DNA of 64,000 nucleotides from Girardia tigrina. Taxonomy: Eukaryota. Location: contig MQRK01222169.1 in the NCBI GenBank assembly GCA_001938485.1, positions 7,982-71,981 of the forward strand, read 5' to 3'. Position numbers and translations under genes: made by a program. Under the pieces are notes generated by a model. It worked only from the letters and a program-made list of their open reading frames with translations, ran no database searches and was not told where the DNA came from. Positions 1 to 64,000 of the stretch are shown one piece after another; within the stretch, counting starts at the first letter, position 1, and each line of letters starts with the position of its first letter.

Positions 1-184
1 GTCATCGATTGCGATGGGGACTATTTTTCTGATTAAATAAATGTTTTATATGGTTTTATTTTTGTTTCTAAAAATCAATAAAAAACGACATAACATTTGG
101 GTACCCCTAATACTTTAAAAATTATAATTATACCATTAAATGATCGTTAAATATTTAATAATATAACAGGGGTATTTTAACATT

Positions 185-190
185 TTTATT
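185..190 (-). promoter_or_regulatory. Putative polyadenylation signal AATAAA of the receptor gene
   Basis: AATAAA on the minus strand ~35 nt after the predicted stop; AT-rich context weakens it. Confidence 0.4.
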
Positions 191-225
191 AGAAAATATA
201 CATTCTTCAAATGATGATGATCAAT

Positions 226-279
226 TTAAGAATCATGAACAAAACCTTTGATAGAGTAATCTGTGTCCAAATGAGCATC
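226..279 (-). CDS. InR: InR probable terminal exon ([17 protein letters not shown])
   Basis: tttttctag acceptor at 280-281; in frame after a 56-nt intron; no homology support. Confidence 0.55.
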   Translation of the reverse strand, partial: DAHLDTDYSIKGFVHDS

Positions 280-3200
280 CTAGAAAAATTAATTTTATAA
301 ATTATAAAAGCTATTGAGAACTAAAATAAAAATACTGATAAACACGTCTCTTGATTCTGAAATTTGAAAAATTTCTGCTGAAAATAATAACTATTGACAT
401 AAAAGTTTTGATCGGCGTATGATTCCAGCTCTTGTAATATTTCTTGAAAAGAGAATCGATCATCAATATTATACTGCCAACATTTTTTCATAACATTCAA
501 TCTATAACGTAATTTAACATTACTAATTCAAATAGTTAGAACAAAATTATTATGTAAATAATCTGATGTAATATGTTAAAGATAAAAAGGTTGTTTTGAT
601 GGTATTAATCACGTAATTACTTTTGACAATTAAAATATTAATTAAAATCCCATAAATTAATTTTTATTAAGTCATTCTGATAATAAATATATATCACATC
701 ATTTCAGATTCACATTTTATTGTTGAAACTTCGAAGCAACTCGTTTGGCCTCTAATACTTTTGAGCTCAATAAACATTAACAATTTTCGAAATGCGTAAA
801 TCAGCTCGTTGATATAAATTTTTATAATTTTAATAATATAATAATAATTTTGTTAATATTAGGAAAAATATTCGTTTTAAAATGACAGTAGTAATAAAAA
901 ATTTGGACTGTATAGAAATTGCTTTCTACGTATTGATTTCTATGTACTGATCTTCAGTTGTTCGACTTAACAGTGAGTTGTAAGATTTTGTTATTTTATT
1001 GACTGAGTCTAAAAACGCTAAAACCACGAATAGGATAACTTTTAATAATTTTCTTGAGGTTGGCCGCTTCTATTATTCTACACATTTGAAGTGTTGGCTA
1101 CCAGATGGTTTTGCGTCAACCGGCACATCTTATTTGTATGGAGGCACGCTGGCGAACGTGATCGGTCAGATCCAGTACCCACCCGTAGGTGCGTGTGCTA
1201 GTACTGCAACCAGTACACAGCGATTCCCCGAAGAGTGTGGCAAAGTAGGTGTCGATCGATGCTGATCGGAGCGGCGGAGAGTGAGGTTGGCCGTGTCGAT
1301 CCCGTTGGCGGTGTCGTGTCGGTCGGTGGTATCCCGACAGTTCGATCGTGACGGTGTTGAATTCGACTGTGTCGATTCATTTCGCTTTCGAATAGCATTT
1401 CGACGACAAAATTAAGTTACAAACAATGTTGAATCCACAGACAAATTATACAATGAATTCAATTTTGTAAAGAAATAAATTAATGCAGTCAAAGTTAATT
1501 GTCATTACCATTTATTTAATTCAAAATTTTCTACCATAAAATTTGTCTTATTTAAACAACTGTTTTTTTAATAATTCTTTTTTTTATCAATTAATTTTTT
1601 GAGCACCACAACATTGTTACCAATGTTATAAAGCGGTTTTGAAGTTCTCTGTATCTGACTTGAATCAATGAATTTTCAGTGCCCAATAGGATCAGATCTA
1701 TGAAAAATTTGTACTTTGTGAAACTCCACATCGAAAGCGAAACAAATATTAACAAGCTGATTTGAACATTGTCAATCAATTCGAAAACCGTGAATTTGGA
1801 TAATACCTCCGCGGAATCGCCAACAGTTTTATGATGTATTAAATATCACTTTTTGATCTGATGTAGTTTTAGTTTCAATTTAACAGATTTTTTATTACTA
1901 CTGTCATTTTAAAAAGAATATTTTTCTTTATATTAACAACATTATAATTAAATATTTATTTTATTATTAAAATTTATATCAACAAGCTGATTTACGCATT
2001 TTGAACATTGTTAAATTTTTATTGAGTTCAAAAACCTTGGAAGTCAAAGAGTGGAGGCCAAACGGAGAAGGCTAAACGAAGTGGACGGGAAAATTTTATT
2101 CTGCATAAATTTTATTACATATCTGGTAGCCAACACTTCAAATGTGTAGAATAATAAAAGGGGCCAACAACAGGTTGCACCTAAAAAATTATAAAATTAA
2201 AGACTATACATATATGTACTGTCTGTTACGAATAAGCTCAAAAACTATGGAATATTTTGCCAAAAATATAGCAAACTTGTAAACATTCCAGGAAAGGTTT
2301 CTGTCAAAAACGTTCATGTTACTTATCCATAGGGTGGTTTACTTAGGGACAAGTATATCTTTATTAACCAAAAACTACCCTTTTTCTAAATATTAATTTT
2401 TCAAAACATGTTTCACCAGGTTTGGCATAGTCAGCTTACTAATTGAAAATTTCAATTTCAAGTCATTTATACAGCAATCCTAGTAATTCAATGTAAATGT
2501 CCCAAGTGCGACGCATTGTACATTTGAAAGACAAACCGTCATCATCGAACTAGAAATACTGAACATACTCAAATGAGTAGAAATAGATCCATTCTTAATT
2601 ATATTTATTACATTGCAAAGATTGAAATAATGTCGACATTAATAGTTTAAAAAATTATAATCATAATGAGAGAATAATCACAGAAGCACTGTTAATTAAG
2701 CATTTCAAACCATGCTTAAATATTTAAAGTGATTTATCTAATCATATTAAAATATTCATTTTTTTAATTTCTTTTTTAATTTCAATAATTGAAAATTATA
2801 TAAAAAGAATGCAAAAATTGAGTTATATTACCAAATAATTTTTAGCTATACAAGTGACTTGAATTCAGGGCCTTTTTAAGAAATTTTCACTGGGGGGGCA
2901 CAAGCAATATGAAATAGTCATGTGCCGAAATTCGGTAACTTTTAATCTCGAATGACAATAGTTATTTTTTCTTGTTTTTTATAATGGATTTACCTACTTC
3001 AAACAGTTTCTTTATCAAGTATTCTCAGATTCCAATGAAGAAAATACACGAGTCACCCGACCCAAAACATTTTATAAACAGTCCAATACGAGTTAATTTA
3101 TGTAACCCTTCAAAACATATTACTTTAAAAAAAAAGAATTGGTAACAAAGTCACTTTTTGAATAAGTATCAAGGTTGAGTTTCTTTCTTGTCTTTCTTTC

Positions 3201-6200
3201 ACCCACAAGAATTCTACCACAGCACTGTGAGGATCAAACTTGCAGGTCTCCTTTCAATTTATGCAAGAGTTGGCTGTCTCAGCTGAGGTGCTCGTGCAAT
3301 GGTCTGAAACGTTCAAGTTGTAAAAAGAATCAAGCCTCTAAGGAAGCATGTTGTGAGGAGTGAGTGTTACTGAAGACGATATTACTTTCAAAAGTACGCC
3401 GCTGTAACGCTGTAGAAAGTATTTCAATTTCAATTAGGGTAAATCATTTATTGGCCATTGCTCAGCACAGTCATCTACAAAGCGCTGGATTTCTTCTGAA
3501 AACAAATGTCATTTTATTTTGACTCCTGCATTAATAAATGTTTCGAGTTCTGCTGTTTGCAAAAGAGTTAATATGTTTTGGACTATTTCTTGTTCCACAT
3601 CAAACTGCTCTCCAAGATAATTCTGTACTGATTATACAATTTTGAGGCTCACTGCATCCTGATTTCTTGTAGTTTGTATATTCGTGTTAACAGGTCTTAA
3701 AATGAGTCTCTGTTTCCTGTGGCTGTAGTGCCGAATCTCTATTGTTTATTATCTCTGGTAGAATCAGGTTGTCACGCTGTAGCTGCCTTTGTAAATCACG
3801 AAATATTTTCAAAATAGCAATTATTAGACCGTTAAGCCAAACTTGATGCGACTCACATGTCCACGTCTTAAAATATCTCCGTACTGTTGCTCACTCTTTT
3901 TTCAATTCACCTTTCACTTCTAAAAACTTAAAAACGTCCTTACAGTAGTAATAAGTATGAAGAATGGCCGTTAAAATGTTGATTATATGTTCAGCAAATT
4001 GAACTTCTTAATGAGTAGCGAAATGATTCGCCGCTGCTTGAAATTGATGCAGGAGATCCGTTGCCTTCTTATACATCCTGAAGAAGGTAGTTAGAGGCTT
4101 GGCATTTTTAATCCAGATACGCAGCTCCGAAATTCCTTCTTCAATGCTTTTAAAAACTGTGTCAATTCTGTGAACAGCACACCAGAACGTCCATAGATCA
4201 GGGTACAATCAGTTCTTTATAAGCTTCCCAAACTCCCTTGCAGTGTCTGTATTAGTGTTTTCGTCATCTCTAGTAACACTAATCAGCTTGGAAGTTGGTG
4301 CAGTTTTGGTCTTAAGAGAATGCTGAGTGGCTTACTGCAGTTCAAGGGCTTCAATATGTTGAGATTCGTTGAAGGCTTTGAATACGTTCTTTACTTCATG
4401 CTCTTCTGTTACTATTCTCGTAGATTCTTACTTATAATCCACCATTTGCAGATTGACGCATCTATCAACTTGCGCTGCGTAAGCAACAATCTCCTGTAGC
4501 TCATGAAGGAGTTCCTTCGGAACTTCTCCAGCAACGATGAATAACATTTCTTGATAGCAGTTTGGATCTCTGTAATGAAATATTGATGAGCAAGATTGAA
4601 ATTCCTCCAATGGAGAATTTATTTCTGTTGTATACGCAAACTCCACAACATTAAAAAAAATATTTAAAATTCAAGAACTAAATTAACAAATTAATAAAAA
4701 TCCAAAACTACATTAACAATTAATAAAATAAAAATTCAAAATTAAATTAAAATTCATAAAATTCAAGATTCATAAAAAAACATAAAAATTCAAACAAAGA
4801 ATTTGTTTTACTATATAAAATAAAAAATTAACAAAACGCACAAATTCCAATTAAAAAACCAATCTGTTAAGTGTTGCAATATGGAGGATCAATTTGATAC
4901 TACATTGTCTATAAATAAACGTTTATCGAAAATTCTCGTTCTCATTAAATACCCCATACAAAAGACTGTCAAGAAGGAGCGATCGAATAAATCGACTGTT
5001 ACGTCGATTAAAATTACATCCGGGACGAATCAGGTTGAACATGAACTTTTATCGTGTAATTGGTTGTACGATTTAGGCGCCGGTCATCTGGTCGCTAACG
5101 AACGCGTCAAACTTGATCAAGTCAACAGTATTGCGGACATGGTTACACACAACAACCCGACCCGATATAACTTCATTTTCGAGAAGCCAGTAAATATTTT
5201 TGGAATTGTGTACTTGAGTTAAATACTTTGAGAGCAAGCTGTTGGCAGAAAGAGTACTTATCAGACTGTCAATATAAACGTTCACGGCGAGTGAGATAAG
5301 AAACTCCACAACTTCCGCACGGTACTTTTGCTAACATTTCAAAAATGGTGATGAGAGGAATGAATTTTCCATTGCAATTCTCAATCTACATGTCGCACTG
5401 CTGCCTTTTGGAAGATTAAGTCAGGGTGATCTGTGACAGCCTTCATTTTTATAGTTGCATCTGCACGGCAGCCATAAGCCAAGTAAACAGTTCAATTGTA
5501 AGTAAACTTGCAAATTACATTCACAAACTTTTCACACGCTCTACATTTCACATAATGTGTTTTACGCTTCCCTTCAGCAAGTGCAAACATAAATACATCC
5601 AAGCAGTCGCTATTATTTTCTACTTAGCATTTTACATTCACTTTTCTGTGCTTGTACCATCCTATAGTACTATGAGAAGTGCTGATAATGGATTCTTCTG
5701 TTGTGTATTTGTGGTTCAGTCTTCTGCTAGAACAGTGAAGTTTAAGTCTTCTGTTGTTACAAAAGCATCGTGTTATGTTCACCAAAAAATAGAAAGGTAG
5801 TTTTAAAAATTTATTTATAAAAAATTGCGCCCCCCAGTCTATCAATTTTGCCTTGAACTAGGGGGCATTTTTGGTTACTGGGATTATCAAGTGCCCCCCC
5901 AGTCAATATGTTAAAAAAGGTCCTGCTTGGATTTGAAATTTTCAATTAGTCAACTGACGATGCAAAAACTAGCGAAACATGTTTTGAAAAATAAATATTT
6001 AAAAATATGGCGGCTTTTTATTTTATTTAATCGAGTACCATTAGAATTGGTTAATATATAGATAAATATACACGACTCTAAATAAAAATCCAATCATCAC
6101 ATCAATTCACACTATGTAATTTTGGCATGTGCCATTTGAAAAAAACGGTATGTCTACTCTATCGTTCGTACTTTACCGGGTAACGGAGACAAATGATACA

Positions 6201-9200
6201 GTTAATAGTAACGATAACAACGAAAAGCTAATCTTTGAGATGAGACTTTTCACACTCAATACTTAATTTTAGTTTTCACATCAAATGCAAAACAACTTTT
6301 AAAATTTTTAAAATAATTTTTTACATGTGAGGAATGTTTTGAATTGTTTGTTGCTTTATTTTGTGCATGTTGTACGTTGATTCGGGTTGTGTCTCTCCTA
6401 CACGGATGGCTGATTGGTATTTTCTTGGATTCCTACTAATTAAAAATAATTAATTTAATTTAATTTTAAAATTAATTTAATTTTAAAGTAAAAAGATTTT
6501 ACATAATTTTCGAATGTAATATTTAATTTTTAATGTAATTTATAATTGAATATATTAATTTCATTGGCACTTTTTATAAAATGTTTAGATTTAATTATAA
6601 CCAATTAGAATCCTTAAAAATAATAATAAAGTTTTTTGATATTTTGTAAAATTAGTATGAATTCAGAAATATATTAATTAAGAAAAATGTCGAATAGCGA
6701 AAGCCTTTTGTATAATTGTTGTCATAACAATTCAGATTGTGATGATAATAAATGTTTAAAAAATAATATTGATGTTTTTAATAGTACAATAATAATAATA
6801 ATAGTCTGACACTATAAACAACTAATTAAAAGAATACTAAACATGTATTTAACGAAAGAAAAAACTAGCTTATTATTATTCAAAATATATATTGGAAAAA
6901 TGTATGAGATAGCTATGAACAAATTATTTGACCCCAGATAAGAGAATTTTAACTCAAAATCAAATGCCCAAGAAATAAGTAGTAAAGTAAAGAATAAACA
7001 TTGATTATATTAAAAAAAGACTTACAAAACTTTTGAACTTTTAAAAGAACTATTGGTTATTAATGATCCTCCATTGGTAACAAACTGAATAACATCGTGG
7101 TGAGACTTACCACGATATGGTAATGAAGCAAGAGTAGATATTTCCCAAAGAACAACACCATACGACCTAGAAATTAAAAACCAACCTATTTTAATGGATA
7201 GATAATTGAAATGCCATAAAAAGTATTTTTTAAAAGATAAATATAAAAAATACATTTCCAAATTGAAATATAATTTTAATCGTCGATTATGTTTGTTTGA
7301 TTGTGAGAATTTTATTGGTGTTTCTGTGCAGTGTTTTTTGTAGAAAAATTTCTTTACAATTAAGAAAACAATGTTTAAAAAATAAATCGATTCGGTTTGG
7401 AAATTTCGAATTAAAATTTGGAGTTTTAAATAAATGTCAATTAAAAAAAGAGCCTCTTGAATTTTTTTTGAATATATATTTCTTTGAAATTACATCTTGT
7501 GGTTGAAAACGATTTATTTGTTTCGATTTAAAAAACTTTACTCCGAGTTAAAAACGATTTCCGAGACAAATAAACTTATTTTTTCAAAAGACTTTATATT
7601 TTTGAATTTTGTTTGAATTATTCCATGAATAATTTTAAAAATAAGAATAGATATCACCGGTACAATTTTGAACTAATAAATAAAATGTTGTCGAAGTATC
7701 CTTCTAATCTAACTGGGCCTTTTAAATTGGTAATTTAAAAAGCGCTAGATTATCTAGAAAATCTGCGAATCATTTTCCCTTTAACGATATATTATTCTAC
7801 GATATATAAACCGAGTGGAGAGTTGGTGATGATCCACGAGCTGAATACGTATCCGCATATTTGGGGAAAGTTTAATGTGGAGAAACGGTTTCTGATCCAA
7901 TTACTATAAAATAAATTTAAAGTAATAATTTATTTTTACAGTTGTTAAATCTGTTAAACTAACAATAAAAATGTCAGTTAAGTGCTTTCGTATATTTTAC
8001 ATTTTAATGTACTAACTATTTGTTATTTACTTTTCAAAAGAATTATCCTTCAGAAATATTTTACTGAAAATAAACAATTTTTTGCGAGTTTATTCAAAGG
8101 AGATTTATACAATATAATTTTATAATTTGAATTGTCCGCTCACTATGTCCTAAGTTTATTTACATAGAATATGCCTTTGTCTCTTTCAAAAGATATAACC
8201 TATTTTCGGATTTATTACCATTTTAATATAATATTAAAATAGTGAAAATAATGAATTCCATCGAAGTTTGAATTTTCTGTTTTATTTCTTGTTCTTCTTC
8301 TGGATCTAGAGATGTACCTCTAAAAACAAGGTACTTTAAATATCAATATAGTTTTCAGAAAATCCAGAAAACGTTTTGAAAACAAATTTTTATACTTATT
8401 GTAAATCTATTTAACATTTCTGTATGTCTTATATTTTTATTAAATTATGAGAATTAAAATAAACACCAATATCTTTTACCAGACGTCCGAACTTGTAGTG
8501 AACAAAGCTGATTGTAAAGATTCTGGAGCCATCCATCTAACTGGTAACCTGACTTTGCCTTCCTTTCTGTAATAGCAGTCATAGTACACGTCTCGAGCCA
8601 TACCGAAATCGCCAATTTTAATAATCAACATACTATTTATCATACAATTTCTGGCAGCCAAATCCCTGTACAAAATCATTATATTATCATATTTCTAGTA
8701 TAAAAAATATTAATCTAGTTAATTCATGAAATATAAACTTTCATAGAATGGAATTAATAACTATCCCTCACGTTGAAAGAAATTGATCACATAATTTTAA
8801 ATACATATTTAAAATCTTTATAGCAGAATAAAAACATTGTTATAAGTAATAATGAATATAAAATCTAATTGACAGTATCTGATTAAAAAACCATCAATAA
8901 TTGTATTAAGGACATTGAGACAATTCTCATTTTAATTTTTATTACAATCACATTTAGAGTCATTACAACTCTCAGAAGATCTTCCACCGTTTGACATCCT
9001 TCTAATTGGTTTTCTTATTTTTATTTTCAATCATGATTATTCGAAAAATTTTTCTAAATATTTTAAAAATATTTAATTTCTAAAAATATTAATTAAAAAT
9101 AATAATTTTAACTATTTCTTTATAAAAACCCAAAAGAATAAAATGTTATCAAATTACACTACCCGACAAATTTGAACTTTTTTTAGAAAAAGAAGTCTTC

Positions 9201-12200
9201 ATCTCCATTATATGCAGAATATGATGCTGAACACGAATTTGATAATCGTTTTTCTCCTATACATCCAGATTTTTTGTTATCTTATATTTTTTATTTACTT
9301 TGAAAAAGTCAAAAACCAGTAAAACAGTACTTATGAAGGAGTAATTTATATTTTAAGGACTGCAAATCATCCAGCAATAGTCAACCGTCATTCTCGGATC
9401 TGCTCTTCCTTGATATCGCTGTTCCAGTGTTGAAAGGGTCTGGTGAAATCGTTCACCATGTTCATCTGTGACCTGTTCCATCTCGGATGGGAAAAAGTCA
9501 ATGTAACTTTTTAGAAAGTGAATTTTTGGAGACATATTCACTTTCATCAGTTCAAATGCATCCAGCATTTCTGAAATTATATCTCGGTAATCAGGAGATC
9601 GATGTTTGCCTGAGAAAAAAATAAAAATAAATAGCAAAAACCATTTAATGTTATCGTACGTATGTTGTTCAAGTGATTGAAGTATAAAAACATACCAAGA
9701 AAGTTTTCCACACACTTTTTATGGCATTCCAGGCACGCATTTAAACTGGGGATTATGCATCTTGAAACTGCTAACTTTTCATTAATTTCTTCGTATCCGG
9801 CCAAACAAAGACACCTTCTTTTATTTTGGCTGCTGACAGTCGAGAAAAAATATTCTTCAGTGTTGTCATTGGCTCGCCTTCCGAATCCAAAGCCTTGACG
9901 AAATTTTTGAAAATCCCAAGCTTGATATGTAGTACAAGAGCCTCGTGGAGGACATTTTGCACTCCTGCTGTTTATTTACACGTTCTGGCCAATGGTTTCT
10001 GCTGTAATGCTGCTGACGCGCTCTGCTATCCCATAGAAAAATAAAACAAATGTACTTGGTGTAGCCACCCTGCATCCCAGTGAGCATTCCGATGATTTTT
10101 AAATCAGAACAAACTCTCCGTTTGAAGTTGTCGTAATGAATTAACTCAAATATCAATTTCAATGAGGATTAGGATTCTTTCCCTTTCCTGGAATAGGCCA
10201 CTGGCAGTTCAGGAAACTTGTTGTCCTTATGGAGGAGCACAGCCTTCATACTATTGACACTACCGTCGACAAAGAGCCACCAGTCTTCTTTCACATTCGT
10301 ATGAATGCTCATTCTCGAAAGAAGACATTCAATGTCATCGCAGTAGACCATCTCATCGCCATTACTTGTTTTGAAAAATTCCACGAACATCTTATCCCTT
10401 GCCCTGTAAGCCGTCGTGTTCGTTCCTGCTGCTAAAACACCAAATGGTTTAAGCATGGTTGCAACAAGATAAGAACCATCTTTCGATAACCCAAATTTTC
10501 TGACAAAACTATCAAGTTGATCTTGGTTGATGGTTTTACATGTGCGTTCCACGTCATCCGATCTCCAGTTGGCTTCCATGTCATCAGGTGTTTCTGATAC
10601 TTCATCATCGCTGTCAGAAAGAATGTTTAAATTCTTTGGTGGAACAGGAATTTGGTGGAGGCTCCTCTCCTGGTTCATATGGCCTTGGCAGAACTGCTGA
10701 CGGTAAATCAGGATAATAAATAAGATGAGCTGTCTTTTTACTGTGACCACGAACATTTGACAAACAGAAGTAACAATCGCTAACATGATCCATCTGCTCA
10801 CGTCAAGCCATTGGAGTTTAAAATGGCATTTGTTTCAGTTTTCCAGATTACCATAGAGAGAGATCAGAAAAACATTACTGGCAGACGCAATGGGGCCAAA
10901 TGACTCGTTCTGGTCTCCTATTTTCATTTTAAAGTAGTGAAAAAAAGGCTTTGGATTCTGGGAGTAATGGATCTGGATGTACCTTTAAATATACATTTTC
11001 TACAAATATAGCAAAATTTATTGGGATTGTTGACACATTGACGTCTATTCGATATAACCTGAAAAAAATATAATTGTGTGTATTAATTAGGTAATAATAT
11101 TAAAAATAACTGACGCGAGAATTATAAAATAAATTGCAGTAATGACACAATTTGAAGCAACGCACAATGATTACTCGTTAAAACAATAGAACAAATTAAA
11201 TGTAAATATAGTTTACAATATTTGATTTTTACTAAAGTAATAACTAATTGTCCGTAAATTGTATTTTTAATATATATTTGATGCAATATTTAATATTTTC
11301 TATTATTTTACTATTTTAGAAATTATTTTAGAAATTCTTTTAAGTTATAATTTAAAATCTATAAAAATATTACATAAATAATAAGAATACAATTTAAGGG
11401 CAGTTAATTATTACTTTAATAATACTATACTATATTTACAATTAATTTATTCTATTGTTTTAACGTGTAAGCATCGAACGTTGCTTTAAAATATAAAATT
11501 TATATAATTATCAGTTTTTCTCAATTTACAAAAAATCTAGACCTATAGGAGGAAATTGATTATCATTTTCGTGTTCAGCATCAAATTCTGCATAAAGTAG
11601 GTAAAGACTTCTTTGTCTAAATTTGAGTGTCGGGTAGTGTTATTAAAAATGAATTTAATTTAAACTTTATTAATTTTATTTATATCTAATTAAATGCTTT
11701 TCTTTCTTAAAAAATATGAAACTTAATTTTAATTGTTAATTTAAAAAATATAAACTTATCAAATTATTATTTTAATGATGTTTGAATAGTCAATCACTTT
11801 AAATTTAAAAATACCAATTTCAATTTGGGTTGAAGAATCACCATTCTAATTTCAACATACTTAAATCAACATACATCATCAATACATTCACATATTCAAA
11901 CAATTTAAAGTATTCCTCACAAATTGAATTAAAATCAAATTATATTATTTACACAGAAACATAACATATACCTGTGCACAAATTTCATTTCGGATAAGTA
12001 TAACATTCCATCAGCTATTTGTAGAGCCCATAAATGACTTTGTTCTTCTGAAATGATACCTTCACCTTCTTCTCCTTGCGTACGTAAATAGTTCGCTAAA
12101 TCGCCATATTCCATAAGTTCCATAATTACTAGAGGCATTTTTTTAAAATGCTCTAGAAAAAATTAAATCAAATTTAATGAATTGTATGGATATGAAAAAA

Positions 12201-15200
12201 CAGATTTTTTAAATAATTATTTTTCTTTGAACCCACAAAAATTAGAAAACTATAAATATGAAAAATTAATATTCGATGAAGACTAATTATCACTAATGAC
12301 ATGTAAAATTCAAAGATATATCTATTTTTATAATTTACATTTAAATAATTAACTGAAAGTAATATTTTTGTTAGGCGTATTAAAATATTTTCTTTAAGTT
12401 GCTAGATTTTTGTCTTTTGAATTTGGTTTGATTTTTATTTAATTTATAAATAAGAGATAATAAAAGAGCAATCACAAATTTGTTTTTTTTTCAAAAAAGT
12501 GACTAATTAATCAGTCAGAAAGTAAATCTATTTATTTTATTTATGTTTTTTCATCAGGATTATAAATTTGGGCAAAATTTCAGCTCAAACCCCGGAAAAT
12601 GGGCGAAAAGTTTACATATATGAAGTGAGTTAAAAAAAGTTTGGTAAAAAGTAATTAATTACTATTTATATCAGTGCTTCCCAACATTTTTTGTCCTGCT
12701 AGGGTCGCCATATTAACAACATCAATATGAGGTTTACAACATTTATTAATATTACAAGCGCATTCACTATTTGACATCTCTCTTGATCAATATTTTTCTG
12801 AGTTCAACTAATTATTTTCAATAAATGAAAATCTGTTAATAAAAATTATTAATTATAAAGAATCTAATTGGTTGAAATTAAATCTAAACATTTTTTAAAA
12901 AAAGAGCATATTAAATTAATATATTAAAATTTTAAACTACATTAAAAAATAAATAATACATTCAAAAATTATTTTAAATCTTTTTACTTTACAATTAAAT
13001 TATTTTTAATTAGTAAGAATCAAAGAAAATATCAATCATCCATCTGTGTAGGAGAGGCACAATCCGAATCAACATTCTACATGCACAATATCAACACACA
13101 ATTAAAAACATTCCTCACACTCCACCTTAACCTTTTTAAAATTTTTATGACCCCCTCTGTAACATACATAATTTTTAATATTTAAAAATTGATTTATTCA
13201 CTTTAGAAACGTAAATGATAGATTCTAGGAAGAACTCACTATAAATTGTTAACAAAACACAGCAAGTAGAATTTCAAAACGTAATAAAAAACTGAAATTC
13301 AAATTCCAGATAAATTTAATACATATTTTTCTATGTTAATTTATTATTTTAGTTCAGTGAGATTGCTGGATACTTGCTGCACAGCAATTTTATATTAAAT
13401 TCCAACTTGATTAGCTTCAGTCTTAAGTCTCTACGTTGTGTTATATCCAGTCGATTTCTTCTTTTTACCAGTAAATCATTTACAGCACGAAATCCCAATT
13501 CAGCTAAAAATGAAAATGGAAAGAGTAGCAACAATTTTTTTGTATATTTGGTGGTATTCGGATATTTGATTTCTGTTTCCTCACAAAACCATGTCATCGC
13601 CCTTTTTATATCAAATAAAAATTTAACTGACTCATCATTTTGCAATTCTGCGAGTTTTTCTTGATATTGAATAATTTATATATCAGGCAAATCGACTAAT
13701 ATTGACTTCGTCAACCATGTTGGAAAATCGATTTGTTTTAGATCAGAAAATCTTTCTTTTTAAATCTGTCGATAGATTATTCAAATGATTGACAATAACA
13801 AGTAAAGCAGTATCAGTTACTTCACATTTTTGGAGCTAATAAAAGTGTGTAAAGTTCTTGTTGTTAATATGTTTCTGAAATAAGTCACTATTACTAATGA
13901 AACCAAATATTGTCGCTTTTGCATCGACAAGAGTTTTATTTGTTCCTTGAAGTTACTTATTTAATATACTTAGATTTTCAAAGATATCGGATAAATAACT
14001 AACAAATGCTTTACCATCGATTGTTAATAGATACTTAATTTCAGATCTGTCGCTTCAAATATAACTAAGAGTATCACATAGTTTCATAAATCTTTTCAAG
14101 CAGTTTCCTTTAGATAACCATCTTATTTCGAAATGAAGTAAAAGTATCATATGGTCTTCACTTTGTTCTTTACAAAATAGCTTGAATAGATGCTTACATT
14201 TGGCACTAGCTTCAATAGCATAAGCACACTTTATTACTTCATGTAGTACTTCATTTAGAAAACGGGACTCATTTTTAGCTACCAAGTTTTCCATATGAAT
14301 AATCAAGAATCATCTATGGATTCAAATCCTTCATCAAATCTATTTGTAACAAGAACTATTGTAACAAATGTTGATATTGACGGTTTTATTAAATTCTCTC
14401 CTATAATCTGTTTTTTTTCCAATTTTAGCGATGCATAAAGAAATTAGATAACTAGCCTCAAGAATGCGCATATTGGTTGTAGAATGAGCAGTAAATAGAG
14501 ACTTTAATGTTGTTCTTTTTTAAAAAACTTTTCTTTAAAGTTTTAAAGTAACTCAAATCTGAATTAATATGAGGACTATGCATCGCCTTCAAATGCACCT
14601 CAAGGTGATTTCGTTTCATCGATTCGTTGGTTAAGCATTACTGGCACAAAAGACAAAAAGGAATCCACCCATCATGAAGATCGGATATGAACTCAAATTT
14701 TAAGTATTCCTCAGAATATTCATGAGTTTTTTTTTCTTGCTTGCACCACTCATTTTAGCATTGACTATAAAAATAACCATAAGATCGAATAAAAACTAAT
14801 ATTAAAATGTGTTAAAATTAAATCAATACTAATTATATCCAGGTGCGTACGTAGGGGGATTCGGGGGATAAATCACCCCCCCCCTCCCCGAAAAGTTTGA
14901 ATTATGATTGTAATTACATAAGAATACGTTAAAAAGTTTAAGAATTCAAAATTTGAACTATCCAAAATAAATAATATTTTGCAAAATTAAAAAAATAACC
15001 CCCGAAAAAAATGAATTATCATCATAATTACATTAAAGTTTTTTAATTGAATATTAATAAGAATAAGTTAAAATCCTTAATTTTAAAAGGCTAAGTTTCC
15101 AAAATAATTAATATTTTGCAAATTAAAAAGATCCCCCCCACCCCCGAAAAAATTAAATTATAATCCTAATAACTTCAAAGTTTTTTAACTATCATTTAAT

Positions 15201-18200
15201 AAGAATAAATTAAAGTGTTTAAGTTTAATATGAGTTTAATTCTGAGCTCTGTTTATTGTTTTTAAAATATTTGTTTGTTCTGTCGAATTTGCTAGAATTT
15301 CTGTATTTGTAACAATTAATTCTGACTGAAATATTGAAGTAGGATGAGAATTGGGATTTGAAACAGCACTGCTATATATTTTAGTAGTGAGAGTTTAATA
15401 GTGGACCCTCTAAAGAGCCTTAGGCTCAATACCATTACAGAGATGGGAGGCCCACAATTCAATTTATTTTACTTCATTTTAAGATTAAAAAAATATCTAC
15501 AAAAACAAAATAACAAATAATATCAAATAAATAAATAACTAAATAGAAAAACATAACGAAACTATAAAATAATGTTGTCAATTAGCTGATAGTCATAATG
15601 AAGTGTGATTTCAAATTTTTCGATTGTGATTCAAGCATAGATTTTTTTAAAAGTGCAAAAAACTTTTTCAGAAAAACATAATTTCAAGACATTTTTTTGA
15701 TTTGCAAAACATTTTTTCAGAAAATAAAATTAAACAAATTTTTTCTAATATTTTCGGTTTTTAGCTATAGATCGACTGAAATTCGTGTGGCGATTGACTG
15801 GTAGATCGCGATCGCCTGTTTGGGCAGGCTTGTTTTAGTTGAATAAAACAAAAATTGAAAAAGATTAATTACATATATAATAAATATTTTTATAAAAGTC
15901 TAAATTATACAATTATTATATTACGAGATATTGCACTTTTGAAAGAATTCGAATTGGCAAATCTGTCATCTAATTGTTTATTTGTTATATTCGGGTCTTC
16001 CAAACTAGCATTTTTTAAAAAACTACAACTTTTTGAAAAGTTTTGATTCAATAAATGTCTTATTCTTTCAAGACTTGGAATTTTGAAATCTTAATAATAA
16101 CTGATAAATTAAACAAATTAAATAAATCTACGTACTGAAAAACTTTTTTCCATAACGATTATTTTTTTGAGAATGACTAACTTTACTGACAATACCAAAA
16201 AGCTTTACTAAATGATAACTCTGAAATTGTTTCATATAACAAGCTTCGTTAATAAACTCTCTTCTTTCAAGAATTGTCGAATTGGTATTTAAAGTCTTAA
16301 AAATAAATATAATCGGTAAAAATCAATTCAGAAAAGTTTCTTAAGAAAATTTTACAATTCCAAAAAGAAATAAATTTTTGGAAGATCATTTTTAAATGAT
16401 TAACGCAAAATTTATAAAATGATCAACAACAAAAAATTTTTCCTGTAGTTGATATAAAGTTTTATAAATTATCACTGTAAATAAAAAAAATGTTGTGTTT
16501 CCGAATCAATATATGTATATATATTATCTAGAATTGATAATGACATTTTTAATAATAATGCAAACAAAGCCCATTTTTATATATTAAATTTATTGACAAC
16601 GCATACGCGTTTCACCATTTCGGCATCTTCAGTGCAATGAAATAAAGTGATTAATTACTATTTATATAGTTGAAAAACTATTACATCATGCGTTTTAAAA
16701 ACATAATTTTTTCTTATTTAAAAAAAAGTCTTTTAATGATATTTAAAAAACTTTATTATGATTAGATGAATCACCTTGCACTTTTAAGAATGGTTTATGA
16801 TGAATGATTTTATTTATGAATGCTTTATTAACAATGCTTCGAAAATAATCCTTTCATAATTTGTGTCAAAAATTATTTAAAATCTTTATAGTAATCCATA
16901 AGATTACCTTTACATCTTTTAATATGGCTCAATATCGAACTATTTCTACTCGATTGAGTATGTTCAGCAATTCTAGTGTGGAGATGACGAATTGTCTCTC
17001 CAATGTACCAGGCTTCGCACTTGTGACATTTGAATTGATAAACTAAATTTGCCTTAATACACAAAGGAATTTTTGATTTGATGAAAAAATAGTTCCGGCA
17101 TTTATTAGTTACAAAGATTACTTTCAATTTTAAGCCAACAGGTGTTCGATGTTCTAAAAATCGTTTGAACTCTTGCTCTCTCTGAGTACGGTAATTTTAG
17201 ATATATAGTCATTTGATTACCAATGTCATTTCCCGAAATTATATTAGATTTTAAGTAAATGGATTCAACAGTATCTTTTATGATTTTATTTAAATACTAT
17301 TAAGAACATTAATTTGGTTTTCTTTACATATATTTATATCACAATTTGAATTGCCACTAGAACAATTCTCTATAAAACTTGCGTAGCTCGTCATCGTTCT
17401 TGATTGATAATCTTTAATAATATTCTTTAACGTCTTATTATTTAAACAAATTTAAATTACAATTTAATTATTACAAAAATAATTTATACTTTAAATTATA
17501 CTTTAATTATTACAAAAATAATTTATACTTTAAATTTTAAATAATTTTTATTTATTTTAAGAAAATATTATTTATGAAATAGTAGTTTAATTTTAAAGTG
17601 ATTAATTAAATTTTAATACTTGATTAAACAACCCGATGTTTTAAAATATTTAAAATATCAATCTTCCATCTGGGTGGGAGAAACACAATCCTAAAACAAT
17701 ATACCAAACAACACACAATAAACACCATTCAAAAATATTCCTCACAAATACTTTTTATTAAATCCATTTTTAGAAAGCTTATTATGAAGTTCATCAACTT
17801 CATTATCAAATATCTCAAAGGTTGATGTTAAACCCCAGACTCTATGTACCAAACCTTTAATCATGTTCCTATTGTATTTTGGGTCAGCAAAACTGATTGG
17901 ATAACTGTACAAGTCGGTATCATTTGGTTTTCGATATATTCGAGTCTGATATTTATTTTTAATTCTTTCAATTAATACGTCTAAAAATGATAGTTTAATA
18001 GTATTTTCTATTTCAAAGGTAAACTTTATATTAGGGTGAAGACCATTTACAAACTCTGAAAAGTTTGAGACATTATCTTCACCTTTAAATATAAGAAAAG
18101 TGTCATCAACATATCTCGTATAAAATAAAGGTAATTCACCCTTAAAATTAATGAACTTTTGTTCTAAATTATGCAAAAAGATAGAGGCCAAAGATGTAAA

Positions 18201-21200
18201 GGTAATCTTATGGATTACAATAAAGATTTTAAAGTGATTTGAAATAATTTTGACACAAATTATGAAAGTATTATTACCGAAGCATTGTTAATAAAGCATT
18301 ATAAACCATGTTTAAACGTGCAAGGTGATTCATCTAATCATATTAAAGTTTTTTAAGTTTTTAAAGTTTTAAATATCATTAAAATACTTTTTTTAAATAA
18401 GAAAAAGAAAAAAAGCATGTTTTAAAACGTATGACGTAATAGTTTTTCAAATCATTCTTAGGATTATCCTCTCCAGTACCATTGGCTGTTGTGTTTGTCT
18501 GAGTCACGAGTGCAACAATTGATTCATCTGACAGCATCTCAAACGTGGGTTCTGAGTTGTCACATTGTAACCACAAATTATTTAATTTCAAATTTTATGC
18601 ATAAATTATAATTTTTTTGTATTTAGCTTCGAATTTTAAATTTTAAAAAATACCGAGTATTTTCAATTTTAATTTTTATATTCTATTTCATATTTCTTTC
18701 ATTAGGAATATGATTTGAAAGGAAATTTTACTATAAGAAGTATTTATATCATCTTTATTTTACAAATTACGGTAACCGAAAACATTTCGGGGTGAAAACT
18801 AAACCCCGACCGGAATAATAATAAATGAACCATAAATTTTTCTTAAAACATAAAATTATTTTATATTGTAGTTTTTAAAAATGATAACAATAAATACAAA
18901 TTATATAAGCATTGTTATGTATTATTGCCTTGTTTTAATAATAATATCAGGTTTAAAAAACGCCAACAAACAAAAAATTTTTGGGATCCATACATCCAGC
19001 CGCGGTTTAACCGATCCGCATAAATTTTACATAAATTTTACTTGTAAATATGAATAATTTATCAGGACAGTCGCCATTCCTAACTATTTAAACATTTGTC
19101 GATTTATTTACGTAAATTAACCTAAAAGTCCAGTATACTGTTTTCATTCTTCAATGAACTTTTCATTCTTCATTGAACCAAACTACCTTTTAGCTTAATA
19201 CTTGATCAATTATTTTATTTAGGCTTTTTGTCTAGGACAGACTTTAAGATTATGTTCTTCGTCAGTAAACCTGATGTTACTTTTAACGCACAATTTTAAA
19301 TATCAAAAACGATGATGACTGAAACTGTTACAATAATTTTAACAGTTTTTGTATGAAATACATAATACCTTAGGGAATATTTACAAAATAATAATATTGT
19401 CACTTTAATAACTGTCAGAATAAAAACCTTTATTTAAACAATATATTATTTAATCTTTAGTTGATAATATTTTATTCATTTTAAGGTATTTAGTTAACTG
19501 TTAAAAAATAATATTGATAAATTAAGTGAAAATGTTGATACTAAATTATTTTTTAAAATAAATTTGTCTAATTTACGACTAACTCAATTTAAAAGTAAAA
19601 ATCATATATAATATAAAAATGTAAAAAGTTATTATTTGGTTGAAACTGAATTGAAAACTTATAATAAGTGTATAAAAAATAACTTGTGATAATTTCTAAA
19701 CCAAAAACATCAAATAACCTTAACAGCAACAAATAAATCTTTCAAATTCGATCCATCACGATATTCAAATCTTGTTGGAGTACTTAAATTTTTTAGGATT
19801 CCTTTATATACCATTCCAAAACTTCCTCTTCCTAAAGGAAAATTCCAATCCATCATATCAACATCTTTTCTTTCAATTTCCCATTCATCAATTTCATAGA
19901 TTATCCAATAATCCGGATTCGATGATACCCATTTAGTTTTTCTCAAATATCTAAAATATAAATAAATCAGTTCTTAAGAAACATGTTGAGTTAACGGTGA
20001 TATATCACCGACACTTTGAATTTTTCCGTATCCCAAAAAAATGTGTTGACGAAAAATGCGCGATGTCAAAACTGAAATTAGGTTGGTCGAAAAATAATGG
20101 CGGTTTTTGAGCTTTATACTTTGTTTATCTACTTTGATATGTATATAAGTTTAAATGCATTAGTGTTAGATATTATTTGAAATCTTATGCCTAGCTGTAT
20201 AATCATATAGCCATTATTAACATATTGCTGTTATTTTTTAGAATATTTACTGTGCTAAATTAATAATGGAAAAAATTAAAATTCGAGCAATTTTCTTGTA
20301 CAAATTTAAACTGGGTCGTAAAGCAGCAGAAATTGCTCGCAATATAAATAAAGCGTTTGGCAAGGGAACAGCTTCTGAGCGCACAGTACAACGATGGTTC
20401 CGAAAATTTTCTGATGGAGATGAAAACCTTGAAGATGAAGAAGGTCGTGGTCGTCCAGTTGATGTGAACAACGACAATTTGAGGACAATGGAGGAAATAG
20501 ATCCCCGTACAACAATCAGAGAACTTGCAGAGGGGTTGGGCGTTAGTCATTCAATAGTCCTGGATCATTTAAAACAACTTGGAAAAATCAAGAAACTTGA
20601 TAAATGGGTTCCACATGATTTGAATGAAAATCAAAAGAACCGACGCTATGAAATTTGTTCTGCCAATCATCTTCGAAATAAAAACGATCCATTTCTTGAT
20701 CGTATTGTTACCTGTGATGAGAAATGGATCCTGTATGATAACCTACGTCGATCTGCACAGTGGTTGGACAAAGATGAAGTACCGAAACACTTTTCAAAAC
20801 CGAAACTAACATCCCGTAAGGTTATGGTGACAGTTTGGTGGTGTGATGCTGGTATCATCCACTATAGTTTCTTGAATCCAGGTGAAACAATCACAGAGGA
20901 GAGGTACTGTCATGAAATTGATGAAATGCATAAAAAATTGAAAACCCTTTGTCCGGGATTGGTCAATCGAAAAAGTCGCATCCTTCTTCATGATAACGCT
21001 AGACCTCATATTTCAAAAGTGACTCTTCAAAAGCTTAATGAGTTGGGCTATGAAACCCTGTTTCATCCACCATATTTACCAGACCTCTCGCCAACGGACT
21101 TCTACTTCTTCAGGCATTTGTACAACTTTCTACGTGAAAAAATTTTCAAAAACCAAAATGATGCTCAAAATACCTGCCAAGAATTCGTCGCTTCGAGAAC

Positions 21201-24200
21201 CGATGCATTTTATGCTGATGGAATAAAACAACTTGTTTCTCGTTGGCAAAAATGTATTGATGCCAACGGTTCATATTTTGATTAATAAACTTTTGTTTCT
21301 GTGGATTTGTACGTCTTTGAAGTTTGTGTCCTAAAACCGCCATTATTTTTCGACCAACCTAATATATGTGTACCGCTATTTGCGCGAAAAAAAATATTTA
21401 CTTACAAAATTCGTTAATAATAACAAAATTTTATGATTTATATAAAATTATTCTTAATTTAGTACCAAAATATAAATTTAATAAATGTATTAAAAATGAG
21501 ATAATTGTAAAAATAAATTATTTCGTTAATAATAAAAAATCATATGATGGACTTCAACAGCGAGGGCAAGAAGAATAATAGGAAATCCTGAGCAAAAAAG
21601 GTTTTCAAAAAATGAAGTAAAAACTTTCTAACAATAAGTAATTTGAAAATTACAGTAAGATGGATATTGGCTAGTAAAATATAAAAAAATATTTAAGATA
21701 AATAGGCTGTGGAAAATTGTATTACCAATTCTGAAACAAGTCTTTTAATGCTAGTATATCCTACTATTATACTTTGATCGATTATTGCCATCTTGAACAG
21801 GACATTTTCGTGTCCTTTTTAGTTCAAATAAATAAAATGTTCACTTTTTAATTATTATAAATTTGTATTTTTTATTTTTTTCATTTGTTGCACGGAAGCT
21901 TACCGAATCTGGAAGACAACAATAAAAAATCTATTGCGAAAGTTGAGAGAATGGGAAGGAAATAGAGCGGAAATTTCGGAAACGCAAATAGAAAAGATCC
22001 TGAGGAAAGTCAGGAGTACACCCTGTGTACAGTAAACAGATCAGTTCCAGACGAGGTAATCTCCTCACACTTTAATCAATTTTTTTCAGTCGACTGATCT
22101 CTTTGACGTCGAAAACCTTAACGGACTATCACAACAGAATACTTTCCTAGAAGCAGTGCTGCAAGTAGAGGAAGTTGAAAGTGCAATTGCACAGCTAAAG
22201 AACGGAACTGCTGCAGGAAAAAATGGAATAATTCACGAATTATTCAAATGTGAATGCAATAATTTTGTTTCCAAACTGACAGAATGCTTTGAACAAATTT
22301 GGGTTGGAAGAGCAAACTTCCCAGAAAGTTGAAAAGAAGTAAAAGTGGTCATAATATACAAAGAATAAGGCTCCAGAAATGACCTCAACAATTAACGAGA
22401 GATATTCTTGCTTGAAGTTAGGGGAAAGATAATGGTACTGGTTAAAGTAAATAGACTTATCCCGATAGTATAAAGAGAAATTGGCGAATGTCAATTTGGT
22501 TTCCGAAATGGTAGGGGAACGCAATACACAATATGTATTATTCAGGAGGTTCAGGAAGAAGCAAGGTACAGAAAACAAGATTTATATTATTTTCATAGAC
22601 TTGGAAAAAGCTTTCAATAGTGTACAAAGAAATGTGTTTTGGAGATACCTAAAGAAACTGGAGATAAATGGCAGAATAGTCACCATGATTACCCGATTTC
22701 ACGAGAGATTCAAGTGTTCAATTGGTGAACATGAGTTCACTTGTTCAAATGCGTAAGACAGGGTTGTATCCTGGATGTGGTACTGTTCAATATTGTGTTC
22801 GACAGAGCACTCAATCTAGCAGAAACAAATGGGATGACAGGAGGGATACAACTCCGAAATGAGGACGGCTCCGAACTGATGATCAATCATATAGCGTATA
22901 CAGTATCATTAACAAAGACTATAATGAGTTAACAAGAAATATGCTTATTCTAAACAAGATGTTCAAGCAATTGGGTCTAACAATCAACATAAAAAAGATC
23001 ACGATTATGAATCTAAATAGTGATGCGAAAATACAAACGGCAGGTTGCGAGATGATGTCAAGAATTGAGTGGTAGACCGAGTTCAGGTACCATGAATCAA
23101 TAATATCTTCTTACGGAAATTGTGAGGTAGATATCAGAGAGAGAATAATGAAAGAGTACGGCAAACTTCGAACTATGAAACCTGTAAAAATATGATTTAA
23201 TAGAATATTTTAAATTTTATGTAATATATATCAATCGTTGTTTTTACTAGCTCTAAAAAATATGAATAACAAATGATACTATTTAGTCAACGGAAGGATA
23301 AAAAAAAGAATAATATGTTTATAACAATAGAACAAGAAATACGGTATTAAGAATGTATATAACGGAATTAAAATTACTTCACAATGTAAACTTTATGTTT
23401 GTTTTAGTAATATGATATTTTCACTAAGAATTATGTCGGATCTTCTTAAATTCGTTCTTCTCAATAGTTTTAAATATTTGTAGAATTATTTTTCTTGTTA
23501 TGGATATTTCAACTATTATTTTTTGATTTAATACGTTATTTCTTTTGATCTTATGGTTTGAGTTCAAAACAATAAAAATTAGGAAGGAGAATAATACACG
23601 AATATGGATTCAACAATAACAATTACTTTAATCAAAACTAAATTGATAATTCCTTTTCTATTTTAAATAATAATTATTAAATTCTATTTCTATTACAATG
23701 CAATGATATCGATTATTTTTTTAATTTTTTTTAATTTCAATTTATAATTATCATAATAATTTAATAACGTTTCTTGTTTTTTTTCTTTGTATCTTTTTCT
23801 TCTCTGTGATGTTCACTTCCTTCTCTTTAAAAAATAAAATTAACAAATAAGTAAACCAGAAAACAGCAAAAAATAAGAATTCACACAAACACATTCAAAG
23901 ACAAGCCCGCAACAATGATTGACAGATTTCACACAAAAGAACATAGATATAAATGCAAATATGCCTATTTTCAATATAAATAAGAATAATCGAGCATGAC
24001 AAAACTTATCCTGAAGTATCCAAAACTAACGATCCAAAGCCAGCGAAAATTGATTGAGAGCTGTATACTGTCTGTAGAATATTATGTGTATTAAAATTGG
24101 AGGACAATCGACACACTGGTAAAGAAACTGGAGAGCCTACACAATCATGGTACTCGGTTGGTGTCGGGCATAATGAAGGAGTAGAAAATCAGAATGGATT

Positions 24201-26566
24201 CAATCACAATTGGATTACCTCACCCAATGGGTATTCTAGCGAAGAGACGGCCCCCGTTCAGTGCTCTGTTAGCCACTGGCAATGGACTTAGTAAATTAAG
24301 ATTTCTTCCTTTACATAAGTTGATTCTGTATTTTGAAATGACTTAAAATGCTCACAAAGCTAATTCGTCTGACTGGGTTGTACGAGCTCAATAATACGAA
24401 TACAGAGATGATAGTGTGTCTCTCCTATGTAAGAACTTTGACAATCATAATCTAAAAACTTCTATACATTATAATCTCACATATAGAAATTTAAATAGAA
24501 AATTAAATTGAACACATCTAATTCCTTTTTGTTATTTTACTGACTTAGGTACTAAGATTCAAAACCATTATTTTACAATACAAAGATATTATTTTATAAA
24601 ATACACATTAAATTTTAATTATTACTTTTTTCTATGATAATAATACACCGGATAGATCACCGAAGCCAATATTAAAACGAAAACAATTGTTCCAACAATA
24701 AAAAGCAGTAGGTAAAATTCTAAAATAATTAAATTATTTACATTATTAATCAGTTTATTCAAAATTTTAAAAAATAGCTTTTCAAATAAAGCTAGGAAAT
24801 TATTATTAAATTTCTATTGAATTATTGTCAAGAACTGTAAATGTCTTCTGTCTATAAATAACTATCTCGGAATTCCAAATCTTACCTGAAAATATTTACT
24901 ATGAAATATTTTCATAGTAAATATTTTTACTATGAAAATATTTATTAAAATATTACCTAACCCTAACCCATTAGTTTTTAGAAGGGTTTCATTTACCATA
25001 GATGATTTTGCTTAGACTCAGAGGAAAACCTCATTCATTCAAAATAAAAAAAAACAGTTTAAAAAACAATTGAAAACTGAAGTTCATTAGGTTATTTTTT
25101 GAAAGCTTGAATTAATTCAAACTAATTTCAGCCACAAATCCGCTCAATGTTTTCTGTTTTCATAGTGTTCGAAACCGAATTTCGTTTGAAGTTAAATATT
25201 TTCTTCTCTAATGGAAGATACTCTAAAGCAATGGTACTTAACCTGCGGGCCGCGGGTCACATACAGACCATTACGCGAAATTTTGCAGTTACGTATTCAG
25301 CTGAAATATCAGTTTTTAAATTTTTTGTAAAAACTGTTTTTGTTAATAAAGTCCGTTAATATGAAATGGAACATATTAAAATTGTTTCATTTCTAAAAAT
25401 TTTCTACGTAAAAATTGATGCTTATGTGCTCAATTAGTAATTTGGAGTGTCGAAAATTGAAAAACATGAGATTGGTGTTCATGCGTTAACTTAAAATATT
25501 AATTAAAAAATCAAGTTATTTAAATCAACTAAGCAACGAGTTTTATCAGTTTTAAATTTAGGTAATGGGCCTGTTAATTCTGATAATATGTTTAGCACTT
25601 TTTTCAAGATGAGCAACAATGATAAGAAATCCAATCAAGCGCTGGTGAATTCCAGGAGCAACGATAATGAACTAGTCAACCGTGATATTTCATCCAATAT
25701 CCGGGAAACCAAGGTTGGTATTTCGAACTCTCTGAGAAATTAGTGCCGTTTTTATTAAAAAAAGAAAAATTCAAAATGAACATCGGATATTCAATGATTC
25801 TGGGACCAGTTCCTACTTCTTTAATAACAACAAAAACTCATCGTTTCGCCTAATTTGTTAAGAAACAGTTGGCACAATGAAAGAATATAATATTAAACGT
25901 CACTATATGCAAAAACATGGAGGAAAATATGAAACCTTCACAGGTCAGCTAAGAAAAGATATATTAAATAAATTGCAAAGTAGTTTAACCCGATAACAAA
26001 TTTTTTTCACAAGAAAATAAAATTTTTGTTTGTCATTGTGTTTTAAACATTGAAAATCTATGCGCAAAATAAATCCAAATGAAAATTGTTATGAACATAG
26101 TTGTATCAACAGTAAGATGACGTGCCTGAACCATCGGTAATTTAAAGAATTTTTATCCCTCTCTGAAACCCAATACTGTGATTTTATTTATAATAACGAA
26201 GTTAAATGGTTGAGTAAGGCAAAAGCATTACAAAGATTTTACGATCTTTTGGAAGAAATCAAATTATTTATGGATATGAAAGACAAGCCAATTGAAAAAG
26301 TTAAGAACGAAGCATCGCTAGCAAATTTTGCATTTATGGGGTATGACTTCTCTTTTATCAGATTTGAATAGAAAAATTCAGGGTAAAATTATTCTTTGGG
26401 AAAAACAGTTGTGAAAAATAATGCATTCAACTTTATCAACTCACGTTCTCGTTCATTAACAGATATTAATATATATATATANNNNNNNNNNNNNNNNNNN
26501 NNNNNNNNNNNNNNNNNNNNNNNNNNNNNNNNNNNNNNNNNNNNNNNNNNNNNNNNNNNNNNNNNN

Positions 26567-26601
<35 letters not shown>

Positions 26602-29600
26602 CAAACATAAGTAAATTAAAATAGAATTTGATTAACGATTCGCAGAATTCATTGTTAAAGAAAAAGAGGTTCGAATTTTTTCTTCTCCATTCTCATTAAA
26701 TATTGATGGTGTTCCAGATGAATTGCATATAGGAGTAATAGAATTAAAATCCAATTCAGAGTGGAAGGATATATTTCAAGAAAAATACCTTGTTTTTTAA
26801 AAAACTTCGTAACAATTGAACAATTTCAGAAGCTTCGCAAATTTGCAGCACGAATAGTATATCTTTTCTCAACCACCTTTATGTGTAAACAATTCTTTTC
26901 ATTATGAAATTATCAAAATCTTCCAAACGGAGCGTGCTAACCTATACGTATTTGAAAAATTGATTACGTTTGACTTCGAGTAATATCCATCAAATATTTT
27001 CGAAATATTATAAAAACATCAATATCAAAAATTGTATTGAATATGTACTAAGTGTAAAAATAAAACTTAAAAAAATATTGATAACTAATTTTTTATGCGG
27101 TTCGTGTGGTCTCAATAAATTTCATGTGGCCCGGATACTGTGAGCACCACTACTCTAAAGTGCAGTATCTCGAGGTTAACTTATTTTTTACAATGACATA
27201 ATGGTTGATGTATTTGAAAGCACTATACCTAAATTGTTGAGTGGTTTTATTATAATTATATTCAATCCAAATGAATAAAAGATTTTTCAAATGTTTTCCT
27301 TGTGGAATTGTTAACCTGATTATGGATTTTCCTTGAAAAGAATTTTATAACAAAAGTTGTTTGTTAAAATGTTTTAAAATACAAAAGATTCCATTCTTGG
27401 AATATAGAACTTCTATTTATGAATTCAATGATTTCAAATATTTTTATGTTGATCAATAAAATTTTTTTTGATAACATTAACTTATTAATTAAGATCTGGA
27501 ATAACTCAAAAATTCTATTAAATCCATATTGTCCGAATTTCGTGATTTCATAGAGTATTATTATGTGGAGACCATACTGAGCTGTTAAACATTTGTTGAT
27601 TAAGACTTGAAACTCCGCAATTCTATATCTTATTATTTTTCAAACAGATAACTAAACTGTATTTTTTTCTCCGGATAGTACAAAAATTTATATACGTAAA
27701 AAAATATAATCTCTAGAAAAAAGTCGCATAGTTGTGCGAAAAAAATGTTTCTGCCAAGAAGAAAATCATTTTAAATGTGTTATGGTTAATTCCATATCTA
27801 CAGTAGCGTTCTAAAGTTAAAAAGAAAGTTGTAAAGAAAATCACATTTTTCCCAATTAAGCTGTAAGATTACAAGGTAATAAGCTTAAATTATAATCAAA
27901 ATTTTTTAACGATGAATTGATTTTCTAATTTAACTCGTACAAAAGCGAGTGGATGATGCATTAAATTCATTGTTTAAATTATATATTAATTTTAATTAAT
28001 AATCAAATAAAATAATATTTAGGGTAATCGCACGACGGTAAATTTTCGAAGATATTAAAAGCAACCAAAACAATAAATCATAGTTATTCCCGCCATCTAC
28101 TGAAGAAAGCTCAAGTTCCATCCAATCAACTACTTAACAAAATCTATCATACCCGATCCCTAAAGCTCATCCTTTTTTCGAAGGTACAGATATAATTTGC
28201 CAACTTCTCTTACCTACATTATTTTAATACTAGAGCATACTCACCTCGAAGACCTGTTGCGGATAAGGGTTCGGCTTGAAACTAAATTTATAAATGCTTC
28301 ATCAGATTTTTAAGGACCACAAGAGGAGCTTTGGACATTTCTTGAAATGCAATGCTTTTAACATTTTACATTACTTTCTCCAAACAATTTGTTTCTAGGG
28401 ACATGGTGATGTATACGAAAAACAGAGAACTCTTCCCAAACACATGGTAACGTTTCTGATATTGTTTATGCTGCTATCATGCATTGTTGAAACAAGTTTT
28501 AGTTTTCAAGTTCATGATTATTATCCTGATTCCCTTTCGCTTCAGGAGGCTATCAAAAAATAGATAAATTGTGAATTACCTGATAACTGAGTGACCAAAT
28601 TGCTCAGGACAAACTAACCCATGTTCAAATACTTTTCACATGAAAATATTCTCCACTTCAGTATTCAATGATCTCATTTGAATAATTGCATCTGAAAGCA
28701 ATCAGATGTACCAATTGTGAGGAATATTTTAAATTGTATGGATGTGTGAATGTATTGATGCTGTATGTTGATTTGAGTATGCTGAACTTAGAATGGTGAT
28801 TCTCCCACCTAGATGACAATTGTTATTTTTTATATTTACAGTGATCGACTATTCGACCATAATTAAAATAATAATTTGGTTAGTTTATATTTTTAAAATC
28901 AACAATTAAAATTAAGTTTAATATTTAAAAAACAAAAGAAAAGCATTTAATTAGATTTAAATTAAATTCCCTTTTACGAATTTTATAACATTTTTATTAT
29001 TTTGAATTTTTATAACGAAGTGGTTTAAATTATTATTTTTAATTGTTCGAATAATCATGATTAAAAATAGAAATTAAAAAACCAATTAGAGCGATGCCAA
29101 TCGGTGAACGATCATCCTAGAGTTGTAATGACTCCAAATGTATAATAATAAAAATTCAAATGAAAACTGTCTCAATGTTCTTAACACCAATGTCTTGTGT
29201 GTAAAGCTGACCATTCAATTTGATATAATTTATACATTTGATTTATCTTGTGGAAATTGTTTTTTTTGTTGAAATTAATTCTGCATCCTTTATGCACAGC
29301 TTATCGTTTATAAAAACACAAAGTGAATAAACACATTATATAAAACAAATATATAATAATTTACAATCTAAATTTTAGATAATTATCTTAAGCAAACACT
29401 TTTGTTACTATAGGGAAATACATTAACCCAAAAAGGTTGGGAATTACTACGTTAGATAATTAATATAATCAATAAAAAGAAACTGAATTATAAAATTTAG
29501 ATATTTACTAAGAGATGAATCTTGTGGTATTGTGAAAAATCGTGGTTTAGTCCATCGACCATAAATTGGAATAGAAACTGGTTGAATTATAAATTCATAA

Positions 29601-32600
29601 TCACTGGGCCTTAAATTTCTGAGAATAAAACTTCCGAATTGTCGTTGATTCGATAAATGTTTATTAATAGAAGACAGGTTTGAATATACTGAATCCGTAC
29701 CATTAAACACATTTTTATCATTCAACCATTCCAATCTTGTAATGCATTCAGTTTCATATGGATTCTACGCAAAGTTAATTTTAATATCATATTAATTTTA
29801 AACTAACGTCAGATTTATTATTTGTCAAATCTTTATACTTCAACAAATATTTCAGAATTAATCCATTTGGTGCACTCGGTTCACTCCAATATATTATAAC
29901 AGAAGTTCCGTTGACAAACGTACTGATAGAATCTTCATCGATATCGTCCATACTATCTGATATAAAAACGGATACATAAATAAAACTTAAAATAAATCTT
30001 ATTTTTGAACCAGAAATATTAATCTAATGGTTTTCGAAGTATTTTTTAATGTACTTTGTCGATTTATTTGTTGGCAAAATTCTCTATTTTTCTTTATTTT
30101 AAAACAAATTAATTTCAGGAATAAATAAAATAATTCATTAAAATGTAGTTAAAAAAATAGAAATAAGATAAATTTTTTAATACTTCACATTTTTATAAAT
30201 AAAATCACTACGTTAGATAATTAATATAATCAATAAAAAGATTATATTTGTTCTTGATCATTGGTTATGTTGTAAGGATAGACCTCATCCATTTCAAAAG
30301 ATGAGTTTTCTGTTCTACAAAAGGGTTTTGATTCACATTACGAACGACAGTTTTGTGAATCTCTACTANNNNNNNNNNNNNNNNNNNNNNNNNNNNNNNN
30401 NNNNNNNNNNNNNNNNNNNNNNNNNNNNNNNNNNNNNNNNNNNNNNNNNNNNNNNNNNNNNNNNNNNNNNNNNNNNNNNNNNNNNNNNNNNNNNNNNNNN
30501 NNNNNNNNNNNNNNNNNNNNNNNNNNNNNNNNNNNNNNNNNNNNNNNNNNNNNNNNNNNNNNNNNNNNNNNNNNNNNNNNNNNNNNNNNNNNNNNNNNNN
30601 NNNNNNNNNNNNNNNNNNNNNNNNNNNNNNNNNNNNNNNNNNNNNNNNNNNNNNNNNNNNNNNNNNNNNNNNNNNNNNNNNNNNNNNNNNNNNNNNNNNN
30701 NNNNNNNNNNNNNNNNNNNNNNNNNNNNNNNNNNNNNNNNNNNNNNNNNNNNNNNNNNNNNNNNNNNNNNNNNNNNNNNNNNNNNNNNNNNNNNNNNNNN
30801 NNNNNNNNNNNNNNNNNNNNNNNNNNNNNNNNNNNNNNNNNNNNNNNNNNNNNNNNNNNNTATATATATATATATAATATTTTTATATAATATTTGTATA
30901 TATATATATATATATATAATATTTTTATTGATCTTATTTATTGATTACAATTACAAATTCAATAAGAACATTTAAATGGCAATGTTCGGGATTCAAATTT
31001 TTGTTACTATTATCATTATTTATAATAATCGGAATTCTCTATCTTCTTTTTCTCTCATATCTTGCAAACATTTTTGGTTCAAATAAAAAATTGAATTAAA
31101 AATCCTGATGGTGATTTTTATAAATGAATGTTTACGACTTCGAATTTTATTTTGATTGCAATCTTTATTAAACGGACGATTTGTGATTAAATTTATCGAT
31201 TTTCAAATATTTTTTTCTTTCTTTTCTCGAGCAATTTTATCAATGACATTTTTTTGAAAAATCTTTCGATTATTAGAAAATGATTTATAACCCAAATTTT
31301 GATGAATTTTCACTGCTTTATGATTGATGTATTTTGACACGAAATAAATTCTATAATTTAAATTGCGATTCATTGTCGAGTTATTTTCTCATGACAATTT
31401 TTTTTGATTTGATAATTTTGATGAATATGAAATGTAAAATAAGATGATTTTTTGTTATTCAAACTATGTTATTCAAACAAATTAGAATTAATCCAATTAA
31501 TTACACTCCCCATGATCTCGAGATAAAATCACACAATCGTCCAGATACTGAGGGGGCTTCCATACCCGCACCGGTCGTTCAGCGGAATCTGTAGCTACCT
31601 CTTGCGCTGTCGATCCACTCATTTCGTCTTCACTGTCTAAAATGCATTCATCGGAATGCACTAACATCAGTTGTCGATTGTCCACTTCTCTCCTGATGTG
31701 GGATATATGTCTCGTGATTCCATCGTCGTCCAGCTCCACTCCAACTGCAGACTTCAATTATATAAGTACATGCGGCCTCGTCCATGGTTCATCGCATTTC
31801 CCACCGACTCTCAAATAAACATTCTCACCAATGCTGAACGGGTTTTTCTCCGTATCGTCATACTCATCATTCGAGATACACTCCGAGATGAATTTGCATT
31901 CAACCTGACGCTCATCTCGAATCATTGGCAGACGAGACTTGGCATGGAACATCAATTCATAGGGCCCCGCATCCCGGTGACCCGTCGTACTGTTGTACCA
32001 AAACACACATTCGCTGATCGACTTTGCAGATCTCGCCGCAATTTTTTTAACGGTGTGGGGATTTCTCTCGTACATCCCATTCCCTTGATGCCGATAGGTT
32101 GCGGTGAACCCTTGCTCGATTTTCTAATTATCTAGCAACCGTCTCACAGGGGCACTTCGGTAGACAGCCGCATTGTCGGAAAAGAAACGTTCAAGCGGTT
32201 CAAATTCAGAGCATACGCTATCTATATGCTAACCTATTTCCTCGGCGGATTCACTACGTAAATTACTCCAAATACAAAATCTTGTTGCTGAATCCTCTAT
32301 GGTCAGATACGCGACACCGTTGAAATAAGTCACATCGCTATAAAGTTGGTACCATACCTTGTCAGTTGATAATTGCCCATGTCGATACTTAATTTGTGGG
32401 GCTGAACAGATCTTTAAACCCTCAATACACTGCTTGATAACTTCCTTAACTTGATACGACTTTATTGCATTAGTCCCATATTTTTCCCTCAACAGTTCAC
32501 TCGTCCTGTCGACTCCAAAGTGACAGATATCATGAATTTTCTTGATCTCATCAACACTTGCATACTGATTTGCTTAAATGACGTTTACTTCCACTTTCCT

Positions 32601-35600
32601 GTTTAGCCATTGTTTTGGAACCCTGGTCAAACAATCTGCCATATTCAATTGAGATTTCACCAATTCCAGTTCCACTTCCAGTTTTTTTTGATCTTTCTAC
32701 TCTCTCATGATATCGAGTCTTCGACATACCAAATGTTCAGATAATGTGCGGGTTCTTGGGTCGTGTGTATCCTTAAATACTTCCAAGAGCCATCCATACA
32801 CTGTTGCTGAGTCCGTCATCAGCTTGAACTTATGAAAGCCCCAGGTTATTTCCAAGTTTATTCCCATTATGGCCGCATCCAGTTCACTGATATTAATATG
32901 GCTTGTATTGTCTTCTTTCCTTAACCAAACAGTGTCCATTACTACCTAATTTTATACAAACATGATCACCGTCTACCCGTTTTGTCAGTTCACGTTTGAG
33001 AATAACATCGTTTACCACTAATATGCCGACACCTGCAGGCAGCCTTTCAACCGGCGCAGCTCACTTTTGATTTTCTTGGCATTTCTCAGTTGACCGGAAT
33101 CGACGACAAAACTGAATGATGGACGTTGTTCAATCCGCCAAGTTTTATCTATTTAAGCACTTTATGGTAACAAAAGAGGAAGTGTAAAGATGGGGTCAGA
33201 GCTGTGTGACGTCATATTCCAGCGGGGTCAGGCCTTTTGTGACAAACTGTGACAAGGGAGAGGGGGGTTGGAAAGTTGCTAAAATCGCGTGACGTCATTT
33301 ATGGACAGCCCCTCATACATCAATCTTCATAAATGATTTATGAATTAAGACTGAACAATGGAATGGAATAGACCTTTTTTTATCCTTATTACTAAACAGG
33401 GTATGCATTTTCCTGGTTCTTGGAGTTCCATAGCCAATTATCGTAGAATGGTAAACACATAAAAATGTTCGATTGTCGGTTTATTCTACCAATTTCAACT
33501 TTTAAAAAATATCACACAAAATTTTATTAGCACAAACGAATTAAAAAGTTTTATGAATTCAGACACCTTTTCACCAAATCAAACTCACGAATAATTAATC
33601 TTAATTTTCTCCGATTATACTTGAAGGCATTGCCAAATTATTTTTATTGATGGATTAGACTTCAAAATTTCTATCTTCGAGCCAAAATGATTTACATTTG
33701 GCTGGAAAAATTAAAACATTTAAAACGTTTGTATTACGCATTAAAATTATTGGATCTTTTAAAATTACAACTTATAAAATGTCTTTCTCAAAACATTTGA
33801 TTTTTTCTTGGAAAACTTCATTTAAAATGACAAATATATTATTATTTTAATTTATAATTTTATATTTTTTTTTATTTTAAGAATTGTCGTACAAAAATCA
33901 ATAAGAAATTTAACACAAAAAAACGAAAATCTATAACAATAATTATAAATAAAAATCATACCGTTATAAAATGTGTAAGCCCCAACAGATGAGATTGTAC
34001 TACACAAGGTCCTCATAAAGTATGTAGAATTTTCATTACTATAATTGCTTTCGTATGTTTGTACAATTTCATCAAACGGATCCTATATGAATTTAAAAGA
34101 TAATAATATATTTAGTTTGGTACTTACTTGACATGCTTGAATTTCAAAAAGGTATTCTGTGTAATGATGTAAATTTGTGAATGTGAAAAAATTCACATCA
34201 GCAGGAAGTTGAACCATTTGCCATGACTGATTCAGGAGGCTACTAAGAATATATCTTTCTGAATATAGGAAAATATAATTAATTTGAGTACAACTATGTA
34301 TAATATTAGCAAATAAAATAGAATTTCATTAATAAAAACAAAAATACGCCATTTGTTAAATATACATTTATTTTTCATGACAATTAATTTCGACGGTATA
34401 ACCGTCATCGTCAGGTCTCAAGAAAAAAATGAATTTTAAATCTGCTTATATAGNNNNNNNGTGATTATGTCATCAATGGATTATTATGTCATCTAAACAC
34501 GCTCAATAGGGTTTTCGAGAGACCCGTTTGCACATTAATCTTAGGATCTAAAGATCTGATATAAAGTGCTTCACAGGTCATCCTCTCCCAATAGTTTAAT
34601 GATGACGGTTATACCATCGGAATTAATTGTCATGAAAAATAAATGTATATTTAACAAATGGCGTATTTTTGTTTTTAAAAATAAGTTGCCATCATTTTTT
34701 AATGTTTCATTAATAAAATTTTATTTTCTGTTCAAAACAAATTCCAATTCGCTATTTGCAGGTAAAGTTAAACCCCGATATAACGAACTTCAATGGACTT
34801 AATAAAATGTTCTTTATATAGTTTGTTATATCAGCGTTTAACTGTATTACAGTGAATCGCGACTTACGAAATTGTTTGTTATTAAGGAATGTTTGTTATT
34901 GTGAGGGAAAATTCTGAATTTTGTAAGTTTGTTGTTTGTATGCTGCTTAGATTGGTGGCTCTCCTACTTAAACGGCATTGATATGTTATTAATTAAATAT
35001 TTAAATCTAATGAGATTAATGTTTGAATACTAATTAATTAAAAGTTTTGTAAATATAAATTTTAATAATATTTTTAGTAAACGATTTAACTTACTAAATT
35101 TAATATATTTTAAAAACTAATGTTTATTTTAAAATTTACTTATTGCATTTTATCCTATTAAATTTAGACAAATTAAAAGTTAATAATTATAAAATCTTAT
35201 TCTTTAATGAAAGGTTTGAATATAGATACAAAAACATATTAATCAAGAACGATGCTTCCCGCAGAAAGTGCTGCTGAAAATAATTCTGTTTGTTTTGTAA
35301 ATAAATGTATTCTCGTAAATTATGATGTTGCTAATAGTTATAAATGGGTTCGTTCTATCGGGGTTTAACTGTATTTATAAATATAAATAATGAACTTAAT
35401 AGATTTGCAAATATATTTGTTTTAATGTAAAAAAGTTTGGTTGAATTTTTTACTACAAATGGTATTTTACAAAATATTAAAATTTTAAAATAAGAACGTA
35501 ATCAATGTAGATTATAAATTTACCAGCTATATATAGAAAACTGACCACCTTTTGCAAACTTTTTACATGTTTTAAAGAGTTACGTGCAAATTTTATTCAT

Positions 35601-38600
35601 TTTTTATCTACAAAAAATTAAATTTAATTGAAAATAATGTACAAATAACACAATGCTAATAAAAATTTAGAAACAAAAAGAAACACTTGACAATTTCTAG
35701 TCATAAAAAACTCACAAATTTATTAAAATTTTCTAAGGAAATTTAAAAATAAAAATATTCAAAAATATTATTATTAATGAATATTTGTTTGAATATTTGT
35801 TTCATATTAAAATATTTTAATTTACAAATATTTGTTTAATTATTAGTTAATATGGATTTATTATTTTATGTATTTGAATTAAAATTTAATTATCTAATTT
35901 ATTCTGAGATTTTAATTGTCTTAGTTAGAAACTTTAGAGCCTATAAGTGTGCCATTCTCGATATCCCATACAAAAAGAACACACACATAAAAATCGACGA
36001 TGCAGACATACCACATCTTGAAGTTGACGAGGTATACATGTACTTAGGATCATTTATAGATCGCATTGTCACATACACACCTGAGAAACTATTCTCTGAC
36101 ATCCTCGCAGACTTAAACTATATTAACATGTCACTCCTCCTTCCTTGGCAAAAACTGCATGAATACATGTTATTTGAACACTAAATTTATCTTTAACGTT
36201 AGAAGCTCATTCATTCTACTTGGCAAGTTAACAGAGTCTGTTACAGGATGGGATATCAACATTAGGAGATTTTTCAAGGATGTACTAGGAGTACCCGACA
36301 ACACATCAACACCCTACATCTATGTGTCTCGTTCCAATGGAGGAGCTGGAATAACTTCGCCATAGATGAATATATAATCCAATCCATCAGTCACTCCTTT
36401 TACATGTTAAACTCCACTGACCCCAATATTTCAGAAACTGCCAATTTCACACTTAGACGCTCTTTACCAGACAGATCTATTGGTTTTGATGATGCACTAA
36501 GCTGGCTAAACACTTACAATAAAGAACGTAACTCATGGTGAAATAAAATACAACAGGCCATCCATGTATTCAAAGACACTCATGGAGTTTTAATTCGATT
36601 TCTTTATAGTTACCCTAGAGTAGTGATATCAATCTCACAGAATGTTGGTGGCAAAGTGACTCTTGAGATTATTAATTGGAACAATAAAGATAAATTAACT
36701 AAAATCTTAAGGAATTGTGTGTCGAGCACCTATTTGGATCAGTGAAATAAGCAGAATAGTGCTGGTAGATATTCAGTGGCTCTATCACAATCTGCCTATT
36801 CTACCTCACCAATATATAACGGTCGACTCACAATTGCTGAATGTCAATTTATTCATCAAGCACGCTCATAAACTATTCCTGTTAAGTGCAGACCGGGTGT
36901 AATCATTCGCATTCCCTGTCGACGAGGTTGCTCTAAAGATGAGACTCTTACTCATGTGTTGGTAGGCTGTAATTCCTTTAGTAACTTCTGGAATGCACGA
37001 CACAACGCTGTGCTTGATATCTTCGCTACTGAGATTAAAGCACACTCGGGTGGCGTAGTATATGTGAATGAAACCTGTCGGCATGTTCCTTCCACGAAGC
37101 GTGTTGATTTGCAAATCTTCTTTGAATCAATAAATATTTTGTTCCTTCTTGATGTAAAATGTCCCTATGATCCCATGCACAATCTTGAGAAGGTTGACCG
37201 AAAGAATGTGAACAAATATTTCCCCTTAATGTTGCAAATCAAAGAGGTATGTGGTTACAAAGTCGTCCTTGACACAATCATTGTTGGTGCTCTTGGTGCA
37301 TGGTGGACCCACAATGAGGACATCCTGGATGACCTTAATTTATCATTTAGAAAAAAAGCCATAGCCAACGTCTGTGTTGAGTCCAACATTCGTTGGTCCT
37401 GTGGGAAGCCTTTCAAGACCCTCGAGAACAGAACACACACAGACATGAAGATGTGATGAACGATCCAAATGCCGGCTTCGAAGCCCTTCAAGAAGGGCCC
37501 ATTTTTGATGAGTGTGACTCTGACTCTGTGTTTGGAGAGGATCACGGGTTATGGTAGTTGTATGTTTAACATTCTGAGGATTCATATTAGTATTGGGATC
37601 AAGATTTTGAATGTTTGTGTTAGATACAATGACCCAACTTAAGTGTGTTCACTATGGCAGAGGTGAGAGTTTTTTATGTATGTTGGATCCCAAGTTCTAT
37701 AACTCAGTTTGTTTGGCATCCCGATTGCTGTCTTATGTGTTTCTGCTTTGAACATAGAAGAAGATGAACGCTTGCAATTGTGGGCCCACAGGTGCTGGTC
37801 TGCTCTCCTGCTCCGCAAAGTTCCAGTGCTGATAATTAGGAGCCATTCTCTCTTTTTCTTCTTTGCCCCACTTCACCTTCCACTCAGAAAATGTGCCGTA
37901 AAGCACTAAAACTAAATTGTAACAAATCACTGTGTTTACAATAAACATTTTGCAAAAAAAATTGATATTTTACTTCGCATTTATCTAAATTATGAATAAA
38001 AGTAAATCTCATATTAAAAACCAATACTTACTTTCACTTCGATTTTCACTGGCAATATTAAACGCTTTTTGTTCGTCATTTGAATATGACTCATTTGTAA
38101 TACCATGTTTTAGATCGACGTAAGGGGATTTTGGAATCCAATTAGACTCCGGAATTTGCCTTCTGAAGTAATTTTATGAAAATAGTTAATATATAATATT
38201 GTTATGTAGTACGCAAAACTTCTGTAATCAATTTAATTAATGAATGATGTACTTTATTTTGATTTTGGAATATAAATAAACGCTAGATTACATTTGTTTC
38301 TTACGATACAATCAAGTTTTTAGGCAACAATTTTAACTGGTATGAGTTTTTTTTATCAATGAAAATTATATCATATTTCATTATTTATCGAGTTTTTTCA
38401 CGATGACTATTGTGATTGAATGGCCGGTTTGAATAAACCAAATCACATCTCTATGGACATTTAGCAAAGACACAGACATATACAGAATTATTATATGCTT
38501 TACACACAGACCACAACGGACTGTTATATAATAGATGAACGACTAAACCATGCATTATTGGAATTTTGACACCTAAAAATCTTTTAGTCATGGTGATTTT

Positions 38601-41600
38601 ACAGATTCTTTCATGTCTCTGAAAGCCTTGTGAAAGCCTTTATAAATAAGTTTTTATTGTGTATTTATGAAGCAGTCTAAAAAGCAGTCTTAAAAGCGAC
38701 TGACATAATTAATTAAGGACCTAAATGAGTAAATTAAATACAGAAAATCATCTAAATCACAGATTTCCTACAGTAATTAAATTAAAAAAAGTATAGTCAT
38801 CTTTAGTTTGAATTAAATTCATAAATCAGCTTCCCACAACCGCACGAATAAAAGTACATACTGCATTGGAACATATTGTATTGAATGGGGTAGAAACCAA
38901 ACATGTACAAGAGAATTCCGATCCTCTTCCATGGGCTTACAAGCTTTCACTACATGGGCACACTTTGGCTTACCTCTTGAAAATGATCAATCACAATCCA
39001 TATTTCCGTGATTTTGTAAAGTCTTAGCTGTTGAATCAACAGTGTTGAAGTTCCATTGATGTTAAAGATTGTCAATAGCACATCATATACGAGTGAATTC
39101 AAAACATCTGTGACTTTTTTTCAAGTTCTTATGTTTAATGTTCCTATTCGATAATCAACCAGTATCTGCAGCTGTAACCGGGTACAGGACATCTCGATCC
39201 TAAATATGTAGACGATGAAACATTTCAACGCCAGTATTTTTAATATATACATATGACGAACTTGTCAAAACATTTTTAAAATTCTCAATTTATTATTTAA
39301 AAGTTTCAATTTATGTTTATGCCTTACCTATTTTATACACTCTTCTACTGAATAAACAGGGTCAAATGTTAATAATGATTCGAATGATTCAAATGCTAAT
39401 CGATTTTTGGCCTAAATTTGATTCTAAAGAGATATCATTAGACTTTAAAGTAGTATTGATAAATGCTTTCTCTTGTGTTTTTCTGAATACAAGCATACAA
39501 GGATATTTATTCCATTTAGTTCAGTAACATCAGAAGAAATAATCATCAAAAAATATATTTAAAAATACCACAATAACTAATGATTATTTAAACAACCATT
39601 CATTTTCTAACTAGTTCAAAACCAGTTACGACGTATAAAAAACTTAATATTACTAAGTTAACATCTTAAGTATCAGATAAAACTTTGGTAGTTTAAACTT
39701 TTAAATGAAATACTGTCAGAAAATCTAATGAATCTCTCCGACAACATTCATTTAATTTGTTATTATATCTTTGAGTTCCATCTTTATAGTTTCATGGATA
39801 TTAGTTTTTAGTGGGAATCCTATAATATATTATTAATTTTAAATTAATTTAAGCTATCACTTTCTTCTCCAAAGCATCAATAAACCTCCGTAATATTATA
39901 TGGTATGCACTTATTAAAGATGAGAATGATTAGTACCTATTTTACAACATTATTTGAACAAAATAAAAAAAAGGCACCGATCCCTTTCTTCCCTGTAATT
40001 TGGTCATACTATTTAAAAACTATAAATAATAAGTCTATGACTAATTATTTTGTGAAAGCCGTTCATAGAAAATTGAGTAGAGAAATTATAGATTCATTGC
40101 ATATGAGTCAAAAACCAACTGATTAATTATATGATAAGCTTATACAGGGAGATAAGAATACTAAAAAACGGAAGATGAATCGTTTAGCTGACGAAAGAAT
40201 TTCAGAAGTCGTTAATCGTTAAAAATAGAGAAATATTAGAATATTTACAATGATTTGCTTAAAACTATCGTATGGATTAAATAAAAATAAAACATTTTTA
40301 TGAATATAAATGAATTGTTTGGAATTTATTTTTTGCAATTAATATTGTACTACATAAGTAATAATATATGCAAATACTAGACTTTTTGAATTTCCCGCTT
40401 TGTAAATAGAACGGTAAAATGTTATTTATTTTTGATTATATTTATTAATTTTAAATTTTGTTTAATAGTTTAGTAGAAGTTAAATTTTGGTATTAAAAAC
40501 ATTTTAATAAAAAATAATTGTTAAAGACTAAATTTATGTTGTGAGGAATATTTTAAATTGTTTGAATGTGTAAATGTATGGATGCTGTATGTTGATTTAA
40601 GTATGTTGAATATAGAATGGTGATTCTCCCACCCAGATGGAAATTGGCATTTTTTTATTAAATTTAAAGTGATTGACTTTTCGAACATAATTAAAATAAT
40701 CATTTTATAAGTTTTCTCATATCTTTAATTTCAGAATTAAAATTAAGTTTAGTAATTTTTAGTAAAATTTAAATTAAATGTATTTTTAATCATTTGATGT
40801 CATTTTTATTATTTTGGGATTTATTGAAAAATGGTAAAAATTAATATTTTTAATTAATATTTTTTAGAGGTTAAATATTTTAAAAAAATAACTTAGAAAA
40901 ATTGTTCGAATAATCATGATTAAAAACAGAAATAAGAAAACCAATTAGAACGATGGCAAACGATGAAAGACCTCTGAGAGTTGTAATGATTCTTAATGTA
41001 ATTGCAATAAAGATTCAAACGAGACTTGTTTAAATGTTCTTAATATATGTTATTAAAATATTAAAAGTTTTTCTTAATATTTAAATATAATTACAAAAAA
41101 TAAATTAAAATATTAGTATTTTATAAACAAATCTTTGTAGTTTTTTAAGTTATGTATATCCTATTGGAATTCTAACATATTTTGTGTGTTTGATACAAAT
41201 TTTTTTGGTTTTGTTTTTCAATTTTTAAAAATAAATCAGATGATGTTCTGAATTGTGGAATAATAAGTGGTTACTCAAAAGAAGTTATATATATATATAT
41301 ATATAAGAAATTTAAAAAATAATGGCAATTTTTTATTAAAATCAAGAACGCCATTAAGATCGAACTTTATTGTCGCAATATATTTTGGTGGATTTTCCAC
41401 CATCTTCAGGCTGAATTGACAACAGTTTCACAAGTAACTCTTTCCCAATAATTTTTAAAATTACTGCACAATATTTTAAAATTAGTTGTTTTCACCTCTG
41501 ATTTACAGAAGGTTACAAAAAATTTAAATTGTCTATTTAAAAATCAATTGATAGTACAAATTTGAATTTAATAATCATTTCTAAATTTTACAAAATTCAA

Positions 41601-44600
41601 AGTATGTTCAGCAATAAATCTCATACTCCTTTGAGTTTATGTTCCAATCTGGTTTATCAATTTTCGTGTAATGGGTGCAACGCTACATACATTGGAGAGA
41701 CGTCTCATCATCTCTGTAAACGGATTCAGGAGCATGGACGATTGNNNNNTGGGAGTAATATTGCTGGACATATGAAGGGTTGTAAATCGGAGGTGAAAAC
41801 AACTAATTTTAAAATATTGTGCAGTAATTTTAAAAATTATTGGGAAAGAGTTACTTGTGAAGCATTATTGATTAAATCACTTAATCCGTCCATTATTTTC
41901 CAAACAAGTCTCTCTTCCAATTTGTTGAAAATATTTAATTAGTTATTAAGCAAGATGTTTGTATAATCATCAATTTTCTATATATATATATAAGACAGCG
42001 AAATTGTTGTTAATTCAGCCTGAAGATTGTGGAAAATCCACCGAAATATATTGCGACAATAAAACTTGATTTTAATGGCGTTCTTGTTATATATATATAT
42101 ATAATAATACTCACTGTTTTTTGAAAAACTCGGAAAGATAAACATCGATAATATACACATAATCCACTGCAATGTGTTTTTTATCATTATTTTGTTTACA
42201 AGTCATCATATAGTTACTACAGTCACAACCATGAGCTGAATTCATTTCATTATTATTTACAAGATTTGGTTTTATTTCGGATCGAGTACGATGCTTTTGA
42301 GAATATCGCTCTAGAAAAATAACTTAATTTACTTTGGTATTAAAGATTCAAAGCTAATTTATATAAATTACATTATATATATTGATCACTAGACACTTAA
42401 TCGCTAAGACTCTTAATCACAAGATACTCACTAGACACTTAACTAATAAGACACTTTATCCCTCGACACTTATTCACGTAATCCATCAATTAATATTCAA
42501 ACAAGCCTCTGTTCCACTTTGTTAAAAATATTTTATTAGGTATTACATAACTTAATTAAATAATAAGAATTCATATACATATGGAAGTACAATTATTGAT
42601 TAAATAAATTACTTATTTTACAAAAATGTTATGTTTCTATTTATTTTTTAATTTAATATTTTTCAGAAAACGTTCTCTTTAATATGACTCAGAAAAAAGT
42701 GGAATTCGGCCAAACTTCAAAAAACAACCTTTGCTTATTACATAAACACGTCAAACAAACGTCTAACACCGGAGTTATATTAATGGAAATGTGCAATGGA
42801 GATGCGCAAACCATCGAAACAACTACTCTGGTAAAAAATGCCATCGTTGGCACTTATGATCTGGAACACAACCATATAAGTAATAAGGAGACATTACAGT
42901 CTAAACAAGCTGTAGATACAATGAAAACAAAAAATAATGTAATTTCTGAGACTTCGACTGCAGTAATAGGGACTATTTCTGAAAATTTGCCAGATTCTAT
43001 CATTTTAGGTTTGCGATTAAAAATAATTTAAAGAAAACATTAATTAGAGGAAGAAAAAAGACTATTTTATCTAATTTAGGAATAAATTCATCCACATTTG
43101 ATTTAAATTTCGGTATACCGAATGATTTCAATAATATGATTTTATACGATTCTGGTCCAGGTAGTGACCGTTTTCTTTTATTTGGAGTAAGAGATTTATT
43201 GAGTGGACTGTCTCGTGCTAAATTATGGATTTCCGACGGAACCTTTAATTAAATTCCATCGCTGTATTTCCAGCTATATACTATTCACTTCGAAATTCCT
43301 CCTGGTATAAATCCTGTTGGAATTTATTTTTTATTTGCCCAATAAAACCCGGGTAATGTATGAAACAATTTTGCGTGAAATTAAAAATATGATTCCGAAC
43401 GCTGAGCCAGAACGTATTTTGATTAATTTTGAGAGGGCGGAAATTGATGCACTCCAAAATGCTTTTCCAGGAATAATTGTAAGGTGTTATTTTCCATTTA
43501 ACACAAAGTGTTTACCGAAAAGTGGAAGAAATTGATATGAAAAACTTTATGATGAGAGAGATGATATTAGATGTGCTATACGATATTTGCCTGCTTTAGC
43601 TTTGGTCGTAATTAATGAAATGGAGAATTCTTTTTTCGAACTTGCTGATGTAATGCCTCAACACGAAAAATGGGAGAATTACTATTGTATTTCAAGCATA
43701 CATATATCAGAGGTAGGAGGCATGTTGGCATAATTAAAGTTTATAATCCAACCTTATTCCCCATCGAAACATGGAATCATTTTGAATCTGCCTTCGAGGG
43801 AATTGCAAGAACTATAAATAGTATTGAGGGATGGAGTTATGGTTTTCAATCTCTCTTTCAGTGCCATCATCCGTCATTTTGGAACTTTTTAATAGGATTA
43901 TGGAATGATTTACAAATGCAGAAAACAAGTTACCTACACAGAATTTCTGAAAATTTACCCTATTTACCAAAAAAAATATTTAGTTACGTAAATGTATTCA
44001 TACTTTTTTTTCCAAGAGGTCTTATATGGGACGGCGAACCGCTAGTTGACAAACCGAAGCACGACTTTGGGTTGATATGGGTGATTCATATCAATTTCCT
44101 TTGGCTTGGAGGAACGCAAACGCGGTCACATTTTTCAATTAAAATGATGCTAGATTTTACCAGAATAACTTTATTTATTTCAGAAATTACATGAAATATT
44201 TTTGCATAAATAATCGTCAATAGAATCTTACCTAAGACGGAAAAAAGGCTAGATAATTGAGATCCCTCCATTCGAGCAAGGTGCCTTCCCATTAGTCAGT
44301 TGAGATATGGTAAGCCTTATCTCATTCTCGTTTCGTGATTCTCCATGTTATGAGAATTTAGGTTTCTCATAATGTGATCATAAAGCTTATGTGACATTTT
44401 TTTTCTTTTAATGAGCATTTGACGATCATTTTTCTTATTATACGAGTTTACTTACTATATATGTATACTTTAAGGTGAAACCCACATGAAATATAATATT
44501 TTTTATTGTATACAAAATTTGGATCGTCCTGTCGGCAATCAATAGTAGAGCTTTCAGTCTTCGATATCGAAAAGAAGAGATTATTAATTTTATTAAAATA

Positions 44601-47600
44601 TCTGAACCAATTTGATTATGTAAAACCCTTTAAAAATATTTGCTACGAAACCTTCAAGTAACTGATATTCTTTAACCTTTATAACACCTTAAACATGTAA
44701 CATGAATCAGAAAACGATTAATCAATTACAAAATGGCCTATTTGGCTCAATAAAGGTGACAGAGAAAACGGAACATCATAAATTTCTTAGATGGTATATC
44801 CTCAACATATGATTTGTAGAATATTTGAATGTGTCACATGTCCTTAAATTTCTCTAAATGTTTTTATTTTTATGTAGTTAAATAACATGGCGCGGCTCTT
44901 CACAATAAAAAAACAGAATCTGGTTCCTTGTGCTCTGAGGTGTGTCATCTGCCTCTATATAATAATACAGTAATTTTTTTAATAACCAATCATTTCGAAA
45001 TTCTTCCTATATTCTATCTTTAAATCGTCAGGAATAATCTTAATCAGCAAAAAAATTTCATTAATAAAAGTAAACTAATAAATAATTTTAAAAAATCCTA
45101 TAAAATACTGAACGCATACCGTGACAAAAGTCAAAGAGTAGGAATTCTTCAGATATCTTGAAATTTCTATACCATATAAAATATTTTGAAATGACACCAT
45201 TTGGAAACAAAGGAGGACCCCATGTCAACTTTATTTCATGAGCACTTAATGCTTCAGCTTTCAGATTGATTGGTGGAGTTGGACCTAAAATCAGAATTAA
45301 ATAAGCAAACTGTGTTTAGATATTACGTTTTCTTTTGGTTGTGAGATATATGATATCACTGATTCCTAACAATCCTTCCTTTTTGGATAGAATTGCCTCA
45401 ACATAAACAGCATATGTTCTAGCTGGTTTTAATTCACCAATTGTGATCGGTTTTCCTAAAATTGCTTCAACTCGACGCCATCTAAATTTTTTTTGTTTGA
45501 TTTTTACAAAAGTAGAATATTTGATATTTAAAAAACTTTAAAAATAATATTTTTCGATGCATATATACATATTTAAAATAAATATTTTTTAAAGTAATTT
45601 ACATATGATTCGATCACAATCTTTGATCGGTATCACAACAAAATATAGCGGACAAAATATCGCCGACAAAAATATCGCGTGACAAAAATATAGTGTGATA
45701 AAAATATCGCACTAAAAATATAGTGTGACAAAAATATCGTCCGGCTAAAATTTGGACTCATTTAATTAAATTAATAGTAATTAAAATTAATGAAAATTTT
45801 AAAAAAAATCTTGGAAAAAAATTATTTCTGAATAAACGTCTAGATTCTAGAATAAATATAGTGTGAGAAAAATATCGCGGACAAAAATATCAGACTAAAA
45901 TATTATAATTATTAAACATTTTACAAAATTCATGCCAATAATTAAACAATTATTGTTAGGGGTTCTTTTTGGGGAACTGTAAATTTTTGATATTTTTAAA
46001 TTAAAAATCATATTTATATTTGAGATAAACTAAAATAATGTTTTACTAATTAAAACGAAATAACTTTATAAAAAAATTTAAGTTTATAGATAATATTTTT
46101 ACTAATTAAAATGAAATAAGTTTTTATAAAAAATTATGGTTTAAAGGTAATATTTTATTAATTAAATTGAAATAACTTTTTATAAAAATTATAGTGTAAT
46201 GATAATATTTTACTAATTAAATTGAAACAACTTTTTTATAAAAATTAGGTTTTAAAAAAATCACAATTAAAATAACTCTTTCGGAGTAAAAGAATATTGT
46301 AAAGAAGATTTTGATGTATCTTGTAACACTTTTTAAAATAAAAATCATAATGTTTATTAAATTTATTTGTCAACAGAAAAGTTTTATTAAAAAAATAATT
46401 TATTGAATGTTTTAAAATCAAGTTCTAAAATAAAAATCATAATATTTTATTGAAGTTAATTGTCCACGGAAATTCTTACTAAAAAATAATTTATGATTGA
46501 TTGTTTTAAAATTAAAGAAAAAATTATTTAGGAATTGAATTTTTACAGGAGATGTCCATTAAAATAATTTTAAAGATCTAAAATTATATTTCAATCAATA
46601 AATATTGTAAAAATTAATTTTAGGTTGGTCGAAAAATAATGACGGTTTTGGGACACAAACTTCAAAGACGTGCAAATTCACAGAAACAAAAGTTTATTAA
46701 TCAAAGTATGAACCGTTGGCATCAATACATTTTTGCCAACGAGAAACAAGTTGTTTTATTCCATCAGCATAAAATGCATCGGTTCTCGAAGCGACGAATT
46801 CTTGGAAGGCATTTTGAGTATCGTTTTGGTTTTTGAAATTTTTTTCACGTAGGAAGTTGTACAAATGCCTGAAAAAGTAGAAGTCCGTTGGCGAGAGGTC
46901 TGGTGAATATGGTGGATGAAGCAGGGTTTCATAGCTCAACTCATTAAGCTTTTGAAGAGTCACTTTTGAAATATGAGGTATAGCGTTATCATGAAGAAGG
47001 ATGGGACTTTTTCGATTGACCAATCCCGGACAAAGGGTTTTCAATTTTTTATGCATTTCATCAATTTCATAACAGTACCTCTCCATTGTGATTGTTTCAC
47101 CTAGATTCAAGAAACTATAGTGGATGATTCCAGCATCACACCACCAAACTGTCACCATAACCTTACGGGATGTTAGTTTCGGTTTTGGAAAGTGTTTCGG
47201 TACTTCATCTTTGTCCAACCACTGTGCAGATCGATGTTGGTTATCATACAGGATCCATTTCTCATCACAGTTAACAATACGATCAAGAAATGGATCGTTT
47301 TTATTGCGAAGATGATTGGCAGAACAAATTTCATAGCGTCGGTTCTTTTGATTTTCCTTCAAATCATGTGGAACCCATTTATCAAGTTTCTTGATTTTTC
47401 CAAGTTGTTTTAAATGATCTAGGACTGTTGAATGACTAATTCATAACCCATCTGCAAGTTCTCTGATTGTTGTACGGGGATCTGTTTCCACCATTGTCCT
47501 CAAATTGTCGTTGTTCGTGGACGACCACGACCTTCTTCATCTTCAAGGTTTTCATCTCCATCAGAAAATTTTCGGAACCATCGTTGCACTGTGCGCTCAG

Positions 47601-50600
47601 AAACTGTTCCCTTGTCAAACGCTTTATTGATATTGCGAGCCGTTTCTGCTGCTTTACGACCCAGTTTAAATTCGTACAAGAAAATTGCTCGAATTTTAAT
47701 TTTTTCCATTATTAATTTAGCANNNNNNNNNNNNNNNNNNNNNNNNNNNNNNNNNNNNNNNNNNNNNNNNNNNNNNNNNNNNNNNNNNNNNNNNNNNNNN
47801 NNNNNNNNNNNNNNNNNNNNNNNNNNNNNNNNNNNNNNNNNNNNNNNNNNNNNNNNNNNNNNNNNNNNNNNNNNNNNNNNNNNNNNNNNNNNNNNNNNNN
47901 NNNNNNNNNNNNNNNNNTATATATATATATATATATATATACATCGATATTATTATTTATATTTAGAATTTTAAAATCTGGTTTATGCAACTGAAATATT
48001 GTTCCTCATAAATTTGTTTGAATAATGAAAGTTGTAATAGAAATAAAGTTTGCGAATAATGACTTTGGATTTTAATCACGATACCCAATATCTTAAAACG
48101 CTTTTAACAAAAGACACAACAGTATTATAAATTTTTATTATAACACAATTAAGACGCTTGAAGTTGGAAATTGTACGCTATACCTCTTAGGTATTCATCC
48201 ACATTTCTTTGATCGTACTGTAGAACAACTAATTTAATTCTTTCTGCTGTCTCCTTATAAATTTTTCTTGATTGACTAGTTATTACTCCTAATATAAATT
48301 GTTCAATTTTTTCAACTTATTCATATTTTGCTCTTTTTGTATCGCCTCGATGAATTTCCAAAGAAAAGGATGATATGAACTAATTATTGGACCAAATTCA
48401 CGATGTCATCCTTCGATTGAATTATTGGTTTTAGGCAAACCTAACCTAACATCTTAAAATAAGTTGTCTGACGTTTATTCGGCAATAATATAAACAACAA
48501 TGGCATAACATTGTTAAACTTAATACCATGTATTGTATATAACTGCGTACAAAGTGGTGGAGCTGTTTTGAAAGTTCCATCTGCGAACCAGTAAGGACAG
48601 TTTTTCAGCAAATTTAAATTCTCAAAAGTCGTAAAAATTAATACTTGCTCATCCATAAGGCCACTGTCATAAAAGAAAAATTTTTCACCAGGCGATGTAA
48701 GTTTATATTATTCTTGAATTACAAGTGTTACCAGAGATGTTGGTGCAGTACAAGGGCGAGACTTTTTATTTCTTGTACACTGAATATTTCGCTTTATGTT
48801 GAATTTGAATTCTAAGAAGAGATTCAAATGACGAAACGGAAGTTACACATTATGATATGATAATTTGCGGTGTTTCTTGTGATTCATAGATTCCCCAATA
48901 TGATGTTATCTATTGAATGACACCTTCCTCTGCATCTTCCAACTTTGTAATCAACGCATCTCCTAATTATCTTTTCTTCGTTTTCTTTTTCTTTCGAATA
49001 AATAAATACATTATTAATTAGCCGAATTTGACTTTAAATAAATTCCATTATAATATCTTTTTAAATATTTAAACAGTTGTGATAATTAGGTATATAAACA
49101 AAAATAATTTAAAATGTTTTAAAAATTAATTTTAAACTAATTAAAAACGTTTTAAGTTAATTTTTGAAACATATTGGATTGAGCTATGGAATTTCTACGA
49201 TACTGTAGTGAACAATTTCCCTAAAACTAATAATAATTGTAGGACGGAATCGTTTATTTGGTTCAATATTTAGTTCACATCATCCATCTCTTTGAAAATT
49301 CAAGATAAAAAAATGTGGATCGTAATTTACTAGAAAAACAATTTATATTCAAAGAAGCTTTTAAACAAAAAATAATAATTCTAATATTGTTTTATTTTCA
49401 AATATTTAATTGACATTTTTTTCCAAGATTTTTAAAACTTTTTTTAAAATTTTTAATAATTATAATTACTTTTAATTTGATTAAATGAGTCAAAATTTTA
49501 GTTCGGCGATATTTTTGTCACACTTTATTTTTTAGAACGATATTTGTCCGCTATATTTTCTCATGTAACCCTTTGATCATTCTTAGCCACTTTATTTGTG
49601 TTATATAAAGTCCACAAATACAGACAAAGGTATCCAGAACCATGGAAATACAATCCATGGAAGTTACTTACTGGGAAGCTGAAAAGATATACGAGACAGA
49701 ATCAATCTGATCCTATATTGAGCCTATCGAGGGGCTGCTAGATACTCTTTAGTTTAAGTGGACTATCTAAAGAGCCTAAATGCTCAATTCCACTAAAAGA
49801 GATGGCAGGCTCAGATAAGAGAAACAAATCATCATCTCTAAACAAGGATTAGTGAACATTCACGGTTGAGTAGATCAAGTAAGGTTCATGATTACTGTAA
49901 AATTTTTCAAATAAAGTACTTCATCTATTTCGAAAGATGACTTTCTATTCTTCAGAAGAATTTGGATTCACATTATGCATAGGTTATATTGTGAATCATT
50001 GCTAATGACACCAGAACTCATTTATTAACATTCAAAATGGAAAAGAAAAGTAGCTTCAATAATAAATATCTAATATATAATATAATAATAATAATATAAT
50101 AAATAATAAAATAAATAATAAAATAGATAAAATAAATGTTTAAAAATAAAAATATTAACCAATAAAATTGAACAATTGTATATCAATTATCAGGGTTAAA
50201 TAATGCTAACCATATTTTAAAAATATATGTTTATATTTAATTTATAATGCGTTATACAGATTTCATAAGCATTTTATAAAATAGATCAAGCAACACTTTT
50301 AAACAAGACTGGCTAATTTTTTTCTGTCAATTAAGATCATCTGAAAGTAGGAAGAATCTAAAAATACTTTAACATACGTGGAGCATCCAATAAGTAACCG
50401 GACTAACATGCAAAACATAATCATATTCAATTGAAATGTATTTTCATTTACAAGCAAGTTATAATGACATCTGGAGCGGAAAATAAAAAGATTGGTCGAA
50501 CATTTGCCGCGATAATAACTTTAAATAAATTAAAAATAATTAAGTCAATTTAAATAAATGAATGAATAATTGTGGGAAAGAATAATTTTAACTTAAATGA

Positions 50601-53600
50601 ATTGGCCATTTGAAATTGGTAAATTGATTTCAAGTTCGAATTCAATTTTGTTTGTAACTGATTTTCCATGATAAGTGTGAGGTTTGTGTCTGTAAATAAA
50701 AAGAGGTAAATAAAAGAAATTGATTGATTGCGTGTGCGTGAAATGAATGAATGTGACTGGTGTTTGCATATACAGTCTACTCCAGCAAATATGAACCCGG
50801 CTAAACCGAACACGGAAAAATGCCCCTTGCTAAACCGAAAACTGAACGACTTTATGAGAACGAGCACAATATATACCTTTTACTTTTATTAGTCTATTCC
50901 GAACAATACATAATTTCGTAAAAATATCTGGCGTACTTTAAGTCAATACTTTTAAAGTACTTTACAAGTCAATAAAGTAATTTTTATTTCTAATAAACAT
51001 GCATAAAAGTAAAAATTTAGGTGCTAAACATGTCTTATTATGGGAACAACTTTTTTTAGGTCTATTAGGTCAATACGAACAGTTATTCGGATCACTCGAT
51101 TTTTGGCTAAAACTGAAAATCGGCTAATCCAACGTTTTTTGTGCATTTTGGGTGTTCGTATTAACCGGAGTAGACTGTAATAATACTGTAATAAATGTAT
51201 GTGTGAAAATTAATACGAGAAATTTTATCACAATTTTCAATTTATTGCAAAATAAATCGATCTAGTTTTTCTTGTATGAATTCAAAATAAAAAAGTTTAA
51301 AAAAATTTTGTGAATGTAATAAAAATTAAAATGAAAAGTGAATTTTTTTTAATTTGATTAATTCAAATAAAATCCATAAAAAAATTCTGATTTATAATCG
51401 TTGATGGGGACTGTAGTAATCGAGATTTACTGAATATCGAATAGACCGACAGAAATAAGAATGAGTGGCGAATATTTCAACAGAGAAAACAATTTTCGGT
51501 TGAATTTAAAAAGAGAATCTAATAATAATCCCTGTGATCATCGCATGTAATGCTTACTACGAGGGGCGTTCCGAAAGTAAGTGGAAATACTTATATGCGG
51601 ATGTGCGCGTGTGTGTGCATCTTACAGAAGGACAGATGGCGTGGTGGCGTGATGTACTTACCAGCCAATAGAAATCGAGCAAAAGTGGCATTGGTCCATG
51701 CAACATGTAAGCAGCATAGAGGAAACTGTCATAGGCAGTGTTTTCATTTTTGTTTAACACATTCGAAGACGCAGTACGTTCTCAGCGTGCCATCATTTTT
51801 TTCCTTTGGAAAGAGGATACTCCAGTGTCTGACATTGTGGGCCGCTTATCAAATGTGTTTCAAGGAAGAGCCCTGCAAAAGTCTGCCGTCTCCAATTGGG
51901 TGCATCAATTCGAAAATGGACGTGAATTCTATTACGACGAGGACAGGAGTGGACGTTCAGCAACGACGAGCACGGTAGAAAATGTGGAAAAGTGTCGGAG
52001 ACTATCAATGCAGATCGCTGCCTTACCAAGTTTGACAGTGATGAGGATGATGAATGACATTGTATTCCTTCAATAAATGCTTTCTTGTGGTGTCGTCTCC
52101 CTTTTTTCCACTTACTTTCGGAACGCTCCTCGTAACCAAACATTATTATATTATACTAGCGCGCTCGGCCCGCTTCGCGGCCCTCTCTTGCCGGGGGTTC
52201 AATTTTTTTTATATTATAAAAGCCCAAGTCACTCACTGCCTGCCTCACTGCCTCACTAATNNNNNNNNNNNNNNNNNNNNNNNNNNNNNNNNNNNNNNNN
52301 NNNNNNNNNNNNNNNNNNNNNNNNNNNNNNNNNNNNNNNNNNNNNNNNNNNNNNNNNNNNNNNNNNNNNNNNNNNNNNNNNNNNNNNNNNNNNNNNNNNN
52401 NNNNNNNNNNNNNNNNNNNNNNNNNNNNNNNNNNNNNNNNNNNNNNNNNNNNNNNNNNNNNNNNNNNNNNNNNNNNNNNNNNNNNNNNNNNNNNNNNNNN
52501 NNNNNNNNNNNNNNNNNNNNNNNNNNNNNNNNNNNNNNNNNNNNNNNNNNNNNNNNNNNNNNNNNNNNNNNNNNNNNNNNNNNNNNNNNNNNNNNNNNNN
52601 NNNNNNNNTATTTTTCCACATTAAATACAGAATTTTTCATAATAAATTAATATTTTTTCACATTAAATACAGAATTTTTCATAATAAATTGATATTTTTC
52701 CACATTAAATACAGAATTTTTCATAAATTAATATTTTTTCACATTAAATACAGATTTTTTCATAATAAATTGATATTTTTTCACATTTATTTTTCAACAA
52801 ATAATACTATTATTACGTCAACAATTATTACGTCAGCGTTAGTGAAGCAGGCAGTGAGTGACTTGGGCTTTTATAATATAGATTATTATCCAGTATCATT
52901 TCTCTATGAAATTTACTTTTACATAAAAAACATTTTTTTCCCTGTGCCAAAGATACTGGAAGGCTTTTTCAAAGAATTCATGAGTTTGTTGAAAAAAGAA
53001 TTTGAGACTGTATCCTTTATATCTTCATTCTGAGAACTTGCTTAAGACGGCTAGGGATGAAAATCTGAGGGTGCTAAATTATGACGGTTGGAAGAGTTGA
53101 AGAATCCAATGAAGCAACAATCCTAATTGATGAAATTGATACATGTCTTGTGTCAAAGGGTATATTGTCGTTAAAAAAAGTAAAAGTTACAAAGTCTGCT
53201 TTTCCTCCACAGTTACCTGGCATGTTGTACTAGTCTCAAATACAAGTTATTGTTGATAAAAACAGCCGTCTGAACAAAGTCGACTAGGATCATAAGTTTT
53301 GTATCCAAAAAAATGAACATGACAGTTATTTTGTAAAATTTTGACAACACCTTTTTCTTGAGATATCTTTTTATTGCAGCTTCGACTTTTGAGACTCAAG
53401 TCTTGAATCAGGTAAATAAAATGACCAAGAAGTAATTTCCAATATAATCAAAGATATTCAAGTTCTTACAATAAATTAATTAGCCTTATTTTTATCAAAA
53501 AGAGATGTACGAAATACGTCTTTTTATCGTGAGCAAGAAACGAATTAATCTTTGATGTTTAATATTTTTCACAGACATTTTTAAAATTTAGTGTTTTGTA

Positions 53601-56600
53601 AAATAAAAGATTATAACTTGGTTGTTATGAAGAATAAATTTCATTAGAATCGGATTATGTTTTATACAGAAGGGTCACTATTTATTGGATCCATTATGTA
53701 ATATGAAAAACATTCTGATTTTATTGATTTATGTTATTGTATTTTATCAATATTTTTAAAACGAAAGACCTATTACAAAGTAATTTATTTTTATTTATAA
53801 TTGTGCCACGAGCGCAAAAAATAATTAAAAAGAGCGAGTGAGATAGGGGGTACAAATATAACTAGCCCTGCTTTAAAATACATTGTTTCTGAAAGCCTTG
53901 TAAGTCGAGTTTATTCAGAGATCTAAATTATATCTATTAACTTAATTTTTTAAAAGAACAATCATAACAAAATGAAACATACTTTTGCTCTGAGCAGCTG
54001 TCGAATAAATCATACGATGTGATATTTTTATCTCTAAAAGAAATTATAATCATCTAAATATTTTATAAATTAAAAATATCTAGAACATATGAATAATATA
54101 TAATATAACATATACACTTAAGAGACATCATGTACTGACTTTGTTACTAATCGGGCTGAATAGTATTTTTTCCTGAATAGTATTTGGATTTAATGAATGT
54201 AAGCAAATCTTAGTTAAGTATAATCGGTAGTAAATGAGGGTGTAACAATGATTCTTCAAGATTTATCAAATATTTTAAAATATTTCTCAAGTATCATTTA
54301 ATAACGTGTTGGTTTAAACCAGGGATATCCAACCTTTTAATTTCATGGGCCGCATTGCAAACTTAAATATTTAAGTGGGCCGCAAAATTACCAAAATATG
54401 TTAAGCCTAGCTAGGGTATGGTCTCAAAAAATTTTTTGGAGATTTTTTGGAGGAGAGGAGGTTTTTTGTTTTTGAATGTTGCAGCCTTTTTCCATGGCCG
54501 CGAAGATCATAAGTCGCTTGCCGGAGTGTGAATTTCTTTAAAAATGTCGATTTTTTTGTACCAACCCCTGAAATTTAATGGAAAAACAAAATAAAACAAA
54601 ATCATGTGACTATAGTTTATTTATATTATTACAACATATATGATACGCTATACATAAAAAACATTTAATTTAATTAACCAATATTTATTCAATATTTGCA
54701 TCGAAGGATGCATTCTTAATTCTAAGAATGTTAGCTAAATGTATGTCAGTCAACCTATTTCTTTTTGTAGTTTAAATGTTTTTCATGCTTGAAAAAAACT
54801 GCAATCAAGAGTATGTATTTCCCCATATACATAATAATTTTCTAGATAAATTTAGAATTTGATTGAATTCATTTTTTTATAAAATAAAAAAAAATAAAAA
54901 TTATATATTATAAAATAAAGGAAGTGTGTTCTCCCTATTGAAAGTTTTTAAACCTACTTGACTTTGCAGCTCAATCAGTTCAAGTTGGTACTCCACTGGT
55001 GCTTTATCATATTCAAATGAAAATGGATCATTAAACAATTTTAACTCATTTTCAATCTTTCTAAAGTCAGAAATTCTAATTGAAATATCTCCAAGCAAAT
55101 CTTAACATAATTTAGTATATTTTTCATAGTTTAAAGAAAACTTTTTCTCTCTTTTAATAGACTACGAAAGTGTACAATTTTACCAGCTTTTAGTTGTGCT
55201 ATGAAAAGATTCAATTTCTTTGTAAAACTAGTTATCCGCTCAAATATTGAGTAACATAACCGGTCCTTTCCTTGTAAATGCAAATTAAGTTCAGCGAATA
55301 CTTCGGTGATGTATACAAAGAAAGATAAATCATTCAACCATTCTTCATTTTCTAAGAAATCTACATTTTATTTCTTTTCTTCCAAGAACACTTTTATTTC
55401 AGGACAATAACTGAAATTTTTTTAAGGTTGCTGTTTTACTGAGCCATCTAACTTTTGAGAAATATGCTACGTCTTCATATTCACTGCCAACCTCGTCCAA
55501 GAATGCTTTAAATTCACGATGATTTGAACCCCGTGATCTGATGAAATTAACAGCCTTGACAAGATCAATCATCAAATGTTTCATATTTAGCTTTTGAGCA
55601 CATAATCGTTGTTGATGTATCAAGCAATGGTAACTGAGAATCTCATGATCAACAGACTCTTTGAATAAAGTAATAAAGCCATTGTGTTTACCAGTAAGTG
55701 CAGGAGCATCATCAGTTGTAATTGAATAAATGTTTTTCCTATCAATATTAGATTTATCTAATGACATATTAATAAACTCATATATATCCTTGCCTGTTGT
55801 TGTGCCCTTCATGTGACACAAGTCCAACATTTCTTCAATAATATTGAAATTTATATCAATTCCTCTAATGAAAATAACTAATTGTGCAGTATCACTTTGG
55901 TCAGTACTTTCATTCAACACTAAACTGTAAAGAACGCATGCAGATAATTTGTTTTTCAGTGTGGGTTCAATATTATCACTCAAGTCATCAATTCTTCTAC
56001 CAATTGTCTGATGTGAAAGACATGTTTCCTTTACTAAATTCACCTTGTCTGACCAGTACTCATTAAAAGCAATAACAATGCATTCCTTTATTAATTCTCC
56101 ATCAACAAGTGGTTTTCCTTGCTTAGCTAATTTCTCAGTTATAAGATAACTTTCATTTGTACATGTTCCAGTTTTAACAACATGTTTTTGAAGACTAGCT
56201 TGTTATGACCTAATTACCTTTGTCAATTCTTTAATTTTCATTTTTCTTCTTTCTTCATTAAACGTCTGATATTCTGACTCATGTTTCGAAGCATAATGAT
56301 GTTTGATATTGTATTCCTTGCATACGCTAATCTTATCATAACATATAAGACATTATATTACCAAATAACTTTGACACAAAATATATTTCCGTCCATTGGA
56401 TATTAAATTTCCTCTTTTCTTCTGCTATCTTCATTTTATTAGTAATAGATTCCATGGCCATATGAATATCAAATTTTCAATATTTAGGATTATAGTTCTC
56501 TGAACAATAAATTATACATTAATAGGTATACAGAGCCGTAGTTTACTAAAAATGTATTTATTTCAACAACAAAGAAAATTAAAAAAACGTCTAAAAAATT

Positions 56601-59600
56601 AAAATAATGTGTTCGTTCACGAGTAGTTCAATTCGCTTTGCAGCGCCTGCGCAGAAACGACTTTGAACGGCTGTCAGAAGGAATCAATTCAAGATAGCGT
56701 ACACTGGTCGTCAGTAAAGGTTAAGCACAAATAAATACACACAGGCGCAGGGGCGTAAGTAGCTCCAGAATGAGTCGATAGTGGGCCGCATCCAAAAATT
56801 GAGTTGGCCGCAATGCGCTATTGGACATCGCTGGTTTAAATCCACTGTCAATGAAAATACAACCAGATTGAAAAAATAATAGATAAATTTTATAAAATGA
56901 ATGCTTCCACAAATATAATCTAAAATTCATTAAGAAGATAAGTAATATTGCCACAAAAAACGAAGTTTTAGAAGAATATGTCATAAATTAGTAAACTATG
57001 TTGCGTTAATATGAGACGAGGTTGAATAAGTATCTAAGGTTTACCATAAGTATGAAACATATATAGCAAATTTCATAAGCACCAAAATACATTTTTGATT
57101 TTCGTTTTTCTTAATTTTATCAAATTTTTAGAGAAAAAGTTTCAATAAAAATAAAATAATCTCAAATAATGTGAAATACATACATATACTTACGCTTCTT
57201 TCAGTAAGAATGATGCAGAAATACTGTCCAAAAGAAGAGGATCCCTAATTTGTTTACCTTCAAGAGTAAATGATGAGTCGTTGATTGCTTTAACTGTTAC
57301 ATTAAGCTTCTCATGTTTACCTGGAAACAATCAATAAGCATATTTTTTAATCGGTAAATTTACAAAAAGCCTTGTCTCCATTAGATATATTAATATTTTT
57401 TTCTTCTCGGTCTGATAATTTCTCTTCAGTTTGAACATTGAAATTTAGAAATGATATAATTTTTTCAGGACATAATTTTCTGTTTAAATTGAAGGACACT
57501 GAACCATGCAATATGGTGATATTCAACTGTTTAGCTAAATCTTTTTGGTTTGTAATTTCAACCAAATTCTCATTGAAATATATCTCAAAAACAATAGGTC
57601 GATTAATGTTATCCGATGTTATATTGGAACTAGATTCAATATGTTATAAAGATTAACCATAGTATAAGTTTTATTACAATAATAATTATTTTTAATAAAA
57701 ACGATTCTTACAATTAAATTTTTAGACAAGAGCTTCTGAGAAGGTTCAACGATCATTCCCATGGTTCAGACGTAGTACAAAAAACGTAATTAAAATTGTT
57801 GAAAAAGTCCAAAACTGATAGAATCAACTTAAGGAACACCCAAGTAAGTTATAATGTTTTTCAATGATAAGTGAAGATGCAAGATGCAAGGGGAAGATCG
57901 TTAGTCATTTACATCGCAATCTAACACGTTGCTGCAAAATTCTCAGTAATATATGTCCTATTCCTTCGAATGCTGATAAAATTGTTATTCCTGATCATTA
58001 GAAAAAGCGAATATTGACCAAGACTTCATTCTCTTTGATTCCACTTTCTGCATTAATAGCAGGATGTTTTTAAAATTTTTAAACAATATATCACTGGTTT
58101 AAGAATAAAACTTTACAAACTGCTCTTGCTCTTTTTTTAACTTTATACAATTCATTTACTAGTTCATGGACAATCGATTCCCTATATTTCTACAAAACAA
58201 ACTCAAGAAACATAAATTAAGCTATTTCAGACGGTTTCCGGACGTTTCCTTACATAACCTTTGCTCCCACGGATATTTGCTCACATAATAAATCAATGAG
58301 TTCTCATAACAATAGGTTTTGAACAATTAAATAAATTTTTACCAGTCGAAAACTTACTATTCTCAAATTATTTTGAAGGTTACTATATTGGAACCTTTCA
58401 ATGCCATGGACATGGGTTTTAAAATATAGAATATGTTTAAAAAAAACGGTTTTCATCATAGGCAGTCAAAAATCGGGGGGGTTTGTTAAAAGAGTTTTTT
58501 CTCTTGTTACCTTTTCTTTTAATGTTTCAATAAATTAATCTAAGCTGCATAAAAATCACTAAAATACATGGAAGCTATAACTCAAATACAAGCTAGGGAG
58601 TTTTTTGATAAATCAAACAACGATGCAGTTTGCGATATCAGTGAATTAAATATTGAATATTCATGAAATGATTTCAGTAATAGACAGGCACCGTAATGTA
58701 CCTTTGTCGCAAGGGATTTGTAATTTAAGCCTTCCCTCAAGACATATTTCAATGATTTAACCTCCCTCTTCGTCAAATGAAATTTATCAGATCATAATTT
58801 AAATATTCTTAGCGGACACTTGAAAGACAACATGTACACAAACAAAAAAAATAGATCAAAATATTATATTACATTGGATAATACTGGTTAAGAAATGATT
58901 AAAGGAAGAAAACATCGAAGAGTAAAAGTAAATAATTAAAATACCATATTATTAAGGATTTAAAGCATTTAAGAAGAGTATTTGCAGGAATATAAGTAGT
59001 ATCAAAGTCTTTTCAATGGCATCCATAGTTCAAAGCTTCCTATTACATAAATCGAAAACGATTTGTGATTTGCAGGTTAATATGAAATATATGGAGTTCG
59101 AGATTAAAATCAGATTAATTCATGATACATCTTTTTTATTAATACAACAACATAATAATTTTTAAACAAGTTTATGAGGAACAATATTTTCAATTTTTAA
59201 ATTTACATAAACCAAATATCAACATTTTAAATATAAATATAAATATATGCCAATTTTAATTTGGGAATAATTTGAATAATTTATTCGGAATTTTAAGTTT
59301 TTATATAAAATTGGAAAGTTGTGTTTTTTTTACAATTTTATCTTAAATTAAAAATTTTTAATTAATACTTTTCAACGGATTTACAAAATTTTCTTTTGTT
59401 TAATATTTTACAATTCCATTATTTGTATTTTAATTTAATCATCCATTTTAATTTATTTGTTGCATAATTCTTGATTTTTGAAAACTTTCGTGAAAACTTC
59501 ATTCTTGATTTTAAACTTAGCTTTAATAATTAATTTTTGATTTTGTTAAAAAAACTTAACTTTAATTATTTATTACAATTTAATTAGAAAAACCTTGCTT

Positions 59601-62600
59601 TTTTATATCAACTTAGATTTGAATTTTACACACTGCATTTTAATAAGATACTGGAGTTTATATATTTAGATGTTAAAAATTAAATATTCAAAAATTTCAA
59701 ATTGACCAGAAATCCTAACTGTCTATAAATTTAATTGTAACGGATGTAAAAAATCGTAAATTGGAGAGATAAATTATCATCCCAAAACCTGGATTCACCA
59801 TCAAGTCAATCGAGTAAGACTTGGTTTCATTGTAAAAATAGAATCTCTTCAATTTCAAAGGATTTGTTTTCTGTTTTACAGAATGACTTTGATTCACATT
59901 ATGAGATGTGTTTCGGTGAATCCTTATTGATAAGACAATATAACCAATTAATTAATATTCAAAATGGAAAAAAAGTAAGACTGTGTCAATTCCTTAAATA
60001 TTTAATTAAAATAAATAAAAATTTTGCTATGAATATCCCATAAAATCTTGAAAAATCTACAATTAATTAACATTTTATTATCATACATATTAAATTCTAA
60101 TTGCTGATGATAGAAAATAAAATTCCAAAACATATTCAATAATTTTTTTAAAAAAGCTTTAACAAAAGTATTTTTCAAAAAAAAATATTTAGAAATATGT
60201 GAATATTTACAAAAGGGAACTTTTAATGAATTGTTTAAATGATTAAATTAATTAAAAAGAATTTTGAACATGATTAGGGTGATTAATTTTGCTTTAGTAA
60301 AATAATTTGTGAATTTGTTGTTGTTAGGTTGGGAATTATCATCCATTCTAAATAAAAAAGAAATGAAGACTTGCAAAATTTTATTAATCTACAACAAGTT
60401 AAATTTGTAATTTAAACAAATTTTCATTTTTTTATTTTCTTTTTTTTATAATTCTATTTTCCATTATTTTTTTTAATTTCGATTATAATTCGAAATTTTT
60501 AAAAACCAAAATTCTTATTTCCGAAAATTAAAAAATTAACAACGACACTCTCTTACAGTTGTTTTTGAAATTTAAAAATTAAATATAGGATAAAACTTGA
60601 TTAGAATTCCGAAATTGTCTTTAAATGTTATTTGTATATATGAATATATATATTTCGTGAAAAAATAAAAATAAAGCGCGGCCTTTTTAAAAAAAAGATT
60701 TCGTCTTGACTCAGTGACTCGATAATGGAATGTTTGCTTAGGTTATGTCACCTATTAGAAATAATTTCAGAGTAAGTTTTATGTGGTAAAAGTGTTGAGT
60801 AAAACCGAAATTGTGTTCGGTCAACAACACAGTTATACAGGGTGCGGCAGCTATTTGAGAACAAAATGACATAAAGTTCAAAAAATGAATATACAACAGA
60901 AAAATAACATTTATTACAATTTAAAATTTTACATATATTAACACGTANNNNNNNNNNNNNNNNNNNNNNNNNNNNNNNNNNNNNNNNNNNNNNNNNNNNN
61001 NNNNNNNNNNNNNNNNNNNNNNNNNNNNNNNNNNNNNNNNNNNNNNNNNNNNNNNNNNNNNNNNNNNNNNNNNNNNNNNNNNNNNNNNNNNNNNNNNNNN
61101 NNNNNNNNNNNNNNNNNNNNNNNNNNNNNNNNNNNNNNNNNNNNNNNNNNNNNNNNNNNNNNNNNNNNNNNNNNNNNNNNNNNNNNNNNNNNNNNNNNNN
61201 NNNNNNNNNNNNNNNNNNNNNNNNNNNNNNNNNNNNNNNNNNNNNNNNNNNNNNNNNNNNNNNNNNNNNNNNNNNNNNNNNNNNNNNNNNNNNNNNNNNN
61301 NNNNNNNNNNNNNNNNNNNNNNNNNNNNNNNNNNNNNNNNNNNNNNNNNNNNNNNNNNNNNNNNNNNNNNNNNNNNNNNNNNNNNNNNNNNNNNNNNNNN
61401 NNNNNNNNNNNNNNNNNNNNNNNNNNNNNNNNNNNNNNNNNNNNNNNNNNNNNNNNNNNNNNNNNNNNNNNNNNNNNNNNNNNNNNNNNNNNNNNNNNNN
61501 NNNNNNNNNNNNNNNNNNNNNNNNNNNNNNNNNNNNNNNNNNNNNNNNNNNNNNNNNNNNNNNNNNNNNNNNNNNNNNNNNNNNNNNNNNNNNNNNNNNN
61601 NNNNNNNNNNNNNNNNNNNNNNNNNNNNNNNNNNNNNNNNNNNNNNNNNNNNNNNNNNNNNNNNNNNNNNNNNNNNNNNNNNNNNNNNNNNNNNNNNNNN
61701 NNNNNNNNNNNNNNNNNNNNNNNNNNNNNNNNNNNNNNNNNNNNNNNNNNNNNNNNNNNNNNNNNNNNNNNNNNNNNNNNNNNNNNNNNNNNNNNNNNNN
61801 NNNNNNNNNNNNNNNNNNNNNNNNNNNNNNNNNNNNNNNNNNNNNNNNNNNNNNNNNNNNNNNNNNNNNNNNNNNNNNNNNNNNNNNNNNNNGTAAGAGT
61901 AGCTTCTGCCATGTCTACCAGCAAAAATAAAATTATGTAATTATAACACACAAAAAGATATGGTGTCTATATTACGTGTTCTCAAATAGCTGCCGCACCC
62001 TGTATGTTGTCAGAAAAGCGAATATTAAACGCGCTTAGTTTTGCCTTTTTATGAAATTATATTCGACATTTCACGATCCACCTACTTGAAATTCGGTTTT
62101 CAAGTTTATGCCATATGGAAAACTGTTTAGATTGTTGTGGAAGAATCTCTATTTCATGAAGGTCACGACTTGGTAATCATTTCCATATCATTCTCTTTAT
62201 TTTTGGGTATCAAGATTGGGCTTCTACCATAAAAAATAAATGTAAGAAGGACACGCCTTTGGAATCTTTCTATAATTTGCTTCAATATCCAAGAAAAATT
62301 ACAACTATCTCAAAAAACTTTCGATAATCATCTTTTTGTTAACTTTACACTAGATAACTATTAGTAAACTCAAAAGTGATGTGTCTCATATGTCTTACCA
62401 CCTGGAATTTAGTTTCATCTGTCTTGATGGTTCTATATTTGCCATGAAAAACAATTTTCATACAAATATTATATTATAAGATATTTTATACTTAAAATGA
62501 ATTTACATATGGATAATTTTAATATAAAGCGACACTAACTGAATATCAAAATAATATTTCTTACCTTTTAGCCGAATTACCTTTTATTAAACGCAGAGAT

Positions 62601-62706
62601 TTAAGAAAATTAAGAGAAGTAATAGAGGAAGATCTGACAATTTTTATAGAATTTTCGATCACAGTTAATTTAGAGAATGCTTCTATCAGTCGATCCGATA
62701 AGAGAG
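226..62706 (-). CDS. InR: Insulin/IGF receptor-like tyrosine kinase, 5'-partial spliced gene (21 exons in window)
   Basis: Manually spliced GT-AG exons keep one frame: L2 ([12 protein letters not shown]...NRKLC...NGDKAFC), FnIII repeats ([45 protein letters not shown]), [64 protein letters not shown]. Confidence 0.95.
336..501 (-). CDS. InR: InR exon, kinase subdomain XI and start of tail
   Basis: [26 protein letters not shown]...SYYF; phase-2 acceptor matches the previous exon; donor position less certain. Confidence 0.85.
1059..2168. mobile_element. Non-autonomous TIR element (~48-bp TIRs), superfamily unassigned
   Basis: 1059-1106 gttggccgcttctattattctacacatttgaagtgttggctaccagat is inverted at 2121-2168. 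Confidence 0.65.
2866..5925 (-). mobile_element. hAT DNA transposon with decayed transposase
   Basis: TIRs CAGG(G/A)CCTTTTT...ACTGGGGGGGCAC; 8-bp TSD cttgaatt/cttggatt; CxxH motif WCAVHRI in ORF 4008-4208. Confidence 0.85.
5950..5987 (+). ncRNA. Minimal hammerhead ribozyme in Penelope pLTR (stem II degraded)
   Basis: TCAA-CTGACGA-T-stem II-GAAA-CATG-TT-TTGA; inverted copy at 2401-2438 has a good stem II but a CTGACTA core. Confidence 0.6.
6326..6783 (+). mobile_element. Solo LTR (TGTGAGG family)
   Basis: TGTGAGGAA...TTAATA; TSD ttaca/gtaca; similar to 12711-13119. Confidence 0.7.
7026..7166 (-). CDS. InR: InR exon, kinase IX-X
   Basis: [33 protein letters not shown]; AG/GT boundaries. Confidence 0.93.
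8480..8665 (-). CDS. InR: InR exon, catalytic and activation loops
   Basis: [47 protein letters not shown]. Confidence 0.97.
8904..11921 (-). mobile_element. Solo LTR split by a Chapaev-like insertion (8904-9156 and 11640-11921)
   Basis: Same family as 28716 and 40540 copies; TSD aattg on both sides. Confidence 0.85.
9157..11639 (-). mobile_element. Chapaev3-like (CMC/CACTA) transposon with frameshifted transposase
   Basis: TIR CACTACCCGACA...; 3-bp TSD TTA; motifs [36 protein letters not shown]. Confidence 0.88.
11972..12152 (-). CDS. InR: InR exon, kinase hinge to HR
   Basis: [23 protein letters not shown]...[17 protein letters not shown]. Confidence 0.95.
12672..14800 (-). mobile_element. 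Decayed hAT (Buster/Charlie-like) transposon
   Basis: End CAGTGCTTCCCAAC at 12672; fragments [12 protein letters not shown] and [24 protein letters not shown]; right boundary approximate. Confidence 0.75.
12711..13119 (-). mobile_element. Solo LTR nested in hAT end
   Basis: TGTGAGGAA...TTAATA on minus strand; TSD cgcca/ctcca. Confidence 0.7.
15925..16089 (-). CDS. InR: InR exon encoding kinase N-lobe insert
   Basis: 165-nt phase1-phase1 open exon behind a 46-nt intron; [16 protein letters not shown]...SFKSAIS; no homology support. Confidence 0.65.
16136..16295 (-). CDS. InR: InR exon, alphaC-beta4
   Basis: [38 protein letters not shown]...; alternative donor at 16180-16181. Confidence 0.9.
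16600..16636 (-). ncRNA. Minimal hammerhead ribozyme (Penelope pLTR)
   Basis: TGCA-CTGAAGA-T-GCC gaaat GGT-GAAA-CGCG-TA^TGCG; intact core, stems I and II pair. Confidence 0.8.
17298..17746 (-). mobile_element. Solo LTR inserted in Penelope ORF
   Basis: TGTGAGGAA...TTAATA; perfect TSD aatac. Confidence 0.8.
19719..19950 (-). CDS. InR: InR exon, juxtamembrane NPDY, Gly loop and VAVK
   Basis: [30 protein letters not shown]. Confidence 0.96.
20078..21362 (+). mobile_element. Full-length mariner (Hsmar1/cecropia-like), 1285 bp
   Basis: TIRs TTAGGTTGGTCGAAAAATAATGGCGGTTTT; TA at the right flank; transposase ORF. Confidence 0.95.
20266..21285 (+). CDS. Mariner DD34D transposase, 339 aa
   Basis: [34 protein letters not shown]. 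Confidence 0.93.
   Translation: MEKIKIRAIFLYKFKLGRKAAEIARNINKAFGKGTASERTVQRWFRKFSDGDENLEDEEGRGRPVDVNNDNLRTMEEIDPRTTIRELAEGLGVSHSIVLDHLKQLGKIKKLDKWVPHDLNENQKNRRYEICSANHLRNKNDPFLDRIVTCDEKWILYDNLRRSAQWLDKDEVPKHFSKPKLTSRKVMVTVWWCDAGIIHYSFLNPGETITEERYCHEIDEMHKKLKTLCPGLVNRKSRILLHDNARPHISKVTLQKLNELGYETLFHPPYLPDLSPTDFYFFRHLYNFLREKIFKNQNDAQNTCQEFVASRTDAFYADGIKQLVSRWQKCIDANGSYFD
21890..23185 (+). mobile_element. Decayed LINE (RTE-like) reverse transcriptase fragment
   Basis: [35 protein letters not shown], with stops and frameshifts. Confidence 0.8.
24626..24719 (-). CDS. InR: InR transmembrane exon
   Basis: [31 protein letters not shown]; phases 1/2 fit both neighbours. Confidence 0.9.
25229..27152 (+). 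mobile_element. Decayed hAT (SPIN/Buster-like) transposon
   Basis: Perfect 8-bp TSD ctctaaag; gcgggccgcggg subterminal motif; KEYNIKRHY and EVKWLSK remnants; contains a gap. Confidence 0.8.
28151..28715 (-). pseudogene. Degenerate 28S rRNA fragment
   Basis: Reverse complement resembles conserved LSU segments (TCCGCA.CAGGTCT.C.AGGTGA, CGAAAGGGAATC, GAAGAGTTCTCT, GAAGTGGAGAA, GTAGGTAAG.GAAGT.GGCAA) with many substitutions. Confidence 0.88.
28716..29186 (+). mobile_element. Solo LTR, TG...CA
   Basis: TGTGAGGAA...TTAACA; perfect TSD ccaat; AATAAA near the 3' end. Confidence 0.88.
29509..29764 (-). CDS. InR: InR exon, FnIII-3 C-half
   Basis: ECITRLEW...[17 protein letters not shown]...[11 protein letters not shown]. 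Confidence 0.92.
29808..29956 (-). CDS. InR: InR exon, FnIII-3 N-half
   Basis: DDID...[22 protein letters not shown]. Confidence 0.93.
31497..33020 (-). mobile_element. Decayed Gypsy pol fragment (RNase H, integrase) ending at PPT
   Basis: [57 protein letters not shown]; GGGGAG followed by TGTAA at ~31505. Confidence 0.85.
33190..33313. repeat. Isolated DNA-transposon terminus (Zator/Harbinger-like)
   Basis: Ends ...GTGACGTCATTTATGGACAGCCCCT; partner end not found. Confidence 0.4.
33962..34082 (-). CDS. InR: InR exon, FnIII-2 C-terminal strand
   Basis: ...[12 protein letters not shown], comparable to IR CSVAAYVSART; phases fit. Confidence 0.88.
34128..34258 (-). CDS. InR: InR exon, FnIII-2 (beta-chain part)
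   Basis: [20 protein letters not shown]. Confidence 0.92.
34337..34680 (-). mobile_element. Mini Penelope-like insertion with inverted pLTR
   Basis: Arms ~34337-34410 and ~34600-34680 are inverted; spacer encodes GIY-YIG end [22 protein letters not shown]. Confidence 0.8.
34379..34417 (-). ncRNA. Minimal hammerhead ribozyme (Penelope pLTR)
   Basis: GAC-CTGACGA-T-GACGGT tat ACCGTC-GAAA-TTAA-TT^GTC; perfect 6-bp stem II, 3-bp stem I. Confidence 0.85.
34765..35372. mobile_element. pogo/Tc1-like MITE interrupted by a solo LTR
   Basis: agttaaaccccgatataacgaac is inverted at gttcgttctatcggggtttaactg. Confidence 0.55.
34900..35336 (+). mobile_element. Solo LTR
   Basis: TGTGAGGGA...CTAATA; perfect TSD gttat. 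Confidence 0.75.
35925..37961 (+). mobile_element. 5'-truncated non-LTR retrotransposon with restriction-like endonuclease (NeSL/R5/R4-type)
   Basis: [46 protein letters not shown]; long 3' UTR, AATAAA and A-tail. Confidence 0.88.
38032..38162 (-). CDS. InR: InR exon, insert domain
   Basis: Open phase2-phase1 exon [11 protein letters not shown]...ENRSE with GTAAGT donor, needed to bridge the neighbouring phases. Confidence 0.75.
38780..40280 (+). mobile_element. Heavily decayed MULE transposase remnant
   Basis: [10 protein letters not shown] and [13 protein letters not shown] resemble MULE GCxFH and TNNxxExxH motifs. Confidence 0.55.
40540..41045 (+). mobile_element. Solo LTR
   Basis: TGTGAGGAA...TTAATA; perfect TSD tatgt; close to the 28716 copy. 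Confidence 0.88.
41340..42088 (+). mobile_element. Truncated Penelope-like element with inverted pLTR
   Basis: GIY-YIG ORF 41562-41942 ([18 protein letters not shown]); 41341-41430 inverts 42000-42088, and 41428-41508 inverts 41780-41860. Confidence 0.88.
42018..42054 (+). ncRNA. Minimal hammerhead ribozyme (Penelope pLTR)
   Basis: GC-CTGAAGA-T-TGTGGA aaa TCCACC-GAAA-TATA-TT^GC; inverted copy at 41375-41411 has GAAA mutated to AAAA. Confidence 0.7.
42115..42310 (-). CDS. InR: InR exon, insert domain with Cys cluster and alphaCT-like segment
   Basis: ...[12 protein letters not shown]...[13 protein letters not shown]; GTGAGT donor; phases 1/2 fit. Confidence 0.85.
42385..43970 (+). mobile_element. 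Decayed MULE transposon
   Basis: Subterminal agacactta repeats; [47 protein letters not shown]. Confidence 0.82.
44090..44330 (-). mobile_element. Short LINE RT fragment
   Basis: [10 protein letters not shown] and [10 protein letters not shown] motifs. Confidence 0.5.
45120..45284 (-). CDS. InR: InR exon, FnIII-2 N-part
   Basis: [38 protein letters not shown]...FDFC. Confidence 0.94.
45327..45481 (-). CDS. InR: InR exon, FnIII-1 C-part
   Basis: WRRVE...[14 protein letters not shown]...[10 protein letters not shown]. Confidence 0.94.
45629..49570 (-). mobile_element. MULE transposon with long repetitive TIRs, hosting a mariner
   Basis: TIR arrays aaaatatcgc/gcgatatttt; perfect TSD ctttgatc; [19 protein letters not shown] at 48441-48656; internal AT-rich tandem repeats at ~46010-46250. 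Confidence 0.85.
46620..47722 (-). mobile_element. Mariner copy (same family as 20078), disrupted, left end in gap
   Basis: TIR at 46620; split ORFs 46697-47362 and 47500-47709 closely match the 339-aa transposase. Confidence 0.93.
50773..51177. mobile_element. Tc1/pogo-type MITE
   Basis: TIRs CAGTCTACTCC...GGAGTAGACTG with TA flanks. Confidence 0.8.
51560..52132 (+). mobile_element. Internally deleted mariner (CGAGGGG-type TIR)
   Basis: TIRs CGAGGGGCGTTCCGAAAGTAAGTGGAAA; TA TSD; N-terminal [28 protein letters not shown]. Confidence 0.88.
52156..52882 (-). mobile_element. Non-autonomous Helitron
   Basis: 5' TC...3' CTAG inserted at A|T; GC hairpin before CTAG; ~40-bp tandem repeats at 52610-52790; central gap. 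Confidence 0.8.
53983..54033 (-). CDS. InR: InR 51-nt exon, FnIII-1 dimer-Cys loop
   Basis: (A)[16 protein letters not shown](K), comparable to IR [20 protein letters not shown]; phase 2/2. Confidence 0.88.
54320..56833 (-). mobile_element. hAT transposon, SPIN/Buster (GTF2IRD2-like) type, decayed
   Basis: TIRs CAG(G/C)GAT(A/G)TCCAA; TSD gtttaaac/gtttaaat; [32 protein letters not shown]. Confidence 0.92.
57194..57320 (-). CDS. InR: InR exon, FnIII-1 N-part
   Basis: (C)KHEKLNVTV...[15 protein letters not shown]; phases fit. Confidence 0.9.
57364..57629 (-). CDS. InR: InR exon, L2 C-part
   Basis: FEIYFNENL...[18 protein letters not shown]...[10 protein letters not shown](C). Confidence 0.93.
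58560..59980 (-). mobile_element. Highly decayed non-LTR fragments
   Basis: 59800-59980 resembles 49870-50050 and includes a CCHC-like remnant; assignment tentative. Confidence 0.3.
60838..62002. mobile_element. Tc1/mariner-type element, interior mostly assembly gap
   Basis: Perfect TIRs CAGGGTGCGGCAGCTATTTGAGAACA with TA flanks. Confidence 0.85.
62565..62706 (-). CDS. InR: InR exon, L2 N-part
   Basis: [37 protein letters not shown], comparable to IR L2. Confidence 0.93.
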
Positions 62707-63365
62707 CTAAATAAAATATTTTATTAATTGTTTTGTAACGGAGAATGAATAGGTTATCACCAAAATACATTATTTATTATATTTTGCTTATTATATTATT
62801 TATATTTTCTACCTCTAAAATTATAAATCGGCTGTCTGTTTTTTCGCCTATGGTCGAAAAAATTGATTTTCGCCAAAAATTTGAAAACCATTTTTTTTGC
62901 AAAAAATAAAAGAACCCGATTTGTCGACAAATGTGTTACAACTCCGATGTTAGACCAGAAATGTATAACAAAATTTTACGCAAAAAAATAGAAAAATTAT
63001 ATAAATTCCAAATAACACGTGACAACTTTTGTAATTGGGAATATTTAAGTTTTAAAATATCCAAGAGTAGAATTCAAAAACTTTTAAAAGTTTTTATTGT
63101 TAACTTATAAAAACAATAAATGAATAAAAGAAAAGAAATTAATACATTTAAGAAATATTAAAAAGAAAAGTATTAAAATAGATATATAATAAATTAATGA
63201 AATTTAAATATTTTAATTAAAATATATTTCTATAAGTTTAGAAACTTAAAGAATAGTTTATAATATAATTATAATATATATAATAATATGTGTCTAAGAA
63301 ATTTAATATAATAAAATTTAAATTCATTTTAAAATTTGATAAAATATCTTTATTTAATTAGATTA

Positions 63366-64000
63366 CAGTGCTCTCATGATTTAAGCAACTTCTGAAAACT
63401 AAAATTTGAAAAAAAGTTGCTTAAATCGAAAAAGTGCATTTTTATAATTTCAGTTTCATTTTAACGCAATTATCTCAGTTATTGTTTAAAACAATCATTT
63501 ATGTCATTTGTTGTAGTTTTATTAGTTTAATAGTACTAAAATTAAATAAAAATCTGAATCAAATTATGAAATATTATTATCATAATAAAAACTAAGTATT
63601 ATTCGGTCCTTCATTAACTTGGTATAGGAAAATTTCACAACATAATTTTTCATTATCAATTCATCAACAAAATCTTAATTTATTTCATAATTCATAACAA
63701 ACATAAAATTTAAATCAAACTTAAAAATACATATTACATGTGTAAATAAAAACTAGAACTTATTTTATTGGTATTTTTTTCAAAACTACTCTCTCTCTAC
63801 TTTTTTGAATCATTAGAATTTCATTCAATGGAAGATTATTATACATCGCCCCCCCATTCAATAGCTATGTTCAAGCTGTTAATAACGAGGTTAATATCTT
63901 GAAGCGAATTTTGATTTTCTATTGACACTTTGTTCTGAATTCCATTTGAGTCTTCATCATCATTATCAATACAATGAAGACCAGCATCCATTCCGATGTC
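63366..64000. mobile_element. Left end of a pogo/Tigger-like element running off the window
   Basis: TA-CAGTG start with internal inverted gatttaagcaac/gttgcttaaatc. Confidence 0.4.

Follow-up and report, generated by a model that had tools for sequence, protein, structure and literature searches.

Four minimal hammerhead motifs in a 64,000-nucleotide stretch of Girardia tigrina DNA (the window) are, in the reading that we consider probable, remnants of the 3' pseudo-LTRs (pLTRs) of four Penelope-like elements (PLEs). In the same reading, the palindrome in their stem III likely serves a double hammerhead formed in cis, is shared between families, is likely drifting and is not a family code. 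The four confirmed cores lie at 5954+, 16632-, 34414- and 42020+, and all four motifs have the layout stem I-CUGANGA-U-stem II-GAA-hexamer-H-stem I. The motifs, together with a fifth that an earlier, sequence-only reading of the window had overlooked, are:

5950..5987, + strand: minimal hammerhead HHR1; hexamer ACATGT (5977-5982), ACATGT-U; predicted cut after 5983 (GUU)
16597..16639, - strand: minimal hammerhead HHR2, intact; hexamer ACGCGT (16610-16605), ACGCGT-A; predicted cut after 16604 (GUA)
34379..34417, - strand: minimal hammerhead HHR3, intact; hexamer ATTAAT (34388-34383), ATTAAT-U; predicted cut after 34382 (AUU)
42018..42054, + strand: minimal hammerhead HHR4; hexamer ATATAT (42046-42051), ATATAT-U; predicted cut after 42052 (AUU)
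60100..60140 (core 60104), + strand: fifth hammerhead, decayed; hexamer ACATAT, G12 changed

The core CUGANGA...GAAA...UH, with an unpaired nucleotide before stem II, is present in all four. Stems I and II are short and show paired changes across families, and G10.1-C11.1 is usual. The exceptions in stem II are private damage in the window copies of HHR1 (two changes relative to its relatives) and HHR4 (G10.1 to U), and G10.1-U11.1 in family 2. The sequence-only reading had described minimal dimer-type hammerheads with the hexamers ACATGT, ACGCGT, ATTAAT and ATATAT; all are present, far above the background of a reversed control, and judged from their letters the core, stems and palindromic stem III match that type. 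A covariance-model search with the Rfam hammerhead families gave 0 matches at E<=1, and monomer folding did not yield the hammerhead fold, which is weak evidence. Among the matches listed genome-wide, the stem II type of the fifth motif carries ACATGT elsewhere, so this motif probably shares the HHR1 palindrome, and the window probably holds two ACATGT families, that of HHR1 and that of the fifth motif.

Each of the four hammerheads lies 3' of a GIY-YIG endonuclease (EN) fragment of a truncated PLE, and next to each of them the 3' part of the element is repeated in inverted orientation. The parts found in the window are:

2370..2462, - strand: element-1 pLTR and hammerhead, inverted copy with core damage
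2474..2757, + strand: element-1 GIY-YIG C-terminal fragment, 64-66% amino acid identity to a family-2 EN
2866..5925, no strand assigned: insertion bounded by terminal inverted repeats, with an 8-bp duplication (7/8 bases match), read from sequence
16746..17232, - strand: element-2 GIY-YIG region, broken; a family copy matches PF01541
17745..18191, - strand: C-terminal fragment of the element-2 RT, 87% to a family copy with an RVT_1 match
18189..18450, + strand: inverted copy of the element-2 EN end and 3' UTR, ending short of the hammerhead
34492..34596, - strand: element-3 GIY-YIG, final 35 amino acids
34601..34699, + strand: inverted, truncated, core-damaged copy of HHR3 and tail
41334..41429, - strand: inverted HHR4 copy, G12 to A
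41502..41939, + strand: element-4 GIY-YIG domain, PF01541, E 2.7e-5
59721..59962, + strand: fifth PLE family, decayed GIY-YIG fragments

The insertion at 2866..5925, which appears to be hAT-like, splits the EN of element 1 from HHR1. The earlier claim of four distinct PLE families in the window is supported. For elements 1, 3 and 4 we have only EN fragments; family 2 has one ORF with RVT_1 followed by a C-terminal GIY-YIG (PF01541), which is the EN+ PLE architecture. Of the traits that the available text of PMC8557442 gives for EN+ PLEs, we find pLTRs, an inverted 5'-truncated copy and a tail. Further, the hammerheads are located in the pLTR, and a DKG motif and the C-terminal EN are seen (our trees contain no reference PLEs). 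For family 2, a same-strand hammerhead pLTR lies about 70 nt before the ORF-start query in 7 of 30 5'-end loci, and in two loci (L305 and L314) both ends carry one. Among 20 loci chosen by RT in this gappy assembly, none showed a complete pLTR-ORF-pLTR unit.

A loose hammerhead pattern gave 83,038 matches in the whole genome, compared with 13,031 for the reversed control. With exact hexamers the genome and control counts were 12,204 and 16 for ACATGT, 4,430 and 2 for ACGCGT, 12,349 and 29 for ATTAAT, and 12,452 and 15 for ATATAT. Palindromes with a purine at 15.2 gave just 330 matches (control 58), and no hammerhead family with a purine there was found among 100 matches listed. Five palindromes dominate genome-wide, the effective number being about 4. 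At genome frequencies the chance that four copies show four different hexamers is P ~0.095, and the four different hexamers in the window are unremarkable in themselves.

To compare families we used 20 that were defined by hand, with representatives chosen among palindromic copies and most loci taken from hexamer searches. The palindrome is perfect in all 20 representatives, core and UH are conserved in 20/20, and stem I varies with paired changes. U17 is found at the cut in 11 of the 20; U17 triplets are the weakest. The sequence-only reading had proposed that the palindrome may work as a pairing code particular to each family, so that an element's RNA cleaves only with its own kind; we take this as a code that lies in the palindrome alone and is under selection. 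Its families, its minimal hammerheads and the constancy of the hexamer within a family stand: in family 2, 19 of 20 rows (loci selected by RT protein) have the same hexamer, which thus does not vary freely. The code itself does not. The 20 families use 6 hexamers, 7 of them share ACATGT, 35 of 190 family pairs have a hexamer in common, and the HHR1 family has the same palindrome as the GCCGTAATGGC family. Some twenty families make do with five or six palindromes between them, and on these counts we reject the palindrome as a code specific to each family.

The outer variable pair of the hexamers tracks two deep endonuclease clades (support 100/100), while the central pair switches between related families, from palindrome to palindrome: the ATTAAT and ATCGAT families are sisters in the EN tree (100/99), and the ATTAAT and ATATAT families cluster together by DNA. 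The EN clade tree holds 37 of 80 EN rows, after dropping 5 that were mis-parsed or wrongly linked and 28 of <75 amino acids and after thinning family 2; the HHR3, GTGAC, TAGT and GGGAT families are missing from the trees, row L120_p1269 in this tree and row L293p5990 in a second one carry the EN of an adjacent element, and L073 is a long row with many gaps. The core or deep ancestry sets half of the hexamer. This, the low effective number of palindromes and the probable second ACATGT family in the window make a code in the palindrome alone very unlikely, even though the central pair is not the same in some close relatives and stacking of stem III alone gives -4.3 to -11.6 kcal/mol for self and -4.3 at best for cross pairs (the family-1 row being from a mutant copy, ACATCT).

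A wider form of the same idea is that stems I and III together form a combinatorial address, selected against cleavage in trans between co-resident PLE families. Stem I does separate most families that have the same palindrome, and compatibility in both stems is limited to 3 to 6 of the 190 family pairs; three families with the stem I GAC/GTC have three different palindromes. For the window's four, both stems give -11.7 to -23.6 for self pairs and -4.3 or weaker for cross pairs, in tables that add up helix stacks, with no terms for initiation or junctions, and that, for both stems, cap a mismatched stem III at 0. The self-pairing preference claimed earlier is seen in these predicted helices, but it fails elsewhere: HHR4 with the CGC family is predicted at -17.6 (self -11.7), HHR1 with ACAA at -15.6 (self -17.5), and TAGT with CAGT is predicted to pair as well as self. 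Further, shared addresses are not fewer than chance (3 observed and 3.6 expected, or 6 and 7.4), with P 0.55 and 0.40 when permuted within clades, a test of low power with 20 families. Families compatible in stem I have a common palindrome as often as random ones. Selection for orthogonal addresses was thus not detected (permutation P 0.40-0.55). In addition, stems of 2-6 bp would be too short for pairing in trans at cellular concentrations, and partners in cis exist, as the family-2 pLTR pairs show. We regard a selected address as unlikely.

In the double-hammerhead reading that we prefer, the hexamer is likely palindromic because two identical pLTR copies on one tandem transcript would pair with each other, as a double hammerhead in cis. 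A15.1-U16.1 would be fixed by the core and 15.2 would be kept a pyrimidine (GUH/AUH cut sites), which would leave 8 usable palindromes, and the hexamer would drift among these equivalent solutions; the neutrality of this drift is read from a low-power null test on the 20 hand-defined families. Stem I would likewise be exchanged between the copies in a dimer, so that a copy's preference for its own kind would arise jointly from proximity in cis, stem I and stem III. Cleavage at the upstream hammerhead would define the 5' end of the RNA, and the downstream one would stay uncut, letting reverse transcription begin in the tail. The copies in the window, which are lone, 5'-truncated and have no nearby partner of their own family, are probably inert.

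Element junctions bear on this. Of 28 independent 5' junctions in family 2, 5 agree with a cut at exactly the predicted site (P 2.6e-4, for a uniform null and a post hoc window), which hints at cleavage in vivo. At the 3' side 255 of 272 ends extend at least 15 nt past the cut and 3 end at it. The GGGAT family has no sharp junction peak (9 of 43 matches at -3..0 and 16 of 43 at -3..+1, in a 10-nt window), the GATG family has 6 of 28 boundaries at -4..+4, a weak signal in which some are probably artefacts, and 40 further loci gave no new 5' ends. The RNA runs consist of assembled contigs, presumed to be RNA, that show no ends, and they are not counted as evidence.

That 3' copies are almost never cut would also fit a motif whose single copies are chaperoned into cleavage by the element protein, or that is mainly a signal for protein binding or RNA dimerisation, the palindrome then serving RNA-RNA contact without a double-hammerhead cut. 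According to the available text of PMC11167929 the anole PLE hammerhead cleaves only with protein present, and insertion in vitro does not depend on this cleavage; in the consulted part of PMC4209133, in vitro cleavage of min-HHR dimers is weak. However, the same part of PMC4209133 has S. mansoni min-HHR dimers cleaved and monomers not, a one-pair stem III in a monomer leaves no reason for palindromic inner pairs, and core, UH and paired stem I changes are kept across all families; we find this explanation improbable. Still harder to credit is that the hammerheads are passengers no longer cutting in vivo, with the 5' junctions marking where transcription starts or RT stalls. Naiad and Chlamys PLEs do proliferate well without an HHR (PMC8557442, in part), and the GGGAT family has no peak, but perfect palindromes and cores persist across 20 diverged families and the five junctions fit the exact scissile bond, while stalling at stem I should leave junctions at about +5 to +7.

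Both the motif class and the part that its palindrome plays in dimers are already published, and the finding itself is therefore ordinary. PMC4209133 (Cervera and de la Pena 2014) describes how PLE min-HHRs cleave as dimers and that 15.2-16.2 is palindromic. Our motifs resemble those in the available sections of that paper: type I, a short stem I, an extra nucleotide between 9 and 10.1, G10.1-C11.1, a palindromic 15.2-16.2 with loop 3, many consensus families per genome, the dimer model, and single motifs as well as opposite-strand pairs 100-700 bp apart. They differ in copy number (~70,000 matches above control here, 2,000-9,000 there) and in that every family here has a 4-nt palindromic insert like that of the D. 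virilis, rotifer and shrimp type there; palindrome sharing among families and 5' junctions compatible with the cut are found here and not in those sections. The small PLE hammerheads of Lunse, Weinberg and Breaker (2017), as cited in passages of PMC6765202 and PMC6466107, cleave as dimers and likewise have a short palindromic stem III and a tandem arrangement. The anole Poseidon PAc (Frangieh et al. 2024, PMC11167929, in part) is similar in its pLTR hammerhead, the tail into the ORF start, AT-rich targets and uncut RNA for insertion. No RNA-seq reads start or end at its cut in that text, whereas one of our families has 5 of 28 genomic 5' junctions that fit the cut. Self-cleavage by the R2 HDV-like ribozyme (PMC3774820, in part) sets the 5' end of a retrotransposon RNA, as would be the case here, but it is a different ribozyme, a monomer, in a site-specific non-LTR element. 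In vivo evidence for a role of PLE hammerheads is lacking according to the available text of PMC4209133, and their function is unclear according to that of PMC8557442. Our literature search, of incomplete coverage, turned up no account of palindromes as a family-specific code, nor of 5' junctions of PLEs that fall at the cut.

Tentatively, and with more doubt than trust, we extend the preferred reading to a cis double hammerhead addressed by stems I and III and cut asymmetrically in the germline, its upstream cut fossilised as 5' and inversion junctions and its downstream copy left uncut, which would preserve the tail in which reverse transcription begins. If so, genomic junctions would be an in vivo read-out of PLE hammerhead activity, and nature would offer, in the ~20 families, a set of dimer ribozymes that are for the most part orthogonal. 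The family set offers ready natural pairs for comparing heterodimers. Should the match between 5' junctions and the scissile bond extend across families, the genome sequence alone would show that cutting takes place in the germline and which copy cuts.

The sequence-only reading had placed four minimal hammerheads in the window, and all four (HHR1-HHR4) are present, with the cores and palindromic stem III hexamers it described. When one core mismatch was tolerated, the search of the window returned nine rows: HHR1-HHR4, damaged inverted copies at 2434 and 41409, two chance rows, and a fifth, decayed hammerhead of a Penelope-like element (PLE) that had been overlooked. None of the hammerheads was recovered by an Rfam search of the window. 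Across the genome of 1.43 Gb, a loose hammerhead pattern matched 83,038 times and the reversed pattern 13,031 times; the class is far commoner than expected by chance.

Hammerheads of the window
HHR1, core start 5954, plus strand: hexamer ACATGT, cut triplet GUU; stem II damaged compared with relatives
HHR2, core start 16632, minus strand: hexamer ACGCGT, cut triplet GUA; intact
HHR3, core start 34414, minus strand: hexamer ATTAAT, cut triplet AUU; intact
HHR4, core start 42020, plus strand: hexamer ATATAT, cut triplet AUU; G10.1 changed to U compared with relatives
60100-60140, core 60104, plus strand: fifth PLE hammerhead, decayed
59721-59962: GIY-YIG endonuclease (EN) fragments accompanying the fifth hammerhead

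The C-terminus of a GIY-YIG domain lies about 75-250 nt ahead of each of HHR1-HHR4, discounting in element 1 a 3-kb terminal-inverted-repeat insertion, and each hammerhead is adjoined by an inverted copy of the element's own 3' part. PLEs typically show truncation, inversion and tails, according to PMC8557442. In family 2, the family of HHR2, copies carry RT and then GIY-YIG. Compared with a family-2 EN, the EN of element 1 is 64-66% identical and the EN of element 4 45%; between the EN of element 3 and a copy of family 4, identity is 68% across 34 aa. Judged by their sequences, these elements are four distinct PLE families. The window also contains the following remnants.

Other elements of the window
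2866-5925: insertion in the 3' UTR of element 1, with terminal inverted repeats of about 36 bp and an 8-bp duplication; by inference hAT-like, no transposase ORF identified within it
24306-24449 (minus), 30261-30343 (plus), 42474-42545 (plus), 49815-50092 (plus): small pieces of PLE EN, with no hammerhead recognisable
20242-21365 (plus), 46617-47722 (minus): two mariner-type transposase copies, 95% identical (PF01359, PF17906)
35840-37456 (plus): ORF pieces with a terminal motif of CCHC and restriction-like endonuclease type; judged by eye, the remnant of an R2/NeSL-like non-LTR element, without a Pfam match
31665-32573 (minus), 55399-56202 (minus), 9353-10834 (minus): integrase zinc-binding remnant (PF17921) and transposase remnants, by eye hAT/SPIN-like and other

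The palindrome had been proposed as a family-specific pairing code, each element's RNA cleaving only with its own kind. Its constancy inside a family holds: ACGCGT is found in 19 of 20 family-2 rows (loci picked by RT protein). The same hexamer is, however, common to many families. Twenty families, delimited manually on stem I, stem II and flanking sequence and some resting on one to three copies, use six hexamers (ACATGT 7, ATTAAT 4, ATATAT 4, ACGCGT 2, ACTAGT 2, ATCGAT 1), and both members share one in 35 of 190 family pairs, so a family code is not supported. Further, the stem II type of the fifth window motif carries ACATGT elsewhere in the genome, and therefore two of the window's families probably use a single palindrome.

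Genome-wide, ACATGT hammerheads number 12,204 (16 in the control), ACGCGT 4,430 (2), ATTAAT 12,349 (29) and ATATAT 12,452 (15). ACYRGT gave 1,489 matches (63), with ACTAGT making up, by hand count, about 83 of the 100 matches listed, and ATSSAT 201 (14), including a small ATCGAT subfamily. With a slightly tighter pattern, all eight palindromes with a purine at 15.2, and variants, gave 330 (58); no hammerhead family was seen among the 100 matches listed. The effective number of palindromes in the genome is about four, and four random copies would all differ in hexamer with a chance of 9.5%.

Two EN trees (37 and 33 rows, one artefact row in each) both split with 100/100 into an AT..AT and an AC..GT clade, and hence the 15.2-16.2 pair is ancestral. 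This pair is pyrimidine-purine in every case, yielding GUH or AUH cut sites, on which the triplet preference of hammerheads bears. Among families only the central two bases change, and they do so repeatedly: 8 changes on the 33-row EN tree against a minimum of 5, one of them from an artefact row. At the family level, each change replaces one palindrome by another; this agrees with selection for self-pairing but is uninformative on discrimination between families. Tails in AC..GT-clade families mostly finish in (TA)n microsatellites, and these families nest in one another's tails; in most tails an ATG, a candidate start codon, lies 18-30 nt past the predicted cut.

Following the dimer model in PMC4209133, stem I would also be exchanged in a double hammerhead, because each core receives the cut strand from its partner. 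Rough stack sums predict HHR1-HHR4 to be orthogonal, with self-pairing at -11.7 to -23.6 and cross-pairing no stronger than -4.3, and three family pairs to cross-pair about equally to self. Stem I and stem III together leave 3 of 190 family pairs compatible under a 3-bp rule and 6 under a 2-bp rule; hexamers shuffled within clades give 3.6 (P 0.55) and 7.4 (P 0.40) in a low-power test. By this test, the families seem to have become orthogonal incidentally, as they diverged.

A hammerhead pseudo-LTR (pLTR) lies directly upstream on the same strand in 7 of 30 family-2 loci picked by DNA of the ORF N-terminus. Two copies (L305, L314) have one at both ends, and identical partners therefore occur on one transcript. 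These two, L318 and L320 are short family-2 copies, about 1 kb long, that have lost internal parts and bear pLTR sequence at each end, resembling retrozymes as non-autonomous units.

In 40 family-2 loci, 5 of them limited by contig ends or gaps, 28 junction events (duplicates merged by hand) range from about -220 to +114 relative to the predicted cut. An exact fit to it, allowing 0-3 nt of microhomology, is seen in five (L306/307, L308, L311, L315, L320), and a sixth, inside a TA repeat, is ambiguous; the binomial P for 5/28 is 2.6e-4 under a uniform null with the window picked after the data were seen. At the 3' ends, 255 of 272 extend at least 15 nt beyond the cut and 3 stop at it. A dedicated search of the GGGAT family, covering -3..+6 only, found 43 junctions (duplicates unmerged) and no sharp peak (9 at -3..0, 7 at +1, 11 at +3). 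For the GATG family 6 of 28 boundaries fall at -4..+4, some likely artefacts, and forty additional loci yielded no 5' ends. The RNA data consisted of assembled contigs and show no ends. Junctions at the cut are a lead from one family.

The GGGAT family (L090-L117, L344-L385), an abundant and apparently non-autonomous PLE derivative, has ACGCGT in common with family 2 and makes up about 60% of ACGCGT among the matches listed; its tail leads into a frameshifted GIY-YIG remnant. In one case (L344:458-520, plus strand) a chimeric hammerhead has the family-2 core and hexamer fused inside stem I to a GGGAT tail; both parents use ACGCGT, and it is either a template switch or a nested insertion.

The motifs are real and of an already published kind, and the junction lead carries most of the interest. 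PMC4209133 describes minimal hammerheads in PLE pLTRs, palindromic at 15.2-16.2 and loop 3, which fall into numerous families within a genome and cleave weakly as dimers; reviews credit dimer cleavage also to Lunse et al. 2017. The available part of a 2026 preprint on retrozymes does not mention palindromes, and the literature searched contained nothing on palindromes as a family-specific code, nor on cut-site junctions in PLEs.

Given the motifs, shared palindromes, tandem layout and end positions observed here, we consider it reasonably probable that the hammerheads act as double hammerheads in cis, with palindromes drifting among core-compatible solutions. A tandem PLE transcript would bear two identical hammerheads, which would fold as a dimer and could share stem III only with a palindromic hexamer; any core-compatible palindrome would therefore serve, and families would drift, neutrally, between a few of them. 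The upstream site would be cut, at least sometimes, fixing the template's 5' end. The downstream site would be left uncut, so that the template keeps the tail where reverse transcription would start; internal initiation has been demonstrated for an anole PLE, according to PMC11167929.
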